DNA from: a virus
Lineage: Duplodnaviria; Heunggongvirae; Uroviricota; Caudoviricetes
Reading direction: 5' to 3' (one strand)
DNA length: 64,000 nucleotides
Virus record (IMG/VR): IMGVR_UViG_3300023179_004209
Span: 1 to 64,000 of that record
Part shown: positions 1 through 64,000 of the stretch, one piece after another
How the letters are laid out: each line of letters starts with the position of its first letter
Position numbering within the stretch: position 1 is the stretch's first letter
The notes under the pieces: generated by a model
Database searches by the model: none
Seen by the model: only the letters and a program-made list of their open reading frames with translations
Told to the model about the DNA's origin: nothing
Program-made: the position numbers and the translations under genes

Positions 1-1105
1 AATCTTCCAATTGAGTAGTTGGTTGTAACATTGATTGTAATTCTTTTGCGTCATTATTAATTTGTTTTAACGCACCCATTGCCATACTACTATTTTGTTC
101 TTTTAATAGTTCTTGTACGGCTTCTTTATAACATTCTTTGACAGGCTTACTTTTTGTATGTTTACCAGCTTGTCTTAACTTTCTAGCTCTACAATGTGCT
201 TTTTGACTAAAACCTTTAGGATTACTACAATTAATAGATTTTTTATAAGTATTGGACCACTTTTCTTCAATATTTTGTGTACCTTTTTCTTTTTCTTCAC
301 TGTAAAACTTAAGGTAATCTCTTACTGTAGCTACATAATCACATGCATGATTTAATTTAGCCTTAACCCAATCTTCCAAATTATCATCTACACTGAACAT
401 TGATTGTAGTTTTTCACTATAATCAATTAATTTAGTAACATCACTTTGAGCCATTTCAGCATTTTCATCAAATATACCTTGATTGCTAATTTCTTCTATA
501 TCAGAATCTGGAACTATTTGTGATGGAATATTTTTTACACCCGACAATTTATAAGCCCAAAATCTATGATGACCATCTAATACCTGATATCCGTTTTTAT
601 ATTTGCGAACTAGCAACGGGGGGAGTTTGTCTCCTCGCTTTAGTCCTGCTAATATTTTTTCAACATTGGCTTTGCTTTTTGGTTGATTCATTTTATCATC
701 AGGTTCAAATCCTACAAGTTCAGTAGCAGGTATGTTGACAACTGGACCTGTTGCTTGATAATCGCCCACATTAGCACCATACCATTTAGGGTCGGTGCTT
801 AATGTAATCTTGCCTTCCGCAACACCTTGAATTCCAGATGATTTATGAGTCAAGGCTTCATCTTTTAATGATACCAACTTTTCAGCGACTTGTTTTTGTT
901 GTGAAGTAAGATTTGGAAATCCGTTATTTTCACCCAATCCGTGCAATACAGAATCAACTGCACTTTTGGTAATCCATTTTAATCCCAATTCACGAATCTT
1001 TTCGGCTAATTTCTTACCTTTTAAGGTTTTCTTTATATCAGCTAATTGTTCCAATTCACGAATTGATTTCTTAGCATATTTTATATATGTTTGGTAATCG
1101 CTCAT
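1..1105 (-). CDS. Partial multi-domain protein (runs off left edge) with ParB/Srx-like domain and repeated 'LQSM...LEDW' module
   Basis: Not in ORF track; hand translation from ATG at 1105: MSDYQTYIKY...LPPLLVRKYKNGYQVLDGHHRFWAY (ParB-like)...KLQSMFSVDDNLEDWVKAKL...CSNPKGFSQKAHC...KELQSMLQPTTQLED, open to window edge. Confidence 0.7.
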   Translation of the reverse strand, partial: MSDYQTYIKYAKKSIRELEQLADIKKTLKGKKLAEKIRELGLKWITKSAVDSVLHGLGENNGFPNLTSQQKQVAEKLVSLKDEALTHKSSGIQGVAEGKITLSTDPKWYGANVGDYQATGPVVNIPATELVGFEPDDKMNQPKSKANVEKILAGLKRGDKLPPLLVRKYKNGYQVLDGHHRFWAYKLSGVKNIPSQIVPDSDIEEISNQGIFDENAEMAQSDVTKLIDYSEKLQSMFSVDDNLEDWVKAKLNHACDYVATVRDYLKFYSEEKEKGTQNIEEKWSNTYKKSINCSNPKGFSQKAHCRARKLRQAGKHTKSKPVKECYKEAVQELLKEQNSSMAMGALKQINNDAKELQSMLQPTTQLED

Positions 1106-1109
1106 AAAA

Positions 1110-1916
1110 TTATCTCCAACCCCCACCTTTAGATTTGTACCATTTAGCTGCCCACGCATTGGCATAAGCACTGGGATAAACATCAAACTTTGATCTTGCT
1201 AATGATTTGGCTCTTGACCATAGTTTACTATTTGTTGGTTTGGCTCCTTTTTTCTTCTTCTTTTTCTTTGTTTTTGCTTCGTTTAATGTTGGATCTTCAA
1301 TATCAATTTCAACGGTTTTATTTACAATAGGATCAACATTCTTTCTTCCTTCAATACTACCATCTGGAGTTTTTCCTATAGTACCAACTATATTATTACC
1401 GGCAGTACATGTAACATTACTACCTAGTCGTTTCTTATCATTTATTGGATGATCGGGATCACCAAATCCAGACGAAGAATTAACTACATCCAATTCTTTA
1501 GCCAATCCAGCTTTTCTAAGTTTAGTATAATATTGAGGATCTTCACTTAAATGGTCCAAGGCGATTTCTGTAGCTATATTTGGATCGGTTGTATGTTCCA
1601 TTTCAACTGTTTGTCCCAATGATAATTCTGCAGGATCAACATCACTTGCTGCAGTAGCATCACCAACACCACCGGTAAGAGTCTCAACTTCTTCGGTTAA
1701 ATGTTCATAAAATTCTTTATATGATACATCCCAATCATTGTGGTCTGTATCTGTCCATTTATCAAATTCGTTGAGTTTTTTCATATTAGCAATTTTTTTG
1801 AAAGTTTTACCGTCGTCCCAATATGGGTCAATCATCCATCTTCTACCCTTCATTCTAGGGTCACCAATTAATGGATCATTTGGTTCTTTTTTAGGCTTTT
1901 GGGAATCGTTTTTCAT
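1110..1916 (-). CDS. Hypothetical large-phage protein with EMEH...IALDHL.E...YY.KL (DUF5661-like) motif and basic C-terminal domain
   Basis: ORF 1110..1952, likely start MKNDSQ at 1916; GQTVEMEHTTDPNIATEIALDHLSEDPQYYTKL; C-terminal KFDVYPSAYANAWAAKWYKSKGGGWR. Confidence 0.6.
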   Translation of the reverse strand: MKNDSQKPKKEPNDPLIGDPRMKGRRWMIDPYWDDGKTFKKIANMKKLNEFDKWTDTDHNDWDVSYKEFYEHLTEEVETLTGGVGDATAASDVDPAELSLGQTVEMEHTTDPNIATEIALDHLSEDPQYYTKLRKAGLAKELDVVNSSSGFGDPDHPINDKKRLGSNVTCTAGNNIVGTIGKTPDGSIEGRKNVDPIVNKTVEIDIEDPTLNEAKTKKKKKKKGAKPTNSKLWSRAKSLARSKFDVYPSAYANAWAAKWYKSKGGGWR

Positions 1917-2487
1917 ATTTCTTTTGAGCCATTTCTCTAATGATTTTACCAATTTCTTTTTCTTGTGGTGTGCGATAATCTATAGATTCTTGTTGGGGAG
2001 TAGCCATTAAATTATATGGTTCTGCTTTTGATTCTGGACCCATAAATGATGGTTTTACTGGTAATTTGTCATCGTCATCTATATTCAACATATGCAATTT
2101 ACTGTAGTATTTATTGTCCTCTTTAAGGTTTCTTACTACTAATTCTTTAGCCAAGTCTTTTCTTTTGAATACCATTTTCTTTAATTCATATTGTAAACCA
2201 GCTAAAACTTCATCTGGTGTTACTTTATATTTGATTTCATCAACATCTTTTTCATATTGACCTGGGTCATATGTTGATTTATTATCATAATCATCTGGTG
2301 GAGGAGTACTAATATCACTTGCAGAACCAGCTATAGAGGGAGCATATTTGAATGAACCTGGATTTTGGGATACATCAGGTGAACTATAAGTATCCAAACC
2401 AGATGCACCACCCAATCCTCCTTGTACATAGGATTGACCAGTGTACATTCTATCCCCCATATCATTTTCTTTTATAGTTTTTGACAT
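1891..2487 (-). CDS. Hypothetical protein with degenerate DUF5661-like motif
   Basis: Likely start MSKTIKE at 2487, preceded by TATTTATA; GLQYELKK...LAKELVVRNLKEDNKYYSKL resembles the motif in the neighbouring gene. Confidence 0.55.
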   Translation of the reverse strand: MSKTIKENDMGDRMYTGQSYVQGGLGGASGLDTYSSPDVSQNPGSFKYAPSIAGSASDISTPPPDDYDNKSTYDPGQYEKDVDEIKYKVTPDEVLAGLQYELKKMVFKRKDLAKELVVRNLKEDNKYYSKLHMLNIDDDDKLPVKPSFMGPESKAEPYNLMATPQQESIDYRTPQEKEIGKIIREMAQKKYEKRFPKA

Positions 2488-2527
2488 AACTATAAATATA
2501 AGAAAACAACAGTTAATATCTATTATT

Positions 2528-3247
2528 TTAGACGATAGTTTTGATAGGATGGTAATATCCAGATTTTGATGGATCAAATATAATTGAATCAATGTTCCAA
2601 TTAATATAAGATTCCGAATTCAAAAATGGTTTGTTTAATATATATCCAGATTGTTGTAATAGTGTTCCTAATCTTAATTCCGAAAACATATTGTCATATT
2701 GTCTTGGATTGTTAATCATTAATTTAACCATTGATGATAACACTGATCTAGTAAAAAATAAGCCAGATGTTGGTTTGACTCCACCAATATCAGGTATTAA
2801 TTTTTGAGAATCCGACAATTGTGTATACCAGTACCAATATTCTAAATTTTCTTTTTTAACAACATCGTGACTAAAATTGGACATTTTTAATGCATCACCA
2901 TAAAAATTTTCCAATGAACAATTACAATATGTATCCCATTCTATTATTAAATAAGTTGGTAAGTTTGGATATTTTAGATAAAAATCATATATCAACAAAT
3001 CCGCTTCACTCCAATATTCTTTTTCACATGTTTTATTTAAAATATTATTATTAGGATAAATTTCTTTTCTAGAAACAACATGAGATCCTTCAATTAAATT
3101 GTGATTCTCAAATCCTACAGTGAATATAACCTTATCTGGGTTATGTTTTTTGATTGTTTCATAATTTTTTATTGTTACATCATCATTTGTATAATGTAAA
3201 AATATTATACAAATACGATTTTTTAAAGTCATATTATTAAATATCAT
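2528..3247 (-). CDS. Putative glycosyltransferase-like protein (paralog of next gene)
   Basis: 239 aa; IIEWDT acidic motif after a hydrophobic strand, FSELRLGTL, terminal YYHPIK; glycan-cluster context. Confidence 0.45.
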   Translation of the reverse strand: MIFNNMTLKNRICIIFLHYTNDDVTIKNYETIKKHNPDKVIFTVGFENHNLIEGSHVVSRKEIYPNNNILNKTCEKEYWSEADLLIYDFYLKYPNLPTYLIIEWDTYCNCSLENFYGDALKMSNFSHDVVKKENLEYWYWYTQLSDSQKLIPDIGGVKPTSGLFFTRSVLSSMVKLMINNPRQYDNMFSELRLGTLLQQSGYILNKPFLNSESYINWNIDSIIFDPSKSGYYHPIKTIV

Positions 3248-3930
3248 TTAACTGGATGATAAAAGTATTCTTTTGTAAGATCTATTTTAATATCATTCGG
3301 AGTCCAACTAATATATTTTTCAATATCTTCTTTCCCTTTTTTAAGGATAGTAAATTGGTTAACTAATGTACCCCCTCTTATTTCAGACAACATTCCATCA
3401 TATAAGTATTTATTAGTAATAACTTCATTTACACATTTACTTAATATATGGTTTTTAAAATATATACATGTAGATTGTCCATAAGCATATAAAATTGGAA
3501 ATTTAGTGTTATATGGATTATGTTTTCTATATAATTTTACCCATTCCCAATCTTCTCTTGCAGGATTACAAATACGATTCCCAAAAAAATCAACATTTGT
3601 ATCAAAAAAAGATTCAATTGAAACATTACTATCAGTATCATATTCATAAAGAAAATATTCATCATAGTTTGGTTTTTGAATATATCCTTCGTATAAAAAT
3701 AAATCGGGATCAAACCAATCCAAATGATATTGCGGAACAAAATACTGTATATCTTTATTTGATGGATATTTTTCTTTATTTGTTACAATAGAATTTTCTA
3801 ATAATTCATATCCTTCAAACCCAATAGGAATTACATCCCAATTAGGATTTAATTTTTTAATTTTATTAAATCTATTAATAGTTAAATCATCTACTTTATG
3901 ATGGCTAAACAATATAAGTTTTTTATTCAT
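3244..3930 (-). CDS. Putative glycosyltransferase-like protein (paralog of previous gene)
   Basis: 228 aa; LYEYDT, LSEIRGGTL, terminal FYHPVK align with 2528..3247. Confidence 0.45.
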   Translation of the reverse strand: MNKKLILFSHHKVDDLTINRFNKIKKLNPNWDVIPIGFEGYELLENSIVTNKEKYPSNKDIQYFVPQYHLDWFDPDLFLYEGYIQKPNYDEYFLYEYDTDSNVSIESFFDTNVDFFGNRICNPAREDWEWVKLYRKHNPYNTKFPILYAYGQSTCIYFKNHILSKCVNEVITNKYLYDGMLSEIRGGTLVNQFTILKKGKEDIEKYISWTPNDIKIDLTKEYFYHPVK

Positions 3931-4472
3931 ATTTTAGCAATTAAAACATCATCATTTTCCCATCCATTTTCATAATAAAATTTATAAGATGGATTGATAT
4001 CTTTAAGTTTTTGTTCTATTTCTTCGATATAAATACCAACGCCCCATTCACATTGACGTTTAAATATTCTTAAGTCATCTATCATAATCGTATGATTTTT
4101 AATGTTGGATGATTTAATAATATCTAATTCATAAAGAATTGGACAGTCGTATTTTCCACGTATATCCGAATGCATATCAAAATGAGAATCTAACCAAAAT
4201 AAACATGGGTCGTTTAATTTATTAATTATGTTTGGTAATACATCTGTACTATCGCCAAAAAAAAGTTCTACTTGGTTCAGTTCTATTTCTTTTTGAAATT
4301 TATTTTGACATAAAATTTTATGTTGTGTAGATATATCAATCGTATAGATTTTATCAAAATTACACTGTAATGCTAATTCAACTGACCCACCCTTGTAAGT
4401 ACCAGTTTCTATAAAAATATTATAGTCACATTTATATTTATCAAATATATTTTTTGTAAGAGTTAAACTCAT
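3927..4472 (-). CDS. Class I SAM-dependent methyltransferase
   Basis: IFIETGTYKG motif I, GDS, LFWLDSH, IMIDD. Confidence 0.75.
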   Translation of the reverse strand: MSLTLTKNIFDKYKCDYNIFIETGTYKGGSVELALQCNFDKIYTIDISTQHKILCQNKFQKEIELNQVELFFGDSTDVLPNIINKLNDPCLFWLDSHFDMHSDIRGKYDCPILYELDIIKSSNIKNHTIMIDDLRIFKRQCEWGVGIYIEEIEQKLKDINPSYKFYYENGWENDDVLIAKI

Positions 4473-5347
4473 AAAATAAAATTAATCGTATTCAAAAATT
4501 TTTCTTTGTTTGTTTTGTTCACATGCAAAAAATATTGTCGTATCTTATCACAATTCTTTTTTTGAAATTCAAACAATTCCTCTTTATTGTTGAGTATTTC
4601 GTCAAAGTTAATTTTATCAACAAAATATCCTTGTCTGTATTTATAATATATTTTAGTATCCAGAAATTCATAACCAATTACTTTTTTATATACACCTTTT
4701 GTAGATATAAATTTTACTAATTTTGGATCTAGATATTCCATAAAAACAGGAATTTCACTACATATTACTAATTTACCACAACTCAATGCTTCCCACAAAT
4801 AATGTCCCCATCCTTCATATAAACTGCAACATATGTGAATATCATGAGAATTTAAATTTTCAACGACTTGATTTTCAGTTAAATATTCAATTTCAGAATC
4901 TAGTATCTTAATTGAGTTATATTTATTAACTAATTCTGTATTTTTTTGGACTGATTTTCCTTTGAAATGTAAAATGTTTCCTGTATTTTTTGGGAAAAAA
5001 TATCGATCAATACTAAAAAAACCAGTTTGGATAATTGATGGATGTTCCTTACTTAACAAGTCTTTAGCATATTTGGATTTAACAATTAAATGATCAAATT
5101 GTTTTAAAAACAAGATTTCATCGGGATTTAACCATTCTTCATTTATTACGAGAATATTTTTTTTGTTATTTGACAATTGATCTGCTTGAATATTCTGTAT
5201 GAAAATGCCTAAATCACTATTTCTATAGTTATTCTTTTTAGATATATCATATGCGATTACATCATACTCATGTAATACATTTTTGATAAGAATCGAATCA
5301 TTCACGACTCCTACACCATTATTCCAATAATATAAATTAATTTTCAT
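4469..5347 (-). CDS. GT-B (family 4-like) glycosyltransferase
   Basis: CCSLYEGWGHYLWEALSCGKLVICSEIP = GT4 EX7E motif. Confidence 0.8.
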   Translation of the reverse strand: MKINLYYWNNGVGVVNDSILIKNVLHEYDVIAYDISKKNNYRNSDLGIFIQNIQADQLSNNKKNILVINEEWLNPDEILFLKQFDHLIVKSKYAKDLLSKEHPSIIQTGFFSIDRYFFPKNTGNILHFKGKSVQKNTELVNKYNSIKILDSEIEYLTENQVVENLNSHDIHICCSLYEGWGHYLWEALSCGKLVICSEIPVFMEYLDPKLVKFISTKGVYKKVIGYEFLDTKIYYKYRQGYFVDKINFDEILNNKEELFEFQKKNCDKIRQYFLHVNKTNKEKFLNTINFIL

Positions 5348-6629
5348 TCATATTTACCCATTCTTTTCTATCATCATTCCAATAAACATATATTTTAATT
5401 TTATCTAAATAAACACAATCGGTTTCTCTTGCATTTTTTATTACTTTTTTAAAATGGTTGATTTTTACGTTATGTACTTCATCGTTATACCATACTTTTT
5501 TTATATCATCTGCCCAGTATTTTTTATATTCAGATTCTACTGTTTCTAATTGTGATATATCAAATCCTTGTTTTAATTTTAAAAGTGGACCAAAATCTAT
5601 TTCCATGTTTTGACCATTTAATTGGATTTCATTTACATATTTTTTAAAATCATTGTGTAATGGATGTGTCTTTTCTTGAATTGCTTTATCTTTCCATTCA
5701 TTTATGTAGGAATGTTCTCCCCATATTCTAAAATCAGGTTCAAATATTTGATATTGAACTTTATTACACTTGAACTTTTTAGCAAAACTAATAAAATCAG
5801 ATAGTTGTTGGTAATTGTCTTTTTGTATTACTGTACTTATACAAAAATGATCTAATTTAATATTATCTCGGATAAATGTTAAATTTTCAATTAATGTTTC
5901 AAATGAACCTCCTCTTCGAATTTTTTCATATACATCTTTTGTTGTAGCATCTATACTAACACTAATACATGTAACTTTACTACGGGTGTATTCACTTAAC
6001 TCATTCCAATATTTTTTAAGTAATATTCCATTTGTTAATATATTTATACCATTTAAATTCGGCGCATCAGACTCTTTTAAATTTATTAAAAAATTTCTAA
6101 ACGTAATACTAGCAAATGCATCTCCGGATGGTGTAACTGTTATACGTCGAGCAGTTTTTAGGTTTAATATAATTTCTTTTTGAAAATCATCAATCATTTT
6201 ACGTTCTTCTCCAACTGCATATATTAATTCGGGTCTACACGATGGACATGACAAATTGCATGAACGATCATATGCTAATTGATAATGAAGAGGATCATGT
6301 GAAACTATTGTTTTTTCGTGTTTGATATCATCAATAATTTCTGGCCACCAAGCCTTTTGTAATTCTGATTTGTGTAATACTTCGCTTGTTTTAGATTGTA
6401 ACATTGGACATGAATTTTCATTACAAAAACGAAAAGAACCGTCTAATATACTTTTTCTAAATTCTTGGGCAGGTTTATCATTCCAAATTTCTTTTAAAGA
6501 TTTCTTTTTTAAATTACCGAGTTTATAATTATTTACCCATGATGGACAACATCCCAATACATCTCCATTAGCCATAATTTGAGCTTCTGAAAATGGACGA
6601 ATGCATATATAATCTGAATATTTATTCAT
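5337..6629 (-). CDS. Radical SAM protein with N-terminal SPASM/twitch-like Cys domain
   Basis: N-terminal CIRPF...GDVLGCCP...LGNL...IWN...FCNENSCP, then CNLSCPSC (CxxxCxxC), LTNG, SVSIDA. Confidence 0.85.
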   Translation of the reverse strand: MNKYSDYICIRPFSEAQIMANGDVLGCCPSWVNNYKLGNLKKKSLKEIWNDKPAQEFRKSILDGSFRFCNENSCPMLQSKTSEVLHKSELQKAWWPEIIDDIKHEKTIVSHDPLHYQLAYDRSCNLSCPSCRPELIYAVGEERKMIDDFQKEIILNLKTARRITVTPSGDAFASITFRNFLINLKESDAPNLNGINILTNGILLKKYWNELSEYTRSKVTCISVSIDATTKDVYEKIRRGGSFETLIENLTFIRDNIKLDHFCISTVIQKDNYQQLSDFISFAKKFKCNKVQYQIFEPDFRIWGEHSYINEWKDKAIQEKTHPLHNDFKKYVNEIQLNGQNMEIDFGPLLKLKQGFDISQLETVESEYKKYWADDIKKVWYNDEVHNVKINHFKKVIKNARETDCVYLDKIKIYVYWNDDRKEWVNMNEN

Positions 6630-7243
6630 ATTTTGATGATTATAAGACTGTTATTTGTAATTTTAATTTCTTGATATGCTCTTTTTGAAATTGTATCGTC
6701 CGATAATTTATTAATGAAATTTAATAATATGTCAAAATCTTTTTCATTATATTTTACGTTTACGCCGTTATTATATGTAAAATCAGAAATTATACTTTTA
6801 TTATGTTTCGTGTCAAAACATTGTAAATCTTCTATTATATAGATACCTTGACTACTTACATATGGAAAAATAATATTAAATGATTCGATTGATTTGTCCA
6901 CTTCATGAGACGCATCATCAATTACAAGGTCTAAAGGATTATGTTTTGATAATATTTGATTTAATCTTGTTGCATCAGTTTGTGAAGATTGATACAAACT
7001 ACAATTATTAATTTGTCTATTACAACATTCTAAAGAAATATCAATTCCGATCAATTCTGTATCAGGCAAATACTCACGTAATGTTACGAGACCATTTCCA
7101 TAATATACACCAAGTTCCAATGCAGTTTTAATTTGTTTTAATTTAAAAATTGGTTCATAATAATCATGATATGTTTTAGTGCCAATTAGATTAATTGATC
7201 TATCCGATCCGTGTTTAAGTCCGATTTCTTGTAAGCTTTTCAT
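6626..7243 (-). CDS. Class I SAM-dependent (sugar O-)methyltransferase
   Basis: LELGVYYG, GIDI, DLVIDDASH, GIYIIED (MycE/TylE-like C-terminal domain). Confidence 0.8.
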   Translation of the reverse strand: MKSLQEIGLKHGSDRSINLIGTKTYHDYYEPIFKLKQIKTALELGVYYGNGLVTLREYLPDTELIGIDISLECCNRQINNCSLYQSSQTDATRLNQILSKHNPLDLVIDDASHEVDKSIESFNIIFPYVSSQGIYIIEDLQCFDTKHNKSIISDFTYNNGVNVKYNEKDFDILLNFINKLSDDTISKRAYQEIKITNNSLIIIKI

Positions 7244-7245
7244 AT

Positions 7246-8259
7246 TTAAATTTCGTCAAACATTGATTGTATTAATGTATTTGATTCATATTTTTGCATA
7301 AGTTTGTGATTAGGCCAAATTGAATATGTACTGTGAGATGTATGTATTAAATATTGACATTCAGATAATAAAAACATATCAATAAATGATTCTTGTAATA
7401 TTTGAATTTGTTTATTTACATGTGTACCCATAAGTGATAAATCGTCCTCTGGAAAATATTTTTGTAAACAAAAACTATTAGGGATGTTATTTAATATCAA
7501 TTCATTTATTTTTTGGTTATCACAACTAATAAAATATTTTGGATTGTTAATAGATATCTTTGATATTTTTTCTTTTATTGTATCAATTACTTCTCTTTCA
7601 CTTACCCAATGATCTGTGTCGTTTTTGTATTTTCTAAATGTTGGTTCTTTTTGTTTTACATTACCGTATCTCATATGAATGCCAACAATATTTTGATTTA
7701 AAAAATTCTTTTTGATAAAATCATCAATTTTATATTTAATATACGGCTGCATTTGAAAGAAATTTAAAAAATTTACATAATTAAATTCTTCTGTAAAGTT
7801 TGAAATTTTTCCTTCGATTAAGAATTTTGCATGTTGTATATTCGGGAAAATCTGATTGTGTTCATGTATACGTTGTTCAACGAATATATATTTACTGTTG
7901 TTTATATTTTTATCTATCGTTTCATATTCTTGTTGATTTAACTCGTCTGATATTTTATGCCATCTCGGATTGATGTTAAATACTTTAGATCTATCTATAT
8001 TCCAATAAACATCATCTACTTCGGGTAATATAAAATTTACACCATTCAATGATTGATTTGGTTGTATAAATAAAGAAGTAAATAGATTTACTGCATTAGT
8101 TTTCTTAACTTTCCAAAAATCATTATAATTGTAAATTATATTTCTCCAATCCAAAATTACGTCGCCATCATACATTCTAGCATAATAATAAGTTGCGGCT
8201 AAATTGCATAATAAATCTCCTAAACCTGACGGTCTATTTGTAATGAAATATTTTTTCAT
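7246..8259 (-). CDS. NodZ/GT23-GT11-like fucosyltransferase-fold glycosyltransferase
   Basis: SGLGDLL, VGIHMRYG, FISCD, DMFLLSECQYLI..S.STYS motifs. Confidence 0.75.
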   Translation of the reverse strand: MKKYFITNRPSGLGDLLCNLAATYYYARMYDGDVILDWRNIIYNYNDFWKVKKTNAVNLFTSLFIQPNQSLNGVNFILPEVDDVYWNIDRSKVFNINPRWHKISDELNQQEYETIDKNINNSKYIFVEQRIHEHNQIFPNIQHAKFLIEGKISNFTEEFNYVNFLNFFQMQPYIKYKIDDFIKKNFLNQNIVGIHMRYGNVKQKEPTFRKYKNDTDHWVSEREVIDTIKEKISKISINNPKYFISCDNQKINELILNNIPNSFCLQKYFPEDDLSLMGTHVNKQIQILQESFIDMFLLSECQYLIHTSHSTYSIWPNHKLMQKYESNTLIQSMFDEI

Positions 8260-9332
8260 GTTTTTATATATTCGGTCAAATTGCCAAAATCAATTTTATC
8301 ATAATTGAAATTTTGATTTATTTTTTCTACAAAATCCAAATGATTCACATGGTTTTTATCAAAAATGTTATGCTCTTTAAATTGTTCGTCTGTATAAGTT
8401 CCTCTTCCCCAATTTACAATTCTTGAAAGATAACAGTAAAAATTGTATTTTTTAGCTATATTTATAAACTTTTCTATTTCAGTATAGTTTTTATTCTGTA
8501 CAACGCAATCCAATCTTACAAATTTTAATTTGTTTTCTTTATACAAACTCGAAACAAATTCTAAATTTTTCATCAATTTAGTCCAATCTCCACCTCGTCT
8601 TGTATAATTATAACTTTCTTCTGTGCCGGCATCTAGACTTATAATTGCAGCAATGTGATTTTCATGCAATTTGTATAGTTTATTCCAATTCTCCTCAGTA
8701 AATAATACTCCGTTGGTTTGTAAATGGATTTTAATGTTACTATTAAGTTTTCCATCTATTGATTGTAAAAATTCCCAGAATAATTTACTTGCAAATGGAT
8801 CTCCAGAACCAGTAACATTCACTGTGATTGGTCGAGTACATTTATACAAGTAGTCTAATAATCTAACTTGAAATTGTCTTTTTAAATTATAATCTATTGG
8901 GTTAATTTTTTCGTTTAAAAACCAAAATGTAGGTCTACATGACGGACATTTTAAATTACAACTTACATCATAACATAGATTAATAAAATCTGCATTTTCA
9001 GAAATTAAAATGTTATCATTTATTATTTTTTTGTAATAGTCTCCGTGTTTTCCATCAATAATATCACTCTTATTAGGTAAAGATCCATTTTGGATCATTG
9101 GACATTCTGTTCGGTTACAATATTTAAAACTTCCATCCAAAATACTTTTTCTAAATTCTTTGGATTTTTCTCCGTTCCATATGTTTTCAAAATTGGTATC
9201 ATAATTCATTTTACCCAAATCATTATGATTTACCCAATTTGGACAACAATTGTATACCTTTAGTCCACCGTCATCGTGAATTTCTAAAAATTCCCACGGT
9301 CTTCCACAAAATTTTTTAGTTAAATCTATCAT
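8256..9332 (-). CDS. Radical SAM protein with N-terminal SPASM/twitch-like Cys domain (paralog of 5337..6629)
   Basis: CGRPW...CCPNW...IWN...FRKSILDGSFKYCNRTECP; CNLKCPSC; GSGDPFAS; QTNG. Confidence 0.85.
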   Translation of the reverse strand: MIDLTKKFCGRPWEFLEIHDDGGLKVYNCCPNWVNHNDLGKMNYDTNFENIWNGEKSKEFRKSILDGSFKYCNRTECPMIQNGSLPNKSDIIDGKHGDYYKKIINDNILISENADFINLCYDVSCNLKCPSCRPTFWFLNEKINPIDYNLKRQFQVRLLDYLYKCTRPITVNVTGSGDPFASKLFWEFLQSIDGKLNSNIKIHLQTNGVLFTEENWNKLYKLHENHIAAIISLDAGTEESYNYTRRGGDWTKLMKNLEFVSSLYKENKLKFVRLDCVVQNKNYTEIEKFINIAKKYNFYCYLSRIVNWGRGTYTDEQFKEHNIFDKNHVNHLDFVEKINQNFNYDKIDFGNLTEYIKT

Positions 9333-11947
9333 AATGATTGATATATCTCTGATTCTTTCAATTGTTGTTTAAAATATTCTATTGTTATTTGTTTTCTCTT
9401 ATCAAATGTCATTAAATATTGATGTGTATATTTGATTAGATCTATATTATTTAATTTTTCGTTGGCCTCTTTCAATGAATCAAAATAAAATGGATAATTT
9501 TCACCTAGATATTCGATTGTAGCTGGATGTTTATTAATTAATATTGGAGTACCTCTTGCAATACATTCTATTACAGCATTATTTGCACTGGTATCATACA
9601 AATCCAAAAACACAATATTTTTTGATAACAATATATCGTAATCATTGTTCTCTAAATGATCTATGATTTTTACAGAATCAATTTGTTTCTTACTTAATGT
9701 AATGTTATACAAATCTAATTCTATATTAGATAATCTTAATATAGTATCTTTACATTTATTGTTAGGCATCAATCTAATTTTTTCATATTGTCCACTATCC
9801 AACAAGAATATAGAATTTAATTTTCTCAACCACCATCCAATATTAACAACTTTTTTGTTTTTATTTTTATAAAAATCATCAAAACTAAATTTCAACTCGG
9901 GTATCTCGGTTGGATGATACAATACATTTACAGGAGTATGATGTAAATAATGTTTCAAAAATCTTTTATAATAATTTGACAAAACATATAATCCTTTACA
10001 GTTATTCAATGACTCTTTAAATAATTCATCATTAAGTAATGATTGTGGATATGAATTATTATCACTAAACCATAATGGCATATTTGGCGGATTGTGCAAA
10101 AATCCAATCCATGGTTCTCTATATGGTATTATATTATCCGCAATATATTGATTTTTACGCCAACTAAACGCATTTTCAATAAATCCGTCAAAGTAAACTC
10201 CTAGAGGATTATTAAAATCAGACATATTATGTACAACATAATCCCATCCAGATCTATGCGAATAAAAAGAAGTTTGTACTCCTAAATTAATTTTACCAGA
10301 AACATTATTATCTTTTATTCTTACAGTCATCTCACCATAATCGCCAACATATTCTGTTACTGATTTACCTCCAGCATTAATTTTTCTAATATTTTCATTG
10401 ATATAATTAATCTTATTAACAGGAATATTAACCTCTTTATTAGATGATGTAACTTTTATAGCATATAACTTACATGATAACTTTCTATTATCAGTAGAAA
10501 AATTTGTAGTTTTTGATGGTATAAAAAACCCACTTTCAATTACAATTTTATTTGTATTTTTTACCGAAATCTTAATACTCTGTTGACCTTCATTTAAATT
10601 AAATACAGATACTATTCCTTTATCGTTAATTACTTGGAATATATTGGATTGGATTAGATTTATGATATCTAATGTTATAAAATCAATATTTTCATTGATA
10701 TAAATTTCATTTTTATCACTCATCCATTTAAAATATACATTATTAGAAATTTCCAATGAATATAACCCTTCACCAAAATTGATTTTATCTTTATAATCTA
10801 TTTTTAATAATTTATTTAATAATGATATACAATGATCTTTATCTGCAATTGCCCACTTATATGTATCATCCAATCTAAATTGAAAAAATACGCTCTCATT
10901 TACTGATAATGGATTGAGTTTATAATCGACCAATCCTTCGTAATTTTTTCCTAAATATTCTGTATGTCCTCCATAACCAGTAATAATTATTTTTTTATTA
11001 TTATTAAATGCGTCAAATGAACCTAAACAAAATCCTTCTGTCTTTGTTAAATGAAAATAACAATCACCGATGTCATGCAAAGATTTAATCTCATCATAAT
11101 TTAAATTGTCTTTAATATAAATTATAGGAGCATGATCATATCTATTAGAAATTTTTATAATTTCATCTATACATTTTTGTTTTTCTTCTTCGGAATAGTT
11201 TAATTTAAATGTTTTTATAAATAATACAACATTATCTTTAGATGTAAATGCATTACAAAATGCATCAATTGTTTCAATTATGCCTTTTCTTTCAATTAAT
11301 TGACCAATACAATAAAATTTATATGATTTTTCTAAATTTAGTTTTTCTTCATTTTTACATAACATTATGCTTTTAGTTAATAAATGTTTTAACCCGGTCT
11401 TTTTATGTGGATAATCTATATAAACATGTGGTTCAACTATGATAGGTTTAATTACACCGTTATTAATGAAACATTGTTTATTCCACTCAGTGGGTACACT
11501 CACAAAGTCAACTATACTTGTATTAATTGCATCAACCCAAGATGGTAATAATTTTTCAAATTCCCAAACAGTTCTACCAATAATTGTTTTATTTTGTAAA
11601 TTAATATTTGGCGCATTTTTAATTACCTGTGTCCAAATATCAGGAGTAGAATGTACAATTATTGTATTATACTCAATATCTGATGTCGTATTTGCATTAA
11701 TATAATCGTGGAATCTATCTTTTTCGTTAACTTCATCATTACAATTAAAATACTGAGTTTTTACAGGTATCTTTTTACTAATATAATCGTAAATATATCC
11801 TTTAGCCGCATTAGCATATCCACTAGTACCATTCTGACAAATATATAATACAGATTTATCTTTATATGAAAACGAATTATCCATGATAACTTCTTTCTTT
11901 TTAAAGATATAACTATGTAGTAAATTAAATTTATCAGTAGAAACCAT
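9329..11947 (-). CDS. Multi-domain glycosyltransferase (GT4 domain + beta-rich linker + second GT-B-like domain)
   Basis: SGYANAA, TVWE, ERKG, TKTEGFCLGSFDA; C-terminal HRSGW...HPTE...SANNAVIECIARGTPILINK. Confidence 0.75.
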   Translation of the reverse strand: MVSTDKFNLLHSYIFKKKEVIMDNSFSYKDKSVLYICQNGTSGYANAAKGYIYDYISKKIPVKTQYFNCNDEVNEKDRFHDYINANTTSDIEYNTIIVHSTPDIWTQVIKNAPNINLQNKTIIGRTVWEFEKLLPSWVDAINTSIVDFVSVPTEWNKQCFINNGVIKPIIVEPHVYIDYPHKKTGLKHLLTKSIMLCKNEEKLNLEKSYKFYCIGQLIERKGIIETIDAFCNAFTSKDNVVLFIKTFKLNYSEEEKQKCIDEIIKISNRYDHAPIIYIKDNLNYDEIKSLHDIGDCYFHLTKTEGFCLGSFDAFNNNKKIIITGYGGHTEYLGKNYEGLVDYKLNPLSVNESVFFQFRLDDTYKWAIADKDHCISLLNKLLKIDYKDKINFGEGLYSLEISNNVYFKWMSDKNEIYINENIDFITLDIINLIQSNIFQVINDKGIVSVFNLNEGQQSIKISVKNTNKIVIESGFFIPSKTTNFSTDNRKLSCKLYAIKVTSSNKEVNIPVNKINYINENIRKINAGGKSVTEYVGDYGEMTVRIKDNNVSGKINLGVQTSFYSHRSGWDYVVHNMSDFNNPLGVYFDGFIENAFSWRKNQYIADNIIPYREPWIGFLHNPPNMPLWFSDNNSYPQSLLNDELFKESLNNCKGLYVLSNYYKRFLKHYLHHTPVNVLYHPTEIPELKFSFDDFYKNKNKKVVNIGWWLRKLNSIFLLDSGQYEKIRLMPNNKCKDTILRLSNIELDLYNITLSKKQIDSVKIIDHLENNDYDILLSKNIVFLDLYDTSANNAVIECIARGTPILINKHPATIEYLGENYPFYFDSLKEANEKLNNIDLIKYTHQYLMTFDKRKQITIEYFKQQLKESEIYQSL

Positions 11948-12897
11948 TATTTTAAATCTTTAATCAACTTGGCAATACAAGCCATAAAAGTAATCTCACG
12001 ATTAACTACCATAGCACTCTGATATATATATTCAGCCAAAGTTAAAATTACTAATGTTTGTTTCCCATTGGAATATTCGTCTACCTTATCAAACAATACT
12101 TCATAAATTTCTTCATAATGTTTGATATCACTATCCGCAACCAACTGTCTAATATCATTAAAAGCAGTAGAACCACGATTCTTTAACAACTCCACTATCT
12201 TGTTCTTAACATCAACATTGGTACTGTTCAATTCACTAATCTTGATCTTATTATCAATTACACTCTGTTGACTATAGTTTAGAATCTTACGGATATCTGG
12301 ATAATATGTATTAACAATATAACCCAAATCTTCCGGTGTATATTGTACATTTTCCTTATCCAGTATATTCTTTAGATGTACTGCAACTTCCTTCTTGCTC
12401 AACGGTTCAATCTTATATGTCTGACAACGAGAAACTATAGGGGGAATAATTTTCTCTGCATAGTTACATGTTAGAATAAACCGTGTAGTCAAACTATAAG
12501 TTTCCATCATGTTACGAAGAGCTGCTTGAGCTTCTGGACTCAAGAAATCTGATTCGTCAAGAATAATAACCTTGATCTTCTTAAAACCAACACTACTAGC
12601 AAAACTCTTAATCTTGGTCCGTACATTTTCTACACTGTTTTCATCAGATGCATTGATATACATTACATCACAATCAATATTCTTTGTAATAGCCTTAGCC
12701 AGTGTAGTTTTACCTGTACCAGCCGTACCATAAAATAACAAATGAGGAATGTCATGTTTTTCAATATAACCTTTGACAGTATCCTTTAATTGTTGATTTC
12801 CAATATAATTCTCTAAAGTGTTGGGACGATACTTCTCAACCCATAGATAATGTTGCGTTTCAGTCTGTTTAACTTCTTCAAATGCAATAAAACTCAT
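11947..12897 (-). CDS. Clamp loader large subunit (gp44/RFC-like AAA+)
   Basis: WVEKYRP, GTAGTGKTT, INASD, ILDESD, SRC motifs. Confidence 0.95.
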   Translation of the reverse strand: MSFIAFEEVKQTETQHYLWVEKYRPNTLENYIGNQQLKDTVKGYIEKHDIPHLLFYGTAGTGKTTLAKAITKNIDCDVMYINASDENSVENVRTKIKSFASSVGFKKIKVIILDESDFLSPEAQAALRNMMETYSLTTRFILTCNYAEKIIPPIVSRCQTYKIEPLSKKEVAVHLKNILDKENVQYTPEDLGYIVNTYYPDIRKILNYSQQSVIDNKIKISELNSTNVDVKNKIVELLKNRGSTAFNDIRQLVADSDIKHYEEIYEVLFDKVDEYSNGKQTLVILTLAEYIYQSAMVVNREITFMACIAKLIKDLK

Positions 12898-12906
12898 ATC
12901 TTTAAT

Positions 12907-12934
12907 AGTCTACCATACGAAATCCAAATGTCAA
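12907..12934 (-). promoter_or_regulatory. Sigma70-like promoter for clamp loader
   Basis: TTGACA-N16-TAGACT with TG extension, 9 nt before ATG. Confidence 0.6.
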
Positions 12935-12937
12935 CCA

Positions 12938-12972
12938 ACAAAAAACCCCGTATACTTTACAATATACGGGGT
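12938..12972 (-). terminator. Intrinsic terminator after sliding clamp
   Basis: ACCCCGTATA/TATACGGGGT stem followed by a T tract on the minus strand. Confidence 0.8.
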
Positions 12973-12990
12973 CACATTCATTAATAACTA

Positions 12991-13728
12991 TTAGTCAATA
13001 CTCTTGACTTCAACAAGGTAATATTCAGCAGTAATATCACCACATACGAATTCAACACTCGCCAATCCAGCTTCACTAACCTTCAAGTGAGCATTGGTAC
13101 AATCCTTGTTAGCAACAAGAATTTCCTTTAGATGATTAGCATTGAAGTTAATATTCTTAGTTACAGTATCTTTGCCTCCAATCGCATTTACTGCCAATTT
13201 AATACGATTACTATTGATACTAGAATAACCAATAATCACTTCCAACTTACCTTTCTTGTTCATGGTCAATGTAAATGTATCTACATCAGCCAATGCACTC
13301 TTAGATGATACAAACTTTGAAATAAAGTCCGCATCCAACGGAATTTCCACAGTAAATGGGGGAACTTTCTTAAGCGGAGGAGCAGAAGGAATTACACTCA
13401 AATCTGCAATAACATACTGAACATCAGTAGTTTCATCACTAAATACTACGCTGGTAATCTTATCGCCAGCTTTATTATATTCAGTCTTGATTTCATCTTT
13501 CAATACACCAAGAAGTTTAACCAACTTGGATGTATCATTGATACCCAATTCACCATCAGCCAATTCACTGAAGTTATTGAGTGTGACCTTTAATAGGACA
13601 TTCTTATCCTCAGTAATTGCATTTGTAATCAATTGTTTATTTGATGTATTCGCAACCCACTTTACGGATTCAATTGTTCCACCTAGATAATATTTATTAA
13701 TGAATGTTTTTAATGTTTCTTTTGTCAT
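12991..13728 (-). CDS. DNA polymerase sliding clamp (gp45/PCNA-like)
   Basis: 245 aa between polB and clamp loader; GINDTSKL, YVIADLSVI, terminal AEYYLV pattern typical of clamps. Confidence 0.8.
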   Translation of the reverse strand: MTKETLKTFINKYYLGGTIESVKWVANTSNKQLITNAITEDKNVLLKVTLNNFSELADGELGINDTSKLVKLLGVLKDEIKTEYNKAGDKITSVVFSDETTDVQYVIADLSVIPSAPPLKKVPPFTVEIPLDADFISKFVSSKSALADVDTFTLTMNKKGKLEVIIGYSSINSNRIKLAVNAIGGKDTVTKNINFNANHLKEILVANKDCTNAHLKVSEAGLASVEFVCGDITAEYYLVEVKSID

Positions 13729-13736
13729 ACTTCTTT

Positions 13737-13764
13737 AGTTTACTATATTTTTATGGTTTGTCTA
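13737..13764 (-). promoter_or_regulatory. Sigma70-like promoter for sliding clamp
   Basis: TAGACA-N16-TAAACT, 8 nt before ATG. Confidence 0.45.
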
Positions 13765-13768
13765 TTTT

Positions 13769-14185
13769 TTATTTTGATTCAAAATCAAAAAATTCTTTGG
13801 CTGTTTCAGTGTAATCATCGGGTAAAATCATACATGATGATCCGTCAACTTTATATAAATCACTTGGAGAAATATAAAAATATCCTATCTTGTAGTCTGC
13901 ATAAGCAACACTTCTCATTTGATAATACACTTTTACATCACAATCAGTTGTTCTAAATTCAATGTAATATACTTTTGGGTCACTTAATCTATATAACTGA
14001 CTACACGGTATATGCAATGCATTACAAATGATTTGATTTTTATTAAACTCTACGTATGGTCCCCGTTGTCCTATAACCACTCTGTTATAACCTTTAGAAA
14101 TAGCAAAATGTGGTGCATTTAGATACAAAGGGATATTTGATCCATCCTCTATTGGAATGGTTAGCATTTCTTTATATTTACTCAT
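13769..14185 (-). CDS. Hypothetical protein
   Basis: 138 aa ORF in operon; GYNRVVIGQRGPYVEF and YYQ.RSVAYADYK look conserved but function not recognised. Confidence 0.6.
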   Translation of the reverse strand: MSKYKEMLTIPIEDGSNIPLYLNAPHFAISKGYNRVVIGQRGPYVEFNKNQIICNALHIPCSQLYRLSDPKVYYIEFRTTDCDVKVYYQMRSVAYADYKIGYFYISPSDLYKVDGSSCMILPDDYTETAKEFFDFESK

Positions 14186-14190
14186 AACAA

Positions 14191-16725
14191 TTAAAATCCG
14201 AAAAACTCACTAGCTTTTGCGTCATTTTCGTTAGGATAATCCCAACCAAGAACTTTATAAAAGTCTTCTAGTTTACTCTTTAGTTCTTGTTCATACATTG
14301 CTTCACGGTCAACATACTTCAAAATGAAGTCCATAATTTGATCAGGATCAGTACCATCAGCCTTCATAGCCAATCCTTCAATGCCATATTCATTTTGTTT
14401 CATGTATACCCATTTGATTTTCTGTCCGTGTAGAATTTTAGGAACAGTTTTAACTAAATTCCACTTAACAAGTAGATCATTATAAGCTAAAGCAGCTTTA
14501 GCTTGTGCAGGAGTACCACTTACAAACTTAAATGCTGGTCGTTTATTACTATCATACACCTTTGTTTTATCTTGACTATTAAATTTTACGCTGGTGTTTT
14601 TAGCAATATCAATAACATTCAACGTCTTGATGCTTTCTTTAAAATCTAAGATATTCTTATCAATAGTTTCTTTATCCACTTTCTTTAACAAATCAATCAA
14701 GAAACCATGCATAAATGTACGGAATTTGGCAGGAAATGATGTTCTAACAACGTCAATGCCTTTAACTTCCAATTCATCGCACACTACACCACCTTTATTG
14801 ATAATGAATTGTGCATAACGTTTCTTTGCCAACCAGAATGATGTCTTTGCAATAACTTCTTGTTTTGCATCAAATCTATGTTTTTGAACATTAAACATAC
14901 GATCTGCCATAACATCAAACATTTGGTTTACGAATGTTTGGACTTCACTACAAACTTTTAGAATTGCGTGTGTCATTTGTTCTTCATTTTTGAGATCAAT
15001 ATCTGGCATTGTCTTTTGAATGATAGGTAAAGCACTAGCAAAACAAGAGTCGGTATCAGTGTAAATAAGATAATCACCATCTTCTTTAAGAACATTTTTG
15101 TAATATTGATTAATAGATTTACCCGCAGTTTTAATGATATCAACACCAGTCAAAGTGACTGCTTCAGCATTGTCCTTATCATAAAAACGGAATACAGGTA
15201 GACCCAAACAACCGTAAATACTGTTAAGCAAAATCTTTTGAATTTTTTGTCTGTTATCGTAGAACTCATATTTTTCCCATTCTTTTAAATCCGCATGTTT
15301 CTTAGCTAGTTTACGAAGATTCTTACGTTCATCGAACCATTTAACTAGAATACTAGGAATAGTTCCCATTTCACCACTTTCGCCAGGTTTCTTATATAGA
15401 ACACCATTACTAGCAATACTAAAATTATTCTCCGTCAACATCGACTTAAAATCAGAAGGAGTATATGGAGTACCAGAGATGTATATACTATTCAACCCAT
15501 TCTTAACATATTCTTCCACATTCCAATTGTCTACTTTACCTACTTTAGTCTCTGGACTGATGTTAAGACTGATGATGATATTCGGATACATTGATGTAAG
15601 GTCCAAGTCAAAGACCCAATCATAACGACCGGGAATAGGATCTTTAACATAAGCACCTTCAAAACCTTCTTCATTTTGTTCCAATTGGTTTTCATATTCA
15701 GCTCTACCTTCCAATGACTTGTTAGGAGCAACTTGTTTCTTTCTACGAAGATAAATAAGAATAGCACCTTCCAAAAACCTAGAACTCATACCGAAATTCT
15801 CGTAACCTACGTGTCCAGTATGACAAATACCTCTAGCTAGATCAATAAATTGTAATTTCTTATCAAGAGCAACAACGATCTTAACGTCATTCAAGTTATA
15901 TTCAATGTATTTGTTAATATCTTCTTTATACAAATCATTCAAACTACCTTTGTAACTGATCTTATCAATATTAACAACCTTCTTACCAATAGCACCTAGA
16001 GCATAACTTGGTTCATTCTTACCACTGAACTTCTTGTATAGGATCATATAGTCCAAACAAGATACACCTGCAATAGTCATGCGTTCCAAGAACTTGTTGA
16101 AATAACAAATACCAATTGGACTTAGACGTTTAGCATTGGTTTCACCAACAACACGCTTTGCACGGTTGTACAAGTAAACCATATCAAATCCGTCAATATT
16201 CCAACCAGTCACAATAGTTGGTTGAATTTCTTCCCATTTGGTGAAGAAGTGCATCAATAATGATTCTTCATTATCATAGGATTTAATCTCAACACCGTCA
16301 CTAACACTATCTTTCAACTTCATTTCTTTATCCAAAATGAATGCAGTATATTGTTTAGTTGCATCATCATGAATAGCAATAGCAGTAATTTCCTTGTCAC
16401 CTTCTTCAATGACGGGAAATCCACCTTCAGAACTAACTTCAATATCGATTGTAACTACACGATGACCTTTTGATGGTTCATCACTATCTTCATATGCATC
16501 AATAAGAATACGAGTTTCCATTGGAACATCACTTTCAAATAATGATGGATCTCTTGGATTAAAATTATAGATCTTTTCTAATTTATCGCCATAGATTGAA
16601 CGATAAATACCATTTGGACTTTTTCTATATGCGTAATTTCTGAATGGAAATGTTACATAACCCTTTTCGTCATCCCACAAATGAACAACATTTTCTTTCT
16701 TGTCGATGAATATATTTTGATACAT
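14191..16725 (-). CDS. Family B DNA polymerase (gp43-like)
   Basis: Exo DIE, GWN..FD; DLTSMYP, KILLNSIYG, YTDTDS, KKRY, KG. Confidence 0.97.
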   Translation of the reverse strand: MYQNIFIDKKENVVHLWDDEKGYVTFPFRNYAYRKSPNGIYRSIYGDKLEKIYNFNPRDPSLFESDVPMETRILIDAYEDSDEPSKGHRVVTIDIEVSSEGGFPVIEEGDKEITAIAIHDDATKQYTAFILDKEMKLKDSVSDGVEIKSYDNEESLLMHFFTKWEEIQPTIVTGWNIDGFDMVYLYNRAKRVVGETNAKRLSPIGICYFNKFLERMTIAGVSCLDYMILYKKFSGKNEPSYALGAIGKKVVNIDKISYKGSLNDLYKEDINKYIEYNLNDVKIVVALDKKLQFIDLARGICHTGHVGYENFGMSSRFLEGAILIYLRRKKQVAPNKSLEGRAEYENQLEQNEEGFEGAYVKDPIPGRYDWVFDLDLTSMYPNIIISLNISPETKVGKVDNWNVEEYVKNGLNSIYISGTPYTPSDFKSMLTENNFSIASNGVLYKKPGESGEMGTIPSILVKWFDERKNLRKLAKKHADLKEWEKYEFYDNRQKIQKILLNSIYGCLGLPVFRFYDKDNAEAVTLTGVDIIKTAGKSINQYYKNVLKEDGDYLIYTDTDSCFASALPIIQKTMPDIDLKNEEQMTHAILKVCSEVQTFVNQMFDVMADRMFNVQKHRFDAKQEVIAKTSFWLAKKRYAQFIINKGGVVCDELEVKGIDVVRTSFPAKFRTFMHGFLIDLLKKVDKETIDKNILDFKESIKTLNVIDIAKNTSVKFNSQDKTKVYDSNKRPAFKFVSGTPAQAKAALAYNDLLVKWNLVKTVPKILHGQKIKWVYMKQNEYGIEGLAMKADGTDPDQIMDFILKYVDREAMYEQELKSKLEDFYKVLGWDYPNENDAKASEFFGF

Positions 16726-16727
16726 AA

Positions 16728-16955
16728 TTAATAACCCAACTTACTTTTCAGTGATGTATATATGCCAATGTACTCTGGTTTGACATATTTGTCAAACTGA
16801 TTTACTCTTTCTCTGAGTTTATGGTCTTTTATAGAAGGAAAAAGTACAGGTTCCATTTGATGTCCAGCTAATACAGGAGGATTTCCCATATTAACTATAC
16901 CCCAAAGCATTGTAACTTCGTCTTCTGTTAGTGAATGTAACTGGTCTAATGTCAT
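16728..16955 (-). CDS. Hypothetical protein
   Basis: 75 aa, coupled to both neighbours. Confidence 0.55.
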   Translation of the reverse strand: MTLDQLHSLTEDEVTMLWGIVNMGNPPVLAGHQMEPVLFPSIKDHKLRERVNQFDKYVKPEYIGIYTSLKSKLGY

Positions 16956-17686
16956 TTTAGTTTAATACCAAATATATTGGTACTATAACTAACGAACAAA
17001 ACATTGTCAAGTTTATTTTTTAATTTTTCTAATTCTTTTGTATGAATTTCTTTTTCTGCATCATCTACTTCTTTAACACTGAAACTATTTCCTGTAGTGA
17101 TACCTACATTACCTCTAGGACTTAAATTTACTTGTGGTGTAATAACCAAATAATCACCCTCTTTTAACTCTTTCTTTTTACTGGATTTACCATCCAATAC
17201 TAGAATTTTACCTTCTACTACATATATGTGTGTATATTTTGCACCTGATTTAGCAAAGAATTTACTTTTACCAAAGTTAATGAATCCCATTGATGTGCCA
17301 ATGTTGTGTACATTTGTAGTTATATTGACGCAATAAATTTCTCCGTCAAATGTAAAATTAAACAAACTTTCTTTTACTTTAACGATATTTGGCAATTTGA
17401 AATCATTTTCATACACTGTTTGAGTTTGGCTAAAATATACAGATGTATTTTCCAATTGATTTACTGCAATTTGATGTGGAAACATATAGTTAGCATAATC
17501 ATTAGATTTAGTAGTAATAGACAATCCATTTAATAATGTAAATGTTTTACCATTGATTGTTGGAAGTACACTCAATTTATTATTGATTACTTCAGATAAT
17601 TCAGTCTTTTCGTTTGCGTCATACAAAAATAAATCGTTGGCAAACAAGGACATACAGCTTAATAGAATAATTATAATTTTGTTCAT
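16952..17686 (-). CDS. Exported FecR-like beta-rich protein
   Basis: Signal-like N-terminus MNKIIIILLSCMSLFA; THIYVVEGKILV...LKEG resembles the FecR domain. Confidence 0.5.
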   Translation of the reverse strand: MNKIIIILLSCMSLFANDLFLYDANEKTELSEVINNKLSVLPTINGKTFTLLNGLSITTKSNDYANYMFPHQIAVNQLENTSVYFSQTQTVYENDFKLPNIVKVKESLFNFTFDGEIYCVNITTNVHNIGTSMGFINFGKSKFFAKSGAKYTHIYVVEGKILVLDGKSSKKKELKEGDYLVITPQVNLSPRGNVGITTGNSFSVKEVDDAEKEIHTKELEKLKNKLDNVLFVSYSTNIFGIKLK

Positions 17687-17709
17687 ATAGAATAAATAGT
17701 TGTTATAAA

Positions 17710-17737
17710 TTGACTTATCTTAGTTATAATGTAAAGT
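17710..17737 (+). promoter_or_regulatory. Sigma70-like promoter for the plus-strand block
   Basis: TTGACT-N16-TAAAGT, 6 nt before ATG 17744. Confidence 0.55.
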
Positions 17738-17743
17738 GTACGA

Positions 17744-18652
17744 ATGGAAAATCAAGAAATAAAAAAGAAAAAGGTAAGTTTCAGTCAGTATTCTATGTGG
17801 ATGAAATGTCCATATAGTTGGAAACTTAACTATCTGGAAGGTAAACGAATCTATGATGCTAGTTTAAATATATTTTTTGGTACCGCAATTCATCATTCTA
17901 TTCAAACATTTTTGCAAACATTGTATACTGAATCTGTTGAAAAAGCAGATAGTATCAATTTGTATGAATTATTCAAAGCTAAGTTTGAAGAAGAAATTCA
18001 GAAAGAAAAGAATAAACCAGATAGTAAATTTACATTTACCGATGATGAATACACTGAATTTATCTTTGATGGAGAAGACATCTTAAAGACATTTTTAAGT
18101 TCGAAGAACCGACTCAAGTATTTTCCTTCTCAGAAATATGAATTTATTGGTATTGAAGTACCATTGGATATGTCTATTAAAAACAATGTAGACTTTATTG
18201 CATATTTAGATTTGGTTCTTAAAGATAAAGAAACTGGCAAGTATAAGATTTATGACTTTAAAACCAGTTCTAATGGATGGAATAAGTATCAAAAGGAAGA
18301 TCCAGCGAAGTTTAGTCAGATCTTGCTATATAAAGCATTTTATGCGAAGAAGTTCGCTGTAGATTTGAACATGATAGAAGTAGAATTCTTTATCTTAAAG
18401 AGAAAACTATATGAAAATGTAGATTTCCCACAAAGTCGCATTCAAATCTTTGAACCGATGCATAATAAACAAGCAGTAATATCTACTATTAATGACTTTG
18501 GTACGTTTGTAACAGAGTGTTTTACTGTAGATGGTACATATAATGTAAGTGGTTCATATCCAAAGATTCCTGGTAAAGCCAAAAAGAATTGCAAATATTG
18601 TTCACATCATAAGGTAAATTGTGACGGCAAAGAAGATAAATTGTTGAATTAA
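17744..18652 (+). CDS. PD-(D/E)XK (RecB/Cas4-like) exonuclease
   Basis: SFSQ..CP, FGTAIH, LDLV...IYDFKTS, Q..LY, terminal CKYC...C. Confidence 0.85.
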   Translation: MENQEIKKKKVSFSQYSMWMKCPYSWKLNYLEGKRIYDASLNIFFGTAIHHSIQTFLQTLYTESVEKADSINLYELFKAKFEEEIQKEKNKPDSKFTFTDDEYTEFIFDGEDILKTFLSSKNRLKYFPSQKYEFIGIEVPLDMSIKNNVDFIAYLDLVLKDKETGKYKIYDFKTSSNGWNKYQKEDPAKFSQILLYKAFYAKKFAVDLNMIEVEFFILKRKLYENVDFPQSRIQIFEPMHNKQAVISTINDFGTFVTECFTVDGTYNVSGSYPKIPGKAKKNCKYCSHHKVNCDGKEDKLLN

Positions 18653-18660
18653 AATTAATA

Positions 18661-18689
18661 TATATGTATATATACATATACGTATATGT
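18661..18689. promoter_or_regulatory. Overlapping palindromes, candidate operator
   Basis: TATATGTATATATACATATA (20 bp, 18661-18680) and ACATATACGTATATGT (16 bp, 18674-18689) directly before ATG 18693. Confidence 0.55.
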
Positions 18690-18692
18690 TGT

Positions 18693-18923
18693 ATGAAATA
18701 TGATAGTATAACAACAATAAAGGTAAACAAACAGTTATATGATTCATTTAAGATTGATAATATTAAGAGTAAGTTCAATTTACAAGATTTAGTGAGTCGT
18801 TCAATGTATTTGTATATGAATGACAAGGAATTTAGAGATAAACTTTATAATTTTATATTGCCAATATTGAGTGAAGCGTCACAACAAACAGTTTTAAACA
18901 TTTCAGGATCTAAAAAAGTATGA
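18693..18923 (+). CDS. Small ribbon-helix-helix-like DNA-binding protein
   Basis: TTIKVN strand followed by two amphipathic helices; heads the glycan operon. Confidence 0.55.
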   Translation: MKYDSITTIKVNKQLYDSFKIDNIKSKFNLQDLVSRSMYLYMNDKEFRDKLYNFILPILSEASQQTVLNISGSKKV

Positions 18924-19450
18924 GTAAAAAGAAAATTCTATTATTATCCGACGATTTGCGTATGCATAGTGGTATTGCTACTATGTCTAGAGAATTAGTT
19001 TTGGGTACAGTTCATCATTATGATTGGGTTCAAATTGCAGGAGCAATTAAACATCCAGAAGCAAACAAAGTTGTTGATTTGAGTCAAGCAACAAGAGATA
19101 TGGTTAAAGTTCCAGACGCTTATGTTAAATTGTATCCTACTGATGGTTATGGTAACGATCAGATGTTATTTGCTGTTATGCAAGCAGAAAAACCAGATGC
19201 AATCATGCATTTTACCGATCCCAGATTCTGGGGATGGTTGTATGCTATTGAAAAACAAGTTCGTTCTAAAATTCCATTAACATATCTTCATATTTGGGAC
19301 GATTTGCCATATCCTATGTGGAATAAACCATTCTATCAGAGTTGTGATGCATTGTTTGCTATTAGTAAACAATCAAATAATATTGCTAAACATGTATTGG
19401 GAGCAGAAAACTGTTTCTCACTAGACGAAGTAAACAATCAACCAGTTTAA
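18920..19450 (+). CDS. GT4-like glycosyltransferase, N-terminal half
   Basis: KILLLSDD..HSGIA, FTDPR, YLHIWD; lacks the donor-binding domain. Confidence 0.7.
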   Translation: MSKKKILLLSDDLRMHSGIATMSRELVLGTVHHYDWVQIAGAIKHPEANKVVDLSQATRDMVKVPDAYVKLYPTDGYGNDQMLFAVMQAEKPDAIMHFTDPRFWGWLYAIEKQVRSKIPLTYLHIWDDLPYPMWNKPFYQSCDALFAISKQSNNIAKHVLGAENCFSLDEVNNQPV

Positions 19451-19457
19451 TAAAGTT

Positions 19458-20444
19458 ATGCCATTTAAAAATAAAAAACATTTGTTACATTTAGTTCCTC
19501 ACGGTATTAACAGTGATGTATTTAGACCATTGAGTTCTACCGAGAAAATTATTAAAGACAAGAAGAAACAACTATTCGGCGATAAACAATACGATTTCGT
19601 TTTGTTTTATAATAGTCGCAACGTCCAACGTAAGAAGACTAGTAATGCAGTATTAGCTTTCAGAGCTTTCTGTGATAATCTTACACCAGAACAAGCAGCT
19701 AAATGTGCATTTGTATTACACACTGAAAAAGTACAAGATGCTGGAACAGACTTACCAGAAGTAATTAAGGCTTTGTGTCCAAATTATGATGTAATATTTG
19801 TTGAACATAAGATTAGTCCAGAAGAAATGTGTGCAATGTATAATATTGCAGATGCTACAATTCTTACCAGTTCTAACGAAGGATTTGGATTGAGTATTGC
19901 TGAATCAATTATGTGTGGTACTCCTGTAATTGTTAATGTTACTGGCGGATTGCAAGATCAAATTGGTCAAGTAGATGATGAAGGTAAACCAATCGAATTT
20001 GATTTAAATTTTGGTACTAATAGTGTTGGTAAATATAGAAATCATGGTGTATGGGCAAAGCCAATTTGGCCATGTGTCAAAACAATTCAGGGAAGTGTAC
20101 CAACACCATATATCTTTGATGATGTATGTACATGGGAAGAATCTGCAGAAGCAATCATGTATTGGTATTTAATGACACCAGAACAAAGAGAAAAGTGTGG
20201 ACTTGAAGGTCGTAGATGGGCAATGAATGAAGGTGGTATCAATGCTAAGAATATGTGTGATCAATTCATCAAAGCAATGGATTATACTATTAATAACTTT
20301 ATTCCTGAAGTAGGTTTTGATTTGTTTACAGTTAAAGATCATGTAGGAAATTATCAACCACATAATAGTATTGGTGTAGAAATTCCAAAGATTGATATTG
20401 ACAAATTAAAAAATGAAATCAATACTACAGTAGCTAAACTATGA
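19458..20444 (+). CDS. GT4-like glycosyltransferase, C-terminal half
   Basis: VPHGIN, SRNVQRK, SSNEGFGLSIAESIMCGTPVI. Confidence 0.8.
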   Translation: MPFKNKKHLLHLVPHGINSDVFRPLSSTEKIIKDKKKQLFGDKQYDFVLFYNSRNVQRKKTSNAVLAFRAFCDNLTPEQAAKCAFVLHTEKVQDAGTDLPEVIKALCPNYDVIFVEHKISPEEMCAMYNIADATILTSSNEGFGLSIAESIMCGTPVIVNVTGGLQDQIGQVDDEGKPIEFDLNFGTNSVGKYRNHGVWAKPIWPCVKTIQGSVPTPYIFDDVCTWEESAEAIMYWYLMTPEQREKCGLEGRRWAMNEGGINAKNMCDQFIKAMDYTINNFIPEVGFDLFTVKDHVGNYQPHNSIGVEIPKIDIDKLKNEINTTVAKL

Positions 20445-21148
20445 AGATTCAAGTTTTAAAAAACGAAACTTATCAGTCTACTGATAATCTACCAAAGAAA
20501 GGTACTGATAGAGCTACTGGTTTTGATGTAGTTGTTACAAGTGATCCAGAAATCGTTGGTGAACAGTATGAGAATGGTGCATACAAACGCATTGATTACA
20601 TTCAATACAAAACCAATCTTAAGTTAGCAGTTCAAAAAGAAAGACAATATAGTGGATTTGGTTACATTGATTTAGATTATGACATTCTAGCATTTCCTCG
20701 TAGTAGTGTTAGTAAGTATAATCTAGTATTAGCTAACTGTATTGGATTGATTGACGCAGATTATCGTGGTGAAGTATTACTTCGTTTCAAGTATATCTGG
20801 CAACCAGAAGATTATAGTATATATCCCCATCTATCAAATGACGGATCTCCATTATACAATTATATAGTAGGAAAACCAAATTCATCTAAACTCTATAATA
20901 AGGGTGATAAAGTTTGTCAACTCAAGGTAACAAAAGTTGAAAATGTAGAATTTGTTTTAGTAGACGAATTAGATTCTACAAATAGAGGTGAAGGTGGGTT
21001 TGGTAGCACTGATACTAAATCAACTGATAATACTAAACAAACAATAAAAAATATTGCGGATTTGTATGAAAAAATTAGTGGAAATATTACCACTCCATCA
21101 AAAAAATATGTAGATTCAATCAAAGAAAGAGAAAGACAATTAGGATAA
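20441..21148 (+). CDS. dut: Trimeric dUTPase
   Basis: ATGFD, PRSS, GLIDADYRGE, RGEGGFGST motifs. Confidence 0.93.
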   Translation: MKIQVLKNETYQSTDNLPKKGTDRATGFDVVVTSDPEIVGEQYENGAYKRIDYIQYKTNLKLAVQKERQYSGFGYIDLDYDILAFPRSSVSKYNLVLANCIGLIDADYRGEVLLRFKYIWQPEDYSIYPHLSNDGSPLYNYIVGKPNSSKLYNKGDKVCQLKVTKVENVEFVLVDELDSTNRGEGGFGSTDTKSTDNTKQTIKNIADLYEKISGNITTPSKKYVDSIKERERQLG

Positions 21149-21152
21149 ATTT

Positions 21153-22463
21153 ATGAGTAAACCATTATGTGTAATTCAAGGTCCAGTTTTTAATAGAAGT
21201 GGATATGGCGATTTGGCAACCGATCTAGCAAAAAGTCTTGTTAGATATGGTAAGTATGACGTTAAAATCAATCCTACTCGTTGGGGTGGTTGTCCATCTA
21301 AGACAACAATTGATGATTTGACTACAGAAGAAGACAAACAATTGGCAACAATGTTTCTTACCCAACCTTTGAATAAACAACCAGAACTATTTATTCAAAT
21401 CAGTATTCCAAATGAATTTCAACCAGTAGGCAAATATAATATTGGTATTACTGCTGGAATTGAAACTACTATGGCATCCGGTCAATTTGTCGATGGATTG
21501 AATCGAATGAACATGAATATTGTTACCAGCAATCATGTTAAAAAAGTATTTGAATCTGCTCAATATCAAAAACAATTTGAAGATGGCAGAAAAGAACTTC
21601 TTAAGAGTGAAAAACCAATGGAAGTATGTTTTTGGGGAGCAGACACTAATGTCTATAAAAAGACAAATGAAAAGGTCGATTCCATTGATAATGTTTTATC
21701 GTCTATTCCAGAAAAGTTTGCATTTTTATTTGTTGGTCAATGGACCCATAGAAGTTTATATAATGATCGTAAAGATATTGGAAATCTTATTAAGACATTT
21801 AGCAATGCATTTAAAAATAAATCTCCAGAGAATAGACCATGTTTGTTGTTAAAAACAAGCGGAGTAAATTTCTCAGTTGTTGATCGTGATGAAATATTAA
21901 ATAGAATTAAACAAATTCAAGCAGAAGTTGGTGATAATTGTCCAAATGTATATCTGCTTCACGGCGAATTAACTCCTACAGAAATGAATGCTTTGTTGAA
22001 CCATGACAAAGTAAAAGTACATGTAAGTTTTACTCACGGGGAAGGATTTGGGCATCCATTGTTACTTGCTACACTGAGTGGTAAACCAGTATTGTCATCA
22101 AATTGGAGTGGACATTTGGATTTCTTGAATCCTAAGTATACATCATTCTTTGAAGGTTCACTCAAACAAATTCATCCAGAATCTTCAAATGATTGGTTGA
22201 TTAAAGAATCCAGTTGGTTTTATGTTGCCTATGGATTGGCAGAAGATAAATTCAAACAATATTATCATAGCTATAACCAATCATATACTGATAAGGCAGA
22301 ACAACTTCGAATTGAAAATGCAGAGAAGTTTAGTCTTGATGCGATGGATAAAAAACTATGGGATATTTTTGACAAATACGTTCCGGAATTTGCGGTAGAA
22401 AAGAAAATCGTATTGCCTAAATTGAAGAAAATCGAACTTCCTAAAACAAACAAAACATCATAA
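21153..22463 (+). CDS. GT-B (family 4-like) glycosyltransferase
   Basis: SGYG, TAGIET, DRKDIG, THGEGFGHPLL, SNWSGHLDF. Confidence 0.8.
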   Translation: MSKPLCVIQGPVFNRSGYGDLATDLAKSLVRYGKYDVKINPTRWGGCPSKTTIDDLTTEEDKQLATMFLTQPLNKQPELFIQISIPNEFQPVGKYNIGITAGIETTMASGQFVDGLNRMNMNIVTSNHVKKVFESAQYQKQFEDGRKELLKSEKPMEVCFWGADTNVYKKTNEKVDSIDNVLSSIPEKFAFLFVGQWTHRSLYNDRKDIGNLIKTFSNAFKNKSPENRPCLLLKTSGVNFSVVDRDEILNRIKQIQAEVGDNCPNVYLLHGELTPTEMNALLNHDKVKVHVSFTHGEGFGHPLLLATLSGKPVLSSNWSGHLDFLNPKYTSFFEGSLKQIHPESSNDWLIKESSWFYVAYGLAEDKFKQYYHSYNQSYTDKAEQLRIENAEKFSLDAMDKKLWDIFDKYVPEFAVEKKIVLPKLKKIELPKTNKTS

Positions 22464-22464
22464 T

Positions 22465-23133
22465 ATGTCAAAACCATTTATATCATACTTAGTAACTTGT
22501 AAAAATACAGGATTTGAACTTCAAATTCTACTAGAAAGACTATTTAAGTATGGTCAAAATAATGAATGTATCGTATTAGATGATTATAGTGAAAATCCAG
22601 ATACATTACAAATATTAAATAATGTATCTGGTAATGCTTTTTATAAAGTATACAAACATAAATTAGATAAAAATTACAGTGAACATAAAAATTACGGTAA
22701 GAATCAATGTCAAGGAGAATATATTTTTCAAATTGATGATGATGAATTACCTTCAGAAATATTGTTAGAATCATTAAATGAATTAATTGAATTAAATAAT
22801 GATGTTGACTTATTCTGGATTCCTCGTATAAATGATTTTAAAGGAGTAAACCATAATAATGCAAAACAATGGGGTTGGAGATTAATCCCTTATGAAGATA
22901 GATTGATTGTTAATTGGCCAGATCCACAAGGTAGATTATTTAAAAATGTACCTTATATTGAATGGAAACGTAGATTACATGAAAAAGTAGAAGGTGCAAA
23001 GACATATGTTCATTTACCCGCAGTATATGAATTGGCTTTGCATCATAACAAAACAATCGAAAAACAGATTGAGACAAATGTAAAATACAATAAATTATTT
23101 ACTGAAGAAGAAAATAAAGGATTTAAGGTATAG
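22465..23133 (+). CDS. GT2 glycosyltransferase
   Basis: VLDDYS, KNYG, YIFQIDDDE, WPD.Q.R, LHE. Confidence 0.85.
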   Translation: MSKPFISYLVTCKNTGFELQILLERLFKYGQNNECIVLDDYSENPDTLQILNNVSGNAFYKVYKHKLDKNYSEHKNYGKNQCQGEYIFQIDDDELPSEILLESLNELIELNNDVDLFWIPRINDFKGVNHNNAKQWGWRLIPYEDRLIVNWPDPQGRLFKNVPYIEWKRRLHEKVEGAKTYVHLPAVYELALHHNKTIEKQIETNVKYNKLFTEEENKGFKV

Positions 23134-23182
23134 TCTATATAAAAAATAGACATATTATCAATACTGTAATATAAAGATAAAC

Positions 23183-24490
23183 ATGGATAAAATCTTAGAA
23201 GAAATCAGTTCTTATATCAAAGAAAAACAATCAAACAAAAAATGGGAAGCCGGTAAAGATTGGGTGCAATATGCCGGTCCTTTTTTTGATGATAAAGAAT
23301 ATATTGCGGCTATTAAATCATTATTAAACGAATGGTTAGTATTAGGACAAGACGCAATTACATTTGAAACAAATTTTCCAAAATTATTTAATAAAGAATA
23401 TGGAATTCTTACAAACAGTGGTAGCAGTTCCAATTTATTAATGATGTTAGCAATGACATCTAAACGATTATATAATTTACCAAAGGGAACTAAAGTAATA
23501 ACTCCTATTGCTGGATTTCCTACTACATTAAACCCAATTTTTCAAGTAGGATTTGAACCTGTATTTGTTGACATTGACTTGGATACATTAAACCTTAACT
23601 TAGATCAAGTTGAAGAACAAGCAAAGAAGGGAGCCAAAATAATTACATTTGCACATGTATTAGGCAATCCACCTAATATGAATCGACTAATGAATATTGT
23701 TAAACAATACAATCTAATTTTATTAGAAGATTGTTGTGACGCTCTTGGTTCAATGTATGATGGCAAACCTCTTGGAAGTTTTGGTGAATTGGCTAGTTGT
23801 AGTTTTTATCCTGCTCACCATATGACTATGGGAGAAGGAGGATTTGTTGTATGTAATACTAAAATTCAAGAAATAGTTACTCGCAGCTTTCGTGAATGGG
23901 GGCGTGGATGTTATTGTGTCGGTAAAAAAGCAAATCTACTAAAAAATGGTAGTTGTAGTACTAGATTTTCAAATTGGTTACCAGAACTACCAGATGAAAT
24001 ATTTGATCATAAATACGTTTACGATGAAATTGGATATAATTTAAAACCAATTGAACTACAAGCTTCTATCGGTTTAGAACAGTTAAAGAAATTGCCTGAA
24101 ATTCATCGTAGAAGAAAAGAAAATCATGCTAGATTAGTTAATATATTCAAGACATATGAAGAATATTTTCTATTACCAATTGCGACTGATTTATCCGATC
24201 CTAGTTGGTTTGCATTTGCAGTAACTATTAAAAACAATTCGTTGTTTAAACGTAAAGATATTGTGGATTATTTAGAATCAAATAAAATCCAAACCAGACC
24301 ATATTTCGCAGGTAATATTATGTTACAACCAGCATATACTGGATTAATAGATAAAACTGAAGTAATTTCTAAATATCCTAATGCAAGAAAAGTAACAACC
24401 GATACCTTTTTCTTAGGAACTAGTCCAGTAATTACTTCAGAACAATTAGATTACATACAAGAAAAAGTAGAGTCATTTTTTAAGAAATAA
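23183..24490 (+). CDS. rfbH: NDP-4-keto-6-deoxyhexose 3-dehydrase (E1/RfbH/DdhC), PMP and [2Fe-2S] dependent
   Basis: NSGSSSNL, HVLGNP, EDCCDALG, SFYPAHHMTMGEGG (His at the PLP-Lys position), WGRGCYC, DHKYVY..IGYNLK. Confidence 0.9.
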   Translation: MDKILEEISSYIKEKQSNKKWEAGKDWVQYAGPFFDDKEYIAAIKSLLNEWLVLGQDAITFETNFPKLFNKEYGILTNSGSSSNLLMMLAMTSKRLYNLPKGTKVITPIAGFPTTLNPIFQVGFEPVFVDIDLDTLNLNLDQVEEQAKKGAKIITFAHVLGNPPNMNRLMNIVKQYNLILLEDCCDALGSMYDGKPLGSFGELASCSFYPAHHMTMGEGGFVVCNTKIQEIVTRSFREWGRGCYCVGKKANLLKNGSCSTRFSNWLPELPDEIFDHKYVYDEIGYNLKPIELQASIGLEQLKKLPEIHRRRKENHARLVNIFKTYEEYFLLPIATDLSDPSWFAFAVTIKNNSLFKRKDIVDYLESNKIQTRPYFAGNIMLQPAYTGLIDKTEVISKYPNARKVTTDTFFLGTSPVITSEQLDYIQEKVESFFKK

Positions 24491-24496
24491 AATTAT

Positions 24497-25453
24497 ATGA
24501 AAATAGTATATATTACAGGATGTTTAGGGTTCATTGGATCTTATGTTGCCAGAGAATGTTTAAATAAAGGATGGTATGTCAGAGGGATTGATAAAATCAC
24601 TTATGCTGCACAACCAGAGATTCTTAAAGAATTCAATAAATATGAAAATTTTAGTTTTGATAAGTCTGATATAAATGATCTAGATAGATTGATTGACTGT
24701 GATTATTTTATCAATATTGCTGCAGAATCTCACGTAGACAATTCAATTAGAAAAAGTGATGATTTTGTTCATTCTAATATTAACGGTGTACATAATATAT
24801 TAGAATTGTTAAGAAATTATAACAAACAAGGACAAGTAAAACCATTATTAATACACTTTAGCACGGATGAAGTTTATGGTGATATTGAACACGGTGAACA
24901 TATAGAAACAGATATACTGAAACCAAGCAATCCATACGCTGCAACAAAAGCAGCAGCAGATCAACTAATATTGGCATGGGCAAGAACATACAATTTAAAA
25001 TATGTAATTGTCAGACCAACAAACAATTATGGTATCGGACAGTATGTGGAAAAGTTAATACCAAAAACATGTAAGTATATTGCTTTGGGAAGAAAAGTAC
25101 CACTTCATAATAATGGTACACCGATTAGAAATTGGTTACATGCAAAAGATACTGCAAGAGGTATTATAACTATTATAGAATCGGGTGTTGAAAATGAGAT
25201 TTATAATATTGCAGGAGGATTTGAACAATCAAATATAGTTACATTAGAAAAAATTGTGAAAGAATATTTTGGAGAATTGGTACCAGGATATAAAGAAAAA
25301 TACATTGATTTTTCATTGACACGAATTGGACAAGATGTAAGATATGCGTTAAATGACGACAAATTAAGAAATTTGGGATGGTCTCCTCAATGTCAATTTG
25401 ACAAAGAACTAAAGAAAATAGTACAATTTTACAAAAACAATTTTATATGGTAA
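24497..25453 (+). CDS. rfbB: dTDP-glucose 4,6-dehydratase-like SDR
   Basis: TGCLGFIG, AAESHVDNSI, STDEVYG, PYAATK, NNYG..Q..EKLIP. Confidence 0.88.
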   Translation: MKIVYITGCLGFIGSYVARECLNKGWYVRGIDKITYAAQPEILKEFNKYENFSFDKSDINDLDRLIDCDYFINIAAESHVDNSIRKSDDFVHSNINGVHNILELLRNYNKQGQVKPLLIHFSTDEVYGDIEHGEHIETDILKPSNPYAATKAAADQLILAWARTYNLKYVIVRPTNNYGIGQYVEKLIPKTCKYIALGRKVPLHNNGTPIRNWLHAKDTARGIITIIESGVENEIYNIAGGFEQSNIVTLEKIVKEYFGELVPGYKEKYIDFSLTRIGQDVRYALNDDKLRNLGWSPQCQFDKELKKIVQFYKNNFIW

Positions 25454-27243
25454 ATTATAACAAAAACGATTATTTAGCAGCGGACTTAATATCAGATTTT
25501 CTTGAAGAAAAAGAAATACAAACTGTATTTGGTATAATTGGTTCAGCAAATTCTTATATATTCGATTCAATTGCTCGTAAAGGATATACTAAAGTAATCT
25601 ATATGCATCATGAACAAGCGGTCGTAATGGCAGCCGGTTCGTATTATAGAACAACAGGAAAAGTTACCGCCGCAATTGTTACAGCAGGTGCAGGTGCATC
25701 TAACGCTATTACTGGTGTTTTGTGTAATTGGGCAGATTCTATTCCTTGTATTGTTATTTCCGGACAAGAATCAACAAAATATGTCAACGAACATTCACAT
25801 TTAAGAATGTTAGGTACTCAAGGATTTAATGTATCTAAAATGGTAAAAGATATAGTTAAATTCAGTACAATCATCAAAAACAAATCACAGTTATTGTCTT
25901 CATTGGAAGAATCATATCACATCACTACAAATGGAAGACCAGGACCTGTATGGATTGACATTCCCATGGATATGCAATCTGCAATTCTAAATAAAGAAGA
26001 TCTAATCAAATACGAATTACCTGTAAATCCCACAGAAAATTATAATGTATCAAATATCGTAGATTTAATTAAAAGTTCTGTTCGTCCTGTAATTCTTGCG
26101 GGACATGGTGTAAGACTGTCTAAGTCACAAATAGAATTAAAAAAATTAATTGAAAAGTTAAAAATCCCAGTCGTACTTTCTTGGTCTGGTATTGACAATC
26201 TTTCGTTTGATCATGAGTATAATTTTGGATGTCCTGGATTATATGGTCAACGTTGTGCAAATTTTGTAATACAAAACTGTGATCTATTAATTGTACTTGG
26301 AAGTAGATTAGCTCTTCCACAAACAGGATACAATATAAACAATTTTGCGCCAGAAGCAAAGATTGTAATGATCAATAATGATGAAGGAGAATTGAAAAAA
26401 CATTCTCGGTATGACATTACGATCAACAGTGATTGTAAAGATTTTATAAATAAATTGCTTTTAGAAGACATTACATGTTATAAAAATCAATGGTATCAAC
26501 AATGTTTAACGTATAAAAAGAATTTTCCATTAGTAGAAAAATGTCATTTAGAAGATAATCTAAAACATGACAATTCTTATGTTTTTATAAATAATATATC
26601 AAAGTTATTAAAAAACGACGATGTAATTGTTATAGGACAAGGAACCCCACTACCATCATGTCATCAGTCACTTGAAATAAAAAATGGTCAGACCGTATTT
26701 GCATCAAATGGGTTAGGTGAAATGGGAAATGGATTACCATCTGCAATTGGTGCTTCATTTGCTGCAAAAGATCGTAATGTAATATTATTTGACGGTGATG
26801 GTAGTATGATGATGAATCTTCAGGAATTGCAAACAATTGTAGGATATAAACTCCCAATAAAAATTATTATTTTTAATAATGAAGGATATTTGTTCATCAA
26901 ACATACACAAAAAATGTTGTTCAATGGAAGATATACTGGTGTCAATGCAGATACTGGTGTAAGTCTTCCAAGTTTTAAACGTATAGCTGATGCATTTGAA
27001 ATTCCTTATTTTAACACTAAAAATAATTCCGTAGAAGACTTTTTAAATCATCAAGGATATGCTATACTGGAATGTTATATGAATCCAGAACAAGATTTGG
27101 TGCCAAAAGTTAAAGGTATTTTAACCAAAGATGGAATTTTACCACCTCCAATTGAAGATATGTCTCCTTTGCTTTCAATAGAAACACTTGAAAGTAATAT
27201 GGTTATAAAAGTAAATGATATTTCTTATAAAATTAGAAAATGA
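25447..27243 (+). CDS. TPP-dependent acetolactate-synthase-family enzyme (YerE-like sugar C-C ligase by context)
   Basis: HHEQA, GRPGPVWIDIP.D, GEMG.GLPSAIG, GDGS.MMN.QEL...NN. Confidence 0.85.
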   Translation: MVNYNKNDYLAADLISDFLEEKEIQTVFGIIGSANSYIFDSIARKGYTKVIYMHHEQAVVMAAGSYYRTTGKVTAAIVTAGAGASNAITGVLCNWADSIPCIVISGQESTKYVNEHSHLRMLGTQGFNVSKMVKDIVKFSTIIKNKSQLLSSLEESYHITTNGRPGPVWIDIPMDMQSAILNKEDLIKYELPVNPTENYNVSNIVDLIKSSVRPVILAGHGVRLSKSQIELKKLIEKLKIPVVLSWSGIDNLSFDHEYNFGCPGLYGQRCANFVIQNCDLLIVLGSRLALPQTGYNINNFAPEAKIVMINNDEGELKKHSRYDITINSDCKDFINKLLLEDITCYKNQWYQQCLTYKKNFPLVEKCHLEDNLKHDNSYVFINNISKLLKNDDVIVIGQGTPLPSCHQSLEIKNGQTVFASNGLGEMGNGLPSAIGASFAAKDRNVILFDGDGSMMMNLQELQTIVGYKLPIKIIIFNNEGYLFIKHTQKMLFNGRYTGVNADTGVSLPSFKRIADAFEIPYFNTKNNSVEDFLNHQGYAILECYMNPEQDLVPKVKGILTKDGILPPPIEDMSPLLSIETLESNMVIKVNDISYKIRK

Positions 27244-27938
27244 ATCTAACTTTACAAACAATTCCCTCTACATTAATTTCTGAATTGTTCTCCAATTCTA
27301 AATTTGATGGTGTTGTATTAGATACTGAACACGGTAACTTTAATAATGAAACGTTATATTCTTGTATACAAGTAATAACTTTATACAAAAAACAATGTTT
27401 TGTTAGATTCACTGATTTAAATAAAACTTTGGTGAGAATGTGTTTAGATGCAGGAGCAACTGGTGTAATTTTTTCTACTGTAGAATCATATGACCAAGGA
27501 AAAGAAATTGTAGATTTTTGTAAATATCCATTATATAATGGAAAAAGAGGGTGTGGTCTTGTAAGAGAAAATCAGTGGGGAGATGATTGTATAGGAACAA
27601 AGATGCCAATTATAATTGGACAAATAGAAACAAAAAAATCCGTAGACAATTTAAAATCTATTTATAAATGTGGATTTGATATGTTTATTATAGGTCCATA
27701 TGACTTATCAAATAGTCTTGGATGTGTATGTAAATGGGAAAGTTCGTTATATAAAAAATACGTCAATAAAATCTATAATATAATCGACAAAGATAAATTA
27801 GGAATGTTTCTTCCTACATTTAAAAATATAGAACAATTTAATTCTGATAAAAAAGAAAACAAAATTGTACCTAAATTAATTATATGGGGAATGGATACGG
27901 ATTTTATTAAAAATGGAATAAACACTGTAAAATTATGA
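27240..27938 (+). CDS. HpcH/HpaI aldolase family protein
   Basis: LDTEHG, LDAGA.G, G.RG, QIET, IGPYDLS.SLG. Confidence 0.85.
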   Translation: MNLTLQTIPSTLISELFSNSKFDGVVLDTEHGNFNNETLYSCIQVITLYKKQCFVRFTDLNKTLVRMCLDAGATGVIFSTVESYDQGKEIVDFCKYPLYNGKRGCGLVRENQWGDDCIGTKMPIIIGQIETKKSVDNLKSIYKCGFDMFIIGPYDLSNSLGCVCKWESSLYKKYVNKIYNIIDKDKLGMFLPTFKNIEQFNSDKKENKIVPKLIIWGMDTDFIKNGINTVKL

Positions 27939-28687
27939 TTGTTAATTTAATAAAAAATTTAGAGTTATTATCAACTAATTATGGAATCATCGGATTAAAA
28001 CAATCATTTGAAGATGAAGGTGTTAATTTAGATGATTTACTCGTAGTTAGAAGAATTACAGATATTTGTAATCTTAAATGTTTTGTTAAAATTGGTGGAT
28101 GTGAAGCTAAAACCGATATAAACAATTGCATCAAATATGGTATAAATGATATAATTGCACCCATGGTGGAATCTTCATTTGCATTGTCTAAATTTACTGA
28201 TATCACATCATTACATTCAGACAGAATGCACTCTTATATAGTTATAGAAACGAAAACTGCATATGAAAATTTAGATGATATATTAAAATATGGCAATAAT
28301 AAGTTAAACGGAATTATTATTGGTAGATCGGATTTTTCAAAATCATATTTCATGAATAAATCAGAAGTAAATTGTGATTTTATATTTGATAAAGTAAAAG
28401 ACATTCTTATAAAATCTAAAAAATATAATTATTCAACTACATTAGGAGGTAATATATCTACAAAAAGTGTAGAATTTATTAAAAAAATGTATTTTGACAA
28501 TTTGTTGGATAAAATTGAAACTAGAAATGTAGTTATTAAACTGAACGACTATAATATTCATTATTTAGAAAAAACAATTCAATCTGCACTTGAATATGAA
28601 ATCGAATTGTTAAAATATAAAAGAAACAATTTTATATTGACTGTTAATGAATTAGATGACAGAATAAAGTCTTTAACTAATAGATAA
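27935..28687 (+). CDS. HpcH/citrate-lyase-like aldolase-fold protein
   Basis: KQSFEDEG, VKIGGCEA, APMVES, VIET, IGRSD. Confidence 0.7.
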   Translation: MIVNLIKNLELLSTNYGIIGLKQSFEDEGVNLDDLLVVRRITDICNLKCFVKIGGCEAKTDINNCIKYGINDIIAPMVESSFALSKFTDITSLHSDRMHSYIVIETKTAYENLDDILKYGNNKLNGIIIGRSDFSKSYFMNKSEVNCDFIFDKVKDILIKSKKYNYSTTLGGNISTKSVEFIKKMYFDNLLDKIETRNVVIKLNDYNIHYLEKTIQSALEYEIELLKYKRNNFILTVNELDDRIKSLTNR

Positions 28688-28691
28688 TAAC

Positions 28692-29849
28692 ATGAAAACA
28701 CGATTTGAAATCTTACAAGACATTGTTCATAAAGAACAATGTTTTAAAATGATATGTGGGGCAGGAAACGAAGATAAAAGTCAAGTTAAAAAATTGGCTT
28801 TTATTTATACTTTAGCAGGTACAAAAATCCTAGATGTATCTGCTAATGTTGATATTGTAAAATCTGCAATGGAAGGAATTGATTTGGCATACGAATATGC
28901 TCACAAGTTAGATGTTACGATTGAACATAGACCATATATCATGGTTAGTGTTGGTATGCCAGGAGATCCTCATGTAAGAAAATCATTTATCGATCCAAAT
29001 AAATGTATTTCATGTACATTATGTATTCCCATTTGCCCAACCGATGCAATTCCAAAAGACTTTACTAAAAATCTAGAGTTTTTTAGAAATTTAAATGGAT
29101 CGTTCGATGTAGAAGATCAATCAAAAGAAATTGTTATTAAAGATCTTTGTATTGGATGTGGTAAATGTAGTAGTATTTGTCCAAAGTCAGATATTATATC
29201 ATATCGGCATAATGCAAGAGAAATAAACAAATTGTTACCAAAATGCATGGAGGCGGGAGCAGAATTATTTGAACTTCATGCTGCTGTTGGCGAAGATGAT
29301 ATTACATTACAAGAGTGGAAACTTATTAATGAAATTAATCCAACCAATTATAATTCTATGTGTCTTGATAGACTAAATCTTGGCAATTTGCGATTAGAAC
29401 ATAGAATTCAAGAAGCAAGGAAAGTATCTGGAAATCGTTTAATGATTCAAGCAGATGGTTATCCAATGAGTGGAGGAGAAGACGATTATAACACTACTTT
29501 ACAAGCAATTGCATGTGCAGATGTTGTAAATAAAAAATTCAACATGAGAATTGATAAAAAACGTGGTGTAGATAAACTCGGAAAACCAAAGATCTCATCA
29601 AAGAAAATTTATAAAGATATAAATGATGTTGACAACATTCCACTTCTAATTTCAGGAGGAACAAATTCATTTAGTAAAGAATTAGCTGAAAAAGCAGGTG
29701 TAAGAATCAATGGTGTATCAATTGGAACATTTGCCAGAGATTTAATTGAAGAATTCATTACATCAAACGATTTCTATAACAATGATGAATTAATCAAACT
29801 TGCATTTTTAAACGCAAAAGAGTTAATTAACAAAAGTAATAAACAATAA
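28692..29849 (+). CDS. ldpA: LdpA-like Fe-S protein (TIM-barrel-like with inserted 2x[4Fe-4S] ferredoxin)
   Basis: FKMICGAG...YTLAG..DVSA, MVSV...DPHVRK, CISCTLCIPICP and CIGCGKCSSICP, ELH, QADGYPMSG, SGGTN, GVSIG. Confidence 0.8.
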   Translation: MKTRFEILQDIVHKEQCFKMICGAGNEDKSQVKKLAFIYTLAGTKILDVSANVDIVKSAMEGIDLAYEYAHKLDVTIEHRPYIMVSVGMPGDPHVRKSFIDPNKCISCTLCIPICPTDAIPKDFTKNLEFFRNLNGSFDVEDQSKEIVIKDLCIGCGKCSSICPKSDIISYRHNAREINKLLPKCMEAGAELFELHAAVGEDDITLQEWKLINEINPTNYNSMCLDRLNLGNLRLEHRIQEARKVSGNRLMIQADGYPMSGGEDDYNTTLQAIACADVVNKKFNMRIDKKRGVDKLGKPKISSKKIYKDINDVDNIPLLISGGTNSFSKELAEKAGVRINGVSIGTFARDLIEEFITSNDFYNNDELIKLAFLNAKELINKSNKQ

Positions 29850-29854
29850 AATAT

Positions 29855-30235
29855 ATGAAACAATTAGTTATAGCAGTCGATTTTGATGGTACTCTATGTG
29901 AGTATGCATTTCCATCTATTGGAAAACAGACAGAACAACAAAAAAATCTATTGGACCTCTTAATCAAACTAAGAGAAAAAGGACATTATTTGATTCTTTG
30001 GACTAACAGAGGAGATAATGAAAAATTGAAATGTTTGTCTGAAGCAATTGAATGGTGTAAACAACAAGGATTGGAATTTGATCAAGTCAACAAAAATAAT
30101 CCAGAAAGAGAAGCCAAAAAACTATCTGGGTCTAGTCCAAAAATCCTAGCAGATTACTATATAGATGATAAAGCACTCGAATTTGGAAACGAATTAGTAA
30201 GAATCAAAACTTTAGAATTTTTGTCTAAACTATGA
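29855..30235 (+). CDS. Small HAD-superfamily hydrolase
   Basis: AVDFDGT, WT.R, K..ADYYIDDK. Confidence 0.8.
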   Translation: MKQLVIAVDFDGTLCEYAFPSIGKQTEQQKNLLDLLIKLREKGHYLILWTNRGDNEKLKCLSEAIEWCKQQGLEFDQVNKNNPEREAKKLSGSSPKILADYYIDDKALEFGNELVRIKTLEFLSKL

Positions 30236-31140
30236 ACATATTGGTTACAGGAGGAAATGGATTCTTAGGATCTAATATTGTAAAAAAACTAGTAAAAAAA
30301 AATCACAACGTATTAGTTGTATCAAAAAACAATAACAATATTAGCTCGGTTGTAGATAAATGTAAATTTATATCATCTTACATAAATGAATTGGAAATTC
30401 ATATCAATGACATCGAATCTTTTTTGCCTGAGGTAATCTTATTGTTTGGATGGAATGGTGCAAATAGTTACAAAGACATTCATCATATAGATCAATATCA
30501 CAAAAATATACCAGATCATATAAAATTTATAGAGTTAATTAATAAGTTTAAATACAAACCAAAAATCATAGGAGTCGGAAGTTTTGCTGAATATGGAAAC
30601 TATTCAATTCCAATTACAGAGGAGTTTTTTGAACGTCCTAATAGTTTATATGGATTGTCAAAATTTACATTTAAACAATATAGTGAAATGTTTTGTAAAC
30701 AAAACAATATAAACTGGTCGTGGATTCGTCCTTGTTATGTTTATGGCCCAAATGATGTTAATACGAGATTAATTCCATCATTAATCAATAAGTTTTTAAG
30801 AGATGAAAATGTATATCTAGATGAATGTAATACGATAATAGATTATTTGTATATAGATGACTTTGTAAACTTTGTATATCATTTGATTATATCAAATGAT
30901 AATGGTGTATATAACATCTGTTCAAATAATCAATATAAGTTAAAAAACATCATCAATCTCATACACCAGTTAACCAATAGTAAATCCGAAATAATATTTG
31001 ATAAAAAGTTAAATAGAACAACAAGTAATGGATTTATATGCGGCGACAATACAAAAATAAAGAATTTGTCCGGACTAAATAACTTTACAGATATTAATGA
31101 CGGATTAATTAAAACAATAAAATTGTTAAATGAATTATAA
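30232..31140 (+). CDS. NAD-dependent sugar epimerase/ketoreductase (extended SDR)
   Basis: TGGNGFLG, GS.AEYG, YGLSK, VYGP. Confidence 0.88.
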   Translation: MNILVTGGNGFLGSNIVKKLVKKNHNVLVVSKNNNNISSVVDKCKFISSYINELEIHINDIESFLPEVILLFGWNGANSYKDIHHIDQYHKNIPDHIKFIELINKFKYKPKIIGVGSFAEYGNYSIPITEEFFERPNSLYGLSKFTFKQYSEMFCKQNNINWSWIRPCYVYGPNDVNTRLIPSLINKFLRDENVYLDECNTIIDYLYIDDFVNFVYHLIISNDNGVYNICSNNQYKLKNIINLIHQLTNSKSEIIFDKKLNRTTSNGFICGDNTKIKNLSGLNNFTDINDGLIKTIKLLNEL

Positions 31141-32050
31141 AATTACGTGTCATTTAATGCCTTGGGAATTAGATTATGCAATATTATCTTTTACCCAATT
31201 AAACAAATCTAAATATCATCTGAATAAAGATGATGTTATATATGTAGACATTACATTAAATCTATCAAGTTATTTAATTGATTGGGAATCCACTAAAATT
31301 CCAAAAGATTTCTTTATAGACAAGTTTAAATCATTACAACCATTATTAAATGGGTATAAATGTAATTTTAAAATTTATGATGGTAATGAATTGTATGGCG
31401 GACTTAATACGATGTTAGAGTCTACGGAATCTCATATTGACTATTACATAGTATTAAATCCAGATATGTATTTCACAGAACATTTGTTATCTATACACAT
31501 ACAATCCTCCAAGATCATAAACAATGAATTTTTTATAATTTCTCCACAAATTCCAAAATTATGGGATGATACATGGGATGTTATATCCAATGCGAATTAT
31601 AGTCATATTTCACATAAAGATTATAATAAAATTGATGTATATGATGTTCGTAATTATATGAAAGTTAACGAACTTGATATTGAACTATTCCCAATTAATA
31701 CATTTAAATTTGCCGGTTGGATGGATTTATATAATAAAAAAACGTGGGAAAATTTTATTGTACAAAAGGGATGGAGAGGATATGGTGGTTGTGATTTTTA
31801 TGCAATGATATTAGCAAATTTTGCAAAGAATAAAGGTGTAAACATCCAACAATATATATTAAAAAATCAGATTACTACTGAATATTGTTATGGTTCAATG
31901 AATAGTACTGGTTATACCAATTATTACAAAAAATTGATAAAACTAAATGACATTCCAAATCAAAGAAAAGACTTTGATTCAAAAATGAATGGATATATAA
32001 ATGTTGGAATACAAAATTTAATAGATAAAAAAATAATTAAAAACATATGA
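31130..32050 (+). CDS. Putative GT-A fold glycosyltransferase
   Basis: YIVLNPDMYF, GYGGCD; operon context. Confidence 0.45.
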   Translation: MNYKITCHLMPWELDYAILSFTQLNKSKYHLNKDDVIYVDITLNLSSYLIDWESTKIPKDFFIDKFKSLQPLLNGYKCNFKIYDGNELYGGLNTMLESTESHIDYYIVLNPDMYFTEHLLSIHIQSSKIINNEFFIISPQIPKLWDDTWDVISNANYSHISHKDYNKIDVYDVRNYMKVNELDIELFPINTFKFAGWMDLYNKKTWENFIVQKGWRGYGGCDFYAMILANFAKNKGVNIQQYILKNQITTEYCYGSMNSTGYTNYYKKLIKLNDIPNQRKDFDSKMNGYINVGIQNLIDKKIIKNI

Positions 32051-32922
32051 AAATATTTTCAAATTTTAGACCGGATACATGTCATACTTACGATGAATTT
32101 AAAAAGGTATGTAAAGATAAACCAATTACCTTATTTTATGATTATATACCAAAAAGTCTTGATCAGTTAAATATAAATCCATATAATTTTATAATATTAG
32201 TTGAACCAAATGAATTTTTTGGACTACAATCTTGGGTTCGACAAAATAATCATTTATTTACAGGAATTATAACATGGAATGAATCTTTGTTTAAAGATTG
32301 TTCTAATGCAATATTCTTTCATTATATTGGAGATGGTGGCGCAGGTGATATAAATCATAACTATCTAGAAGATTTTAACGATAAATATCCAAATAAAAAA
32401 TTCGAAATAAGTTTCTTATGTGGTGCAAAAACGTTAGTAGAAGGACATAAATTTAGACAGGAAATTCATAAGATAGAAAACAAAATTACTATTCCTAAAA
32501 AATGGTTCTATACATTAGATGATTTTAATATTGAGGATTTTAAAAAAGGAGGCATTGGTAGACCAAATGACATTTGGGTACAAAAACAAATATGTTATCA
32601 AGAATCAATGTTCCATATTGGAGTAGAAAATGTAAAATACAACAATTGGTGTACTGAAAAAATCTGTGACGCTTTTGCAACTAAAACTGTTCCTATTTAT
32701 TGGGGATGTCCAAATTTAGAAGAACTTGGATATGATGAACGAGGTATAATTCGATTCAATTCAACTGATGAATTGGTGTCAAAAATAAACAATTTAACAC
32801 CCGATGACTATTATAGTAGATTGCCATACATTGAACATAACTATAAAATGATTAAAAATTTTAGATTTAAAGATGTTATTGCCAGATTGTTTAAAGATTT
32901 TATCTCCGAAAATAATATATGA
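32047..32922 (+). CDS. GT10 (alpha-1,3-fucosyltransferase-like) glycosyltransferase
   Basis: FHIGVEN....WCTEKICDAF...TVPIYWG. Confidence 0.8.
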   Translation: MKIFSNFRPDTCHTYDEFKKVCKDKPITLFYDYIPKSLDQLNINPYNFIILVEPNEFFGLQSWVRQNNHLFTGIITWNESLFKDCSNAIFFHYIGDGGAGDINHNYLEDFNDKYPNKKFEISFLCGAKTLVEGHKFRQEIHKIENKITIPKKWFYTLDDFNIEDFKKGGIGRPNDIWVQKQICYQESMFHIGVENVKYNNWCTEKICDAFATKTVPIYWGCPNLEELGYDERGIIRFNSTDELVSKINNLTPDDYYSRLPYIEHNYKMIKNFRFKDVIARLFKDFISENNI

Positions 32923-33425
32923 ATTATATAATTGTATCGGCATTAGAACAAGAATTTCCGTTTGATAAGGAATTAAATGTATTATATACAGGAGTTGGTA
33001 AAATAAATGCTAGTATATCGTTATTAACTTATTTATATAACAATCCATATATTGATACTGTTATTAATGTTGGAACTGCGGCTGGAATAATAGAAAAAAA
33101 GAATCAAGTAGTAAGTTGTGGAACGTTTATAGAAGGAGAACTTGACTATCCAAGTTATGTATTGGAACCTATAATTATAAATCCAAATTTATATACACTC
33201 GCCACATTTGATTCATTTCAAACATCAGTTCCAAAACGTAAATGTGACTTAGTTGACATGGAAGGATATGCGTTTGCGAAAATATGTAAAATAAAGAAAA
33301 TTAATTTCTTCTGTTTTAAATATATATCTGATATAATCGGAGAACAAAATCAAGAAGAAATATGGCTTTATAATTATCAAAATGGCCGAACTCTTCTTAA
33401 AGAAATGGTTATTAAACATATATGA
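32919..33425 (+). CDS. MTA/SAH nucleosidase-like (PNP/UDP family) protein
   Basis: TGVGKINA, NVGTAAG, VDMEGYA, KYISD. Confidence 0.85.
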   Translation: MNYIIVSALEQEFPFDKELNVLYTGVGKINASISLLTYLYNNPYIDTVINVGTAAGIIEKKNQVVSCGTFIEGELDYPSYVLEPIIINPNLYTLATFDSFQTSVPKRKCDLVDMEGYAFAKICKIKKINFFCFKYISDIIGEQNQEEIWLYNYQNGRTLLKEMVIKHI

Positions 33426-34366
33426 AAAAAATACTAATTACTGGTGGTGCTGGATACTTGGGATCTGTTTTGACTGAAACTCTATTGAAAGAAGGACATT
33501 CCGTAACTATCCTTGATAATTTATCCTATAATCAATTATCACTAGGTGGGTTCTGTTCAAATGAAAATTTCAATTTCGTACTAGGAGATGTAAGAAATGA
33601 ATCTTTATTGGAAAAATTGGTAAATGAAAACGAAGTAGTTATACCACTAGCTGCAATTGTAGGAATGCCTGCGTGTAAATCAAATCCTCAAGCTGCGATT
33701 GATATAAATCTAAATCAAATTAAAAATGTAATCAAATTTTCAAAATCTGATTCTAATAAAAAAATTATTCTTCCAAATACAAACAGTCAATATGGATCAT
33801 CTACAGAGATTATTACTGAAAACAGTCCATTTAAACCCTTATCATTATATGCAGAAACTAAATGTGATGCTGAAAAAGCACTTTTAGACTCAGGAAATGG
33901 TATTGCATTACGTCTAGCAACTGTATTCGGTATGTCATATAGAATGAGAATGGATCTTCTGGTAAATGATTTGACATATAAAGCATTAACCGATGGTTAT
34001 TTAGTATTATTTGAATCCCATTTTATTCGTAATTATGTTCATGTTCGTGATGTAGCAAATACATTCTCTTTCATGATTCGTAATTACAATCAGTGTAATC
34101 AATCTGCATATAATGTTGGATTGACATCAGCAAATTGTAATAAACTTGAATTGGCAGAAACTATTAAAAAGTATGTGCCAGAATTAGTAATAGTTCAAAA
34201 TGAATTTAAGAAAGATTTTGATCAAAGAAATTATAGAGTTTCAAATCAAAAATTAGAATCATTAGGATGGACTGCTAATTATTCATTGGATCACGGCATT
34301 CAAGAATTATTAAAAGGATATAAAATGATTGTAAAATTCAAAAATAAAGATTTTACCAATCTATAA
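33422..34366 (+). CDS. NAD-dependent sugar epimerase/dehydratase (extended SDR)
   Basis: TGGAGYLG, LAAIVG.P.C, YAETK, RLATVFG.S.RMR.DLLVN. Confidence 0.9.
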   Translation: MKKILITGGAGYLGSVLTETLLKEGHSVTILDNLSYNQLSLGGFCSNENFNFVLGDVRNESLLEKLVNENEVVIPLAAIVGMPACKSNPQAAIDINLNQIKNVIKFSKSDSNKKIILPNTNSQYGSSTEIITENSPFKPLSLYAETKCDAEKALLDSGNGIALRLATVFGMSYRMRMDLLVNDLTYKALTDGYLVLFESHFIRNYVHVRDVANTFSFMIRNYNQCNQSAYNVGLTSANCNKLELAETIKKYVPELVIVQNEFKKDFDQRNYRVSNQKLESLGWTANYSLDHGIQELLKGYKMIVKFKNKDFTNL

Positions 34367-34391
34367 AATTTAACAATTAGTTATATTTAAA

Positions 34392-35357
34392 ATGGATAAA
34401 AATTTATTAGTTGTATACAATATTTGTGGGATTAAACACGATAACATTAAAATGTGGGTTAATCATCTACAAGATATTGTAGATCAAAAGTATAACAACT
34501 TTACTGTTGCAATATCAGGATGTAAGATATCAGAGTCATCTAAGAAAACACTCATCGAATTTAAAAATAAATATAAAAATGTAGTTTTTAATTTCACCGA
34601 TGAAACTTTACCAGTAAATGTTACTTTTAATCATACCACGCAGATTTGTTCATCTGAATTCGGTACATTTGATGGATATATTTATGTAGCATCAGATGTA
34701 AAATTCGGAACAGATTATGATGTATTAACCAAACTCAGTCATTTACATTTTAGTACTAATAGTGCCATGACATACGCATTAGTAGATAATGATCATGGAT
34801 TGGATGGGTGGTACAATGAATGTTGGGATGAATTGAATCAATTATTAGAAAAAGATCATTTTTGTATTAATATCGGAAAAACAGGAAACATGCATGTAAT
34901 ATTATTTGACAAAGAATTGTATGTCAAATATGATACTAAAATAATTCCTGATATTTTTGCATCTCATTGTACAGAAACAACTTATAGTTATTTAGCCGCA
35001 TCCATTAACAAAAAGATTACAGTTCACAATAAAAGTGTAATGTTAAAACATATTGGATTTGCAGACGGACATAGTGTTGGTTTCATGGATGAAATAGGAT
35101 GGAATCATAAATTAGCATGGAAACACTTTTTCAAATGTAAATCAACAGCAGAAGAAAGATTGTTGTCAAATGAAGCTAAAGAAGTAGGATTTGGTTATGT
35201 TGATTTTTATGGAGGATTTAAACACGATTCAAATTTATATGATGAAAATGAAAATCATATACAACCAGAAAAACTGTTCAATTTTCTAAAAAAGAGTGTA
35301 TATCTTTCAAACGAAGAATTCAATTATAGTGAGATTAAATATAGTTTTATAAAATAA
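34392..35357 (+). CDS. Putative GT-A fold glycosyltransferase
   Basis: N.TFN, YIYVASD, IPDIF.S.CTE; operon context. Confidence 0.45.
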   Translation: MDKNLLVVYNICGIKHDNIKMWVNHLQDIVDQKYNNFTVAISGCKISESSKKTLIEFKNKYKNVVFNFTDETLPVNVTFNHTTQICSSEFGTFDGYIYVASDVKFGTDYDVLTKLSHLHFSTNSAMTYALVDNDHGLDGWYNECWDELNQLLEKDHFCINIGKTGNMHVILFDKELYVKYDTKIIPDIFASHCTETTYSYLAASINKKITVHNKSVMLKHIGFADGHSVGFMDEIGWNHKLAWKHFFKCKSTAEERLLSNEAKEVGFGYVDFYGGFKHDSNLYDENENHIQPEKLFNFLKKSVYLSNEEFNYSEIKYSFIK

Positions 35358-35359
35358 AT

Positions 35360-36898
35360 ATGAATGTATTATTTATCAATCCGGGAAACAAAGAAGCAAT
35401 TTATCAAGGATTATCAACAACTTATTCTGCAATTGAACCCCCAACATGGGCATTACTATTAGCAGAATCTTGTCGTTCTATAGGGAAAACAGTTTCTATC
35501 TTGGATATTAACGCAGAAAATCTATCAGTAGAACAATCGTTTGAACGTATTAAGAATATCAATCCAAAACTCATATGTTTTGTAGTATATGGGCAAAATG
35601 TAAATGCTGGAACAGTAAGTATGAGTGGCGCAGTTGCACTTTCCAATTATATTAAACAACAAAATTGTAATATTCCTATTGCTTTCGTTGGTTCTTATGT
35701 CCAAGCATTACCAAAAAAGGCATTGTTTGAAGAAAAATCAATTGATATTGTATTCACAAATGAAGGTGTTTACGCATTAAGAAATCTAATATCACAAGAT
35801 TATATTGATGTAAATAAGCTAGACCACATCAAAGGAATTGCATGGAGAAAAAATGGATTCCCAACATTAAATGCACCTGAAAGTGTTGTTCCACAAGATA
35901 GATTGGATATTGATTTACCAGGCTATGCATGGGATTTGTTACCATATAAAGAAAAACCATTGGATTTATACCGTTCTCCAATGTGGCATGCAGAATACGA
36001 TCATAATAAACGTACACCTTATGCTGCAATTCAGACATCATTGGGATGTCGATTTGGATGTGATTTTTGTATGATTAATATTGTTAACAGAAATGATAAT
36101 GATGAAATCGGTGTTGCATCGAATTATAGTTCTATGAGATATTGGTCTCCCGAATTCATTATTAATGAATTTGACAAGTTAGTTAAAATGGGTGTAGAAA
36201 CCATTCGTATTGTAGATGAAATGTTTCTATTGAATAAAAAATATTATGTTCCTCTATGTACTATGTTGAAAGAAAGAGGATATGGTAAAAATTTAAGAAT
36301 GTGGGCATATTCTCGTATTGATACCGTATCAAATCCAGAACTACTAAAGTTGGTAAGAGAAGCTGGTATTAAATGGCTTTGTTTAGGAATCGAAAGTGGA
36401 GATAGAAATGTAAGATTGGAAGTGTCCAAAGGTAAATTTCAAGACGTAGATATTCAAAAAGTAATTCAATACATTCACGAATCGGATATAGAAATCATGG
36501 CAAATTATATATTTGGATTGCCTGGTGACACTTTTGATAGTATGCAAAAAACATTGAATCTTTCTAAAGAATTATGCACATTTGGTTGGAATGCATATGC
36601 TGCAATGGCATTACCAGGAAGTAAGTTGTATAAAGATGCAATTGATAAAGGTCGTCCAATACCAAAAACATATGAAGGATTCTCATTTCATTCATATGAA
36701 ACATTACCTTTGCCAACAGATGCATTGACCTCTGCACAAATTATAAAATTTAGAGATAATGCGTTTGAAGAATATCATTCATATCCACCATTTTTAGAAA
36801 AAGTTGAACGAAAATATGGTGCGACAGCAGTAAATAATATTAAAGAAATGTTAAAAATTAAGTTAAAAAGAAAGATTGTAGAAGAAGAAATAAAATAA
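35360..36898 (+). CDS. Cobalamin-binding radical SAM enzyme (class B methyltransferase-like)
   Basis: N-terminal B12-binding domain (EPP.W..LLA), SLGCRFGCDFC, DEMF, GIESG, IFGLPGD. Confidence 0.88.
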   Translation: MNVLFINPGNKEAIYQGLSTTYSAIEPPTWALLLAESCRSIGKTVSILDINAENLSVEQSFERIKNINPKLICFVVYGQNVNAGTVSMSGAVALSNYIKQQNCNIPIAFVGSYVQALPKKALFEEKSIDIVFTNEGVYALRNLISQDYIDVNKLDHIKGIAWRKNGFPTLNAPESVVPQDRLDIDLPGYAWDLLPYKEKPLDLYRSPMWHAEYDHNKRTPYAAIQTSLGCRFGCDFCMINIVNRNDNDEIGVASNYSSMRYWSPEFIINEFDKLVKMGVETIRIVDEMFLLNKKYYVPLCTMLKERGYGKNLRMWAYSRIDTVSNPELLKLVREAGIKWLCLGIESGDRNVRLEVSKGKFQDVDIQKVIQYIHESDIEIMANYIFGLPGDTFDSMQKTLNLSKELCTFGWNAYAAMALPGSKLYKDAIDKGRPIPKTYEGFSFHSYETLPLPTDALTSAQIIKFRDNAFEEYHSYPPFLEKVERKYGATAVNNIKEMLKIKLKRKIVEEEIK

Positions 36899-36933
36899 AC
36901 ATACAAAAGTAAAACTACATAAGTATATTGACT

Positions 36934-37542
36934 ATGATAAAAAACTATACTCCATCAGAATTAATATCATTTGAAGAAGACATTGCGGAACAGTTTAATA
37001 ATTCAAAAATAAAAGCGCCTATTCATTTGTATAACGGTAACGAATCACAAATGATTCAAATATTTGATGATATTAAAGAAGAAGATTGGGTTTTTTGTAC
37101 ATGGAGATCACATTATCAATGTTTGTTAAAGGGAGTACCACCAGAAACCGTTAAATCTGATATTCTCAAGGGCAAATCAATTACTTTGTGTTATCCAGAA
37201 TATAAAGTATATTCATCTGCAATTGTAACGGGAAATATTCCTATTGCAACTGGAGTAGCATTAGACATTAAAAGAAAAGGTTCCAATGAAAAGGTTTGGT
37301 GTTTCGTTGGTGACATGACATCTGAAACGGGTACCTTTTTTGAAAACTGGAAATATTCAGTGAATCATGATTTACCTATTACTTATATTATAGAAAATAA
37401 CGGTAAATCTGTTTGTACAGATACATTGAAAGTGTGGAATTGTGAAGAATTATTCTTTGCAAAAGAAACTCGTAAAATTAAATATTACAAATACGAAACA
37501 AAGTATCCTCACGCTGGCGCAGGCAAAAGAATTCAATTTTAA
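36934..37542 (+). CDS. TPP-dependent dehydrogenase E1 alpha-like subunit (short)
   Basis: PIHL..GNE, WRSH, SAIV.G, GD....G...E..N...ENN TPP motif. Confidence 0.8.
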   Translation: MIKNYTPSELISFEEDIAEQFNNSKIKAPIHLYNGNESQMIQIFDDIKEEDWVFCTWRSHYQCLLKGVPPETVKSDILKGKSITLCYPEYKVYSSAIVTGNIPIATGVALDIKRKGSNEKVWCFVGDMTSETGTFFENWKYSVNHDLPITYIIENNGKSVCTDTLKVWNCEELFFAKETRKIKYYKYETKYPHAGAGKRIQF

Positions 37543-37546
37543 TATT

Positions 37547-38083
37547 ATGAAATATTTCGACGAACTTAAAAAATCAATGGATTGGTTGGCAACTAAAGAA
37601 AACACTTTGTTTTTAGGTCAGGCAGTAGAATATGCCGGTACTGGTATGACAAATACATTAAAAGATGTAGATAGATCTAAGTTATTAGAAATGCCTGTCA
37701 ATGAAGATATGCAAATGGGTATGTCAATTGGAATGGCATTAAATGGTACAGTTCCTATTTCTATATATCCTAGATGGAATTTTCTATTACTAGCCGCAAA
37801 TCAATTGGTAAATCATTTGGATAAAATGAAAATTATGTCTGATGGAGGATATAAACCAAAAGTAATTATTAGAACATCAATTGGTTCTCAACGTCCATTA
37901 CATCCACAACATCAACATATCAGTGATTTTTCAGGAGGATTTAAAGCAATGTGTGATACAGTTGATATTATTCGATTGGATGAACCACATCAAATTTTTG
38001 AATCATTCCAATATGCTTATGAACGAACTGATAATAGATCCACTATCTTAGTTGAATGGGGTGATTATTACGGAGAAAAATAA
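37547..38083 (+). CDS. E1 beta/transketolase pyrimidine-binding subunit (lacks C-terminal domain)
   Basis: Start corrected to ATG 37547; LGQ, EMPV.E..QMG..IG.A, NQLVN, HPQHQH. Confidence 0.8.
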   Translation: MKYFDELKKSMDWLATKENTLFLGQAVEYAGTGMTNTLKDVDRSKLLEMPVNEDMQMGMSIGMALNGTVPISIYPRWNFLLLAANQLVNHLDKMKIMSDGGYKPKVIIRTSIGSQRPLHPQHQHISDFSGGFKAMCDTVDIIRLDEPHQIFESFQYAYERTDNRSTILVEWGDYYGEK

Positions 38084-38084
38084 C

Positions 38085-39047
38085 ATGACTATCGTTAAAT
38101 CGCCATTTAGAATATCATTATTTGGAGGATCTACCGATTATAAAGGATTTTATGAAAAATACGGGTCATTTATAATTGGTACAACTATTAATAAATATTG
38201 TTATCTTTCTATGAGGTATCGACCATCAATACTCTCAAAACAATATTTATGCACATATTCAAAGTATGAATTAGTGGATACTATAGAACAAATACAAAAT
38301 CCACTAATTAGAGCGACATTAAAATACTATAATGTAGATAAACCGATTGAATTTTTTTCATATTCAGACATTCCAGCAAGAACCGGACTAGGTGGTTCAT
38401 CAACATATTGCGTAGGAATGTCATATTTAATCCACAAACTCCAAAACAAACAAATAAATAAAAAAGAGATAATCAAATCTGCGATTAAAATAGAAAGAGA
38501 AATTCTCAATGAAAGTGGTGGCATTCAAGATCAAATTTGGCCTTTTGCAAAAGGTTTAAATTCCATAGAAATTGATAAAAACGGAGAATTTAGTATAAAA
38601 CCATTACCATTAACAGAAGAATTTTTAGTAGAATTACAGAAATCATTTACACTAATATATACTGACGAACAACGAAATACAGATCAAATTGCTAAATCTC
38701 ATGAAAATGATATAAACAATAAATTGAATATATTAGAATTAGCAAAAGAATCATACTCTGCATTCTTAAAAGAAGATATAAAATCAATAGGATGTTTGTT
38801 GTATCAAAGTTGGATCAATAAAGAAAAAATATCCCCATTAATTTCTAATAATAAAATAAAGCAAATAATCGATGATGTAATGTCAATGGGTGCATATGGT
38901 GCAAAATTATTAGGAAGCGGAGGATGTGGATTTGTGTTAGTTGTATCAGATCCTATTATAAAAACCAAAATACTTGAAAAATATAATGGTAATGTATTAG
39001 AATTCGATTTTGAAAAATCAGGAACATCTGAAATTTTTTCTAGTTAA
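38085..39047 (+). CDS. hddA: GHMP sugar kinase, D-glycero-D-manno-heptose 7-phosphate kinase-like
   Basis: PFRISLFGGSTD, IPARTGLGGSS, GGIQDQ, GAKLLGSGGCGF; start corrected to 38085. Confidence 0.8.
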   Translation: MTIVKSPFRISLFGGSTDYKGFYEKYGSFIIGTTINKYCYLSMRYRPSILSKQYLCTYSKYELVDTIEQIQNPLIRATLKYYNVDKPIEFFSYSDIPARTGLGGSSTYCVGMSYLIHKLQNKQINKKEIIKSAIKIEREILNESGGIQDQIWPFAKGLNSIEIDKNGEFSIKPLPLTEEFLVELQKSFTLIYTDEQRNTDQIAKSHENDINNKLNILELAKESYSAFLKEDIKSIGCLLYQSWINKEKISPLISNNKIKQIIDDVMSMGAYGAKLLGSGGCGFVLVVSDPIIKTKILEKYNGNVLEFDFEKSGTSEIFSS

Positions 39048-39050
39048 TAT

Positions 39051-39473
39051 ATGAAAATAGGAATAGTATCTGGGTATTTTAATCCCGTCCACTATGGACA
39101 TATCGAATACATCAATTCTGCAAAAGAAAACTGTGATAAATTAATTGCAGTCATCAATAGTGATTACCAACGTGAATTAAAAGGAACAAAAGAATTCATG
39201 GACGAAAATCACAGATCTAAAATTATATTTAATTTGAAATCAGTTGATGATGTATTTATTTCTGTTGACAAAGACAAAACTCAATGTCAGACTCTTAGAT
39301 ATTTAAAAAATAAATATAAAGAAGATCACTTGATATTTTTTAACAGTGGCGATAGAAAAGGTTCAAATTTAGTTACTGCAGAATCAGATGTATGTAAAGA
39401 AATTGGAATAGAAGAATCAATTCTTGATCTACCAAAAATATACTCGTCAAGTGAACTACTAAAAAAGTTATGA
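39051..39473 (+). CDS. Cytidylyltransferase-family nucleotidyltransferase
   Basis: SGYFNPVHYGH (HxGH), GDR, SSS. Confidence 0.85.
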   Translation: MKIGIVSGYFNPVHYGHIEYINSAKENCDKLIAVINSDYQRELKGTKEFMDENHRSKIIFNLKSVDDVFISVDKDKTQCQTLRYLKNKYKEDHLIFFNSGDRKGSNLVTAESDVCKEIGIEESILDLPKIYSSSELLKKL

Positions 39474-40645
39474 ATAATTTTTACTTACCATTAATGGAAG
39501 ACAATATTGACAGAGAAGATGTCAATACACTAATAAACTTTCTAAATCAAACACCAATACCAAAACTAACCAATGGACCAAAAGTAGTTGAATTTGAAAA
39601 TGCATGGGGTCAATGGTTGGGTACTAAATATAATTTGATGGTTAATAGTGGAGCTAGTGCAAATGAATTGACAATACTTGCATTAAATGAACTGTACGAA
39701 GACGGCGAAGTGATTTTACCGCCCCTAACATGGATATCAGATGTTTCGTCAGTAATATTTAGCGAATTTACACCTATATTTTGTGATATCAATCTAAAAA
39801 ATCTATCTTTTGATTTGGAAAAACTTAAGAAATTAATTACACCAAAAACAAGAGCAATATTTTTGACTCATGTTTTGGGAATCAATGGTCTCACAGACGA
39901 ACTATTAAACATTTGTAAAGAGAATAACATTCATCTAATTGAAGATGTATGCGAGTCTCACGGTACTACATTTAAAGGTAAAAAAGTAGGATCATATGGA
40001 TTTGTAAGCAATTTTAGTTTTTACTTCGCACATCATATGTCCACTATTGAAGGTGGTATGATTTGTACCAACGATGAAAGATTCTATCAAATTTGTAGAG
40101 CATTAAGATCACATGGTATGATTAGAGAAATGACGGATGAATCCATGAGAAATGAAATTATCTATAAAAATCCTGATCTCAACAAAGATTTCATTTTCTT
40201 ACGTCCATCTCATAACTTTAGAAGTACCGAACTTAATGCAGTGTTAGGATTGTCTCAGTTGAAAAAATTAGACAAAAATAACAAAAATAGAATAGACAAC
40301 TATAACTATTTTATGAGTAAATTAGATCCTTCCAAATATATTACTGACATAGAATTAGATGGACAATGTAATTATGCATTTACAGTAATCTTAAAAGATC
40401 CTTCTTTTGTTACTCGTCTAAATGTAGAATTGAGATTAAAAGAAGCCTGTATTGAATTTAGAAGAGGAATGTCCGGTGGAGGAAATCAACTTCGACAACC
40501 ATACATCAAAAAACATTTCAATATCAACTATGACGATTTTAAAGTAGTAGACCACGTTCATAACTTTAGTTGGTATATTGGCAATTATCCAGGTCTACAA
40601 AGAGAAAAAATTGATACTTTATTGAATGTATTAAATAATGTATGA
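39470..40645 (+). CDS. DegT/DnrJ-family PLP enzyme, ColD-like 3-dehydratase
   Basis: NSGASAN, EDVCESHG, FSFYFAHHMSTIEGG (His in place of the Schiff-base Lys). Confidence 0.82.
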   Translation: MNNFYLPLMEDNIDREDVNTLINFLNQTPIPKLTNGPKVVEFENAWGQWLGTKYNLMVNSGASANELTILALNELYEDGEVILPPLTWISDVSSVIFSEFTPIFCDINLKNLSFDLEKLKKLITPKTRAIFLTHVLGINGLTDELLNICKENNIHLIEDVCESHGTTFKGKKVGSYGFVSNFSFYFAHHMSTIEGGMICTNDERFYQICRALRSHGMIREMTDESMRNEIIYKNPDLNKDFIFLRPSHNFRSTELNAVLGLSQLKKLDKNNKNRIDNYNYFMSKLDPSKYITDIELDGQCNYAFTVILKDPSFVTRLNVELRLKEACIEFRRGMSGGGNQLRQPYIKKHFNINYDDFKVVDHVHNFSWYIGNYPGLQREKIDTLLNVLNNV

Positions 40646-41157
40646 ATTCTAAAATAAAAGAATGTAGTACTATTATCAATGATCTAATAGTAATTCAACC
40701 AGAGTCATTTTATGATCATAGAGGCGAAAACTTTGAAACATATAATGAAGAACATTATTCTAAAATATTCAAATCTGATTTGAAATTTGTTATAGATTCA
40801 TTTTCTAATTCAACCAAAAACGTTTTAAGGGGATTCCACGGAGATACAGATAATTGGAAATTAATTGATGTATTAAAAGGAAACGTGTATTTTGTAGTAA
40901 TTGATGTAAGACCTAATTCATCTACCTACAAAAATATACAATATTTCCAATTAAATGATAAAAATAGATATCAAGTTCTTGTTCCTGCTGGATGTGTAAA
41001 TGCACATTTAGTGACATCTGAAGACTGTTTATTTCATTACAAATTAACAAAAAGTTATGTTCCTATAGAAAAACAAATTCACATTAAGTGGAATGATCCC
41101 GAATATAATGTGTTTTGGCCAATTAACAATCCAATTCTTTCAAAAAGAGATAAATAA
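40642..41157 (+). CDS. rfbC: dTDP-4-dehydrorhamnose 3,5-epimerase
   Basis: D.RG, VLRGFH, D.RP.S.TY, VP.G..NAH, YK, W.DP. Confidence 0.88.
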   Translation: MNSKIKECSTIINDLIVIQPESFYDHRGENFETYNEEHYSKIFKSDLKFVIDSFSNSTKNVLRGFHGDTDNWKLIDVLKGNVYFVVIDVRPNSSTYKNIQYFQLNDKNRYQVLVPAGCVNAHLVTSEDCLFHYKLTKSYVPIEKQIHIKWNDPEYNVFWPINNPILSKRDK

Positions 41158-41165
41158 AAATAATT

Positions 41166-42782
41166 ATGTCAGAAGAAACATTTAATTTTAAAAAAGATAG
41201 ATTTCAAAAAATAATTGATAAAGACTGTATAGTAATCGATGTAGGCGCTCACATAGGATCTTTCTCAAAATTATTTGCAAAATGTGCAAAAAAAGTAATT
41301 GCATTTGAACCAAATAATTTTATCTTTCAAAGTCTAGAATCAAACTTAAAAAAAGAAAACTATTTAAATGTAGATACATATAACTTAGCATGTACCGAAG
41401 AAAATAAAAAGTACATATTCAATTATAGCGACCCTAAAATACATAAAGAAGGTTCTAATGGAGGATTCTTGACAAATTTGGAAAATAAAGGGTTTTGTAA
41501 ACATCATTCATATGAACAAGAAGTAAATGGTGTAAATTTATTAGATTTCATCGAAAAAAATTATAAATCTGACATTGATAATATCAAATTTATTAAAATT
41601 GATGCAGAAGGATATGATAAAGAAATATTAAAAACCATAATTCCTTTAATCAATAAAAATAAACCTGTTCTAATGGTAGAAGCATTTAGGTTCTTAACAG
41701 AATTAGAACTTGAAGATTATTTCAACGTCATAGATAAATTAGGATACAAAATATATGATATATCTCCATTAGACAATATCGTTGATTGTGCAGGACCATT
41801 AGATCAAGATGAATTTAAGTATTTTACATACAATGTATGTGATAATGGCAATTTCTTATGCGTACATAAAGATGACATCAAAAAATATAATTTGCCGGAT
41901 AAAGTAAAGGGTAAAACATGTGTTGTTGTTTTTGGTAGAAACGATGGTTATAAAGAAAAGGATCGTTTCAAAATTCATATTACCAAAATGTTGGAAACAT
42001 TTGATGAAGTAATTTATGTTGATTGGAATTCGGAAAAACAAAGTTTCTTATATGAGATCATCGATGAAATTCCTAAAACAGGAAGATTAAAACATTTTGT
42101 AATCGAACCAAAAATTGCTAAAATTTTAGAAAATTACGATCCAAATGCACAAGCATGTTCTACTGTATTTTCTTTTAATATAGGAATTAGAAGAACGGAT
42201 GCCGAATATATAGTTTTATCTACAACAGATATTATTCCTCCAACAAAAGAAATTCTTCAAGAATTTATTAAAAAAACAAATAAGCATACAATGTATGTTT
42301 TGAGTAGAAGAGATATTGAATATAAAGATGTAATTGATAATAAAAACAATATAAATGATTATATCGACTATTTAAATCATACAAGTAAACCGAGGTATTT
42401 TCCTGCAAAAGTAACTCCAAATGACAATTATAGTTTATTTAATTGTTGTGGCGACTTTCAATTTGCAACAAAAAATATTTGGTTAAAAGTTAGAGGATAC
42501 GAGGAAGAAATGAAATATGCATGTTTCGTTGATACAAATGTCCAGAAAAAATCTGTGTTATATGGATTTCAATTAAAAGATATATATGATATTCCTTTAT
42601 ATCATATGAGTCATACAGGAATGTCAAACGATGGAACTTCCCCCAGTAAAAAGTTTTACAATAATGCAATGGATTGGGTGGAATATTTCGATAAATATAT
42701 TATGCACGAACATATAATGATATCTAGAAACGAAGATTCATGGGGATTTTCAGAAACCGAAATCGAATACGAAATAATATGA
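41166..42782 (+). CDS. FkbM-family methyltransferase fused to GT-A-like domain
   Basis: IDVGAHIG, AFEP, IKIDAEG; C-terminal GRND.Y, VDWNS, NIGIRR, TTDII, GDFQ. Confidence 0.8.
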   Translation: MSEETFNFKKDRFQKIIDKDCIVIDVGAHIGSFSKLFAKCAKKVIAFEPNNFIFQSLESNLKKENYLNVDTYNLACTEENKKYIFNYSDPKIHKEGSNGGFLTNLENKGFCKHHSYEQEVNGVNLLDFIEKNYKSDIDNIKFIKIDAEGYDKEILKTIIPLINKNKPVLMVEAFRFLTELELEDYFNVIDKLGYKIYDISPLDNIVDCAGPLDQDEFKYFTYNVCDNGNFLCVHKDDIKKYNLPDKVKGKTCVVVFGRNDGYKEKDRFKIHITKMLETFDEVIYVDWNSEKQSFLYEIIDEIPKTGRLKHFVIEPKIAKILENYDPNAQACSTVFSFNIGIRRTDAEYIVLSTTDIIPPTKEILQEFIKKTNKHTMYVLSRRDIEYKDVIDNKNNINDYIDYLNHTSKPRYFPAKVTPNDNYSLFNCCGDFQFATKNIWLKVRGYEEEMKYACFVDTNVQKKSVLYGFQLKDIYDIPLYHMSHTGMSNDGTSPSKKFYNNAMDWVEYFDKYIMHEHIMISRNEDSWGFSETEIEYEII

Positions 42783-43948
42783 AAAATGTAATTATCGTAG
42801 GCGGCGGAATCGTTGGATTGGCCGTAGCATATAAACTATCTTCCAATAAAAATTTAAACATTATAGTATTAGAAAAAGAAAACGATCTAGGACAACATCA
42901 AAGTACTCACAATAGCGGTGTATTACACTGTGGTTTATACTATAAACCTGGTTCATTAAAAGCAATATTATCTGTCGAAGGCATTAAACAAATGACAGAA
43001 TTTTGTAAAAAATACAATATTCCACATGAAATATGCGGAAAATTAGTAGTGTCTACAAATCAAGAAGAATCCGTAAAATTAAATGAATTGTTTGAACGTG
43101 GAACAAAAAACGGATTAAAAAATCTTAGAAAATTAAACAAACAACAAATGCTTGAAATTGAACCAAATGTAGGAGGAATTGAAGCTCTACATGTTCCACA
43201 AGAAGGAATTGTTGATTATAAAAAAGTAATACAAAAATTATCAGAACTAATTACGAACAATGGACATACAATAAAATTAAACTCCAAAGTAATTAATATT
43301 ACTAAAGATAAAGTATTTGTTGAAAACGAACAATTTAATTACGACATTTTAATCAATTGTACAGGATTACATTCTGATAAAATCTCAAAATTCACTACTA
43401 AAATTAAATCAAAAATTGTTCCATTTAGAGGTGAGTATTATAAACTAAAACCAGAATCAGAACATTTAGTTAAAAATCTAATATATCCAGTGCCCGATCC
43501 TAAGTATCCATTCTTAGGGGTTCATTTTACTAGATTAATTAATGGAGGCATTGAAGCTGGTCCAAATGCAGTATTAGCATTCTCTAGAGAAGGATATTCG
43601 TTGTTCGATATAAATCTAATTGATATCTTTGATTATGTCACTTTTAAAGGATTTTGGAAATTTATATTCAAACACAAATACATGTGTTTTAAAGAATTAC
43701 ACCAATCGATCAGCAAAAAACAATTTGCCAAAGCATTACAAAAATTAGTACCAAATATTAAAGAAAACGATTTGATTAAAGGAGATGCAGGCGTAAGAGC
43801 CCAAGCAATGTCAAATACAGGAGAATTAATTCAAGATTTTGAAATAGTTATTAAAGATAATGTATGTAATGTTATAAACTGTCCAAGTCCAGCAGCAACA
43901 TCGTCTTTATCAATTGCAGATTATATCATCAAACAAATTAAATTATGA
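42779..43948 (+). CDS. lhgO: L-2-hydroxyglutarate oxidase-like FAD oxidoreductase
   Basis: GGGIVG, HQSTHNSGVLH.G.YY.PGSLKA, FRGEYY, YPVPDP.YPFLGVH, GPNA, SPAATSS; start corrected to 42779. Confidence 0.88.
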   Translation: MKNVIIVGGGIVGLAVAYKLSSNKNLNIIVLEKENDLGQHQSTHNSGVLHCGLYYKPGSLKAILSVEGIKQMTEFCKKYNIPHEICGKLVVSTNQEESVKLNELFERGTKNGLKNLRKLNKQQMLEIEPNVGGIEALHVPQEGIVDYKKVIQKLSELITNNGHTIKLNSKVINITKDKVFVENEQFNYDILINCTGLHSDKISKFTTKIKSKIVPFRGEYYKLKPESEHLVKNLIYPVPDPKYPFLGVHFTRLINGGIEAGPNAVLAFSREGYSLFDINLIDIFDYVTFKGFWKFIFKHKYMCFKELHQSISKKQFAKALQKLVPNIKENDLIKGDAGVRAQAMSNTGELIQDFEIVIKDNVCNVINCPSPAATSSLSIADYIIKQIKL

Positions 43949-44277
43949 TTGGAATTATATTTATATACACCTTCATATTAATAATATGGTTCAATACTGA
44001 AGCATTTGTTGAATACAGTCACTTATTAAGACTTAAATGGTTTAAAGTAAATGACTATTTAAATACAAAAGAAACAGATTTTACCCTTACATATCACTCA
44101 TACCTATTACAAAAACATAATAGTTTTTTTATTAGATTGATTACGTGTCCATTTTGTTTGAATTTTTGGTTGATTTTAATAGGAAAATTTATTTTTGGTT
44201 ATTCGTTTCTAGAAATACCTACTATTTATGTAACATCACTAATTACATATTTTATATTCAATAAGTTATCGCCATGA
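43945..44277 (+). CDS. Small membrane protein with CPFC motif
   Basis: Hydrophobic segments; LITCPFCLNFW. Confidence 0.6.
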   Translation: MIGIIFIYTFILIIWFNTEAFVEYSHLLRLKWFKVNDYLNTKETDFTLTYHSYLLQKHNSFFIRLITCPFCLNFWLILIGKFIFGYSFLEIPTIYVTSLITYFIFNKLSP

Positions 44278-44561
44278 GAATCTCCAATTTGAATGAATTA
44301 TACAACTATATCAAAACTAAAGAACCATTAACATCCAATGGAAGTTTAATGCAATTGTGTGCCTGTGTAGATCAATTTAAAAATATATGCAGTTGTAAAG
44401 CAAAAGAAAAAGGTCAAAAATTATTTGACTGTAATAACAAATATGTATCTACAATAAATAACATTGACCAACCAACTATAGATTTACTACTGTCAGTATC
44501 AGAAGATAAAACAATAGAATTTTATGATAACTCAAACTATATCAGAACTATTTCAGTATAG
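44274..44561 (+). CDS. Hypothetical Cys-containing protein
   Basis: 95 aa, ATGA-coupled; CAC...CSC. Confidence 0.55.
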   Translation: MRISNLNELYNYIKTKEPLTSNGSLMQLCACVDQFKNICSCKAKEKGQKLFDCNNKYVSTINNIDQPTIDLLLSVSEDKTIEFYDNSNYIRTISV

Positions 44562-45198
44562 TCTTAAGACAATCTTCTACAATAAGATTTAAATTTGGAT
44601 TACTAATCAAATCATTGTGATTTTTATCAGTAACTATTTGTTCCCATTCAACCTTATAATCAGCAAGAATTCTAATTTTAGGATCATTCAACGCTTCATG
44701 TTGATTAGGAGCTTCTCCATAAATCTTCTTACTCTTATCATTAATTCTATAATGTCTTCCATCAGATGGAAATCCATATGTATATTTACTAATATGTACT
44801 AACTTACCACCCAATTGTTTTTTCAACCAAAATACTTCATCATCAACATATTCTATATAACGTATATCACTGATAAAGTTTACATCGTTGGTATCTTTCT
44901 TTAATTCTTCATGTAACAATCCCGTCCAATATTTGCCTTCAGTCTGTTTTCGTTTTACACCACCATACCATACCAACATTTCTCTAAAAGCATTCTTGTC
45001 TTCGGTCTTTTCACTAAAAGCACTTAATCCTAACTTTTCTTGAATAAATGGTTCACAGTCTTTTTTCAAGAAATATGCAAGTGCATATGTTTTGGATGTC
45101 AAATTATACTTTTCTTTTAAGACCTTTTGCGCAATATCACAAAATAAATTCTTACCACTTCTAGCAAATCCAGATACTCCTATATAAATTTTATTCAT
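44548..45198 (-). CDS. Deoxynucleoside monophosphate kinase (gp1-like)
   Basis: GVSGFARSGK, R..LV.YG..KR, ISDIRY..E. Confidence 0.75.
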   Translation of the reverse strand: MNKIYIGVSGFARSGKNLFCDIAQKVLKEKYNLTSKTYALAYFLKKDCEPFIQEKLGLSAFSEKTEDKNAFREMLVWYGGVKRKQTEGKYWTGLLHEELKKDTNDVNFISDIRYIEYVDDEVFWLKKQLGGKLVHISKYTYGFPSDGRHYRINDKSKKIYGEAPNQHEALNDPKIRILADYKVEWEQIVTDKNHNDLISNPNLNLIVEDCLKTILK

Positions 45199-45718
45199 TT
45201 TCCATCAACCCTTCTATTTCTTTCTCTGATTTACCATACTGTTTACATATATCAATCAGACTATTAATACCACTTTCCGTTCTGAAAAATAGTACACAAT
45301 AACTATAGGCATCATCTTTGCTAACCTCAAATTTATTTGCAACCAATTGAATTAAATCTTTGTTGATTTTAACCTTATTGGGTTTAATCCATTTACAAAA
45401 CCGTCTACCATGTGGTACAAAATCGCACAATACCTTATAAAGGTGTTTCTCAGGTAAGATGTCAAAGTACTTGGATACAAACGCAATCTCTTCAATAATG
45501 ATTTGATCCATACTAAGACCCATCAACAATGTATACTTATTGAATGATTTAATATCTGCAGCAGTAAGTGTATCAAAATACTTAGGATTCTTAACTTCTC
45601 TAATTTGAGAGATGTGATCAAATAAAGATTTAGTCTTCGTTAAGTTCTGCGTCTCTTCGTTCGATTGATTTGAATCGTTCTTTGAGAGAGGGGTTTTTTG
45701 TTTTTTGGGTCTTCCCAT
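45191..45718 (-). CDS. Clamp loader small subunit (gp62-like)
   Basis: LFDHI..I, FNKY.L..GLS, ...KWIK pattern. Confidence 0.65.
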   Translation of the reverse strand: MGRPKKQKTPLSKNDSNQSNEETQNLTKTKSLFDHISQIREVKNPKYFDTLTAADIKSFNKYTLLMGLSMDQIIIEEIAFVSKYFDILPEKHLYKVLCDFVPHGRRFCKWIKPNKVKINKDLIQLVANKFEVSKDDAYSYCVLFFRTESGINSLIDICKQYGKSEKEIEGLMENE

Positions 45719-45989
45719 AATGATTATTGATTCTTGCTCTTAAAGCGTTAATAACCGATAATACAGTCTTTTGATTCAAATACAAGGTATTTAATTCCTT
45801 TTCCAATTTTTTCTTGTCGTCATTAATACTAATGAGAATCACGTTTTTGTATTCTTCTAACTTATAACTCAAATAAAAAGAATGTAACGCCAACCACATT
45901 ACTGCGAATGGCGTTACACTCTGAAACTTAAGCGATAATGAAAATAATACTACATTAATTATTAATACAATTATTGATTTAATATTCAT
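45630..45989 (-). CDS. Hypothetical membrane protein with coiled coil
   Basis: Two N-terminal hydrophobic segments. Confidence 0.5.
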   Translation of the reverse strand: MNIKSIIVLIINVVLFSLSLKFQSVTPFAVMWLALHSFYLSYKLEEYKNVILISINDDKKKLEKELNTLYLNQKTVLSVINALRARINNHYGKTQKTKNPSLKERFKSIERRDAELNED

Positions 45990-46128
45990 TATCTACTTCA
46001 TCTTGGTAATTTCTTACCTTCCCTCCTTTATTTAAATATGGTTTATTTACCTTTGACAATTTTTTATTTTTCTTAAACTTAGAACTTTTAGTCCTAAATT
46101 CATTGTCTCTTCTAAATGTTTTTCCCAT
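45979..46128 (-). CDS. Small basic protein (49 aa)
   Basis: Below ORF-track cutoff: MGKTFRRDNEFRTKSSKFKKNKKLSKVNKPYLNKGGKVRNYQDEVDNEY; fills the gap between genes. Confidence 0.55.
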   Translation of the reverse strand: MGKTFRRDNEFRTKSSKFKKNKKLSKVNKPYLNKGGKVRNYQDEVDNEY

Positions 46129-46142
46129 ACTCAAACTAAAGA

Positions 46143-46352
46143 TTACTTAACACGGGAAGCAGTAGCAAGAACCTTGCGTAGTGCCTTAACTTGACGACCA
46201 TTCAAATCAATACGAGTCTTGCCATTACGAATGGTCAAACGAGTACCAGCTCGCTTGGTTCCAGCAAATGGATACGAGATGAATGTTTCTACCTTAGCAG
46301 CACTATTATACACGAAGTTAGTCTGCATCTTGTTGTTTTTACGAATAATCAT
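46143..46352 (-). CDS. Small basic protein
   Basis: 69 aa with its own promoter and A-rich leader. Confidence 0.65.
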   Translation of the reverse strand: MIIRKNNKMQTNFVYNSAAKVETFISYPFAGTKRAGTRLTIRNGKTRIDLNGRQVKALRKVLATASRVK

Positions 46353-46413
46353 AACTTTATTTATTTTATTTATTTGTTTTATGTTTCGTTAGTTTCATTA
46401 CTAACTTGAGATT

Positions 46414-46442
46414 ACTTTACACCATGTTCACCGTTTCGTCAA
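46414..46442 (-). promoter_or_regulatory. Sigma70-like promoter
   Basis: TTGACG-N17-TAAAGT. Confidence 0.65.
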
Positions 46443-46453
46443 CATCTTTTTAA

Positions 46454-47368
46454 TTATAATTTGAATTCTTTTTCAAACCGTTCAATAGCATAATCTTTAG
46501 CCTTGAATTCGAATTCATAGTCAACATTATCCATGTCAACATATTCTTCAGGAATACTACGAACATAATCACCATGCGCACGAGGGTTTTTATTGGTAGT
46601 ATCATTATCGCTAAAATGAAACAGTGGACGATAACTACCCCATGTTGAAATTGCCAACTTCATTGCATCTTTAGCAGTCAACTTGCCAGTATTACATCGG
46701 TAGTGTAAATTATCATAAGTAATAGGAATACCAGTACTTGAATAAATCAAATCATACAATTCTTCTACTTTCCAACTATTGGGTTTGTCCTCATTCTCAA
46801 GAACAAGTCGAGATTTTACATTTACAGGAAAATCATTGTATACATCAATAAACCGTTTAGCAATATCTTTGGTATCACCCTTGTAACAATTCATATGAAT
46901 ATTCATTGGAGCTTCATATGATTGAGGTAAACCAAACAAATCCATAATTGTAGCATGATTTTTTAGTTCTACAATTGATTTTTCTACTACAGATTTGGTA
47001 GCACTTGCAGGTACAACAAATTGATCGGGATGTGTACTACACCGTAAATTATTTTTTTTGATAATATCTGCACCACGCTTGAATTCGGCATAAATACGAT
47101 CTTTATCGGGAAGAACATCAAATGATAGATTTGCTTCTGGCAAAGTAGCCAATGGAAACAAGTCACTACTAATTCTATAGTTCCAACCTTTACTTGCACA
47201 AAATGCAAATGTATTCACTGCAACATGTACATTGTTAAGTGTTCGTTGTGAAATAGTAGATAAAGCACTTTTACGTTCCAATGCCAAGAACCTAGTCTTG
47301 GTCATAGTATTCGCTTTATAACCTTTTTCTTGAAGTTGAAGAGAAATACAACACAATGATTTTTTCAT
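46454..47368 (-). CDS. uvsE: UV damage endonuclease
   Basis: YRISSDLFP, STHPDQF, NIH, RLVLENED, PITYD.LH, HFS, RAH.D, E.KAKD. Confidence 0.92.
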   Translation of the reverse strand: MKKSLCCISLQLQEKGYKANTMTKTRFLALERKSALSTISQRTLNNVHVAVNTFAFCASKGWNYRISSDLFPLATLPEANLSFDVLPDKDRIYAEFKRGADIIKKNNLRCSTHPDQFVVPASATKSVVEKSIVELKNHATIMDLFGLPQSYEAPMNIHMNCYKGDTKDIAKRFIDVYNDFPVNVKSRLVLENEDKPNSWKVEELYDLIYSSTGIPITYDNLHYRCNTGKLTAKDAMKLAISTWGSYRPLFHFSDNDTTNKNPRAHGDYVRSIPEEYVDMDNVDYEFEFKAKDYAIERFEKEFKL

Positions 47369-47375
47369 TGTTTAT

Positions 47376-47404
47376 ACCTTACCATAAAAATATAAAAATG
47401 TCAA
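47376..47404 (-). promoter_or_regulatory. Sigma70-like promoter for uvsE
   Basis: TTGACA-N17-TAAGGT with TG extension, 7 nt before ATG. Confidence 0.65.
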
Positions 47405-47408
47405 GAAC

Positions 47409-47789
47409 TTAATAGTAAGTATATGGAATTGGACAAGCAGCACATGTACTGTCAAATGGACAAGTATATCCCAAAAATTTCCAAGTCTTTTCAGTAGAAG
47501 AACTATTTTTAATCCAAGTGGCTTTTTTATTTATTCCACTTGTAAGTAATCCACTTTTTGCATCTACAACGGATTTAAAATAACTAGAAATATTGGTAAA
47601 TTCAGTATCACTATTTGTTCTGTATAATATATCCTTGCCATCTTTTACCAATACAGTACCGATGTCACCGTCAAAAATTCCATCAGGACTATCATCTACA
47701 TATGTAGCGTCAGTCTGATTCAATGAATTAGAAGCTAATTTATTGATAAACTTAGGAAATCTATTATCTTTGATGAAATTGACTATCAT
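47409..47789 (-). CDS. Hypothetical protein (C-terminal Cys cluster)
   Basis: 126 aa; preceded by TATTTATA motif. Confidence 0.6.
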   Translation of the reverse strand: MIVNFIKDNRFPKFINKLASNSLNQTDATYVDDSPDGIFDGDIGTVLVKDGKDILYRTNSDTEFTNISSYFKSVVDAKSGLLTSGINKKATWIKNSSSTEKTWKFLGYTCPFDSTCAACPIPYTYY

Positions 47790-47808
47790 TTGTTATATAA
47801 ATATATAA

Positions 47809-48990
47809 CTATCGTCCAACTTCATTAAAAAACTTTGATTTAGCTTCATCATAAGTCATTCCTATCATTTTGTTATAATATAGAATATCAGACTTAATAT
47901 TACCTTCACTATGAAGTTTTTTATATCTTTCTATAGCTTTTGGTTTCCACCAGTCCAAAACACCTTGTACATCCTTTTTAAACAATTCTTTTAACTTCAA
48001 ATCCTTTTCAGTTATCTTGTTTTGTAAGAATTCTTTGGTATTTTCATAAAAACAACTATAATATACTCCTCTTTCATATCCATGAGTATAATCATTAACT
48101 TTAATTCCCAAAGTCTTGAATATCATATTAATGATTCTGTTTTTAGCACCAGTTACAGGTCCACTTACACCCTCTTTTTGAGTCATTGCTTTATTATACT
48201 GATCCGATTTATTATCTTTTAACCATTGATGCCATACATCATATACACTATCATCTGGTTTAATCATCATTTTACCAGTGCTTGATCCACACTTATGCCA
48301 CCATTTAAGACTATTATACATACTATAACTACCATACAATGATGTGGTAGTCATGCCAACCAATTCTTCATCATATAGTTTCTTCCAAATTTCTCTGGTT
48401 TTAGAAGTGGTAATCAATGCAGCTACTAACTTACCACCCAAGAAATTATAACCAAATGGTTGGGTACTCATAATACAACTACCAATTGCACTATGTACCA
48501 ATCGTTTATCCTTTAATTTATTATCTGCAGTCCATCCAATGTAATTATCTCTATCCGTAATTAGAATTACATCACTGGATATACTTACCGCACCCAAATA
48601 TCGTGGATTATCTACATTACCATCCGTAATCAATAGTTTAATGAATCTACCAGGCGTTTGTGCATACTCCATAGTATGGCAAAACAATCTCAACATCAAC
48701 CAATCTTGTTCGTATGCACTTCCAGCAGTAACATGAACTATGGTAGGATTTAAATTTTCAATTTCTTTGATTGTTGATTCTACATTATTAATATTTGTAG
48801 GAGTCCAAATCTTAGCTTTTACAATGCCAGATTTATTTAAAAAATCTTTATATGTTTGTACTTCTACCCACTTCTTATAGAATGTCTGTTCTTCAGCAGA
48901 CATACTCTTTAGATAATCCATGTTTTTGATAAACTTAGATTTCTCCAATTCAAATTCAAACTCACCAGCATCAAAAAATTCGTTTCCCAT
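47809..48990 (-). CDS. DUF4338/DruA-like protein
   Basis: PGR, YLG...ISSD....RDNYIGW, QPFGYNFLGGKLVA, TTTSLYG..SMYN, G.S.G. Confidence 0.7.
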   Translation of the reverse strand: MGNEFFDAGEFEFELEKSKFIKNMDYLKSMSAEEQTFYKKWVEVQTYKDFLNKSGIVKAKIWTPTNINNVESTIKEIENLNPTIVHVTAGSAYEQDWLMLRLFCHTMEYAQTPGRFIKLLITDGNVDNPRYLGAVSISSDVILITDRDNYIGWTADNKLKDKRLVHSAIGSCIMSTQPFGYNFLGGKLVAALITTSKTREIWKKLYDEELVGMTTTSLYGSYSMYNSLKWWHKCGSSTGKMMIKPDDSVYDVWHQWLKDNKSDQYNKAMTQKEGVSGPVTGAKNRIINMIFKTLGIKVNDYTHGYERGVYYSCFYENTKEFLQNKITEKDLKLKELFKKDVQGVLDWWKPKAIERYKKLHSEGNIKSDILYYNKMIGMTYDEAKSKFFNEVGR

Positions 48991-49003
48991 ATTTATATTT
49001 AGT

Positions 49004-49237
49004 ATGACATTTAAAAAACCAGATCCAACTCAAAAAGTATACCATTACATTGAGATAGATTCAACAACAATCGCTCTGTATGATAGCCAAATGGATCAAC
49101 CAATATCATACGGTAGCAAAGTAAAAATTCAAGTGGATATTAATAGACTTCTTCCAAAAGATATAACTATCTACTATTATACCCTAAAAGAATTAATAAA
49201 ATTAAAACCAATAAAACCATATATAGGTAAAAAATAA
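49004..49237 (+). CDS. Hypothetical protein
   Basis: Likely start MTFKKP at 49004, preceded by TATTTATA and followed by a terminator. Confidence 0.5.
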   Translation: MTFKKPDPTQKVYHYIEIDSTTIALYDSQMDQPISYGSKVKIQVDINRLLPKDITIYYYTLKELIKLKPIKPYIGKK

Positions 49238-49275
49238 TGCCGTATGAATACATAAAGTACCCATACGGCGTTTTT
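49231..49275. terminator. Probable bidirectional intrinsic terminator
   Basis: GCCGTATG/CATACGGC stem flanked by A and T tracts between convergent genes. Confidence 0.7.
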
Positions 49276-49289
49276 ATGTATCTTACAGA

Positions 49290-49673
49290 TTAAGCAACTA
49301 CTTCGTTAGTCTTTGATTCAGTTACGGTTTCATGTTCAGTTGCACCAGACTCGGCCTTTACATCCAGAACATTTACAGTATTATACTTGTCAACAAGTAC
49401 AACACCAGCAGAACGAGCTGATGTAATAGCAGCTTCAGTTACTGGACTCATTGCGAAAGCAAGCTTAGGACGACCCTTACCACCATGTACAGTTCCGATT
49501 TGGGTTACAATACCCTCATCAAGAGCATTCTTCAAACGAACTCGTAGTGTAATCGCAATAAAATCTTTATTGAGATTAGTCAATTCACTTACACCAAAGT
49601 AAGTGTCGTTTGATGGCCAGGTTACAGTTAGGTTTGTCTTGTTCTTGCGGTCTGTCTTCTTAATATTACTCAT
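49290..49673 (-). CDS. Winged-helix-like DNA-binding protein
   Basis: ITLRVRLKNALDEGIV...GGKGRPKLAF wHTH-like wing. Confidence 0.6.
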   Translation of the reverse strand: MSNIKKTDRKNKTNLTVTWPSNDTYFGVSELTNLNKDFIAITLRVRLKNALDEGIVTQIGTVHGGKGRPKLAFAMSPVTEAAITSARSAGVVLVDKYNTVNVLDVKAESGATEHETVTESKTNEVVA

Positions 49674-49728
49674 ATATTTAGTTTTGTTTTTTGTTTATGT
49701 TTACTGGTTGAATCTCAACCTTGAAAAT

Positions 49729-49757
49729 ACTTTATATTATATCCTCCGAAATGTCAA
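49729..49757 (-). promoter_or_regulatory. Sigma70-like promoter
   Basis: TTGACA-N17-TAAAGT. Confidence 0.65.
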
Positions 49758-51760
49758 TGACTTTTTTCAAGAAACATTTTGTTCATCGTCTTGGCAACCT
49801 GTAAAAGGTTGTTGGGATTGATGAATGAAGCATTTGTTCCATACATTTTCTTAAACAACTCTACAGAGTTTGGATTAATATAATCATTATTCTTAATAAA
49901 ATAACTCAAAACAGAATATCCTTGACTTTTGATCTTTGTTACTTGTTTCTTTGTATGAATAGCAGCAGATTCTTGATTATAACTAATCCGATCACCATTC
50001 TGTGTGGTATAGTTCATAGCTGGTTCACCATCACTAAAATTCAGAAAATAATAATCTGACTCAATTGATGTTTCAGGCAAATGTTTCATAATTGCTTCAT
50101 ATGATAGTCCTTCTGGAGTAGATCCATTTGGATACAAATATGGAAACAATGTCTTAATCTTACTGATTTTATCTACAGCAGAATCATATCCAATAATTAC
50201 ATAAGGATTAGAAGAACAAGTACTATTACTAGAATTAAATGTAGTTCTAAATGATACAGTTACCCTTAAATTATCAATCATAGAAGCAGCCTTACAAATA
50301 GCTACAACACTAGTAATAGTCTTTATCCATTTGTCTCCTCTCATACTTGAGCTAGCATCCACAGAAATATGAATGTAGGAATGTTTATACTTTGAAACAT
50401 CAATTGTATGAAATACATTTTCATTATCAAAAGACAGTTCAGATAAAATTCTACGGTCAATCTTACCAACAGGCTTACGCATATACTTGGTATTATTAAC
50501 CTCACTGCGAATCTGTAGTTTGCGTCCAAGAGCCGCACCCATTACTAATCCAGCATTTACAGCCTTTTGGTTATCTTGATTAAGAACAGCAGTAGAATCA
50601 TAACGTCCAGTGTGATGATTGTATACAACATATTTCAATGGAAATACATCAGTCTCAATCAATTCTTTGGTCAATTTAGTTACAAGAATAGTATCAACAC
50701 TGTAGTATCCATCTGATTTGATATAATCAGAACCACTCTTTACCAGTGTCATTCCACTCTGTTCAATTGCGTCAAGAATCTTCTTCTCCTTTTTATTAAC
50801 CCTCTTCTTTTTAATATTACCATTCAAGAAATCTTTCTGTTTCTGAATAGCTTTCTTGATTTGTTTATTTTTACTATCTGATACATCAGGATCAAAACTA
50901 CTATCATTCTTTACATCATTTGGCACTGGATCTGTATTTTTTCCACCCAATGCATCATCTACTGATTCTCCCTCTCCATTTAATCCATCTCCTGATTCAG
51001 TACTATCTTTCTTTTTATGTTCAGTAATGTTACTAAGAATGATTTTAGCTACTTCCATAGCAACATTAAAACGGTCTTTTGGTGTAGTCAACCGTTGAAT
51101 ATTAGAAAGATTAATTACCTTAGCAATATCACGCAAACCAGGCAATGCATCCAAATCAGTGTATTCATTTGTAAAGTTAATCATACGAGTTTCATAACTT
51201 TCAATACAAGGTACACGATAAAGATTGCTCTGTAACATCACTTTAATCTTTGGACTATCAAAAAACTTCTCATACAATGCTAGATAATATCCACGATAAC
51301 CAGGAGCATTGTTATAAACATACCAATCAATATAACGGTCTTCTACATAGTTAAGACAGGTCTTAACCAAGACAGCTACTTCATCTTTGCTAATTTGAAG
51401 TGGTTGAGCCAAATCGTAAAGACTACGATCAACCTTTGTCCAAATAGTCTTAATCAAATCAAAATCAGACAATACAACATGACTACCTTCATGCAATGCA
51501 AGTCCTACAGCAGGATCAAAATCAGATTTATCCAAAATGTCTGCGGACAAATATACAGTCTTACCATCCGTACAATTATCTTTGCCTTCAGATGTAAAAT
51601 AAACAGGAACAGATTTGCCTGTCAAAATATTGACAAAGTTACTTACAGCACGGCGTGCTACAGCCAACTTAATTAGATTGAAGTTTACAGATGAACCCAC
51701 ATCAATATCATCTTGATAGATGTCATCATCATCCAACCAATAATCACTGTAATTACTCAT
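49754..51760 (-). CDS. VWA-domain protein with N-terminal HExxH metallopeptidase-like domain (CobT-like)
   Basis: GLALHEGSH, NYVEDRYID; MIDAS VDASSSM, TPE, FSDGEP. Confidence 0.82.
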   Translation of the reverse strand: MSNYSDYWLDDDDIYQDDIDVGSSVNFNLIKLAVARRAVSNFVNILTGKSVPVYFTSEGKDNCTDGKTVYLSADILDKSDFDPAVGLALHEGSHVVLSDFDLIKTIWTKVDRSLYDLAQPLQISKDEVAVLVKTCLNYVEDRYIDWYVYNNAPGYRGYYLALYEKFFDSPKIKVMLQSNLYRVPCIESYETRMINFTNEYTDLDALPGLRDIAKVINLSNIQRLTTPKDRFNVAMEVAKIILSNITEHKKKDSTESGDGLNGEGESVDDALGGKNTDPVPNDVKNDSSFDPDVSDSKNKQIKKAIQKQKDFLNGNIKKKRVNKKEKKILDAIEQSGMTLVKSGSDYIKSDGYYSVDTILVTKLTKELIETDVFPLKYVVYNHHTGRYDSTAVLNQDNQKAVNAGLVMGAALGRKLQIRSEVNNTKYMRKPVGKIDRRILSELSFDNENVFHTIDVSKYKHSYIHISVDASSSMRGDKWIKTITSVVAICKAASMIDNLRVTVSFRTTFNSSNSTCSSNPYVIIGYDSAVDKISKIKTLFPYLYPNGSTPEGLSYEAIMKHLPETSIESDYYFLNFSDGEPAMNYTTQNGDRISYNQESAAIHTKKQVTKIKSQGYSVLSYFIKNNDYINPNSVELFKKMYGTNASFINPNNLLQVAKTMNKMFLEKSH

Positions 51761-51776
51761 ATATTTTGACAGGCAA
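51615..51776 (-). repeat. Perfect 16-bp inverted repeat between the VWA 5' leader and its own coding sequence
   Basis: TTGCCTGTCAAAATAT (51615-51630) is the exact reverse complement of ATATTTTGACAGGCAA (51761-51776). Confidence 0.85.
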
Positions 51777-51791
51777 TGTTTTGTTTATTTA

Positions 51792-52763
51792 TTAGAACGG
51801 AGGTTGTTCTAGTGACTTAGCCAACGGATCTGAAAACAACTTGTCCTTAGTTTCAACCTTGACATACTTCTGGACCAACTGTTTTACATAAGTCCGTTCA
51901 CTGTCCATACCTCCTTCAACCGCAAAATTAGGATAAATGGCAGTCTCAGCAATTTCAAGCAAATTAAACCCATCCAAGATCAATTCTGAAATCTCAACCG
52001 TTGACCGTGTTGGAATAAAATTACTCAACTTGCTGTCTTCATTCTTGACTTGATCACGGGTATGAACAGCAATTTCAACAACCGCATTCAAAATATCAAG
52101 ATGATCAACATCGGAAATATTAAAACGGTTCTTTAGATAATTGAACTCAACTTCTTTGCTCAATGGACTCATTTCCAACTTGACAGGAAAACGACTCATC
52201 AAAGCACGATCCATAACACGGGTAGAAGTATACTCATTACCAATGTTAGCCGTACCAATGAAACATACACCTTCAGCTACATTAACCACTTCGCTATCCT
52301 TCTTTTCATCCAAACGTAGATAACGTTGTAGATCATCCAGAACAGTCATCAACACATTCCAAGCATCATGATGAGCACGGCTAACTTCATCCATCAAGAT
52401 TACAGCATTGGGAGTCTTGATTGCCTTAACAAATGCAGATTCATTAAAGTAAGTACCAGTATTCTTATCATAATGGGTATTACCAATAAGAGCACTACGA
52501 GCATCTTGGGTAGCACCAAGATTGAAATAAAAATATGGACGTTCTAGAGCCTTAGCTACAGTTTGTGCAGCCAATGTCTTACCACATCCAGTAGGACCAA
52601 CGATAAGAATATTCTTGCCACGCATTACACTACGTACAAGATATTTCCACTTAATTGAATCCATCACCAGAGAGGATGGTTTCAACTTGTCACAGTCCTT
52701 GATGAAGGACTTAACTTGAGCTGCGTCAACGGTTACAAGTTTCAGAGATGATTTATTCTTCAT
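51792..52763 (-). CDS. MoxR/CbbQ-type AAA+ ATPase
   Basis: GPTGCGKT, LIGN, LMDEVSR, TAN.G..Y, DRAL.SRF, TR. Confidence 0.88.
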   Translation of the reverse strand: MKNKSSLKLVTVDAAQVKSFIKDCDKLKPSSLVMDSIKWKYLVRSVMRGKNILIVGPTGCGKTLAAQTVAKALERPYFYFNLGATQDARSALIGNTHYDKNTGTYFNESAFVKAIKTPNAVILMDEVSRAHHDAWNVLMTVLDDLQRYLRLDEKKDSEVVNVAEGVCFIGTANIGNEYTSTRVMDRALMSRFPVKLEMSPLSKEVEFNYLKNRFNISDVDHLDILNAVVEIAVHTRDQVKNEDSKLSNFIPTRSTVEISELILDGFNLLEIAETAIYPNFAVEGGMDSERTYVKQLVQKYVKVETKDKLFSDPLAKSLEQPPF

Positions 52764-52775
52764 ATTACAGAAACC

Positions 52776-52804
52776 ACTCTACCACGGGCTTCTTTGAACG
52801 TCAA
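52776..52804 (-). promoter_or_regulatory. Sigma70-like promoter for the AAA/VWA operon
   Basis: TTGACG-N17-TAGAGT with TG extension. Confidence 0.65.
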
Positions 52805-52810
52805 CTCCAA

Positions 52811-52844
52811 AAATAAAAAAACTGCTAGTTTGACCTAGCAGTTT
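52811..52844 (-). terminator. Intrinsic terminator
   Basis: AAACTGCTAG/CTAGCAGTTT stem followed by a T tract on the minus strand. Confidence 0.8.
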
Positions 52845-52861
52845 CATGTTTAAACTTAATT

Positions 52862-53176
52862 TTAATGTCTATGCCAGTGACCATGATAATGTCCATGAAC
52901 AACTATCACTGGTGTTGGTTGATAATAATAAACAGGTTGTGGAACATATACAACTTGTGGTGCTGGTACATATTGTACAACAGGTGCAGGTTGAACTACA
53001 ACTGGCTGACTAACATATACAACTTGTGGTTGTGGAGGACATACAATCCTTTCAACTACATGAAGAGCAGCTACACCAGTAAGAACTTTACCAACAGTGG
53101 CCCACTCTCTGTCCCCGGCTTTTACATTGGTAAGTGCTACAAATGCAGCCAAACCCAATGCGATTTTATTTTTCAT
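52862..53176 (-). CDS. Exported Pro/Val/Tyr-rich protein (PQVVYV repeats, His-rich tail)
   Basis: Signal peptide, GDREWATVGKVLTGV, repeated PQVVYV, terminal HGHYHGHWHRH. Confidence 0.7.
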   Translation of the reverse strand: MKNKIALGLAAFVALTNVKAGDREWATVGKVLTGVAALHVVERIVCPPQPQVVYVSQPVVVQPAPVVQYVPAPQVVYVPQPVYYYQPTPVIVVHGHYHGHWHRH

Positions 53177-53177
53177 A

Positions 53178-53840
53178 TTATTTCTTTTTGTTTGATTTAC
53201 CCTTGAATGTCTTTTGTTTGACAGTCAATTTCTTATCAGTTTGTTTTGGATACTTATAAGAAGCTTTTTCACCTTTTACAGGAAAATCAGATAACTTTTT
53301 GATCTTTTCAACTGGTTTCAATGGTTGATCAGGTTGATCTTCTTTCTTTTCAACTTGATCTTTTACTTCAACCTTTTTAAGAGTATGTTCTGGACCTTCT
53401 TCTTTCTTAGATTCTTTGTCCTTATTGTTTTCAACATTCTTTAAGAATGCCTTTTGAACATAATTACCAACTGTAGTTTTTAGTGTTTCTGTAATAAATT
53501 CCTTTAATGCAGAAAAAGTTAGATTAAATTTTTTGATTCTGTCTGTGTTGTCTTTCATATAGGTTACTGTAAAATTGTCATCGGTCATTGGATAGATTTT
53601 AAAATGATGTGGATTACAAGAACATACATTGTAATAACCTGCGTCATCCAATGTTACTTCTGCATCTTTATACATCTTCTTTACGTCTTCGGCTAATTCT
53701 TCCATTTTGTAATGAAGAGATTCACCCTTTTCAATTTTTACATCTTTTAATGATTCTTGAATCAAATTTTTAACAGAGTTTTTTACTTTAACTTCAAGAA
53801 TACATTCTTTGATTAATTTTTTAAATTCGCTTATGTTCAT
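53178..53840 (-). CDS. Hypothetical protein (Lys/Glu-rich)
   Basis: 220 aa; MNISEFKKLIKECILE start typical of large-phage proteins; preceded by TATTTATA. Confidence 0.6.
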   Translation of the reverse strand: MNISEFKKLIKECILEVKVKNSVKNLIQESLKDVKIEKGESLHYKMEELAEDVKKMYKDAEVTLDDAGYYNVCSCNPHHFKIYPMTDDNFTVTYMKDNTDRIKKFNLTFSALKEFITETLKTTVGNYVQKAFLKNVENNKDKESKKEEGPEHTLKKVEVKDQVEKKEDQPDQPLKPVEKIKKLSDFPVKGEKASYKYPKQTDKKLTVKQKTFKGKSNKKK

Positions 53841-53858
53841 ATTTCTATATAAATATCA

Positions 53859-54641
53859 TTAAAAAAAAGATTGTTCATTGGTATTTTCAACTTTTATCTC
53901 CATTATATCTTCCTTATAACCACCTACTAGGGGGTAGGGGCGGGAGGGGTGCTTAAGTGACTTGGTTAACTTTTTATTTTCAATCTTATTTGATATAAAT
54001 TTAATATATCTATGTTTACCGCTTTCCTTTTTCCTCCAAAATGTTCTGCCAATTTTCAATTTCAATTTGTCCACGTTATGAGTCTTCCATTTTGAGTATA
54101 CAGTTCTGCTGTGTATCCAATCATAATCTGGTGGACCAGAAAGACTTACACTGTAATTAGGCATTAAAGCAACATCTACATAGTTATCTCCTTGATAAAT
54201 AAATCCCGTAGCTTGATAAATCTTACCAGTATGTCCAACTTCACTATCTGCATAACTTAAAATACACTTAATTTCTGGATAGTCTATGTTTATTTGTCTA
54301 AATGACTCAGCTATACAATAACTTTCTATATTCTTACCATACCCATCTTCAATCCATAATCTAGTTAATTCCAACACATTATCATTATTAAGTAATGGAG
54401 TAATGCTATTACTGGCATTTCTACCTACACTGTTTCCATATACTAATACACCAATTAATTTTGCGTTAAAACCACCAAAGAATGTACTCTCAACATATTC
54501 TTTATAATAAACACCATAAGCAACAGTACAAAGAGTCCATTTATGGGTATAATGGTTCTTTACAATAAGATTCTTCGCAATATTCTTGTTAATCGATTTC
54601 AAGAATACCAATGATGTATCACAATACTTTTCGTCTGTCAT
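53859..54641 (-). CDS. Mom-like GNAT-fold DNA modification protein
   Basis: HY.H, LIGV.VYG, LELTRLW, N.ES, LSYAD...GHTGKIYQATGFIYQG, K.RY. Confidence 0.8.
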   Translation of the reverse strand: MTDEKYCDTSLVFLKSINKNIAKNLIVKNHYTHKWTLCTVAYGVYYKEYVESTFFGGFNAKLIGVLVYGNSVGRNASNSITPLLNNDNVLELTRLWIEDGYGKNIESYCIAESFRQINIDYPEIKCILSYADSEVGHTGKIYQATGFIYQGDNYVDVALMPNYSVSLSGPPDYDWIHSRTVYSKWKTHNVDKLKLKIGRTFWRKKESGKHRYIKFISNKIENKKLTKSLKHPSRPYPLVGGYKEDIMEIKVENTNEQSFF

Positions 54642-54912
54642 ATAACCATATAAATGTTAAAATTGTACAATTCAGTATAATTGAACCAATACTATTAATA
54701 TATACCCATAATCCCGAATGACTTAGTTGAGCATACACAAGAACACATACTTGACCCATGTTATTTAACCAATATGCAGGTGCGCTCAATCCTTTACTAT
54801 CTTTGGAAGAAATCAATTTCCCTAATTGAAAACACGGTCCCAGTAGAAATAGGACCGTGAATGCAATACCTAAAATTGATTTTAAACTCATGCAACTACT
54901 ATACCAACTCAA
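54619..54912 (-). CDS. PQ-loop/SemiSWEET-like 3-TM membrane protein
   Basis: Three hydrophobic helices; P..Q..K....K.SKGLS; terminal N..G. Confidence 0.65.
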   Translation of the reverse strand: MSWYSSCMSLKSILGIAFTVLFLLGPCFQLGKLISSKDSKGLSAPAYWLNNMGQVCVLVYAQLSHSGLWVYINSIGSIILNCTILTFIWLYDRRKVL

Positions 54913-54913
54913 C

Positions 54914-55294
54914 TTACTTTGTCAATTTCTTTTTGACTGTACTTACTTTACTTTCTGCCAACTTTGAAATCAAATCATTTGCTGCATCTAATTTAATTTC
55001 CAATTCATTTAAATTATTCTTTAATTCCGAATTTTCTTTCTTCTGTTCTTCCAACTCTTTCTTTATAGATTCATTTTCTTTCTTATAGACATTTAATTCA
55101 CTTCTGATCGATTCTCTGTCTTTTCTACATTCTTCCAATTCTACTTTTACTTCGGTTCTTAACTTATCACTTGAATCATTAATTAACTTTACCAAATCAA
55201 CTTTAGTCTTCTTAGAAGCAATTCCATAAGTTACTACAGATGCAACTACAGCTGGTACAATTCCTATCAATGATAAAATAATATTTTGGTCCAT
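54914..55294 (-). CDS. N-terminal TM + coiled-coil protein (candidate holin/lysis-associated)
   Basis: Single hydrophobic helix followed by long heptad region; start codon buried in hairpin. Confidence 0.5.
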   Translation of the reverse strand: MDQNIILSLIGIVPAVVASVVTYGIASKKTKVDLVKLINDSSDKLRTEVKVELEECRKDRESIRSELNVYKKENESIKKELEEQKKENSELKNNLNELEIKLDAANDLISKLAESKVSTVKKKLTK

Positions 55295-55327
55295 AAGTTA
55301 TACACTATAAATATATAACTTATGGAC
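55289..55327 (-). promoter_or_regulatory. 14-bp perfect hairpin sequestering the start codon, with TATTTATA motif in its loop
   Basis: GTCCATAAGTTATA (55289-55302) / TATAACTTATGGAC (55314-55327); loop contains the motif at 55306-55313. Confidence 0.8.
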
Positions 55328-55345
55328 ATTATTTCAATTATTTTA

Positions 55346-56404
55346 TTACAATTTGAAGTCGTCAAATGCGTTCTCACTGATGGTATTATCCACCCCTTTT
55401 ACATAACTACTCAATTCAGTTTCTTGAGGAGCTACTTGTAGTTTCTTACTATCATAGTAACTGTCTAACCATCCAGCCAATGGGTTAACTTTAGCTGACG
55501 GATACAACTTCTTATATCCAAGACTTGATAGTCTGTTATTAGCCAACCATTCAATATAATGTTTCAAACTTTCAGCAGTCAATCCAATCAAACTACCCTT
55601 ACTGAATAGATAATCTGCCCAGTCTTTTTCTGCATTTACTGCCATTTCATATGCAGCATAGATCTTTTCTTCATTCTTAGCTACAATTTCTTGGAATCCT
55701 TCATCTGAATTATTGATCCAATTCTTCATAATGTTCTGAGTAATAGCAACATGTAGATTTTCATCTCTACTGATAAACTTAATAATCTTACTATTACCCT
55801 CCATCTTTCCACGATATCCAAAATAGAAACTACAAGCAAATGATACATAGAAGATCAACCCTTCAGTAATCTGAGTAGCTAATACTGCATCAAACAATTG
55901 TTGTTTAACATCATCTGATGGAGTTAGTAGTTCATCATACTTCTTACTGATTGCAGTAGCTCTCTTGACAATTTCTTCGTCATTCAAAATACTATCAAAG
56001 AACTTGGTAGCATCTGGATAAACATTGTTTAGAATGTATGTATAACTGTTACTGTGAATAGTTTCAAAGAAACTCCATGTATTCATGCAAATTTCCAATT
56101 CACTATTGGTAACATGTTTCATCAATTCATGAATACTACGACTCAACATGCTATCAGTCATAGTTTGAAACTTCAAATTACTATCAAATACAAATCGTTC
56201 TTCAGGTGAAAGATTCTTATAATCACTAATATCCTTTACCAAGGAAACTTCTTGAGGTCTCCAAAAGAAATTCAATTGTTGATCATATAGATCATAGAAC
56301 TTAGGATACTTGATCAGATCATATCTTTGTAGAGATAGATCTTCTCCCAAGAACATTGGATTTCTTAATTGGTCTATATTTTTCTTATTTAATACTGTTT
56401 TCAT
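55346..56404 (-). CDS. nrdB: Class Ia ribonucleotide reductase beta subunit
   Basis: FFWRPQE, QTMTDS, ETIHSNSY, EG..FY.SF, RDE.LH, APQETE. Confidence 0.95.
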   Translation of the reverse strand: MKTVLNKKNIDQLRNPMFLGEDLSLQRYDLIKYPKFYDLYDQQLNFFWRPQEVSLVKDISDYKNLSPEERFVFDSNLKFQTMTDSMLSRSIHELMKHVTNSELEICMNTWSFFETIHSNSYTYILNNVYPDATKFFDSILNDEEIVKRATAISKKYDELLTPSDDVKQQLFDAVLATQITEGLIFYVSFACSFYFGYRGKMEGNSKIIKFISRDENLHVAITQNIMKNWINNSDEGFQEIVAKNEEKIYAAYEMAVNAEKDWADYLFSKGSLIGLTAESLKHYIEWLANNRLSSLGYKKLYPSAKVNPLAGWLDSYYDSKKLQVAPQETELSSYVKGVDNTISENAFDDFKL

Positions 56405-56416
56405 TTTATCCTCCTA

Positions 56417-58705
56417 TTATAGAGCACAAGCTCCGCTTTCACAACCGGATTCTTGTACTACTGGTTGTTTTATTTCCGTCTTCTTTTCATCCATGGCGGT
56501 TTGTTTATCACCGTCATCAGTATTAGCATAATACAGATTCTTTAGACCATACTTGTAAGCCAATAACATGTCCTTAATTACTTCTTGAACAGGAACTTTA
56601 TTCTTTTCATAACGGGATGGAATATAATAAGTATTTGTACTAATACTCATATCAGTAAATTTTTGAATGGCAGCAGCAACCTTCAAGTAACCTTCATTAC
56701 TTGGCATATCAAAAGCAAAGGTATAATTTTCCTTATACTTGTCAATATTTGGAATTACTACTGGCAAAATGTTACTCTTGCTTCCTTTAAAACTAATAGC
56801 ACTACGAGGTGGTTCAATACCGTTAGTACTACTTTGAATTACACTGCTAGATTCTACAGGCATACATGCAGTCAATGTAGAATGTCTCATACCATGTTTC
56901 TTAATTTCTTCACGAAGTGTTTCCCAATCACAATGTAGTGGTTCTGTAATAAATTCATCTACATCTTTCTTGTAAGTATCAATTGGCAATACTCCTTGAC
57001 TAAACTTGGTACGGTCAAACTTTTCACACTTACCAACTTCTTTTGCCATTTCAACACTCGCCTTGATTAGATAGTAACTAGTCTTTTCCATCCATTTGGC
57101 AACAAAGTTTGGAGCGTCTTTATCCCAATACTTCAATCCTTCTTTAGCCAATAGAGCAGCCAAATTACTTACACCTACACCAAGACTACGGCGTTTCTTT
57201 GCAAAATTTTCTGCGGCTGGTACGAAATAATCTTGATGTTCAATCAAAGCATCCAACATTCTGACAATAATGTCACATACACTTTCCATTTCTTCATCAT
57301 CTTTGATTTCCAACCAATTCAAAGCAGCCAAGATACAAACACCAATTTCTCCGTTTTTATCATTGACATCAGTGATTGGAATCAATGGATGATTGACTTC
57401 AAGACATAGATTGCTTGTATCTACTTGATCCAACCAACTACCATGTTCATTTGCATGATCAACAAACATTGTATAAATACGTCCAGTTTCAAGACGTTCC
57501 TTAGCCAGTAGTCCCATCAATTCACGAGCAGGTACTTTTTTCTTGAACTTGATATTTTTGTTAGCTTCAGCCTTTTCATACTTCTCTTTGAACCCTTCCA
57601 TACCAAATGTATTCCATAACGAAGGACATTCATGGTAACTAAATAGTGTTACATCTTGATTCTTCAAGAACCGTTCAAAGATTAGTTTATCCAATCCAAT
57701 ACAATAATCCAACTTACGAACACGGTTATCATCGGTACCTTGATTGTTCTTCAATACAAGAATATCTAAAATGTCATAGTGGAACCATGCAAAATTGACG
57801 GTGGCACTACCCCCTCTAATTCCATTTTGGTGACAACTCTTTACAGTTGATTCAAATGCTTTAGCAAAAGGAATTGGACCAGTATGCATTACTTCACCAT
57901 TACGAATTGGTGCATTAGTAGCACGAAGTCTGGATAGATTCAATCCAATGCCATAACGACTTGCAGTAGCAAATCCTACAGCACTATTATTACTGAAAAT
58001 ACTACGAAGATCATCATCTACAGTGAATAGAGAACAACTAGCATAACTCTTCATTGGAGTTCTTACACCTGCCATAATTGGGGTTGGTAGATTAATCTTA
58101 TGTTTGCTAAAGTAATTATAAGCTTTCTTTACATATTCAAGACGATTTTCTTTATAGTCTTTAAAGAATGTCATTGCAATAAGCATATATGCAAATTGTG
58201 GAGTTTCATAAATTGTCTTAGTAGCACGATTCTGTACCAAGTACTTATCACACAACTGTTTGATACCAGCATATGTAAAATTGAAATCTCTATCATGACG
58301 GAGATATTCATCTAATTTATCAAATTCTTGTTTGGTATACCATTCTAGAATTTCTTCGTCATAAACCAATGCGTCAATATTAGCTCTAACTAAATCATGT
58401 AATTTAGGAGGATTCTTTCCACCCCAAACATTCTTTCTTAATCTATAATTCAATAGTCTTGATGCTACATATTGATAATTAGGTTTTTGTTCACTAATCA
58501 AATTTGACGCAGCTTCAATCAACATTGTATGAATATCACCAGAAGACATCTTATCAAAGAATGATAGATGTGCATTCATTGCGACTTCTTCAAAACTAAC
58601 ATTTTTAATATCCTCGGTTGCCCATTGCAAAACCTTATTGATTTTATCTGCACTAAATTTTTCCAAATTTCCGTTACGTTTCTTTATAAAAATTTCTTTG
58701 TTCAT
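56417..58705 (-). CDS. nrdA: Class Ia ribonucleotide reductase alpha subunit with ATP cone
   Basis: KRNG ATP cone, PTP.MAG.RT, SC, SNLCLE, LYY, terminal CESGAC. Confidence 0.96.
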   Translation of the reverse strand: MNKEIFIKKRNGNLEKFSADKINKVLQWATEDIKNVSFEEVAMNAHLSFFDKMSSGDIHTMLIEAASNLISEQKPNYQYVASRLLNYRLRKNVWGGKNPPKLHDLVRANIDALVYDEEILEWYTKQEFDKLDEYLRHDRDFNFTYAGIKQLCDKYLVQNRATKTIYETPQFAYMLIAMTFFKDYKENRLEYVKKAYNYFSKHKINLPTPIMAGVRTPMKSYASCSLFTVDDDLRSIFSNNSAVGFATASRYGIGLNLSRLRATNAPIRNGEVMHTGPIPFAKAFESTVKSCHQNGIRGGSATVNFAWFHYDILDILVLKNNQGTDDNRVRKLDYCIGLDKLIFERFLKNQDVTLFSYHECPSLWNTFGMEGFKEKYEKAEANKNIKFKKKVPARELMGLLAKERLETGRIYTMFVDHANEHGSWLDQVDTSNLCLEVNHPLIPITDVNDKNGEIGVCILAALNWLEIKDDEEMESVCDIIVRMLDALIEHQDYFVPAAENFAKKRRSLGVGVSNLAALLAKEGLKYWDKDAPNFVAKWMEKTSYYLIKASVEMAKEVGKCEKFDRTKFSQGVLPIDTYKKDVDEFITEPLHCDWETLREEIKKHGMRHSTLTACMPVESSSVIQSSTNGIEPPRSAISFKGSKSNILPVVIPNIDKYKENYTFAFDMPSNEGYLKVAAAIQKFTDMSISTNTYYIPSRYEKNKVPVQEVIKDMLLAYKYGLKNLYYANTDDGDKQTAMDEKKTEIKQPVVQESGCESGACAL

Positions 58706-58730
58706 ATGGGTAAAAAATAATTATCCAATC

Positions 58731-58793
58731 GGGGAGAAAAAGTCCAAAATAAAATTTTAAAAAAATCTTGTTTTATAGAAACTTTTTCTCCCC
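58731..58793. repeat. 13-bp perfect inverted repeat upstream of nrdA
   Basis: GGGGAGAAAAAGT (58731-58743) / ACTTTTTCTCCCC (58781-58793), 37-nt AT-rich spacer. Confidence 0.8.
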
Positions 58794-58808
58794 AAATTGA
58801 TATATAGG

Positions 58809-60188
58809 TTATTCACTGTCCTCTGAATTATGAGCATTCCACTTGTTGCTCATCATTTTCTTGACTACATTTTCTTCTTGACTCATTTCATTCAAGATAC
58901 CAATACCTTCACGACTATTTTCTGCGAAGATTCTGATATCACCGCAACCAGCATTCATTCTAGCAGGGAATGTAATACCATCGGGACCGAAACGATTCTT
59001 AATTACATGGAACCGTGCAGTATTAGCTTGTTTATCTGACATCTTACGACTTAGTGACATAACGAAGTCGGCGGTCATAATCTTACGATAACTATCTGAA
59101 ATATTATTTGCCTGAATGATATCTTCATCCATAGCTGCTCTGTTTGATTGTGAAGCACTCCAAATAGGAACTTGAAGTTCACCTGCTACCCCACGGAGTT
59201 CTTCATAAATACCGCCAGCTTCACTATAACTATTACTATTACGTTCGCTCTGAGAAGGACGTAGAATGTCAGCATAGTCAACGATAATCATATCTACCTT
59301 AGTACCAAGAGTTTGAATACGTTCAGCATGTAGTTTCAAACTATGAGCAGATACCGTCTTGATTGGAAAATACTTAATAATCAATTTACCAGGCACTTCT
59401 GCAATCTTCTTCTTAACAATGTCAATGTTGTTACGAATATTTTGGAAATCAATTCCAGTAAAACAAGCGTCATAACGTAGTCCAACATAGTTTTCATTCA
59501 ATTCCAAAGTATAATGTAATACATTTTTACCTTGACGCATTGCTTCTGCACCCATCTTGGCAAGAACCCAACTCTTACCACTACCAGCACAAGCAGTAAT
59601 GATTCCGAGTTCACCACCAGCAAGACCACCATCCATAATACTATCTACTTCTGTCCAGTTGGTCTTGACAGTTTTACGAGCCATTTGACTCATACGTTTT
59701 TCAACATCAACCATGTATTCATGTCCAATGTTACGTTCCATACCGGCTTTCATCGCAACATCAACTACATGTTTGATCTTGTCATATTGACCACTCTTTA
59801 AGTGATCAACACTCTCCATAATAGCATTCTTAATCTTTTGATTCTTACAAAATTCAAGAAACTGTTCTTTGATGTATTTCAAATCAGTATCACTGATTTT
59901 CTGGTAAACCATACGAAGTTGTTCTACAACTGATTGTTTCAACAACTCGTTTTCAATACCATCAACTTTAACCTTAAAGACCGCCAATGTTGGCAAGTCT
60001 TTGTATTGAAGAAAATAACTAATCGTTTCTTTAACGATAAATTTATGCGCATCTGTCTCGAAACTATCTGGTTCCAAGATATCGCTAATTCTTTCAATGA
60101 ATGTTTTATCCGACACCAAACCACTAATACATTTGATTTGGAATTCAGATCCGAATTTTTTTAGGTTATCAATAATTTTTTCCGACAT
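58809..60188 (-). CDS. Replicative DnaB-like helicase (gp41-like)
   Basis: AGSGKS, TLEL, IVDYAD, SASQ.NR, KNRFG. Confidence 0.93.
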   Translation of the reverse strand: MSEKIIDNLKKFGSEFQIKCISGLVSDKTFIERISDILEPDSFETDAHKFIVKETISYFLQYKDLPTLAVFKVKVDGIENELLKQSVVEQLRMVYQKISDTDLKYIKEQFLEFCKNQKIKNAIMESVDHLKSGQYDKIKHVVDVAMKAGMERNIGHEYMVDVEKRMSQMARKTVKTNWTEVDSIMDGGLAGGELGIITACAGSGKSWVLAKMGAEAMRQGKNVLHYTLELNENYVGLRYDACFTGIDFQNIRNNIDIVKKKIAEVPGKLIIKYFPIKTVSAHSLKLHAERIQTLGTKVDMIIVDYADILRPSQSERNSNSYSEAGGIYEELRGVAGELQVPIWSASQSNRAAMDEDIIQANNISDSYRKIMTADFVMSLSRKMSDKQANTARFHVIKNRFGPDGITFPARMNAGCGDIRIFAENSREGIGILNEMSQEENVVKKMMSNKWNAHNSEDSE

Positions 60189-60248
60189 ATTTTTAATATA
60201 ATTTAACTACACCAACTATACCACACCATTTCTGTAAACCAAGAATAT

Positions 60249-61316
60249 TTACAGAACCATTGAATTTATTTTTCCAAACACTTCATTTAGCCATACCATG
60301 CTATTTGGAAAATTATTTTGCATACAGTCTTCTACCAACAACTTACTAAAACCAAATCTGTCAAGTTTACCGATTGGTTTTTCCATGATTTCATTGATTC
60401 TCAATTGCGAGAACGATTGAATCTGAGTATCATGCAACTGCATTAAATCATAATTACGTTGCATAATGTCTTTATTTTCTAATACAGTATCATACAACTT
60501 CAACTTACCTTTATGAGTATCACTATAATTGTATAACTCTTGTAAGGAATATTGTTTATCTTCTGTAAGAATAGGATAACACTTGATAATAGTTTTTAAC
60601 CCAGCACCTTTAATACCGTCAATATTATCACTGCTGTCTCCTTCCATAATTCTATAATTGATAAAGTTCTTACAACTAATACCATATTCCAATAGAATTT
60701 CTGCACAACCATACAATTTCTTTTTGGTTGGACTCCAAATTTTAATTCTATCACCGGCTAGTTGTAAGAAATCTTTATCGGCACTCATAATAGTAACATT
60801 ACTATTCTTAAAGTACTCTTTAGCCAAATAAGCAATTGTGTCGTCTGCTTCAATATGATCAATTGCCATTGTTGTTACAGGCAATTTATCCAAATATTGT
60901 ACAGTTCTCAACAACTGTTTCTTTAGATTTTTATCTTCTGTATCTGGAGTGGTAAGATCATCATAAGCTCTATTAAGCCGAATCTTAGTCTTTCTACCAC
61001 TCTTGTATTCTGGATAAATCTTCCGTCTTTTCAGTGAACCCCCTTGACCATCAGACACAATTACAATCTTTGTAGGATTGATTAATTTTGCTGCATAACC
61101 AATGCTTTTTAAGCACCCTGCAATTCCACCAGTATGATTACCATTGGAATTGAGGGAGGGGGAGGCCATGAACGCTCTAATAAAAGTGTTCATGAAATCA
61201 ACAATTAATACTTCAGAATCAGAGGATCTATTCAATCCTCCAACTCTGTCTTCTTGTTTTACATTATCGAATAACGAAAACAACCTCTTTTTTTCACTGT
61301 CAGATAGATTACTCAT
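60249..61316 (-). CDS. RNase H / 5'-3' exonuclease (FEN-like)
   Basis: VD..N, YK..R, EADD, SADKDF.QL, GD.SDNI.GI.G.G.KT; start corrected to MSNLS at 61316. Confidence 0.9.
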   Translation of the reverse strand: MSNLSDSEKKRLFSLFDNVKQEDRVGGLNRSSDSEVLIVDFMNTFIRAFMASPSLNSNGNHTGGIAGCLKSIGYAAKLINPTKIVIVSDGQGGSLKRRKIYPEYKSGRKTKIRLNRAYDDLTTPDTEDKNLKKQLLRTVQYLDKLPVTTMAIDHIEADDTIAYLAKEYFKNSNVTIMSADKDFLQLAGDRIKIWSPTKKKLYGCAEILLEYGISCKNFINYRIMEGDSSDNIDGIKGAGLKTIIKCYPILTEDKQYSLQELYNYSDTHKGKLKLYDTVLENKDIMQRNYDLMQLHDTQIQSFSQLRINEIMEKPIGKLDRFGFSKLLVEDCMQNNFPNSMVWLNEVFGKINSMVL

Positions 61317-62460
61317 TCTCAGATGATACACCAGCATCCTCGTCAGTGTCAACAACTGCGTCGTCAACAATAACACTATTTGGATCTTTATATTTCATGA
61401 TTACAGCATCACAAATCTTCAAGTAAACTTCTTCACTCAAAACTTTATCTGTCTTCATTGCTTCTACAAAGTCCTTGGATTGGAACTTCCATTCCTCACC
61501 ATTATCCTTTTTATAGGTATAATATGCACCACCTTGTTTTACCAAGTTATTTTCTTTCAATACCTTGATCCAACTGCCGTAATCAGCAATTCCACTATCA
61601 AAGTAAATATCGAAAGCAGCTTGACGTTGTGGTGGACCCATACGGTTCTTAATAACAACTGCTTTACATTCATTACCAATAACTTCTTCACCCTTCTTTA
61701 GTTTACCAGTGTTGTTCAAACGAACACGTACCGAACAGTGATAAGCAAGTGACTTACCACCACTTACTACCCACTTATCACCAAATGCCATAGCATTTAG
61801 ATTCTGACGTAATTGATTGGTAAATACGGTAAGAACTTTTTGTTTACCAATCATGTTAGTGATCTTACGCATTGCTTTGCTAATGATAATAGATTTACCA
61901 GTAGCAAATCCATCTTTACCGTGATCACTTTCTAGTTCTGCTTTTGTAGAAGCAGCAGCAACAGAGTCAACGATAATTGTAAGAATACGATCTTTATTAC
62001 TCTTACGAACAATGCCGATCATATGTTCCATCTTTTCAAAAATATCTTCAACGGTTTCGCATTGAACATATAGAAGTTTTGATAGATCTACACCTAGACT
62101 CTTCCAGAATTCAGGAGCAGCAGCATTTTCAGTATCAATAACTACTGCTACACCACCTTTCTTTTGTGTATCTGCAACAACGTGTGCGGATACTAGACTT
62201 TTACCAGTTCCTTCCAAACCATTGAATTCAACCATCTTTCCAACTGGCAATCCACCATGAGGACGATTGCTAATTGCTAAATCAAGCATAGAAGAACCTG
62301 TACTAATCCAGTCGCTAATATCTGCGGGGTTTTCTTGTTCATCCAAGAAATATGCAATCTTACCGCCATCTTTATTGGCTTTATTTAACTCATTTGCGAG
62401 TAATTCGACTAACTCATCTCTTTGAGGAGCATCTTGTGTAACTTGATTTTTCTTTTTCAT
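61309..62460 (-). CDS. recA: RecA/UvsX recombinase
   Basis: STGS..LD, GLEGTGKS, IDTE, VDSVAA, NQLR, SGG, KNR..PP. Confidence 0.93.
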   Translation of the reverse strand: MKKKNQVTQDAPQRDELVELLANELNKANKDGGKIAYFLDEQENPADISDWISTGSSMLDLAISNRPHGGLPVGKMVEFNGLEGTGKSLVSAHVVADTQKKGGVAVVIDTENAAAPEFWKSLGVDLSKLLYVQCETVEDIFEKMEHMIGIVRKSNKDRILTIIVDSVAAASTKAELESDHGKDGFATGKSIIISKAMRKITNMIGKQKVLTVFTNQLRQNLNAMAFGDKWVVSGGKSLAYHCSVRVRLNNTGKLKKGEEVIGNECKAVVIKNRMGPPQRQAAFDIYFDSGIADYGSWIKVLKENNLVKQGGAYYTYKKDNGEEWKFQSKDFVEAMKTDKVLSEEVYLKICDAVIMKYKDPNSVIVDDAVVDTDEDAGVSSENE

Positions 62461-62472
62461 AATAATATAAAA

Positions 62473-62509
62473 CTAAAATAGGGGTGGCAGTAATATATAC
62501 TACCACCCC
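62473..62509 (-). terminator. Intrinsic terminator after SSB gene
   Basis: GGGGTGGCAGTA/TACTACCACCCC stem followed by TATTTT on the minus strand. Confidence 0.75.
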
Positions 62510-62526
62510 ATTACAAACAATTTATT

Positions 62527-63336
62527 TTAACTGTTAAACAAATTATCAAAAGCGGCTGCTACATCATCCGAATTTGATTTTGCTGCGACAGCTGTTGGTG
62601 ATTTATTCGTTGCAGTTGCTTTTGGAGCAGGAGCAGGAGTTTCCTCATCAACAATTGTGTTAACTGTTCCTTCAGAAGGAATTGAACCATCTGGATTCAA
62701 CCAGGCATTCATTACTTCCTTTAGTTCGTCATAACTAAATTCAGGGAATAGATCCATGATGTTAGTCTGTTGTGCCAAGATATCCTTTTGAGAAGGATCA
62801 ATTGCAACACTTGCGTTTGGCTTGACACGAATTGTAGTTTCTGGGAATGACTTACCAGAATCTTCTGCGGTACGGAATTCTACAACAATGTCACGACCAT
62901 TGACCAAATCAGTAATATCACCATAGTCAACATCACTGATGATACTTAGAATTTCTTGGTAAACATTCTTACCAAATCCCCAGAAACGAACACCTTCGTT
63001 TTCCTCACCACGAACGATGATAGGAGCATAGGTACGCATCTTTGGTTCAAACTTACGACCCAAAATCCAGTCTTCCTTGTTTCCGGTCTTCTTCATACGA
63101 TTGGACCATTCAACGATTGGATCAGGACGATTGAAACTATCGGGAGATAGATAAGTCTTGTTATTGATATTGTAGTGGAACTTTAGTTCGATAAAAGGAT
63201 TATCGGTTTGATACTTGTAGGGAACGATACGAACTACTTGTTTACCAGGCTTTGGTTTCCAAATGAGATTGGTTTTGTTGCCTTGGTTTGTTAGAGAGCT
63301 CAAACGACTCTTCAATTTTGATATGTCTAATGCCAT
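62527..63336 (-). CDS. Single-stranded DNA-binding protein (gp32-like)
   Basis: WKP..G...VRIVP, FHY, DPI.E, WGFGK, D.TD...GRD, acidic/aromatic tail FDNLF; adjacent to recA. Confidence 0.85.
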   Translation of the reverse strand: MALDISKLKSRLSSLTNQGNKTNLIWKPKPGKQVVRIVPYKYQTDNPFIELKFHYNINNKTYLSPDSFNRPDPIVEWSNRMKKTGNKEDWILGRKFEPKMRTYAPIIVRGEENEGVRFWGFGKNVYQEILSIISDVDYGDITDLVNGRDIVVEFRTAEDSGKSFPETTIRVKPNASVAIDPSQKDILAQQTNIMDLFPEFSYDELKEVMNAWLNPDGSIPSEGTVNTIVDEETPAPAPKATATNKSPTAVAAKSNSDDVAAAFDNLFNS

Positions 63337-63341
63337 AATTT

Positions 63342-63375
63342 TTAATTAGTTAATTTAGTTAATTAGTTAATTAGA
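63342..63375 (-). repeat. Tandem AACTAATT-type repeats in SSB leader
   Basis: Minus strand: TCTAATT AACTAATT AACTAAATT AACTAATT AA immediately before the start codon. Confidence 0.75.
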
Positions 63376-63444
63376 TAACTCACACGAATTATTTAATGAC
63401 AACCAATTAAGTTGTCATCAATATATATGAAGACCAAAAAGATT

Positions 63445-63837
63445 TCAACTTATTATATCAAAAATTTTGACGGAGACGATTTTCACTGATACTTCGCTCG
63501 TTAAAATAATTGAATTTCTGTAGAGATTCCAGTCCAATTGGAAGGTTTTATCAAAAACACCATTGTTTTCCTCAGCAATCAACTTATTCATTGCATTGAG
63601 AGTATACAATGTGTTTGTTTCTTTTTTTCTATGGACACTGATAGTGTTACGAAATTTTAATTGATTATTATCATTTATTTCTACATTGTATGTTGCATAC
63701 AGTTCTTTTGGATTGTTGACATTACACAATAAAAATATTTTACCGTTAATAACACTATAGAAATTTTTTATTTCTTGTATAGTGTCATTATATTCTTTGG
63801 AATTGGTAAATGTACACAATAATTGTTTGTTCTTCAT
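63445..63837 (-). CDS. Conserved-looking hypothetical phage protein
   Basis: LLCTF, TYNV, NTI.VHRKKETNTLYT.NA.N. Confidence 0.65.
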   Translation of the reverse strand: MKNKQLLCTFTNSKEYNDTIQEIKNFYSVINGKIFLLCNVNNPKELYATYNVEINDNNQLKFRNTISVHRKKETNTLYTLNAMNKLIAEENNGVFDKTFQLDWNLYRNSIILTSEVSVKIVSVKIFDIIS

Positions 63838-64000
63838 TTATTTATAATTAATTGTTTACCGTCAACATTCCACAATTTACCGACATAATTTCCAGAAGAA
63901 TCAAACCAACTATTTCTTTTGTTATAAAATCCAAACTTTAAAGCTTCTTGTAATGTATATTCAGTAGTCAATGCTTTCTCAATTGCTACTGCATCTTGTT
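63834..64000 (-). CDS. Partial CDS (C-terminus), hypothetical
   Basis: Open frame ...QDAVAIEKALTTEYTLQEALKFGFYNK...GKQLIINK-TGA overlapping the next ATG. Confidence 0.55.
   Translation of the reverse strand, partial: QDAVAIEKALTTEYTLQEALKFGFYNKRNSWFDSSGNYVGKLWNVDGKQLIINK

Follow-up and report, generated by a model that had tools for sequence, protein, structure and literature searches.

What does a bacteriophage make with some 35 genes of sugar metabolism, and to what acceptor is the product attached? The question is raised by a metagenomic, T4-like phage genome of 296 kb (complete according to CheckV), the first part of which, 64 kb long, is the window analysed here. An earlier note described positions 2528-43948 as an apparently cytoplasmic complex-glycan system of a phage, and scans with Pfam, NCBIfam and PHROGs profiles confirm this observation as a whole, including the phage nature of the virus. 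The 35 sugar genes are tightly coupled, with 35 of 39 same-strand junctions overlapping or spaced by at most 15 nt, as the note had stated for most of them. The span itself needs correction: the genes form two blocks flanking replication genes, and about 7 kb between the blocks (11947-18652, encoding clamp loader, PolB and nuclease) lies outside the system. Within the blocks, 20441-21148 proves to be a dUTPase and not a sugar gene, and 42740-43948 is no obvious sugar enzyme, matching the L-2-hydroxyglutarate oxidase equivalog at 502 bits; its role in the pathway is uncertain. A host-derived misassembly, raised in the note as a concern, is excluded by the recurrence of the backbone-flanked arrangement on more than 20 independent contigs.

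The most informative feature of the system, not recognised in the earlier note, is its division into a fixed core and hypervariable islands. It emerges from the comparison across related phages that the note had proposed. The core (nuclease, ribbon-helix-helix protein, split GT4, dUTPase, GT4 and GT2) is syntenic in more than 20 uncultured relatives and, minus the dUTPase, in the cultured Flavobacterium phage immuto and Microcystis phage Mel-JY01. Its identity amounts to 47-97% with the IMG/VR relatives, the dUTPase falling as low as 28%, and to 31-59% with the two cultured phages, which are the only members of a 50,697-record phage collection with homologues of the core GT4. The lineage is one of widespread aquatic T4-like phages. 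The GC content of the core (31.6%) equals that of the backbone (31.7% genome-wide), against 25.6% in island A and 28.5% in island B. The islands are mosaics at the level of cassettes, and 19 loci show at least 14 different gene orders; island A is swapped for other genes in near-identical relatives, and the closest relatives display backbones 88-98% identical beside differing islands. Such diversity beside near-identical backbones fits diversifying selection acting on an exposed glycan.

The conserved operon on the plus strand is headed (17744..18923) by a PD-(D/E)XK nuclease of 302 aa, assigned by Pfam, and a 76-aa protein of a family judged ribbon-helix-helix-like by eye from its alignment; the pair is syntenic in all relatives, immuto and Mel-JY01 included. 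The core module follows (18920..23133, plus strand; Pfam and PHROGs), with a GT4 split into an N-half of 176 aa (18920-19450) and a C-half of 328 aa (19458-20444), the 235-aa dUTPase, a GT4 of 436 aa (21153-22463) and a GT2 of 222 aa (22465-23133). For the N-half of the split GT4, identity with the counterparts in the cultured phages is 55-59%, against 45% for PolB in Mel-JY01. In GT-B enzymes the N-terminal domain binds the acceptor. Conservation of the acceptor-binding half above that of PolB, across host phyla, suggests that the acceptor is carried along by the phage itself. AF2 models of the core GT4s adopt the GT-B fold, and a chlorovirus NY-2A glycosyltransferase (3OY2) is the nearest solved structure to one of them and the second-nearest to the other; the best matches in BFVD include giant-virus glycosyltransferases, so that the analogy with giant viruses drawn earlier was apt. 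The Foldseek neighbours after 3OY2 are BshA, MshA, PimB', PglA and WaaG, enzymes with small molecules or lipid-linked sugars as substrates. The best PDB sequence match of the core GT2 (E 4e-6) is GmaR, the enzyme that attaches O-GlcNAc to Listeria flagellin in the cytoplasm. The GmaR and 3OY2 matches are weak leads towards a protein acceptor. On the minus strand, an 872-aa tandem GT4 (9329-11947), with a Pfam match over residues 201-340 and a C-terminal half that is also GT4-like by Atlas features, has its start overlapping the stop of the clamp-loader gene gp44, upstream of which lie a sigma70-like promoter and a terminator. It is kept throughout the lineage yet divergent, at 45-87% identity.

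Island A (2528..9332, minus strand; eight genes, Pfam) encodes a GT4 of 292 aa (4469-5347), two radical SAM-SPASM proteins of 430 aa (5337-6629) and 358 aa (8256-9332), a methyltransferase-like protein of 205 aa that scores below threshold (6626-7243), a NodZ-like GT23 of 337 aa (7246-8259, 76 bits) and, as uncharacterised products, two paralogues of 239 and 228 aa and a 181-aa protein. Island B lies on the plus strand. Its first cassette (23183..31140) combines RfbH/E1, a 4,6-dehydratase and an ALS/YerE-like TPP enzyme with two HpcH-fold proteins, an LdpA-like Fe-S protein, a HAD phosphatase and an SDR, and is a candidate pathway to a branched 3,6-dideoxyhexose. RfbH reaches 462 bits against the NCBIfam equivalog cut-off of 423, with His in place of the PLP lysine and the Cys cluster present; the cassette is partly shared by the related genome G002 and loci L137/L139, and missing elsewhere. 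The second cassette (31130..35357, Pfam), 89-99% identical to L139, encodes a 306-aa phage-specific family found in virus-only Atlas clusters, possibly a glycosyltransferase, along with a GT10-like protein of 291 aa (32047-32922; 25 bits, marginally above the cut-off), a PNP/MTAN-like protein of 168 aa, an SDR of 314 aa and a 321-aa protein of no known family. In the third (35360..41157; Pfam, NCBIfam), a B12-binding radical SAM protein (35360-36898) precedes a trimmed E1 alpha and beta pair of the TPP two-carbon transfer type (95-97% identical in locus L134), an HddA-like kinase, an RfaE-II-like nucleotidyltransferase, a ColD-type DegT dehydratase with the motif SFYFAHH and no Fe-S cysteine insert, and an RmlC-like epimerase. 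The island ends (41166..43948) with an FkbM-type methyltransferase (41166-42782), whose 340-aa C-terminal part has no assigned family, and the oxidase equivalog.

This inventory largely agrees with the earlier one. All the glycosyltransferase families named there are recovered, with about 10 domains in place of "about a dozen" and GT10 marginal, and the three radical SAM enzymes are confirmed, two with SPASM and one with a B12-binding domain. Only two of the three methyltransferases are SAM methyltransferases (the sub-threshold protein of island A and FkbM); the third was probably the B12 radical SAM enzyme. The NDP-sugar set is large, with one 4,6-dehydratase, three SDRs, two HpcH-fold and two DegT-type proteins (RfbH and ColD). 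It is not the full set once proposed, and "autonomous" overstates it, as profile searches of the whole genome recover no RmlA/RfbF/ManC-type NTP_transferase. The first NDP-hexose would come from the host, or be made via the HddA-like kinase and the small nucleotidyltransferase.

Bacterial glycan loci normally carry matched Wzx/Wzy or Wzm/Wzt. Here, profile searches of the entire 296 kb give no match to Bac_transf, GtrA or Polysacc_synt/Wzx, and neither the genome nor 25 related loci contain a priming transferase, flippase, polymerase or ligase. A hydropathy screen finds no protein with more than five transmembrane segments among the 355 ORFs of the genome, a single five-segment protein, presumably the tape measure, as it follows the tail chaperone, and none with four or more segments in about 600 ORFs of the related loci. 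The enzymes are soluble, and the absence of export machinery and lipid-carrier steps extends from the window to the whole genome, where the search for flippases suggested in the note found none. With no priming, flipping, polymerisation or ligation on a lipid carrier encoded, assembly would be cytoplasmic. GT4, GT2, RfbH and RmlC enzymes are a typical O-antigen set and are likewise soluble or peripheral in bacteria, so that solubility alone is compatible with a lipid-linked acceptor. A single membrane protein is associated with the system, at the end of the operon of block B (43945-44277, plus strand): 110 aa, about three transmembrane segments, a CPxC motif, conserved in an alignment with G001, G002 and L143, without a GtrA match and with a weak match to DUF1360.

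Sigma70-like promoters precede the main operons, which are placed within the replication module; the late motif seen ahead of structural genes is missing there, and expression accordingly looks early or middle, judging from sequence. In mycobacteriophages, unlike these main operons, the glycosyltransferase genes reportedly adjoin structural genes. One additional GT4 (G000:111680-112705) belongs to a late operon, where it directly follows a tail-fibre-like protein of 1652 aa with the late motif TATTTATA.

The likeliest reading, to which we assign a probability of about 45%, is a strain-specific glycan on the phage's own proteins. The core operon, from nuclease to GT2 a part of the phage backbone, and the tandem GT4 behind the clamp-loader gene would place the first sugars on an acceptor common to all these phages, with the 76-aa protein at the operon head as a possible regulator. 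The two AT-rich islands would supply the strain-specific building blocks: 3-deoxygenation by two independent routes (E1/RfbH and ColD type), two-carbon branching dependent on TPP, methylation at C and O, and epimerisation, together with outer transferases of GT4, NodZ-like and GT10-like type. One or more phage proteins, that is virion surface or fibre proteins, would most likely be the acceptor, a choice favoured by the absence of membrane steps, the persistence of the core across host phyla, the late-operon glycosyltransferase and the absence of DNA routes. Each strain would then bear its own glycan coat. Precedents are the capsid and tail glycans of mycobacteriophages (cited in PMC12619734) and the two virion glycoproteins detected in jumbo myovirus XacN1 (PMC5852040). 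The conserved membrane protein at the operon end, Foldseek neighbours with small-molecule or lipid-linked sugar substrates, and the position of the main operons in the replication module behind sigma70-like promoters count against it.

Remodelling of the host envelope is a rival reading, which we consider rather unlikely. Phage glycosyltransferases would extend a host polyprenol-PP-linked primer (e.g. Und-PP-GlcNAc) at the inner membrane face, and host Wzx, WaaL or ABC machinery would export the glycan, altering the infected cell surface so as to block superinfection or change grazing or progeny adsorption. This is the standard interpretation of the "LPS/cell-wall" sets of cyanomyoviruses and pelagimyophages (PMC12801897, PMC7029224). 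The enzyme families match O-antigen loci, the mosaic resembles bacterial serotype loci, expression appears early or middle and the membrane protein closes the operon. The missing priming, flipping, polymerising and ligating enzymes speak against it, as does the conservation of core transferases, chiefly the acceptor-binding half, in phages whose hosts, Bacteroidota and Cyanobacteria, have different envelope glycans. Moreover, the island genes seem adapted to phages rather than newly taken up from hosts, given the virus-only clusters of the 306-aa family, an RfbH barely above its cut-off and island GC below that of the backbone.

Cross-phylum conservation would also be explained by a universal host protein modified for takeover, and BshA and MshA, whose acceptors are small molecules, are among the closest GT4s of solved structure. 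Antibiotic-like deoxysugar chemistry is a further option, since the tailoring of sugars in oligosaccharide antibiotics typically employs E1 alpha/beta, B12 radical SAM C-methylases, DegT, RmlC and FkbM as well. A free oligosaccharide, glycosylated small molecule or other non-virion acceptor is nevertheless improbable: aglycone or scaffold genes and an exporter are absent, hypervariability is difficult to explain for an intracellular target, and the late-operon glycosyltransferase beside a fibre gene indicates structural proteins. Glycosylation of phage DNA against restriction, as in T4 or in methyltransferase/TET-dependent clusters, was the alternative target named in the note and is very improbable. 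The cluster does sit amid replication genes, beside the nuclease, the dUTPase and a dNMP-kinase-like gene, under early-type promoters, in a phage that already encodes the DNA-modifying Mom, and phage glycosyltransferases related to LPS enzymes are known to build glycans as long as trisaccharides on 5hmC (10.1101/2023.12.21.572611). The complete genome, however, contains no Thymidylat_synt-type hydroxymethylase, ThyX, C5-methyltransferase, TGT/DpdA or QueC, and no Tet_JBP in a search run without a positive control, hence no known route to an acceptor base. Immuto, with a homologous core, has by LC-UV-MS only dA, dC, dT and fdPreQ1 in its DNA and no sugar-bearing base (PMC10516641); the dUTPase is not part of the core there or in Mel-JY01, and about 10 transferase domains with branched, methylated dideoxy sugars go far beyond any known DNA glycan. 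The earlier interpretation stands as to the phage, its soluble enzymes, the lack of export and the giant-virus likeness; DNA as a target is disfavoured, autonomy is overstated, and decoration of the virion is putative.

Among known systems, phage DNA glycosylation (T4 alpha- and beta-glucosyltransferases; the clusters of Pyle et al.) shares GT-B enzymes and early genes near replication, and differs in its route to a hydroxymethyl acceptor, which was not found here, and in its glycosylated nucleosides, which the cultured relative with the same core lacks. Bacterial O-antigen and capsule loci likewise have conserved flanks and a mosaic, hypervariable, low-GC centre, and CDP-3,6-dideoxyhexose and yersiniose pathways share RfbH/E1, the 4,6-dehydratase, the YerE-like TPP enzyme, SDR reductases, RmlC and GT2/GT4; unlike them, the phage has no Wzx/Wzy, Wzm/Wzt, priming transferase or ligase, no RfbF, and an LdpA-like Fe-S protein in place of an AscD-type E3. 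Giant viruses, whose glycosylation gene content is clade-specific, also combine soluble transferases with their own NDP-sugar pathways for rare bacterial-type sugars (chlorovirus capsid, Megavirinae fibril glycans); the present system differs in its bacterial host, the absence of sequence-level orthology and the lack of an RmlA/RfbF-type first nucleotidylyltransferase. Glycosylation sets of mycobacteriophages are said to include methyltransferases. Virions are glycosylated in mycobacteriophages Che8, Corndog and Myrna (Freeman et al. 2023, cited in PMC12619734), and there and in XacN1 soluble, cytoplasmic phage transferases without export genes modify structural proteins, a putative target here. 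Those systems comprise 2-4 genes next to structural genes and draw on host sugar pools, whereas ours has about 35, its own rare-sugar synthesis and mostly early-type operons; the GT4 in the late fibre operon is the shared trait. Further close systems are large T4-like cyanomyoviruses (P-SSM2, S-SCSM1, S-SCSM2R) with sets for "LPS / cell-wall synthesis and modification" (PMC12801897) and pelagimyophages with GT-rich hypervariable regions (PMC7029224). The cyanomyoviruses share a genome above 200 kb, at least 20 glycan genes, many transferases, NDP-sugar epimerases, RmlC and a small cytidylyltransferase, S-SCSM2R shares Mom, and in both groups the glycan target is putative, as here. Their sets lie in the tail-fibre cluster rather than the replication module, and a homologue of the core GT4 is undetectable in them within the 50,697-record collection. 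Glycan gene sets of this kind are already known from large cyanomyoviruses; a conserved core with mosaic islands, maintained across host phyla, is not described in the cited passages of either source, and the two-tier organisation is what the present phage adds.

The sequence is phage DNA rather than a host fragment brought in by misassembly, because its gene content is of the T4 type and its PolB is nearest to that of a phage. The IMG/VR virus record (295,831 bp) is complete by CheckV, and the whole genome (G000 in coordinates below) encodes a T4-type portal, a Gp23-type capsid protein and 29 tRNA genes. The window carries PolB, clamp-loader gp44 with a gp62-like protein, ribonucleotide reductase, a DnaB-type helicase, UvsX/RecA and gp32. 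The nearest isolate by PolB is the cultured Microcystis phage Mel-JY01, at 45% identity, and a megablast search with 25 kb gave no DNA-level match in 50,697 phage records. The phage origin proposed in the earlier note is borne out by the portal, the capsid protein, the replication genes and the completeness of the genome.

The window also encodes Mom, UvdE and a DruA-like protein. The last (window 47809-48990) matches the Druantia defence protein DruA at E 3e-22 and is 76-77% conserved in relatives. The Mom-family protein lies at 53859-54641 (E 3e-42), while deazaguanine genes are absent, unlike in the related Flavobacterium phage immuto; since a Mom-family protein is encoded, adenine modification of the phage DNA is likely. 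Elsewhere in the genome, one of the tRNAs that ARAGORN predicts in the 29-gene block (G000:201001-201076) has an anticodon of four bases (ctct), and two predicted tRNA-Ile(tat) genes are long, at 92-93 nt. Two further loci, G000:273399-274838 and 218678-219238, encode an adenylate/guanylate cyclase with two TM segments and a membrane fatty-acid hydroxylase.

Family scans recover 35 sugar-related genes in two blocks, nine minus-strand genes (2528-11947) and 26 plus-strand genes (18920-43948), with about 7 kb of replication genes between them. Overlaps or spacings of at most 15 nt are found at 35 of the 39 gene junctions. Both the block of about 35 genes and its translational coupling, as first described from the sequence, are thus recovered. 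The set includes about 10 glycosyltransferase (GT) domains, comprising GT4 four times (one tandem, one split), GT2, a NodZ-like and a GT10-like domain, to which candidate phage-specific proteins may add, along with three radical SAM enzymes, two SAM methyltransferases and a rich NDP-sugar tailoring set. The earlier count of three radical SAM enzymes holds; the three methyltransferases are reduced to two and the dozen GT domains to about 10. Pfam searches at E up to 0.5 returned nothing for six island unknowns, and the C-terminal regions of the FkbM protein and the 872-aa GT likewise gave no match. In a paralogous pair of radical SAM enzymes (5337-6629 and 8256-9332) the order of domains is reversed, with a SPASM-type cysteine domain (residues 9-77) N-terminal to the CxxxCxxC core (124-131). 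One island also holds a short protein (168 aa, 32919-33425) of the PNP/MTA-nucleosidase superfamily, which could conceivably clear 5'-deoxyadenosine or SAH formed in the radical SAM and methyltransferase reactions.

Comparison of the block across related phages, as the earlier note had suggested, separates a conserved core from variable islands. We used gp44 and the 436-aa GT4 as anchors and fetched more than 40 related loci, plus two longer relatives. Backbone identity is 88-98% in the closest relatives, and the core keeps strict synteny: nuclease, 76-aa ribbon-helix-helix (RHH)-like protein, N-terminal half of a GT4, C-terminal half, dUTPase, 436-aa GT4 and GT2. The region downstream of GT2, as far as a conserved 110-aa membrane protein, varies: the 19 loci compared show at least 14 different gene orders. 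Individual cassettes are shared among loci in patches; locus L139, for example, has 30232-35357 at 89-99% identity without 25447-30232. The island behind the 872-aa GT shows the same pattern of replacement among relatives. The GC content of the core (31.6%) equals that of the backbone, against 25.6% and 28.5% in the islands. The 76-aa ORF was considered as a carrier or acceptor peptide and rejected, as its alignment resembles by eye a ribbon-helix-helix DNA binder.

The core reaches well beyond this lineage. Its GT4 family comprises at least 8000 metagenome protein clusters, and in the phage collection it occurs in two isolate groups only, those of immuto and Mel-JY01, both of which keep the order nuclease, GT4, GT4, GT2, followed by a small sugar island of their own. 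The GT4 at 18920-20444 is stably split in this lineage, as in Mel-JY01, into one gene for the N-domain and another for the C-domain; its fused counterpart in immuto-like phages is a single protein of 479-481 aa. The N-terminal half is 55-59% identical to its immuto and Mel-JY01 counterparts, where PolB and gp44 are 45% and 42% identical to those of Mel-JY01. That aquatic phages of the T4 type can carry large sets of glycan genes is already published (PMC12801897, PMC7029224). New here are the division into two tiers, its extension to cultured phages from two host phyla, and the argument against DNA as the glycan target that published immuto nucleoside data provide.

The islands offer unusual chemistry, with two 3-deoxygenation systems, trimmed E1 alpha/beta pairs and permuted SPASM radical SAM enzymes. 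The RfbH/E1 protein scores 462 bits against NF011936 (cut-off 423), and a residue check finds the SFYPAHH motif and cysteines 243, 245 and 258. In both DegT proteins His replaces the PLP lysine; since the E1 cysteine cluster is present in one of them and, as in ColD, missing from the other, the phage is predicted to encode two different 3-deoxygenation systems. RfbF cytidylyltransferase and an AscD-type E3 reductase were not found; an LdpA-like Fe-S protein occupies the E3 position in the operon, a further sign of unusual sugar chemistry. A 598-aa TPP enzyme is a YerE-type candidate, all acetolactate synthase model scores being below cut-off. The NTP_transferase model (RmlA/RfbF/ManC) has no match in the whole genome, and an HddA-like kinase and a small nucleotidyltransferase are the sole NDP-activating candidates encoded. 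Without an RmlA/RfbF-type nucleotidylyltransferase, the pathway relies on host NDP-hexose or on these two enzymes. The autonomy envisaged earlier is thus overstated, GTs and tailoring enzymes being encoded but no first nucleotidylyltransferase of RmlA/RfbF type. At its end the sugar island is translationally coupled to an L-2-hydroxyglutarate oxidase equivalog (42740-43948, 502 bits), which relatives lack. The oxidase is uninformative on the host, because its nearest cellular relatives are distant (46-55% identical) and scattered over Acidobacteriota, Bacteroidota, Verrucomicrobiota and Bacillota.

Membrane steps of glycan export are missing from the genome. Models for the priming transferase (Bac_transf, PF02397), GtrA (PF04138) and the Wzx flippase (PF01943) had no match genome-wide, with their controls firing, and hydropathy screening of 355 ORFs found at most five TM segments in any protein, no WecA-like multi-TM protein and no multi-TM protein in the sugar blocks. 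In 25 related loci, with about 600 ORFs, every protein has fewer than four TM segments. The lack of export machinery noted at first extends, as do the missing rmlA and rfbF, to all 295,831 bp. The membrane proteins of the genome are one 5-TM protein without a Pfam match, taken from its position to be the tape measure, the nucleotide cyclase, the fatty-acid hydroxylase and small proteins. GT2 has no TM segment, and in PHROGs its only link to Gtr systems is a weak one, with a GtrB-like family (E 1.9e-5). The 110-aa membrane protein was rejected as a GtrA-like flippase, having no GtrA match, about three TM segments and a weak DUF1360 match.

Putative promoter signals set the sugar blocks apart from most structural genes. 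The late-promoter-like motif of the lineage is TATTTATA, the reverse complement of T4's TATAAATA; the T4 form itself is not enriched before genes. Of 125 occurrences of TATTTATA, 52 are oriented and lie 3-30 nt before start codons (about 2 expected), mostly of structural genes, a spacing that implies very short predicted leaders. In the window the motif precedes 47409-47789, 53178-53840 and 54914-55294; none of the 52 placed occurrences falls in the sugar blocks. The 35-gene blocks lie within the replication module and have sigma70-like promoters, the evidence for which is weak and limited to individual sites at operon heads, a generic sigma70 scan giving no excess over shuffles (73 vs 74). 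These promoters look early-type. An extra GT4 (G000:111680-112705) lies in a late fibre operon behind TATTTATA and is predicted to be co-transcribed with a fibre-like gene from that motif.

We put the probability that the glycan acceptor is phage protein at about 0.45. This reading accords with a genome that lacks the membrane steps, with a core kept across host phyla and with islands that look diversified, and the extra GT4 of the late fibre operon points the same way. Weak leads come from GT2, whose best PDB sequence match is the flagellin O-GlcNAc transferase GmaR, and from models of the core GT4s (pLDDT 85 and 71), for which the chlorovirus NY-2A GT 3OY2 ranks first or second; the fold neighbours are generic GT4 enzymes and name no acceptor. 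Virion glycoproteins have precedents in XacN1 (PMC5852040) and in mycobacteriophages (cited in PMC12619734). A head-module protein (G000:141237-142919) has a mucin-like Ser/Thr/Pro linker of about 65 residues, constant in composition and variable in length among relatives; its candidacy as a surface acceptor is weakened by a putative capsid-targeting leader that would place it inside the head. The alternative that the phage GTs remodel the host envelope is less likely. It is the standard reading of cyanomyovirus and pelagimyophage gene sets (PMC12801897, PMC7029224); O-antigen GTs are likewise soluble or peripheral, the sugar-operon promoters look early and a small membrane protein closes the sugar operon. 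However, no relative examined has a matched flippase, polymerase or priming enzyme, the acceptor-binding part of the core is conserved across host phyla, and the island genes look phage-adapted.

DNA as the acceptor, which the earlier note had kept as a parenthesis, is very improbable, because base-modifying enzymes are absent, immuto nucleosides bear no added sugar and the dUTPase lies outside the core in immuto and Mel-JY01. The complete genome has no match to PF00303, PF02511, PF12851, PF00145, PF01702 or PF06508, and so by these models no thymidylate-synthase-type hydroxymethylase, ThyX, Tet_JBP (searched without a positive control), C5-methyltransferase, TGT/DpdA or QueC. DNA of immuto, cultured and with the same core, yielded dA, dC, dT and fdPreQ1 by LC-UV-MS and nothing sugar-bearing (PMC10516641).

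Returning to phage proteins as the acceptor, we tentatively suggest that a very abundant aquatic T4-like clade with hosts from Bacteroidota to Cyanobacteria carries its own serotype locus, in which a conserved cytoplasmic priming module would glycosylate a conserved virion protein and recombining rare-sugar islands would build a strain-specific coat. Phage particles would then display O-antigen-like surface diversity under diversifying selection.

Since 2005, the assumed role of the 'LPS genes' in large marine and freshwater myoviruses has been remodelling of the host surface. If the glycan is on virions, these genes would be reinterpreted, and about 12% of the genome would go into strain-specific sugar coats in tailed phages with Gram-negative and cyanobacterial hosts. 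This would affect adsorption, stability and grazing, how host defences recognise phages, and how phages can be used as reagents. The presence of the core in immuto and Mel-JY01 makes the target question testable in culture.

Among known systems, phage DNA glycosylation involves an enzyme for hydroxymethylpyrimidine or another hydroxyl-bearing base, whereas none was found here. Serotype-converting Gtr systems have GtrA and membrane-bound GtrB/GtrC, neither of which is present. The CDP-3,6-dideoxyhexose/yersiniose pathway shares the E1 with His for Lys and Fe-S cysteines, here without RfbF and AscD-type E3, and the autonomous glycosylation of giant viruses shares GTs and tailoring enzymes, here with an HddA-like kinase and a small nucleotidyltransferase but without NTP_transferase. 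Mycobacteriophage GT genes lie in or beside the structural module and are expressed late; the 35-gene blocks differ in lying in the replication module without TATTTATA, whereas the extra GT4 of the late fibre operon agrees. Phage-encoded soluble GTs without export genes are common to both. Wzx/Wzy or ABC O-antigen and capsule loci have a priming transferase and a flippase/polymerase or ABC-2 exporter that are absent here, but share with this locus a hypervariable mosaic centre between conserved flanks.

What the first reader, a model, noticed from the sequence alone, without database searches (positions are those of the whole stretch)
23183..31140. LdpA-like 'clock' protein embedded in a branched-dideoxysugar module, candidate replacement for the E3 reductase
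Seen: rfbH - 4,6-dehydratase - TPP enzyme - two aldolase-fold genes - LdpA-like (two CxxCxxCxxxCP motifs) - HAD - SDR in one run. Known: E1/RfbH needs an electron donor (E3/AscD, or ferredoxin for SpnQ); YerE adds a two-carbon branch to CDP-4-keto-3,6-dideoxyglucose and an SDR (YerF) finishes yersiniose; LdpA is described as a cyanobacterial circadian input protein with no assigned enzymatic role. No E3 or kai gene is in the window. Inference: the LdpA family here is a sugar-pathway redox enzyme, either feeding electrons to RfbH or acting with the aldolases to build a longer-chain branch. This would give the family a biochemical function.
Basis: partly seen in the sequence, partly recalled or inferred. 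Interest (0 to 1): 0.78.

Follow-up and report, generated by a model that had tools for sequence, protein, structure and literature searches.

The report
Phage branched-sugar pathway with LdpA-like enzyme
A 296-kb phage carries a gene set for a branched dideoxy sugar in which an iron-sulfur relative of the cyanobacterial clock protein LdpA most likely helps build the keto-acid side chain with a phosphatase and aldolases, rather than feeding electrons to the deoxygenase RfbH.

Summary
The eight genes are there as described. The window is part of a complete 295,831-bp T4-like jumbo phage.

RfbH is a true E1 dehydrase. The TPP enzyme is YerE-like (best solved relative JanthE, E 2e-150). The LdpA-like protein is a confident TIM barrel with a di-[4Fe-4S] insert.

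The proposed E3 role is not supported. In 27 phage loci the LdpA-like gene always sits beside a small HAD phosphatase. The two are fused in one natural protein. A divergent aldolase-fold gene accompanies them in 26 of the 27 loci. This module pairs either with YerE-like TPP, E1 RfbH and an SDR, or with a KdsB-type cytidylyltransferase and a Maf-like transferase. The two outfits almost never co-occur. Of 36 well-flanked phage RfbH loci, only one has an LdpA-like gene.

In prokaryotes the same clade sits in a conserved aldolase-LdpA-HAD-aldolase-cytidylyltransferase cassette, which this scan has already noted on other DNA.

Best reading: the module makes a tailored alpha-keto acid that the YerE-like enzyme grafts onto a 3,6-dideoxy-4-ketohexose, as published for erwiniose and caryophyllose. 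The chemistry of the LdpA-like enzyme itself is unknown. It is not a clock-type LdpA orthologue.

The parts
23183..24490 (+). E1-type RfbH: PMP/[2Fe-2S] NDP-4-keto-6-deoxyhexose 3-dehydrase
   Evidence: NF011936 at 462 bits, above the cut-off of 423. Full-length match to Yersinia E1 (3BCX), E 9e-102, with SFYPAHH (His in place of the PLP Lys), DCC and a CYC...C motif.
24497..25453 (+). NDP-hexose 4,6-dehydratase, dTDP-glucose type
   Evidence: TIGR01181 at 310 bits, E 9.7e-93, below the equivalog cut-off of 365. The CDP-glucose dehydratase model scores only 70 bits.
25447..27243 (+). YerE-like ThDP-dependent carboligase
   Evidence: Three TPP domains. Best solved relative is 8RPH at 505 bits, E 2e-150, against 252 bits for acetolactate synthase. 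8RPH is JanthE, a characterised YerE-like enzyme (PMC12188165).
27240..27938 (+). HpcH_A: class II pyruvate aldolase, counterpart of the HpcH in the prokaryotic cassette
   Evidence: PF03328 at 48.5 bits. YfaU (2VWS) E 4.6e-17. hhalign against the cassette HpcH gives P 100, E 1e-61.
27935..28687 (+). HpcH_B: divergent aldolase-fold protein, upstream partner of the LdpA-like gene
   Evidence: PF03328 at 25.1 bits. hhalign against HpcH gives P 97. AF2 model pLDDT 94; best Foldseek hits are HpaI, SwHKA and GarL at TM about 0.6. Present in 26 of 27 viral loci. The E105 and D133 metal-site positions are conserved.
28692..29849 (+). LdpA-family protein: TIM barrel with an inserted di-[4Fe-4S] ferredoxin domain; redox enzyme of unknown reaction
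   Evidence: NF045992 at 142.5 bits, below the cut-off of 450. AF2 pLDDT 94.3, pTM 0.91. The barrel resembles phosphate-binding barrels, Z 15-18 with no clear winner. TM 0.67-0.89 to LdpA clusters. Residues invariant across the family are listed. It lies in the cassette clade of the tree.
29855..30235 (+). Small cap-less HAD phosphatase, obligate partner of the LdpA-like gene
   Evidence: NF046079 (BT0820 family) at 90.6 bits, below the cut-off of 165. DFDGT motif. 55% identical to the C-terminal domain of the natural LdpA-HAD fusion P0124, which is seen on two contigs. Present in 27 of 27 viral loci.
30232..31140 (+). Extended SDR, candidate YerF-like side-chain ketoreductase
   Evidence: PF01370 at 109.6 bits. 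In most TPP-outfit loci an SDR directly follows the HAD gene, but in no cytidylyltransferase-outfit locus. The function is inferred.

Best explanation
The eight genes encode a phage pathway for an acyl-branched 3,6-dideoxyhexose of the yersiniose, erwiniose and caryophyllose kind.

The 4,6-dehydratase and E1-type RfbH would turn a host NDP-glucose into an NDP-3,6-dideoxy-4-ketohexose. RfbH's electrons probably come from host reductants.

Separately, a portable module builds a tailored alpha-keto acid. The module is HpcH_B, the LdpA-like Fe-S TIM-barrel enzyme and a small HAD phosphatase, here joined by the pyruvate aldolase HpcH_A. An aldolase would join pyruvate to a phosphorylated carbonyl compound. 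The LdpA-like enzyme would carry out a ferredoxin-type redox step on the phosphorylated intermediate. The HAD enzyme would then remove the phosphate.

The YerE-like ThDP enzyme would decarboxylate this keto acid and add it to C4 of the ketosugar, and the SDR would reduce the side-chain ketone. In sister phages and in many prokaryotes the same module instead hands its product to a KdsB-type cytidylyltransferase and a transferase.

Shown here: gene identities, fold, conserved partners, the two alternative outfits, and the lack of dependence of RfbH on LdpA. Inferred: the order of steps, the phosphorylated substrate, the use of the product by the ThDP enzyme, and the reaction of the LdpA-like enzyme.
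For: 1. Identities. RfbH is an E1. The TPP enzyme matches JanthE, a YerE-like enzyme. HpcH_A is a YfaU-type aldolase.

2. Published precedent. ErwE, MMAR_2332 and MyGE use aldolase-made hydroxylated alpha-keto acids as donors onto CDP-4-keto-3,6-dideoxyglucose, and a reductase follows. The aldolase genes lie next to the ThDP genes, and MMAR_2331 belongs to the aldolase/citrate-lyase family (PMC9306805).

3. The LdpA-HAD pair is constant. It is found in 27 of 27 viral loci, as a natural fusion on two contigs, and beside a different HAD type in the prokaryotic cassettes and in L035 and L014. The barrel has the SGGTN and GxxxG(S/T)xAR motifs at strands 7 and 8, which is typical of phosphate-binding barrels.

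4. The two outfits exclude each other. About 18 viral loci have TPP, most of them also with E1 RfbH, and most have an SDR directly after the HAD gene. Nine have CTP_transf_3, most with an MptE-like gene. Only L029 has both. No CTP_transf_3 exists anywhere in this phage genome.

5. The outfit switched several times on the LdpA tree: 7 changes for TPP and 5 for the cytidylyltransferase outfit, with 4-5 forced by well-supported branches.

6. The downstream enzyme subtype tracks HpcH_A. With HpcH_A, the TPP enzyme is 57-100% identical to the window's. Without it, identity is 31-38%. This holds even between close sister loci, such as the window against L006 and L020 against L009. The cytidylyltransferase subtype tracks HpcH_A in the same way.

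7. Independent prokaryotic copies of the TPP outfit exist. L107 (Microgenomates) has 4,6-DH, LdpA, HAD, HMGL-like aldolase, TPP, SDR and an E1-type RfbH. L043 (Nitrospiraceae) has the LdpA-HAD core with a TPP enzyme and no cytidylyltransferase. L035 is a phage locus at 28% identity with the same set of functions.
Against: - No biochemical data exist for any member of the module.
- 36 of 38 phage RfbH+TPP loci work without an LdpA-like gene, so the module is an add-on and the ThDP enzyme could simply use pyruvate.
- L006 has the LdpA-HAD pair and a TPP enzyme but no aldolase within reach, so the aldolase step is not universal.
- About 50 of 77 sampled prokaryotic relatives, mainly Melainabacteria, keep all the conserved residues but lie in unrelated housekeeping contexts. 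The reaction may therefore be more general than sugar tailoring.
- The fold search gives no single closest enzyme.
- Related loci share ancestry, so locus counts overstate independence.
Confidence: 0.5

Rival explanations
1. E3 substitute. The di-[4Fe-4S] domain of the LdpA-like protein passes electrons to the [2Fe-2S] centre of RfbH, replacing AscD.
For: - RfbH has all the E1 features and so needs an external reductant.
- The 296-kb genome has no FNR-like domain and no Fer2 gene, and the LdpA-like gene holds its only Fer4 matches.
- E1-type RfbH is found within 10 kb in 16 of 27 viral LdpA loci.
Against: - Only 2 of the 80 closest phage E1 loci carry an LdpA-like gene, and only 1 of the 36 with at least 8 kb on both sides. 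None has another Fer4 protein or an AscD-like gene, so phage RfbH generally relies on host reductants.
- Nine phage loci and about 20 prokaryotic cassettes keep LdpA, HAD and an aldolase without RfbH.
- A bare electron carrier would not need a 300-residue barrel with about 30 invariant non-cysteine residues and a fused phosphatase.
- The protein has no FAD/NAD(P)H domain.
Confidence: 0.08
2. Two unrelated pathways lie side by side. RfbH, the 4,6-dehydratase, the TPP enzyme and the SDR make ordinary yersiniose from pyruvate. HpcH_A, HpcH_B, LdpA and HAD make a separate Kdo-like sugar acid that is activated by a host cytidylyltransferase or used unactivated.
For: - RfbH+TPP modules are common in phages without the LdpA module: 36 of 38.
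- The LdpA module occurs with its own cytidylyltransferase and transferase elsewhere.
- Glycan islands pack many modules together.
Against: - The cytidylyltransferase is missing in 17 of 18 TPP-outfit loci and from the whole genome.
- The genes are interleaved rather than adjacent blocks: HpcH_B-TPP-LdpA in L019 and L021, LdpA-HAD-HpcH-TPP in L035, and LdpA-HAD-HMGL-TPP-SDR-RfbH in L107.
- The TPP subtype co-switches with HpcH_A between close sister loci.
Confidence: 0.22
3. The LdpA-like protein is a general low-potential electron donor for other Fe-S or radical enzymes of the island, such as the B12 radical SAM enzyme at 35360-36898 and the SPASM enzymes at 5337-9332.
For: Radical SAM enzymes need a reductant. 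B12 radical SAM genes lie near several prokaryotic cassettes, including L048, L050, L053 and L093.
Against: Most viral loci with the trio show no radical SAM gene near it. The conserved barrel and the fused phosphatase argue for a substrate-turning enzyme.
Confidence: 0.04

Closest known systems
Acyl-branched sugar pathways: yersiniose (YerE/YerF), erwiniose (ErwE/F/I/J), caryophyllose (MMAR_2331/2332), gastriose (MyGE/MygI/MygF). Steitz et al. 2022, PMC9306805
   Same: The window has the same components in one operon-like run: an NDP-hexose 4,6-dehydratase, an E1 3-dehydrase, a YerE-like ThDP carboligase, an adjacent pyruvate aldolase of the HpcH/citrate-lyase family, and an NAD(P)H reductase.
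   Different: The window adds an LdpA-like Fe-S barrel enzyme, a HAD phosphatase and a second, divergent aldolase-fold protein, none of which appears in the published schemes. It has no E3. Its dehydratase is of the dTDP-glucose rather than the CDP-glucose type. It is encoded by a phage.
Clock input protein LdpA of Synechococcus elongatus (NF045992)
   Same: The architecture and fold are the same: a barrel with two CxxCxxCxxxCP clusters inserted after strand 3. About 35 positions are invariant in both, including K19, C22, D48, S86, D92, H94, K97, E194, H196, Q253, D255 and R349.
   Different: The window protein scores only 142 bits against a cut-off of 450. On the tree it is separated from clock LdpA by a long branch (2.59). 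The clock clade alone has N26F/Y, C224A, R227C, Q271A and S222L. The phage protein has two extra insertions. The genomic context is sugar genes rather than a cyanobacterial chromosome.
Uncharacterised 'aldolase-based CMP-sugar-acid cassette' of anaerobic bacteria and archaea: HMGL-like, LdpA-like, HAD, HpcH, KdsB-like, transferase. Known only from genome context, including earlier notes of this scan.
   Same: The phage LdpA-like proteins nest inside this clade (SH-aLRT 96). HpcH_A matches the cassette HpcH (hhalign E 1e-61). A HAD gene follows the LdpA-like gene.
   Different: The HMGL-like aldolase is replaced by HpcH_B. The 250-aa HAD is replaced by a 126-aa BT0820-type HAD. The cytidylyltransferase and transferase are replaced by a YerE-like ThDP enzyme, an E1, a 4,6-dehydratase and an SDR.
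E3 / AscD (CDP-6-deoxy-delta-3,4-glucoseen reductase)
   Same: It would be an iron-sulfur protein encoded next to E1.
   Different: From my own knowledge of the family, AscD is a plant-type [2Fe-2S] ferredoxin fused to an FNR-like FAD/NAD(P)H module. The window protein is a TIM barrel with two [4Fe-4S] motifs and no nucleotide-binding domain.

Membership tests
LdpA family (Pfam PF25160 + PF12617) | Two CxxCxxCxxxCP [4Fe-4S] motifs inserted in a conserved barrel, with full-length similarity to LdpA profiles | tested here: met
   NF045992 aligns over positions 10-327 of 360, E 1.8e-41. PF25160 scores 37 bits, above its cut-off. PF12617 scores 21.6 bits, just under its cut-off of 22.2. TM 0.67-0.89 to LdpA clusters. 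The motifs are visible.
Clock protein LdpA (NCBIfam equivalog NF045992) | Score above the curated cut-off of 450 bits | tested here: not met
   142.5 bits. Sixteen sampled cyanobacterial LdpA proteins score 527-630 bits.
Clock protein LdpA (NCBIfam equivalog NF045992) | Membership of the cyanobacterial clock clade and its clade-specific residues | tested here: not met
   The clock clade is one side of a branch with support 100 and length 2.59, and the phage proteins lie on the other side. The window has N26, C224, R227 and Q271 where the clock clade has F/Y, A, C and A.
E3 / AscD reductase | Plant-type [2Fe-2S] domain plus FNR-like FAD/NAD(P)H-binding domains | tested here: not met
   No PF00175 or PF00111 in the protein or in the whole genome.
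E3 / AscD reductase | Regular co-occurrence with E1 (functional dependence) | tested here: not met
   An LdpA-like gene is found in 2 of 80 phage E1 loci, and in 1 of 36 with at least 8 kb on both sides. The trio occurs without E1 in 9 phage loci and about 20 prokaryotic loci.
Acyl-branched sugar pathway (YerE scheme) | YerE-like ThDP carboligase | tested here: met
   JanthE (8RPH) at 505 bits, E 2e-150, about twice the best acetolactate synthase score.
Acyl-branched sugar pathway (YerE scheme) | E1 3-dehydrase with His in place of the PLP Lys and a [2Fe-2S] cysteine motif, plus an NDP-hexose 4,6-dehydratase | tested here: met
   The dehydratase is met at family level only (310 bits, below the cut-off of 365).
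Acyl-branched sugar pathway (YerE scheme) | Adjacent pyruvate aldolase that supplies the keto-acid donor, and a side-chain reductase | tested here: met
   HpcH_A (YfaU E 4.6e-17) and an SDR directly downstream. These are gene-level matches only; no activity was tested.
Acyl-branched sugar pathway (YerE scheme) | The product is a C4-acyl-branched 3,6-dideoxyhexose | not testable with these tools
   Requires glycan chemistry or enzyme assays.
Aldolase-based CMP-sugar-acid cassette (uncharacterised) | LdpA-like gene followed by a HAD gene, with an HpcH aldolase | tested here: met
Aldolase-based CMP-sugar-acid cassette (uncharacterised) | KdsB-type cytidylyltransferase (PF02348) and a dedicated transferase | tested here: not met
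   No PF02348 match in the whole phage genome. None in 17 of 18 TPP-outfit viral loci.

The most novel reading that the evidence does not exclude
The whole LdpA family, including the cyanobacterial clock protein and its plant homologues, consists of Fe-S-dependent enzymes that act on a phosphorylated keto-acid or sugar intermediate. Clock LdpA would then influence the clock through a metabolite or through its own turnover, rather than acting as a passive redox sensor. In phages this enzyme is a portable tailoring step that yields an as-yet-undescribed side chain or acidic sugar on phage-directed glycans.
Probability: 0.3. Interest if true: 0.8.

Novelty: new variant of a known kind. Interest (0 to 1): 0.6.

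Why it matters
LdpA has been described for twenty years only as a redox-sensing clock input with no known enzymatic role and as exclusive to cyanobacteria (PMC13421787, PMC5520375). Here its homologues turn out to be widespread. The two peptide patterns used found relatives in 520 places among the species genomes scanned, and relatives also occur in phages. The family keeps about 30 invariant non-cysteine residues in a phosphate-binding-type barrel. In the phage and cassette clade the protein is locked to a phosphatase and aldolases inside sugar pathways.

This gives a concrete, testable handle on the family's chemistry. It also extends the published aldolase-plus-ThDP scheme for long-branched sugars with a new tailoring pair. 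Finally, it shows that jumbo phages carry such pathways, and E1-type RfbH genes are themselves very common in viral contigs.

Tried and rejected
- Complex prediction of the LdpA-like protein with HpcH_B (collected): score 0.00, no verdict. It is not used either way.
- Fold searches for the LdpA barrel. Foldseek placed class II FBP aldolases and thiamin-phosphate synthase first. VIA-align gave a flat list at Z 15-18 (KDPG aldolase, HPS, RPE, MetH Hcy domain, TIM, OYE). No specific enzyme family could be named.
- Sequence search of the PDB with the family profile found only ferredoxin domains.
- ESM Atlas feature search gave no usable hit.
- The phage GenBank collection gave no protein match to the LdpA-like gene.
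- Scans of genome contigs with the broad alignments A1 and A2 failed for lack of a conserved stretch. The narrower A4 worked.
- Literature searches for HpcH with cytidylyltransferase and ferredoxin, and for ulosonic acid with pyruvate aldolase, found nothing.
- HpcH_B as a homologue of the cassette's HMGL-like aldolase was rejected (hhalign P 0.4).
- The small phage HAD as a homologue of the cassette's 250-aa HAD at family level was rejected (P 1.9).
- My first extraction of clock LdpA sequences was truncated, because these genes have no in-frame ATG upstream of the conserved N-terminus. It was redone with alternative start codons.

Full report
**What the window is.** The window is the first 64 kb of a single 295,831-bp virus record that CheckV rates as complete. 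It encodes a family B DNA polymerase, a clamp loader, class I ribonucleotide reductase, a DnaB-like helicase, a 5'-3' exonuclease and UvdE. The closest polymerase in the phage collection is that of Microcystis phage Mel-JY01, at 45% identity. This is therefore a distant T4-like jumbo phage with about 30% GC. Positions 17.7-44.3 kb on the + strand form one long glycan-gene island, and more sugar genes lie at 1-12 kb on the - strand.

**The observation.** All eight genes exist as described, with overlapping or nearly touching ends.
- RfbH passes the NCBIfam equivalog cut-off. It aligns end to end with Yersinia E1 (3BCX, E 9e-102). It keeps SFYPAHH, DCC and a CYC...C motif, so it is an Fe-S-dependent E1 that needs an external reductant.
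- The dehydratase is of the dTDP-glucose type.
- The best solved relative of the TPP enzyme is 8RPH, at 505 bits against 252 bits for acetolactate synthase. 8RPH is JanthE, a characterised YerE-like carboligase.
- HpcH_A is a clear class II pyruvate aldolase.
- HpcH_B is very divergent but has the same fold and keeps the metal-site Glu and Asp.
- The LdpA-like protein matches the clock LdpA profile over its full length but at only 142 bits against a cut-off of 450. Both CxxCxxCxxxCP motifs are present.
- The 126-aa protein is a BT0820-type HAD with a DFDGT motif.
- The whole genome has no FNR-like domain, no plant-type ferredoxin and no KdsB-type cytidylyltransferase. The LdpA-like gene holds its only Fer4 matches.

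**The protein itself.** An AlphaFold2 model built from 41 diverse relatives is confident (pLDDT 94.3, pTM 0.91). It shows a (beta/alpha)8 barrel with the di-cluster ferredoxin domain inserted after strand 3, plus a subgroup-specific hairpin. Structure searches return phosphate-binding barrels in a flat list at Z 15-18, so no known enzyme can be named. The ESM Atlas search confirms the same fold as LdpA clusters from cyanobacteria, plants and phages.

I aligned 121 sequences, among them phage proteins, prokaryotic cassette proteins, Melainabacteria-type proteins and 16 true clock LdpA proteins. About 35 positions are invariant in all of them: K19, C22, D48, S86, D92, H94, K97, the eight cluster cysteines, E194, H196, W209, Q253, D255, G256, M259-S260-G261, G322-G323-T324-N325, G341, G345 and R349. 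The clock clade alone has changed N26, S222, C224, R227 and Q271. This pattern is that of an enzyme active site, not of a mere electron carrier.

**Neighbours in phages.** Twenty-seven viral loci carry a relative at 28-98% identity.
- The small HAD follows the LdpA-like gene in all loci with a relative at 47% identity or more.
- In L035, at 28% identity, a 256-aa classical HAD takes its place.
- One natural protein, P0124, seen on two contigs from different sources, fuses the two. Its C-terminal domain is 55% identical to the window's HAD.
- HpcH_B precedes the pair in 26 of 27 loci. L006 lacks any aldolase nearby.

Around this core there are two outfits.
- About 18 loci, including the window, have a YerE-like TPP enzyme. 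Sixteen of them also have an E1-type RfbH. Most have an SDR directly after the HAD gene.
- Nine loci instead have a CTP_transf_3 cytidylyltransferase, and most of them also have an MptE/Maf-like protein.
- Only L029 has both.

On the LdpA tree the outfit changes several times. The subtype of the TPP enzyme (57-100% against 31-38% identity to the window's) and the subtype of the cytidylyltransferase both follow the presence of HpcH_A. This holds even between close sister loci.

**Neighbours in prokaryotes.** Two peptide patterns found 520 places that encode a relative among the species genomes scanned. In the 80 loci kept:
- About 24 lie in a conserved cassette: HMGL-like aldolase, LdpA-like protein, 250-aa HAD, HpcH aldolase, CTP_transf_3 and a DUF6716-like transferase. 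Hosts include Desulfobacterota-type MAGs, Omnitrophota, anammox Planctomycetes, methanogens, Elusimicrobia and CPR bacteria.
- Two of these, L043 and L107, carry a TPP enzyme in place of the cytidylyltransferase. L107 also has a 4,6-dehydratase, an SDR and an E1-type RfbH, so it is an independent copy of the window's outfit.
- About 50, mainly Melainabacteria, lie in unrelated housekeeping contexts.

The phage proteins nest inside the cassette clade (SH-aLRT 96). Clock LdpA sits across a long branch. Earlier notes of this scan describe the same cassette on other DNA, including a phage version with a cytidylyltransferase. I reached the cassette independently.

**Test of the E3 idea.** E1-type RfbH is very common in viral contigs: at least 583 stretches. 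Of the 80 closest loci, at 64-91% identity to the window's RfbH, only two carry an LdpA-like gene, and both are contigs already known from the LdpA search. Among the 36 loci with at least 8 kb on both sides, one has it. Nineteen of those 36 have a YerE-like TPP enzyme, and none has another Fer4 protein or an AscD-like gene. Phage RfbH therefore normally works with host reductants, and the LdpA-like gene is not its regular partner. A side role as electron donor in this particular phage cannot be excluded, because the LdpA-like protein is the only ferredoxin-type protein the phage encodes.

**Best explanation.** Steitz et al. showed that ErwE, MMAR_2332 and MyGE take hydroxylated alpha-keto acids made by neighbouring pyruvate aldolases. 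These enzymes add the acids to CDP-4-keto-3,6-dideoxyglucose, and a reductase follows. The products are erwiniose, caryophyllose and gastriose. The window has every element of that scheme, plus the LdpA-HAD pair and a second aldolase-fold protein.

I therefore read the module as the supplier of a tailored keto-acid donor. The LdpA-like enzyme would perform a redox step on a phosphorylated intermediate before the HAD enzyme removes the phosphate. The same module feeds a CMP-activation route in other genomes, which fits because both a ThDP enzyme and a KdsB-type enzyme act on alpha-keto acids. The order of steps, the substrate and the reaction of the LdpA-like enzyme are all inferences. The complex prediction gave no verdict.

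**Verdict.** The E3 interpretation is not supported, and the 'works with the aldolases' alternative is supported by context. This is a new variant of a known pathway type and contains an enzyme family with no known reaction. I found no paper that describes the module. The scan has already noted the related cassette on other DNA several times.

Noticed in passing
About half of the well-flanked loci (19 of 36) also carry a YerE-like TPP enzyme. Yersiniose-type branched-sugar modules therefore seem widespread in phages.
   Followed up: partly
P0124; loci L221:660-2066 and L222:331-1737: A natural fusion of an LdpA-like protein with the small BT0820-type HAD phosphatase (468 aa), found on two contigs from different sources.
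   Followed up: yes
L205-L220 (cyanobacterial ldpA loci): In 15 of 16 sampled true clock ldpA genes, the first in-frame ATG after the upstream stop lies at the MVSLND motif, well inside the conserved barrel. In the sixteenth (L210) it lies a few residues upstream, still inside the barrel. The conserved FKLICGAS N-terminus must therefore be translated from a GTG or TTG start.
   Followed up: partly
window 20441-21148 (+): A 235-aa protein with a C-terminal dUTPase-like segment sits between glycosyltransferase genes. The same gene in the same place is found in L004/L008 at 59% identity.
   Followed up: no
window 35360-41157 (+): A second sugar module: a B12-binding radical SAM enzyme, a split E1-type TPP pair (E1_dh plus Transket_pyr), a GHMP kinase, a small cytidylyltransferase, a DegT-family enzyme and RmlC. 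It is conserved as a block in L004/L008 and partly, inverted, in L020. It was also flagged by other first-stage notes.
   Followed up: no
window 1-12000 (-): A further glycan block on the other strand: an 872-aa GT1-containing protein, two radical SAM enzymes with the SPASM domain at the N-terminus, a NodZ-like fucosyltransferase and methyltransferases. In total about 40 kb of this phage's first 64 kb is sugar-related.
   Followed up: no
L058-L116 (Melainabacteria/Gastranaerophilales genomes): The LdpA-family gene keeps all the non-clock invariant residues but sits between a beta-lactamase/DD-peptidase-like gene and an unknown 197-aa gene, followed by a GlmU-like gene. No HAD or aldolase is nearby. 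The family's reaction may serve a housekeeping role there.
   Followed up: partly
ESM Atlas clusters: LdpA-fold clusters include one that is 94% eukaryotic (Streptophyta, about 413 aa), so plants carry homologues of this family.
   Followed up: no
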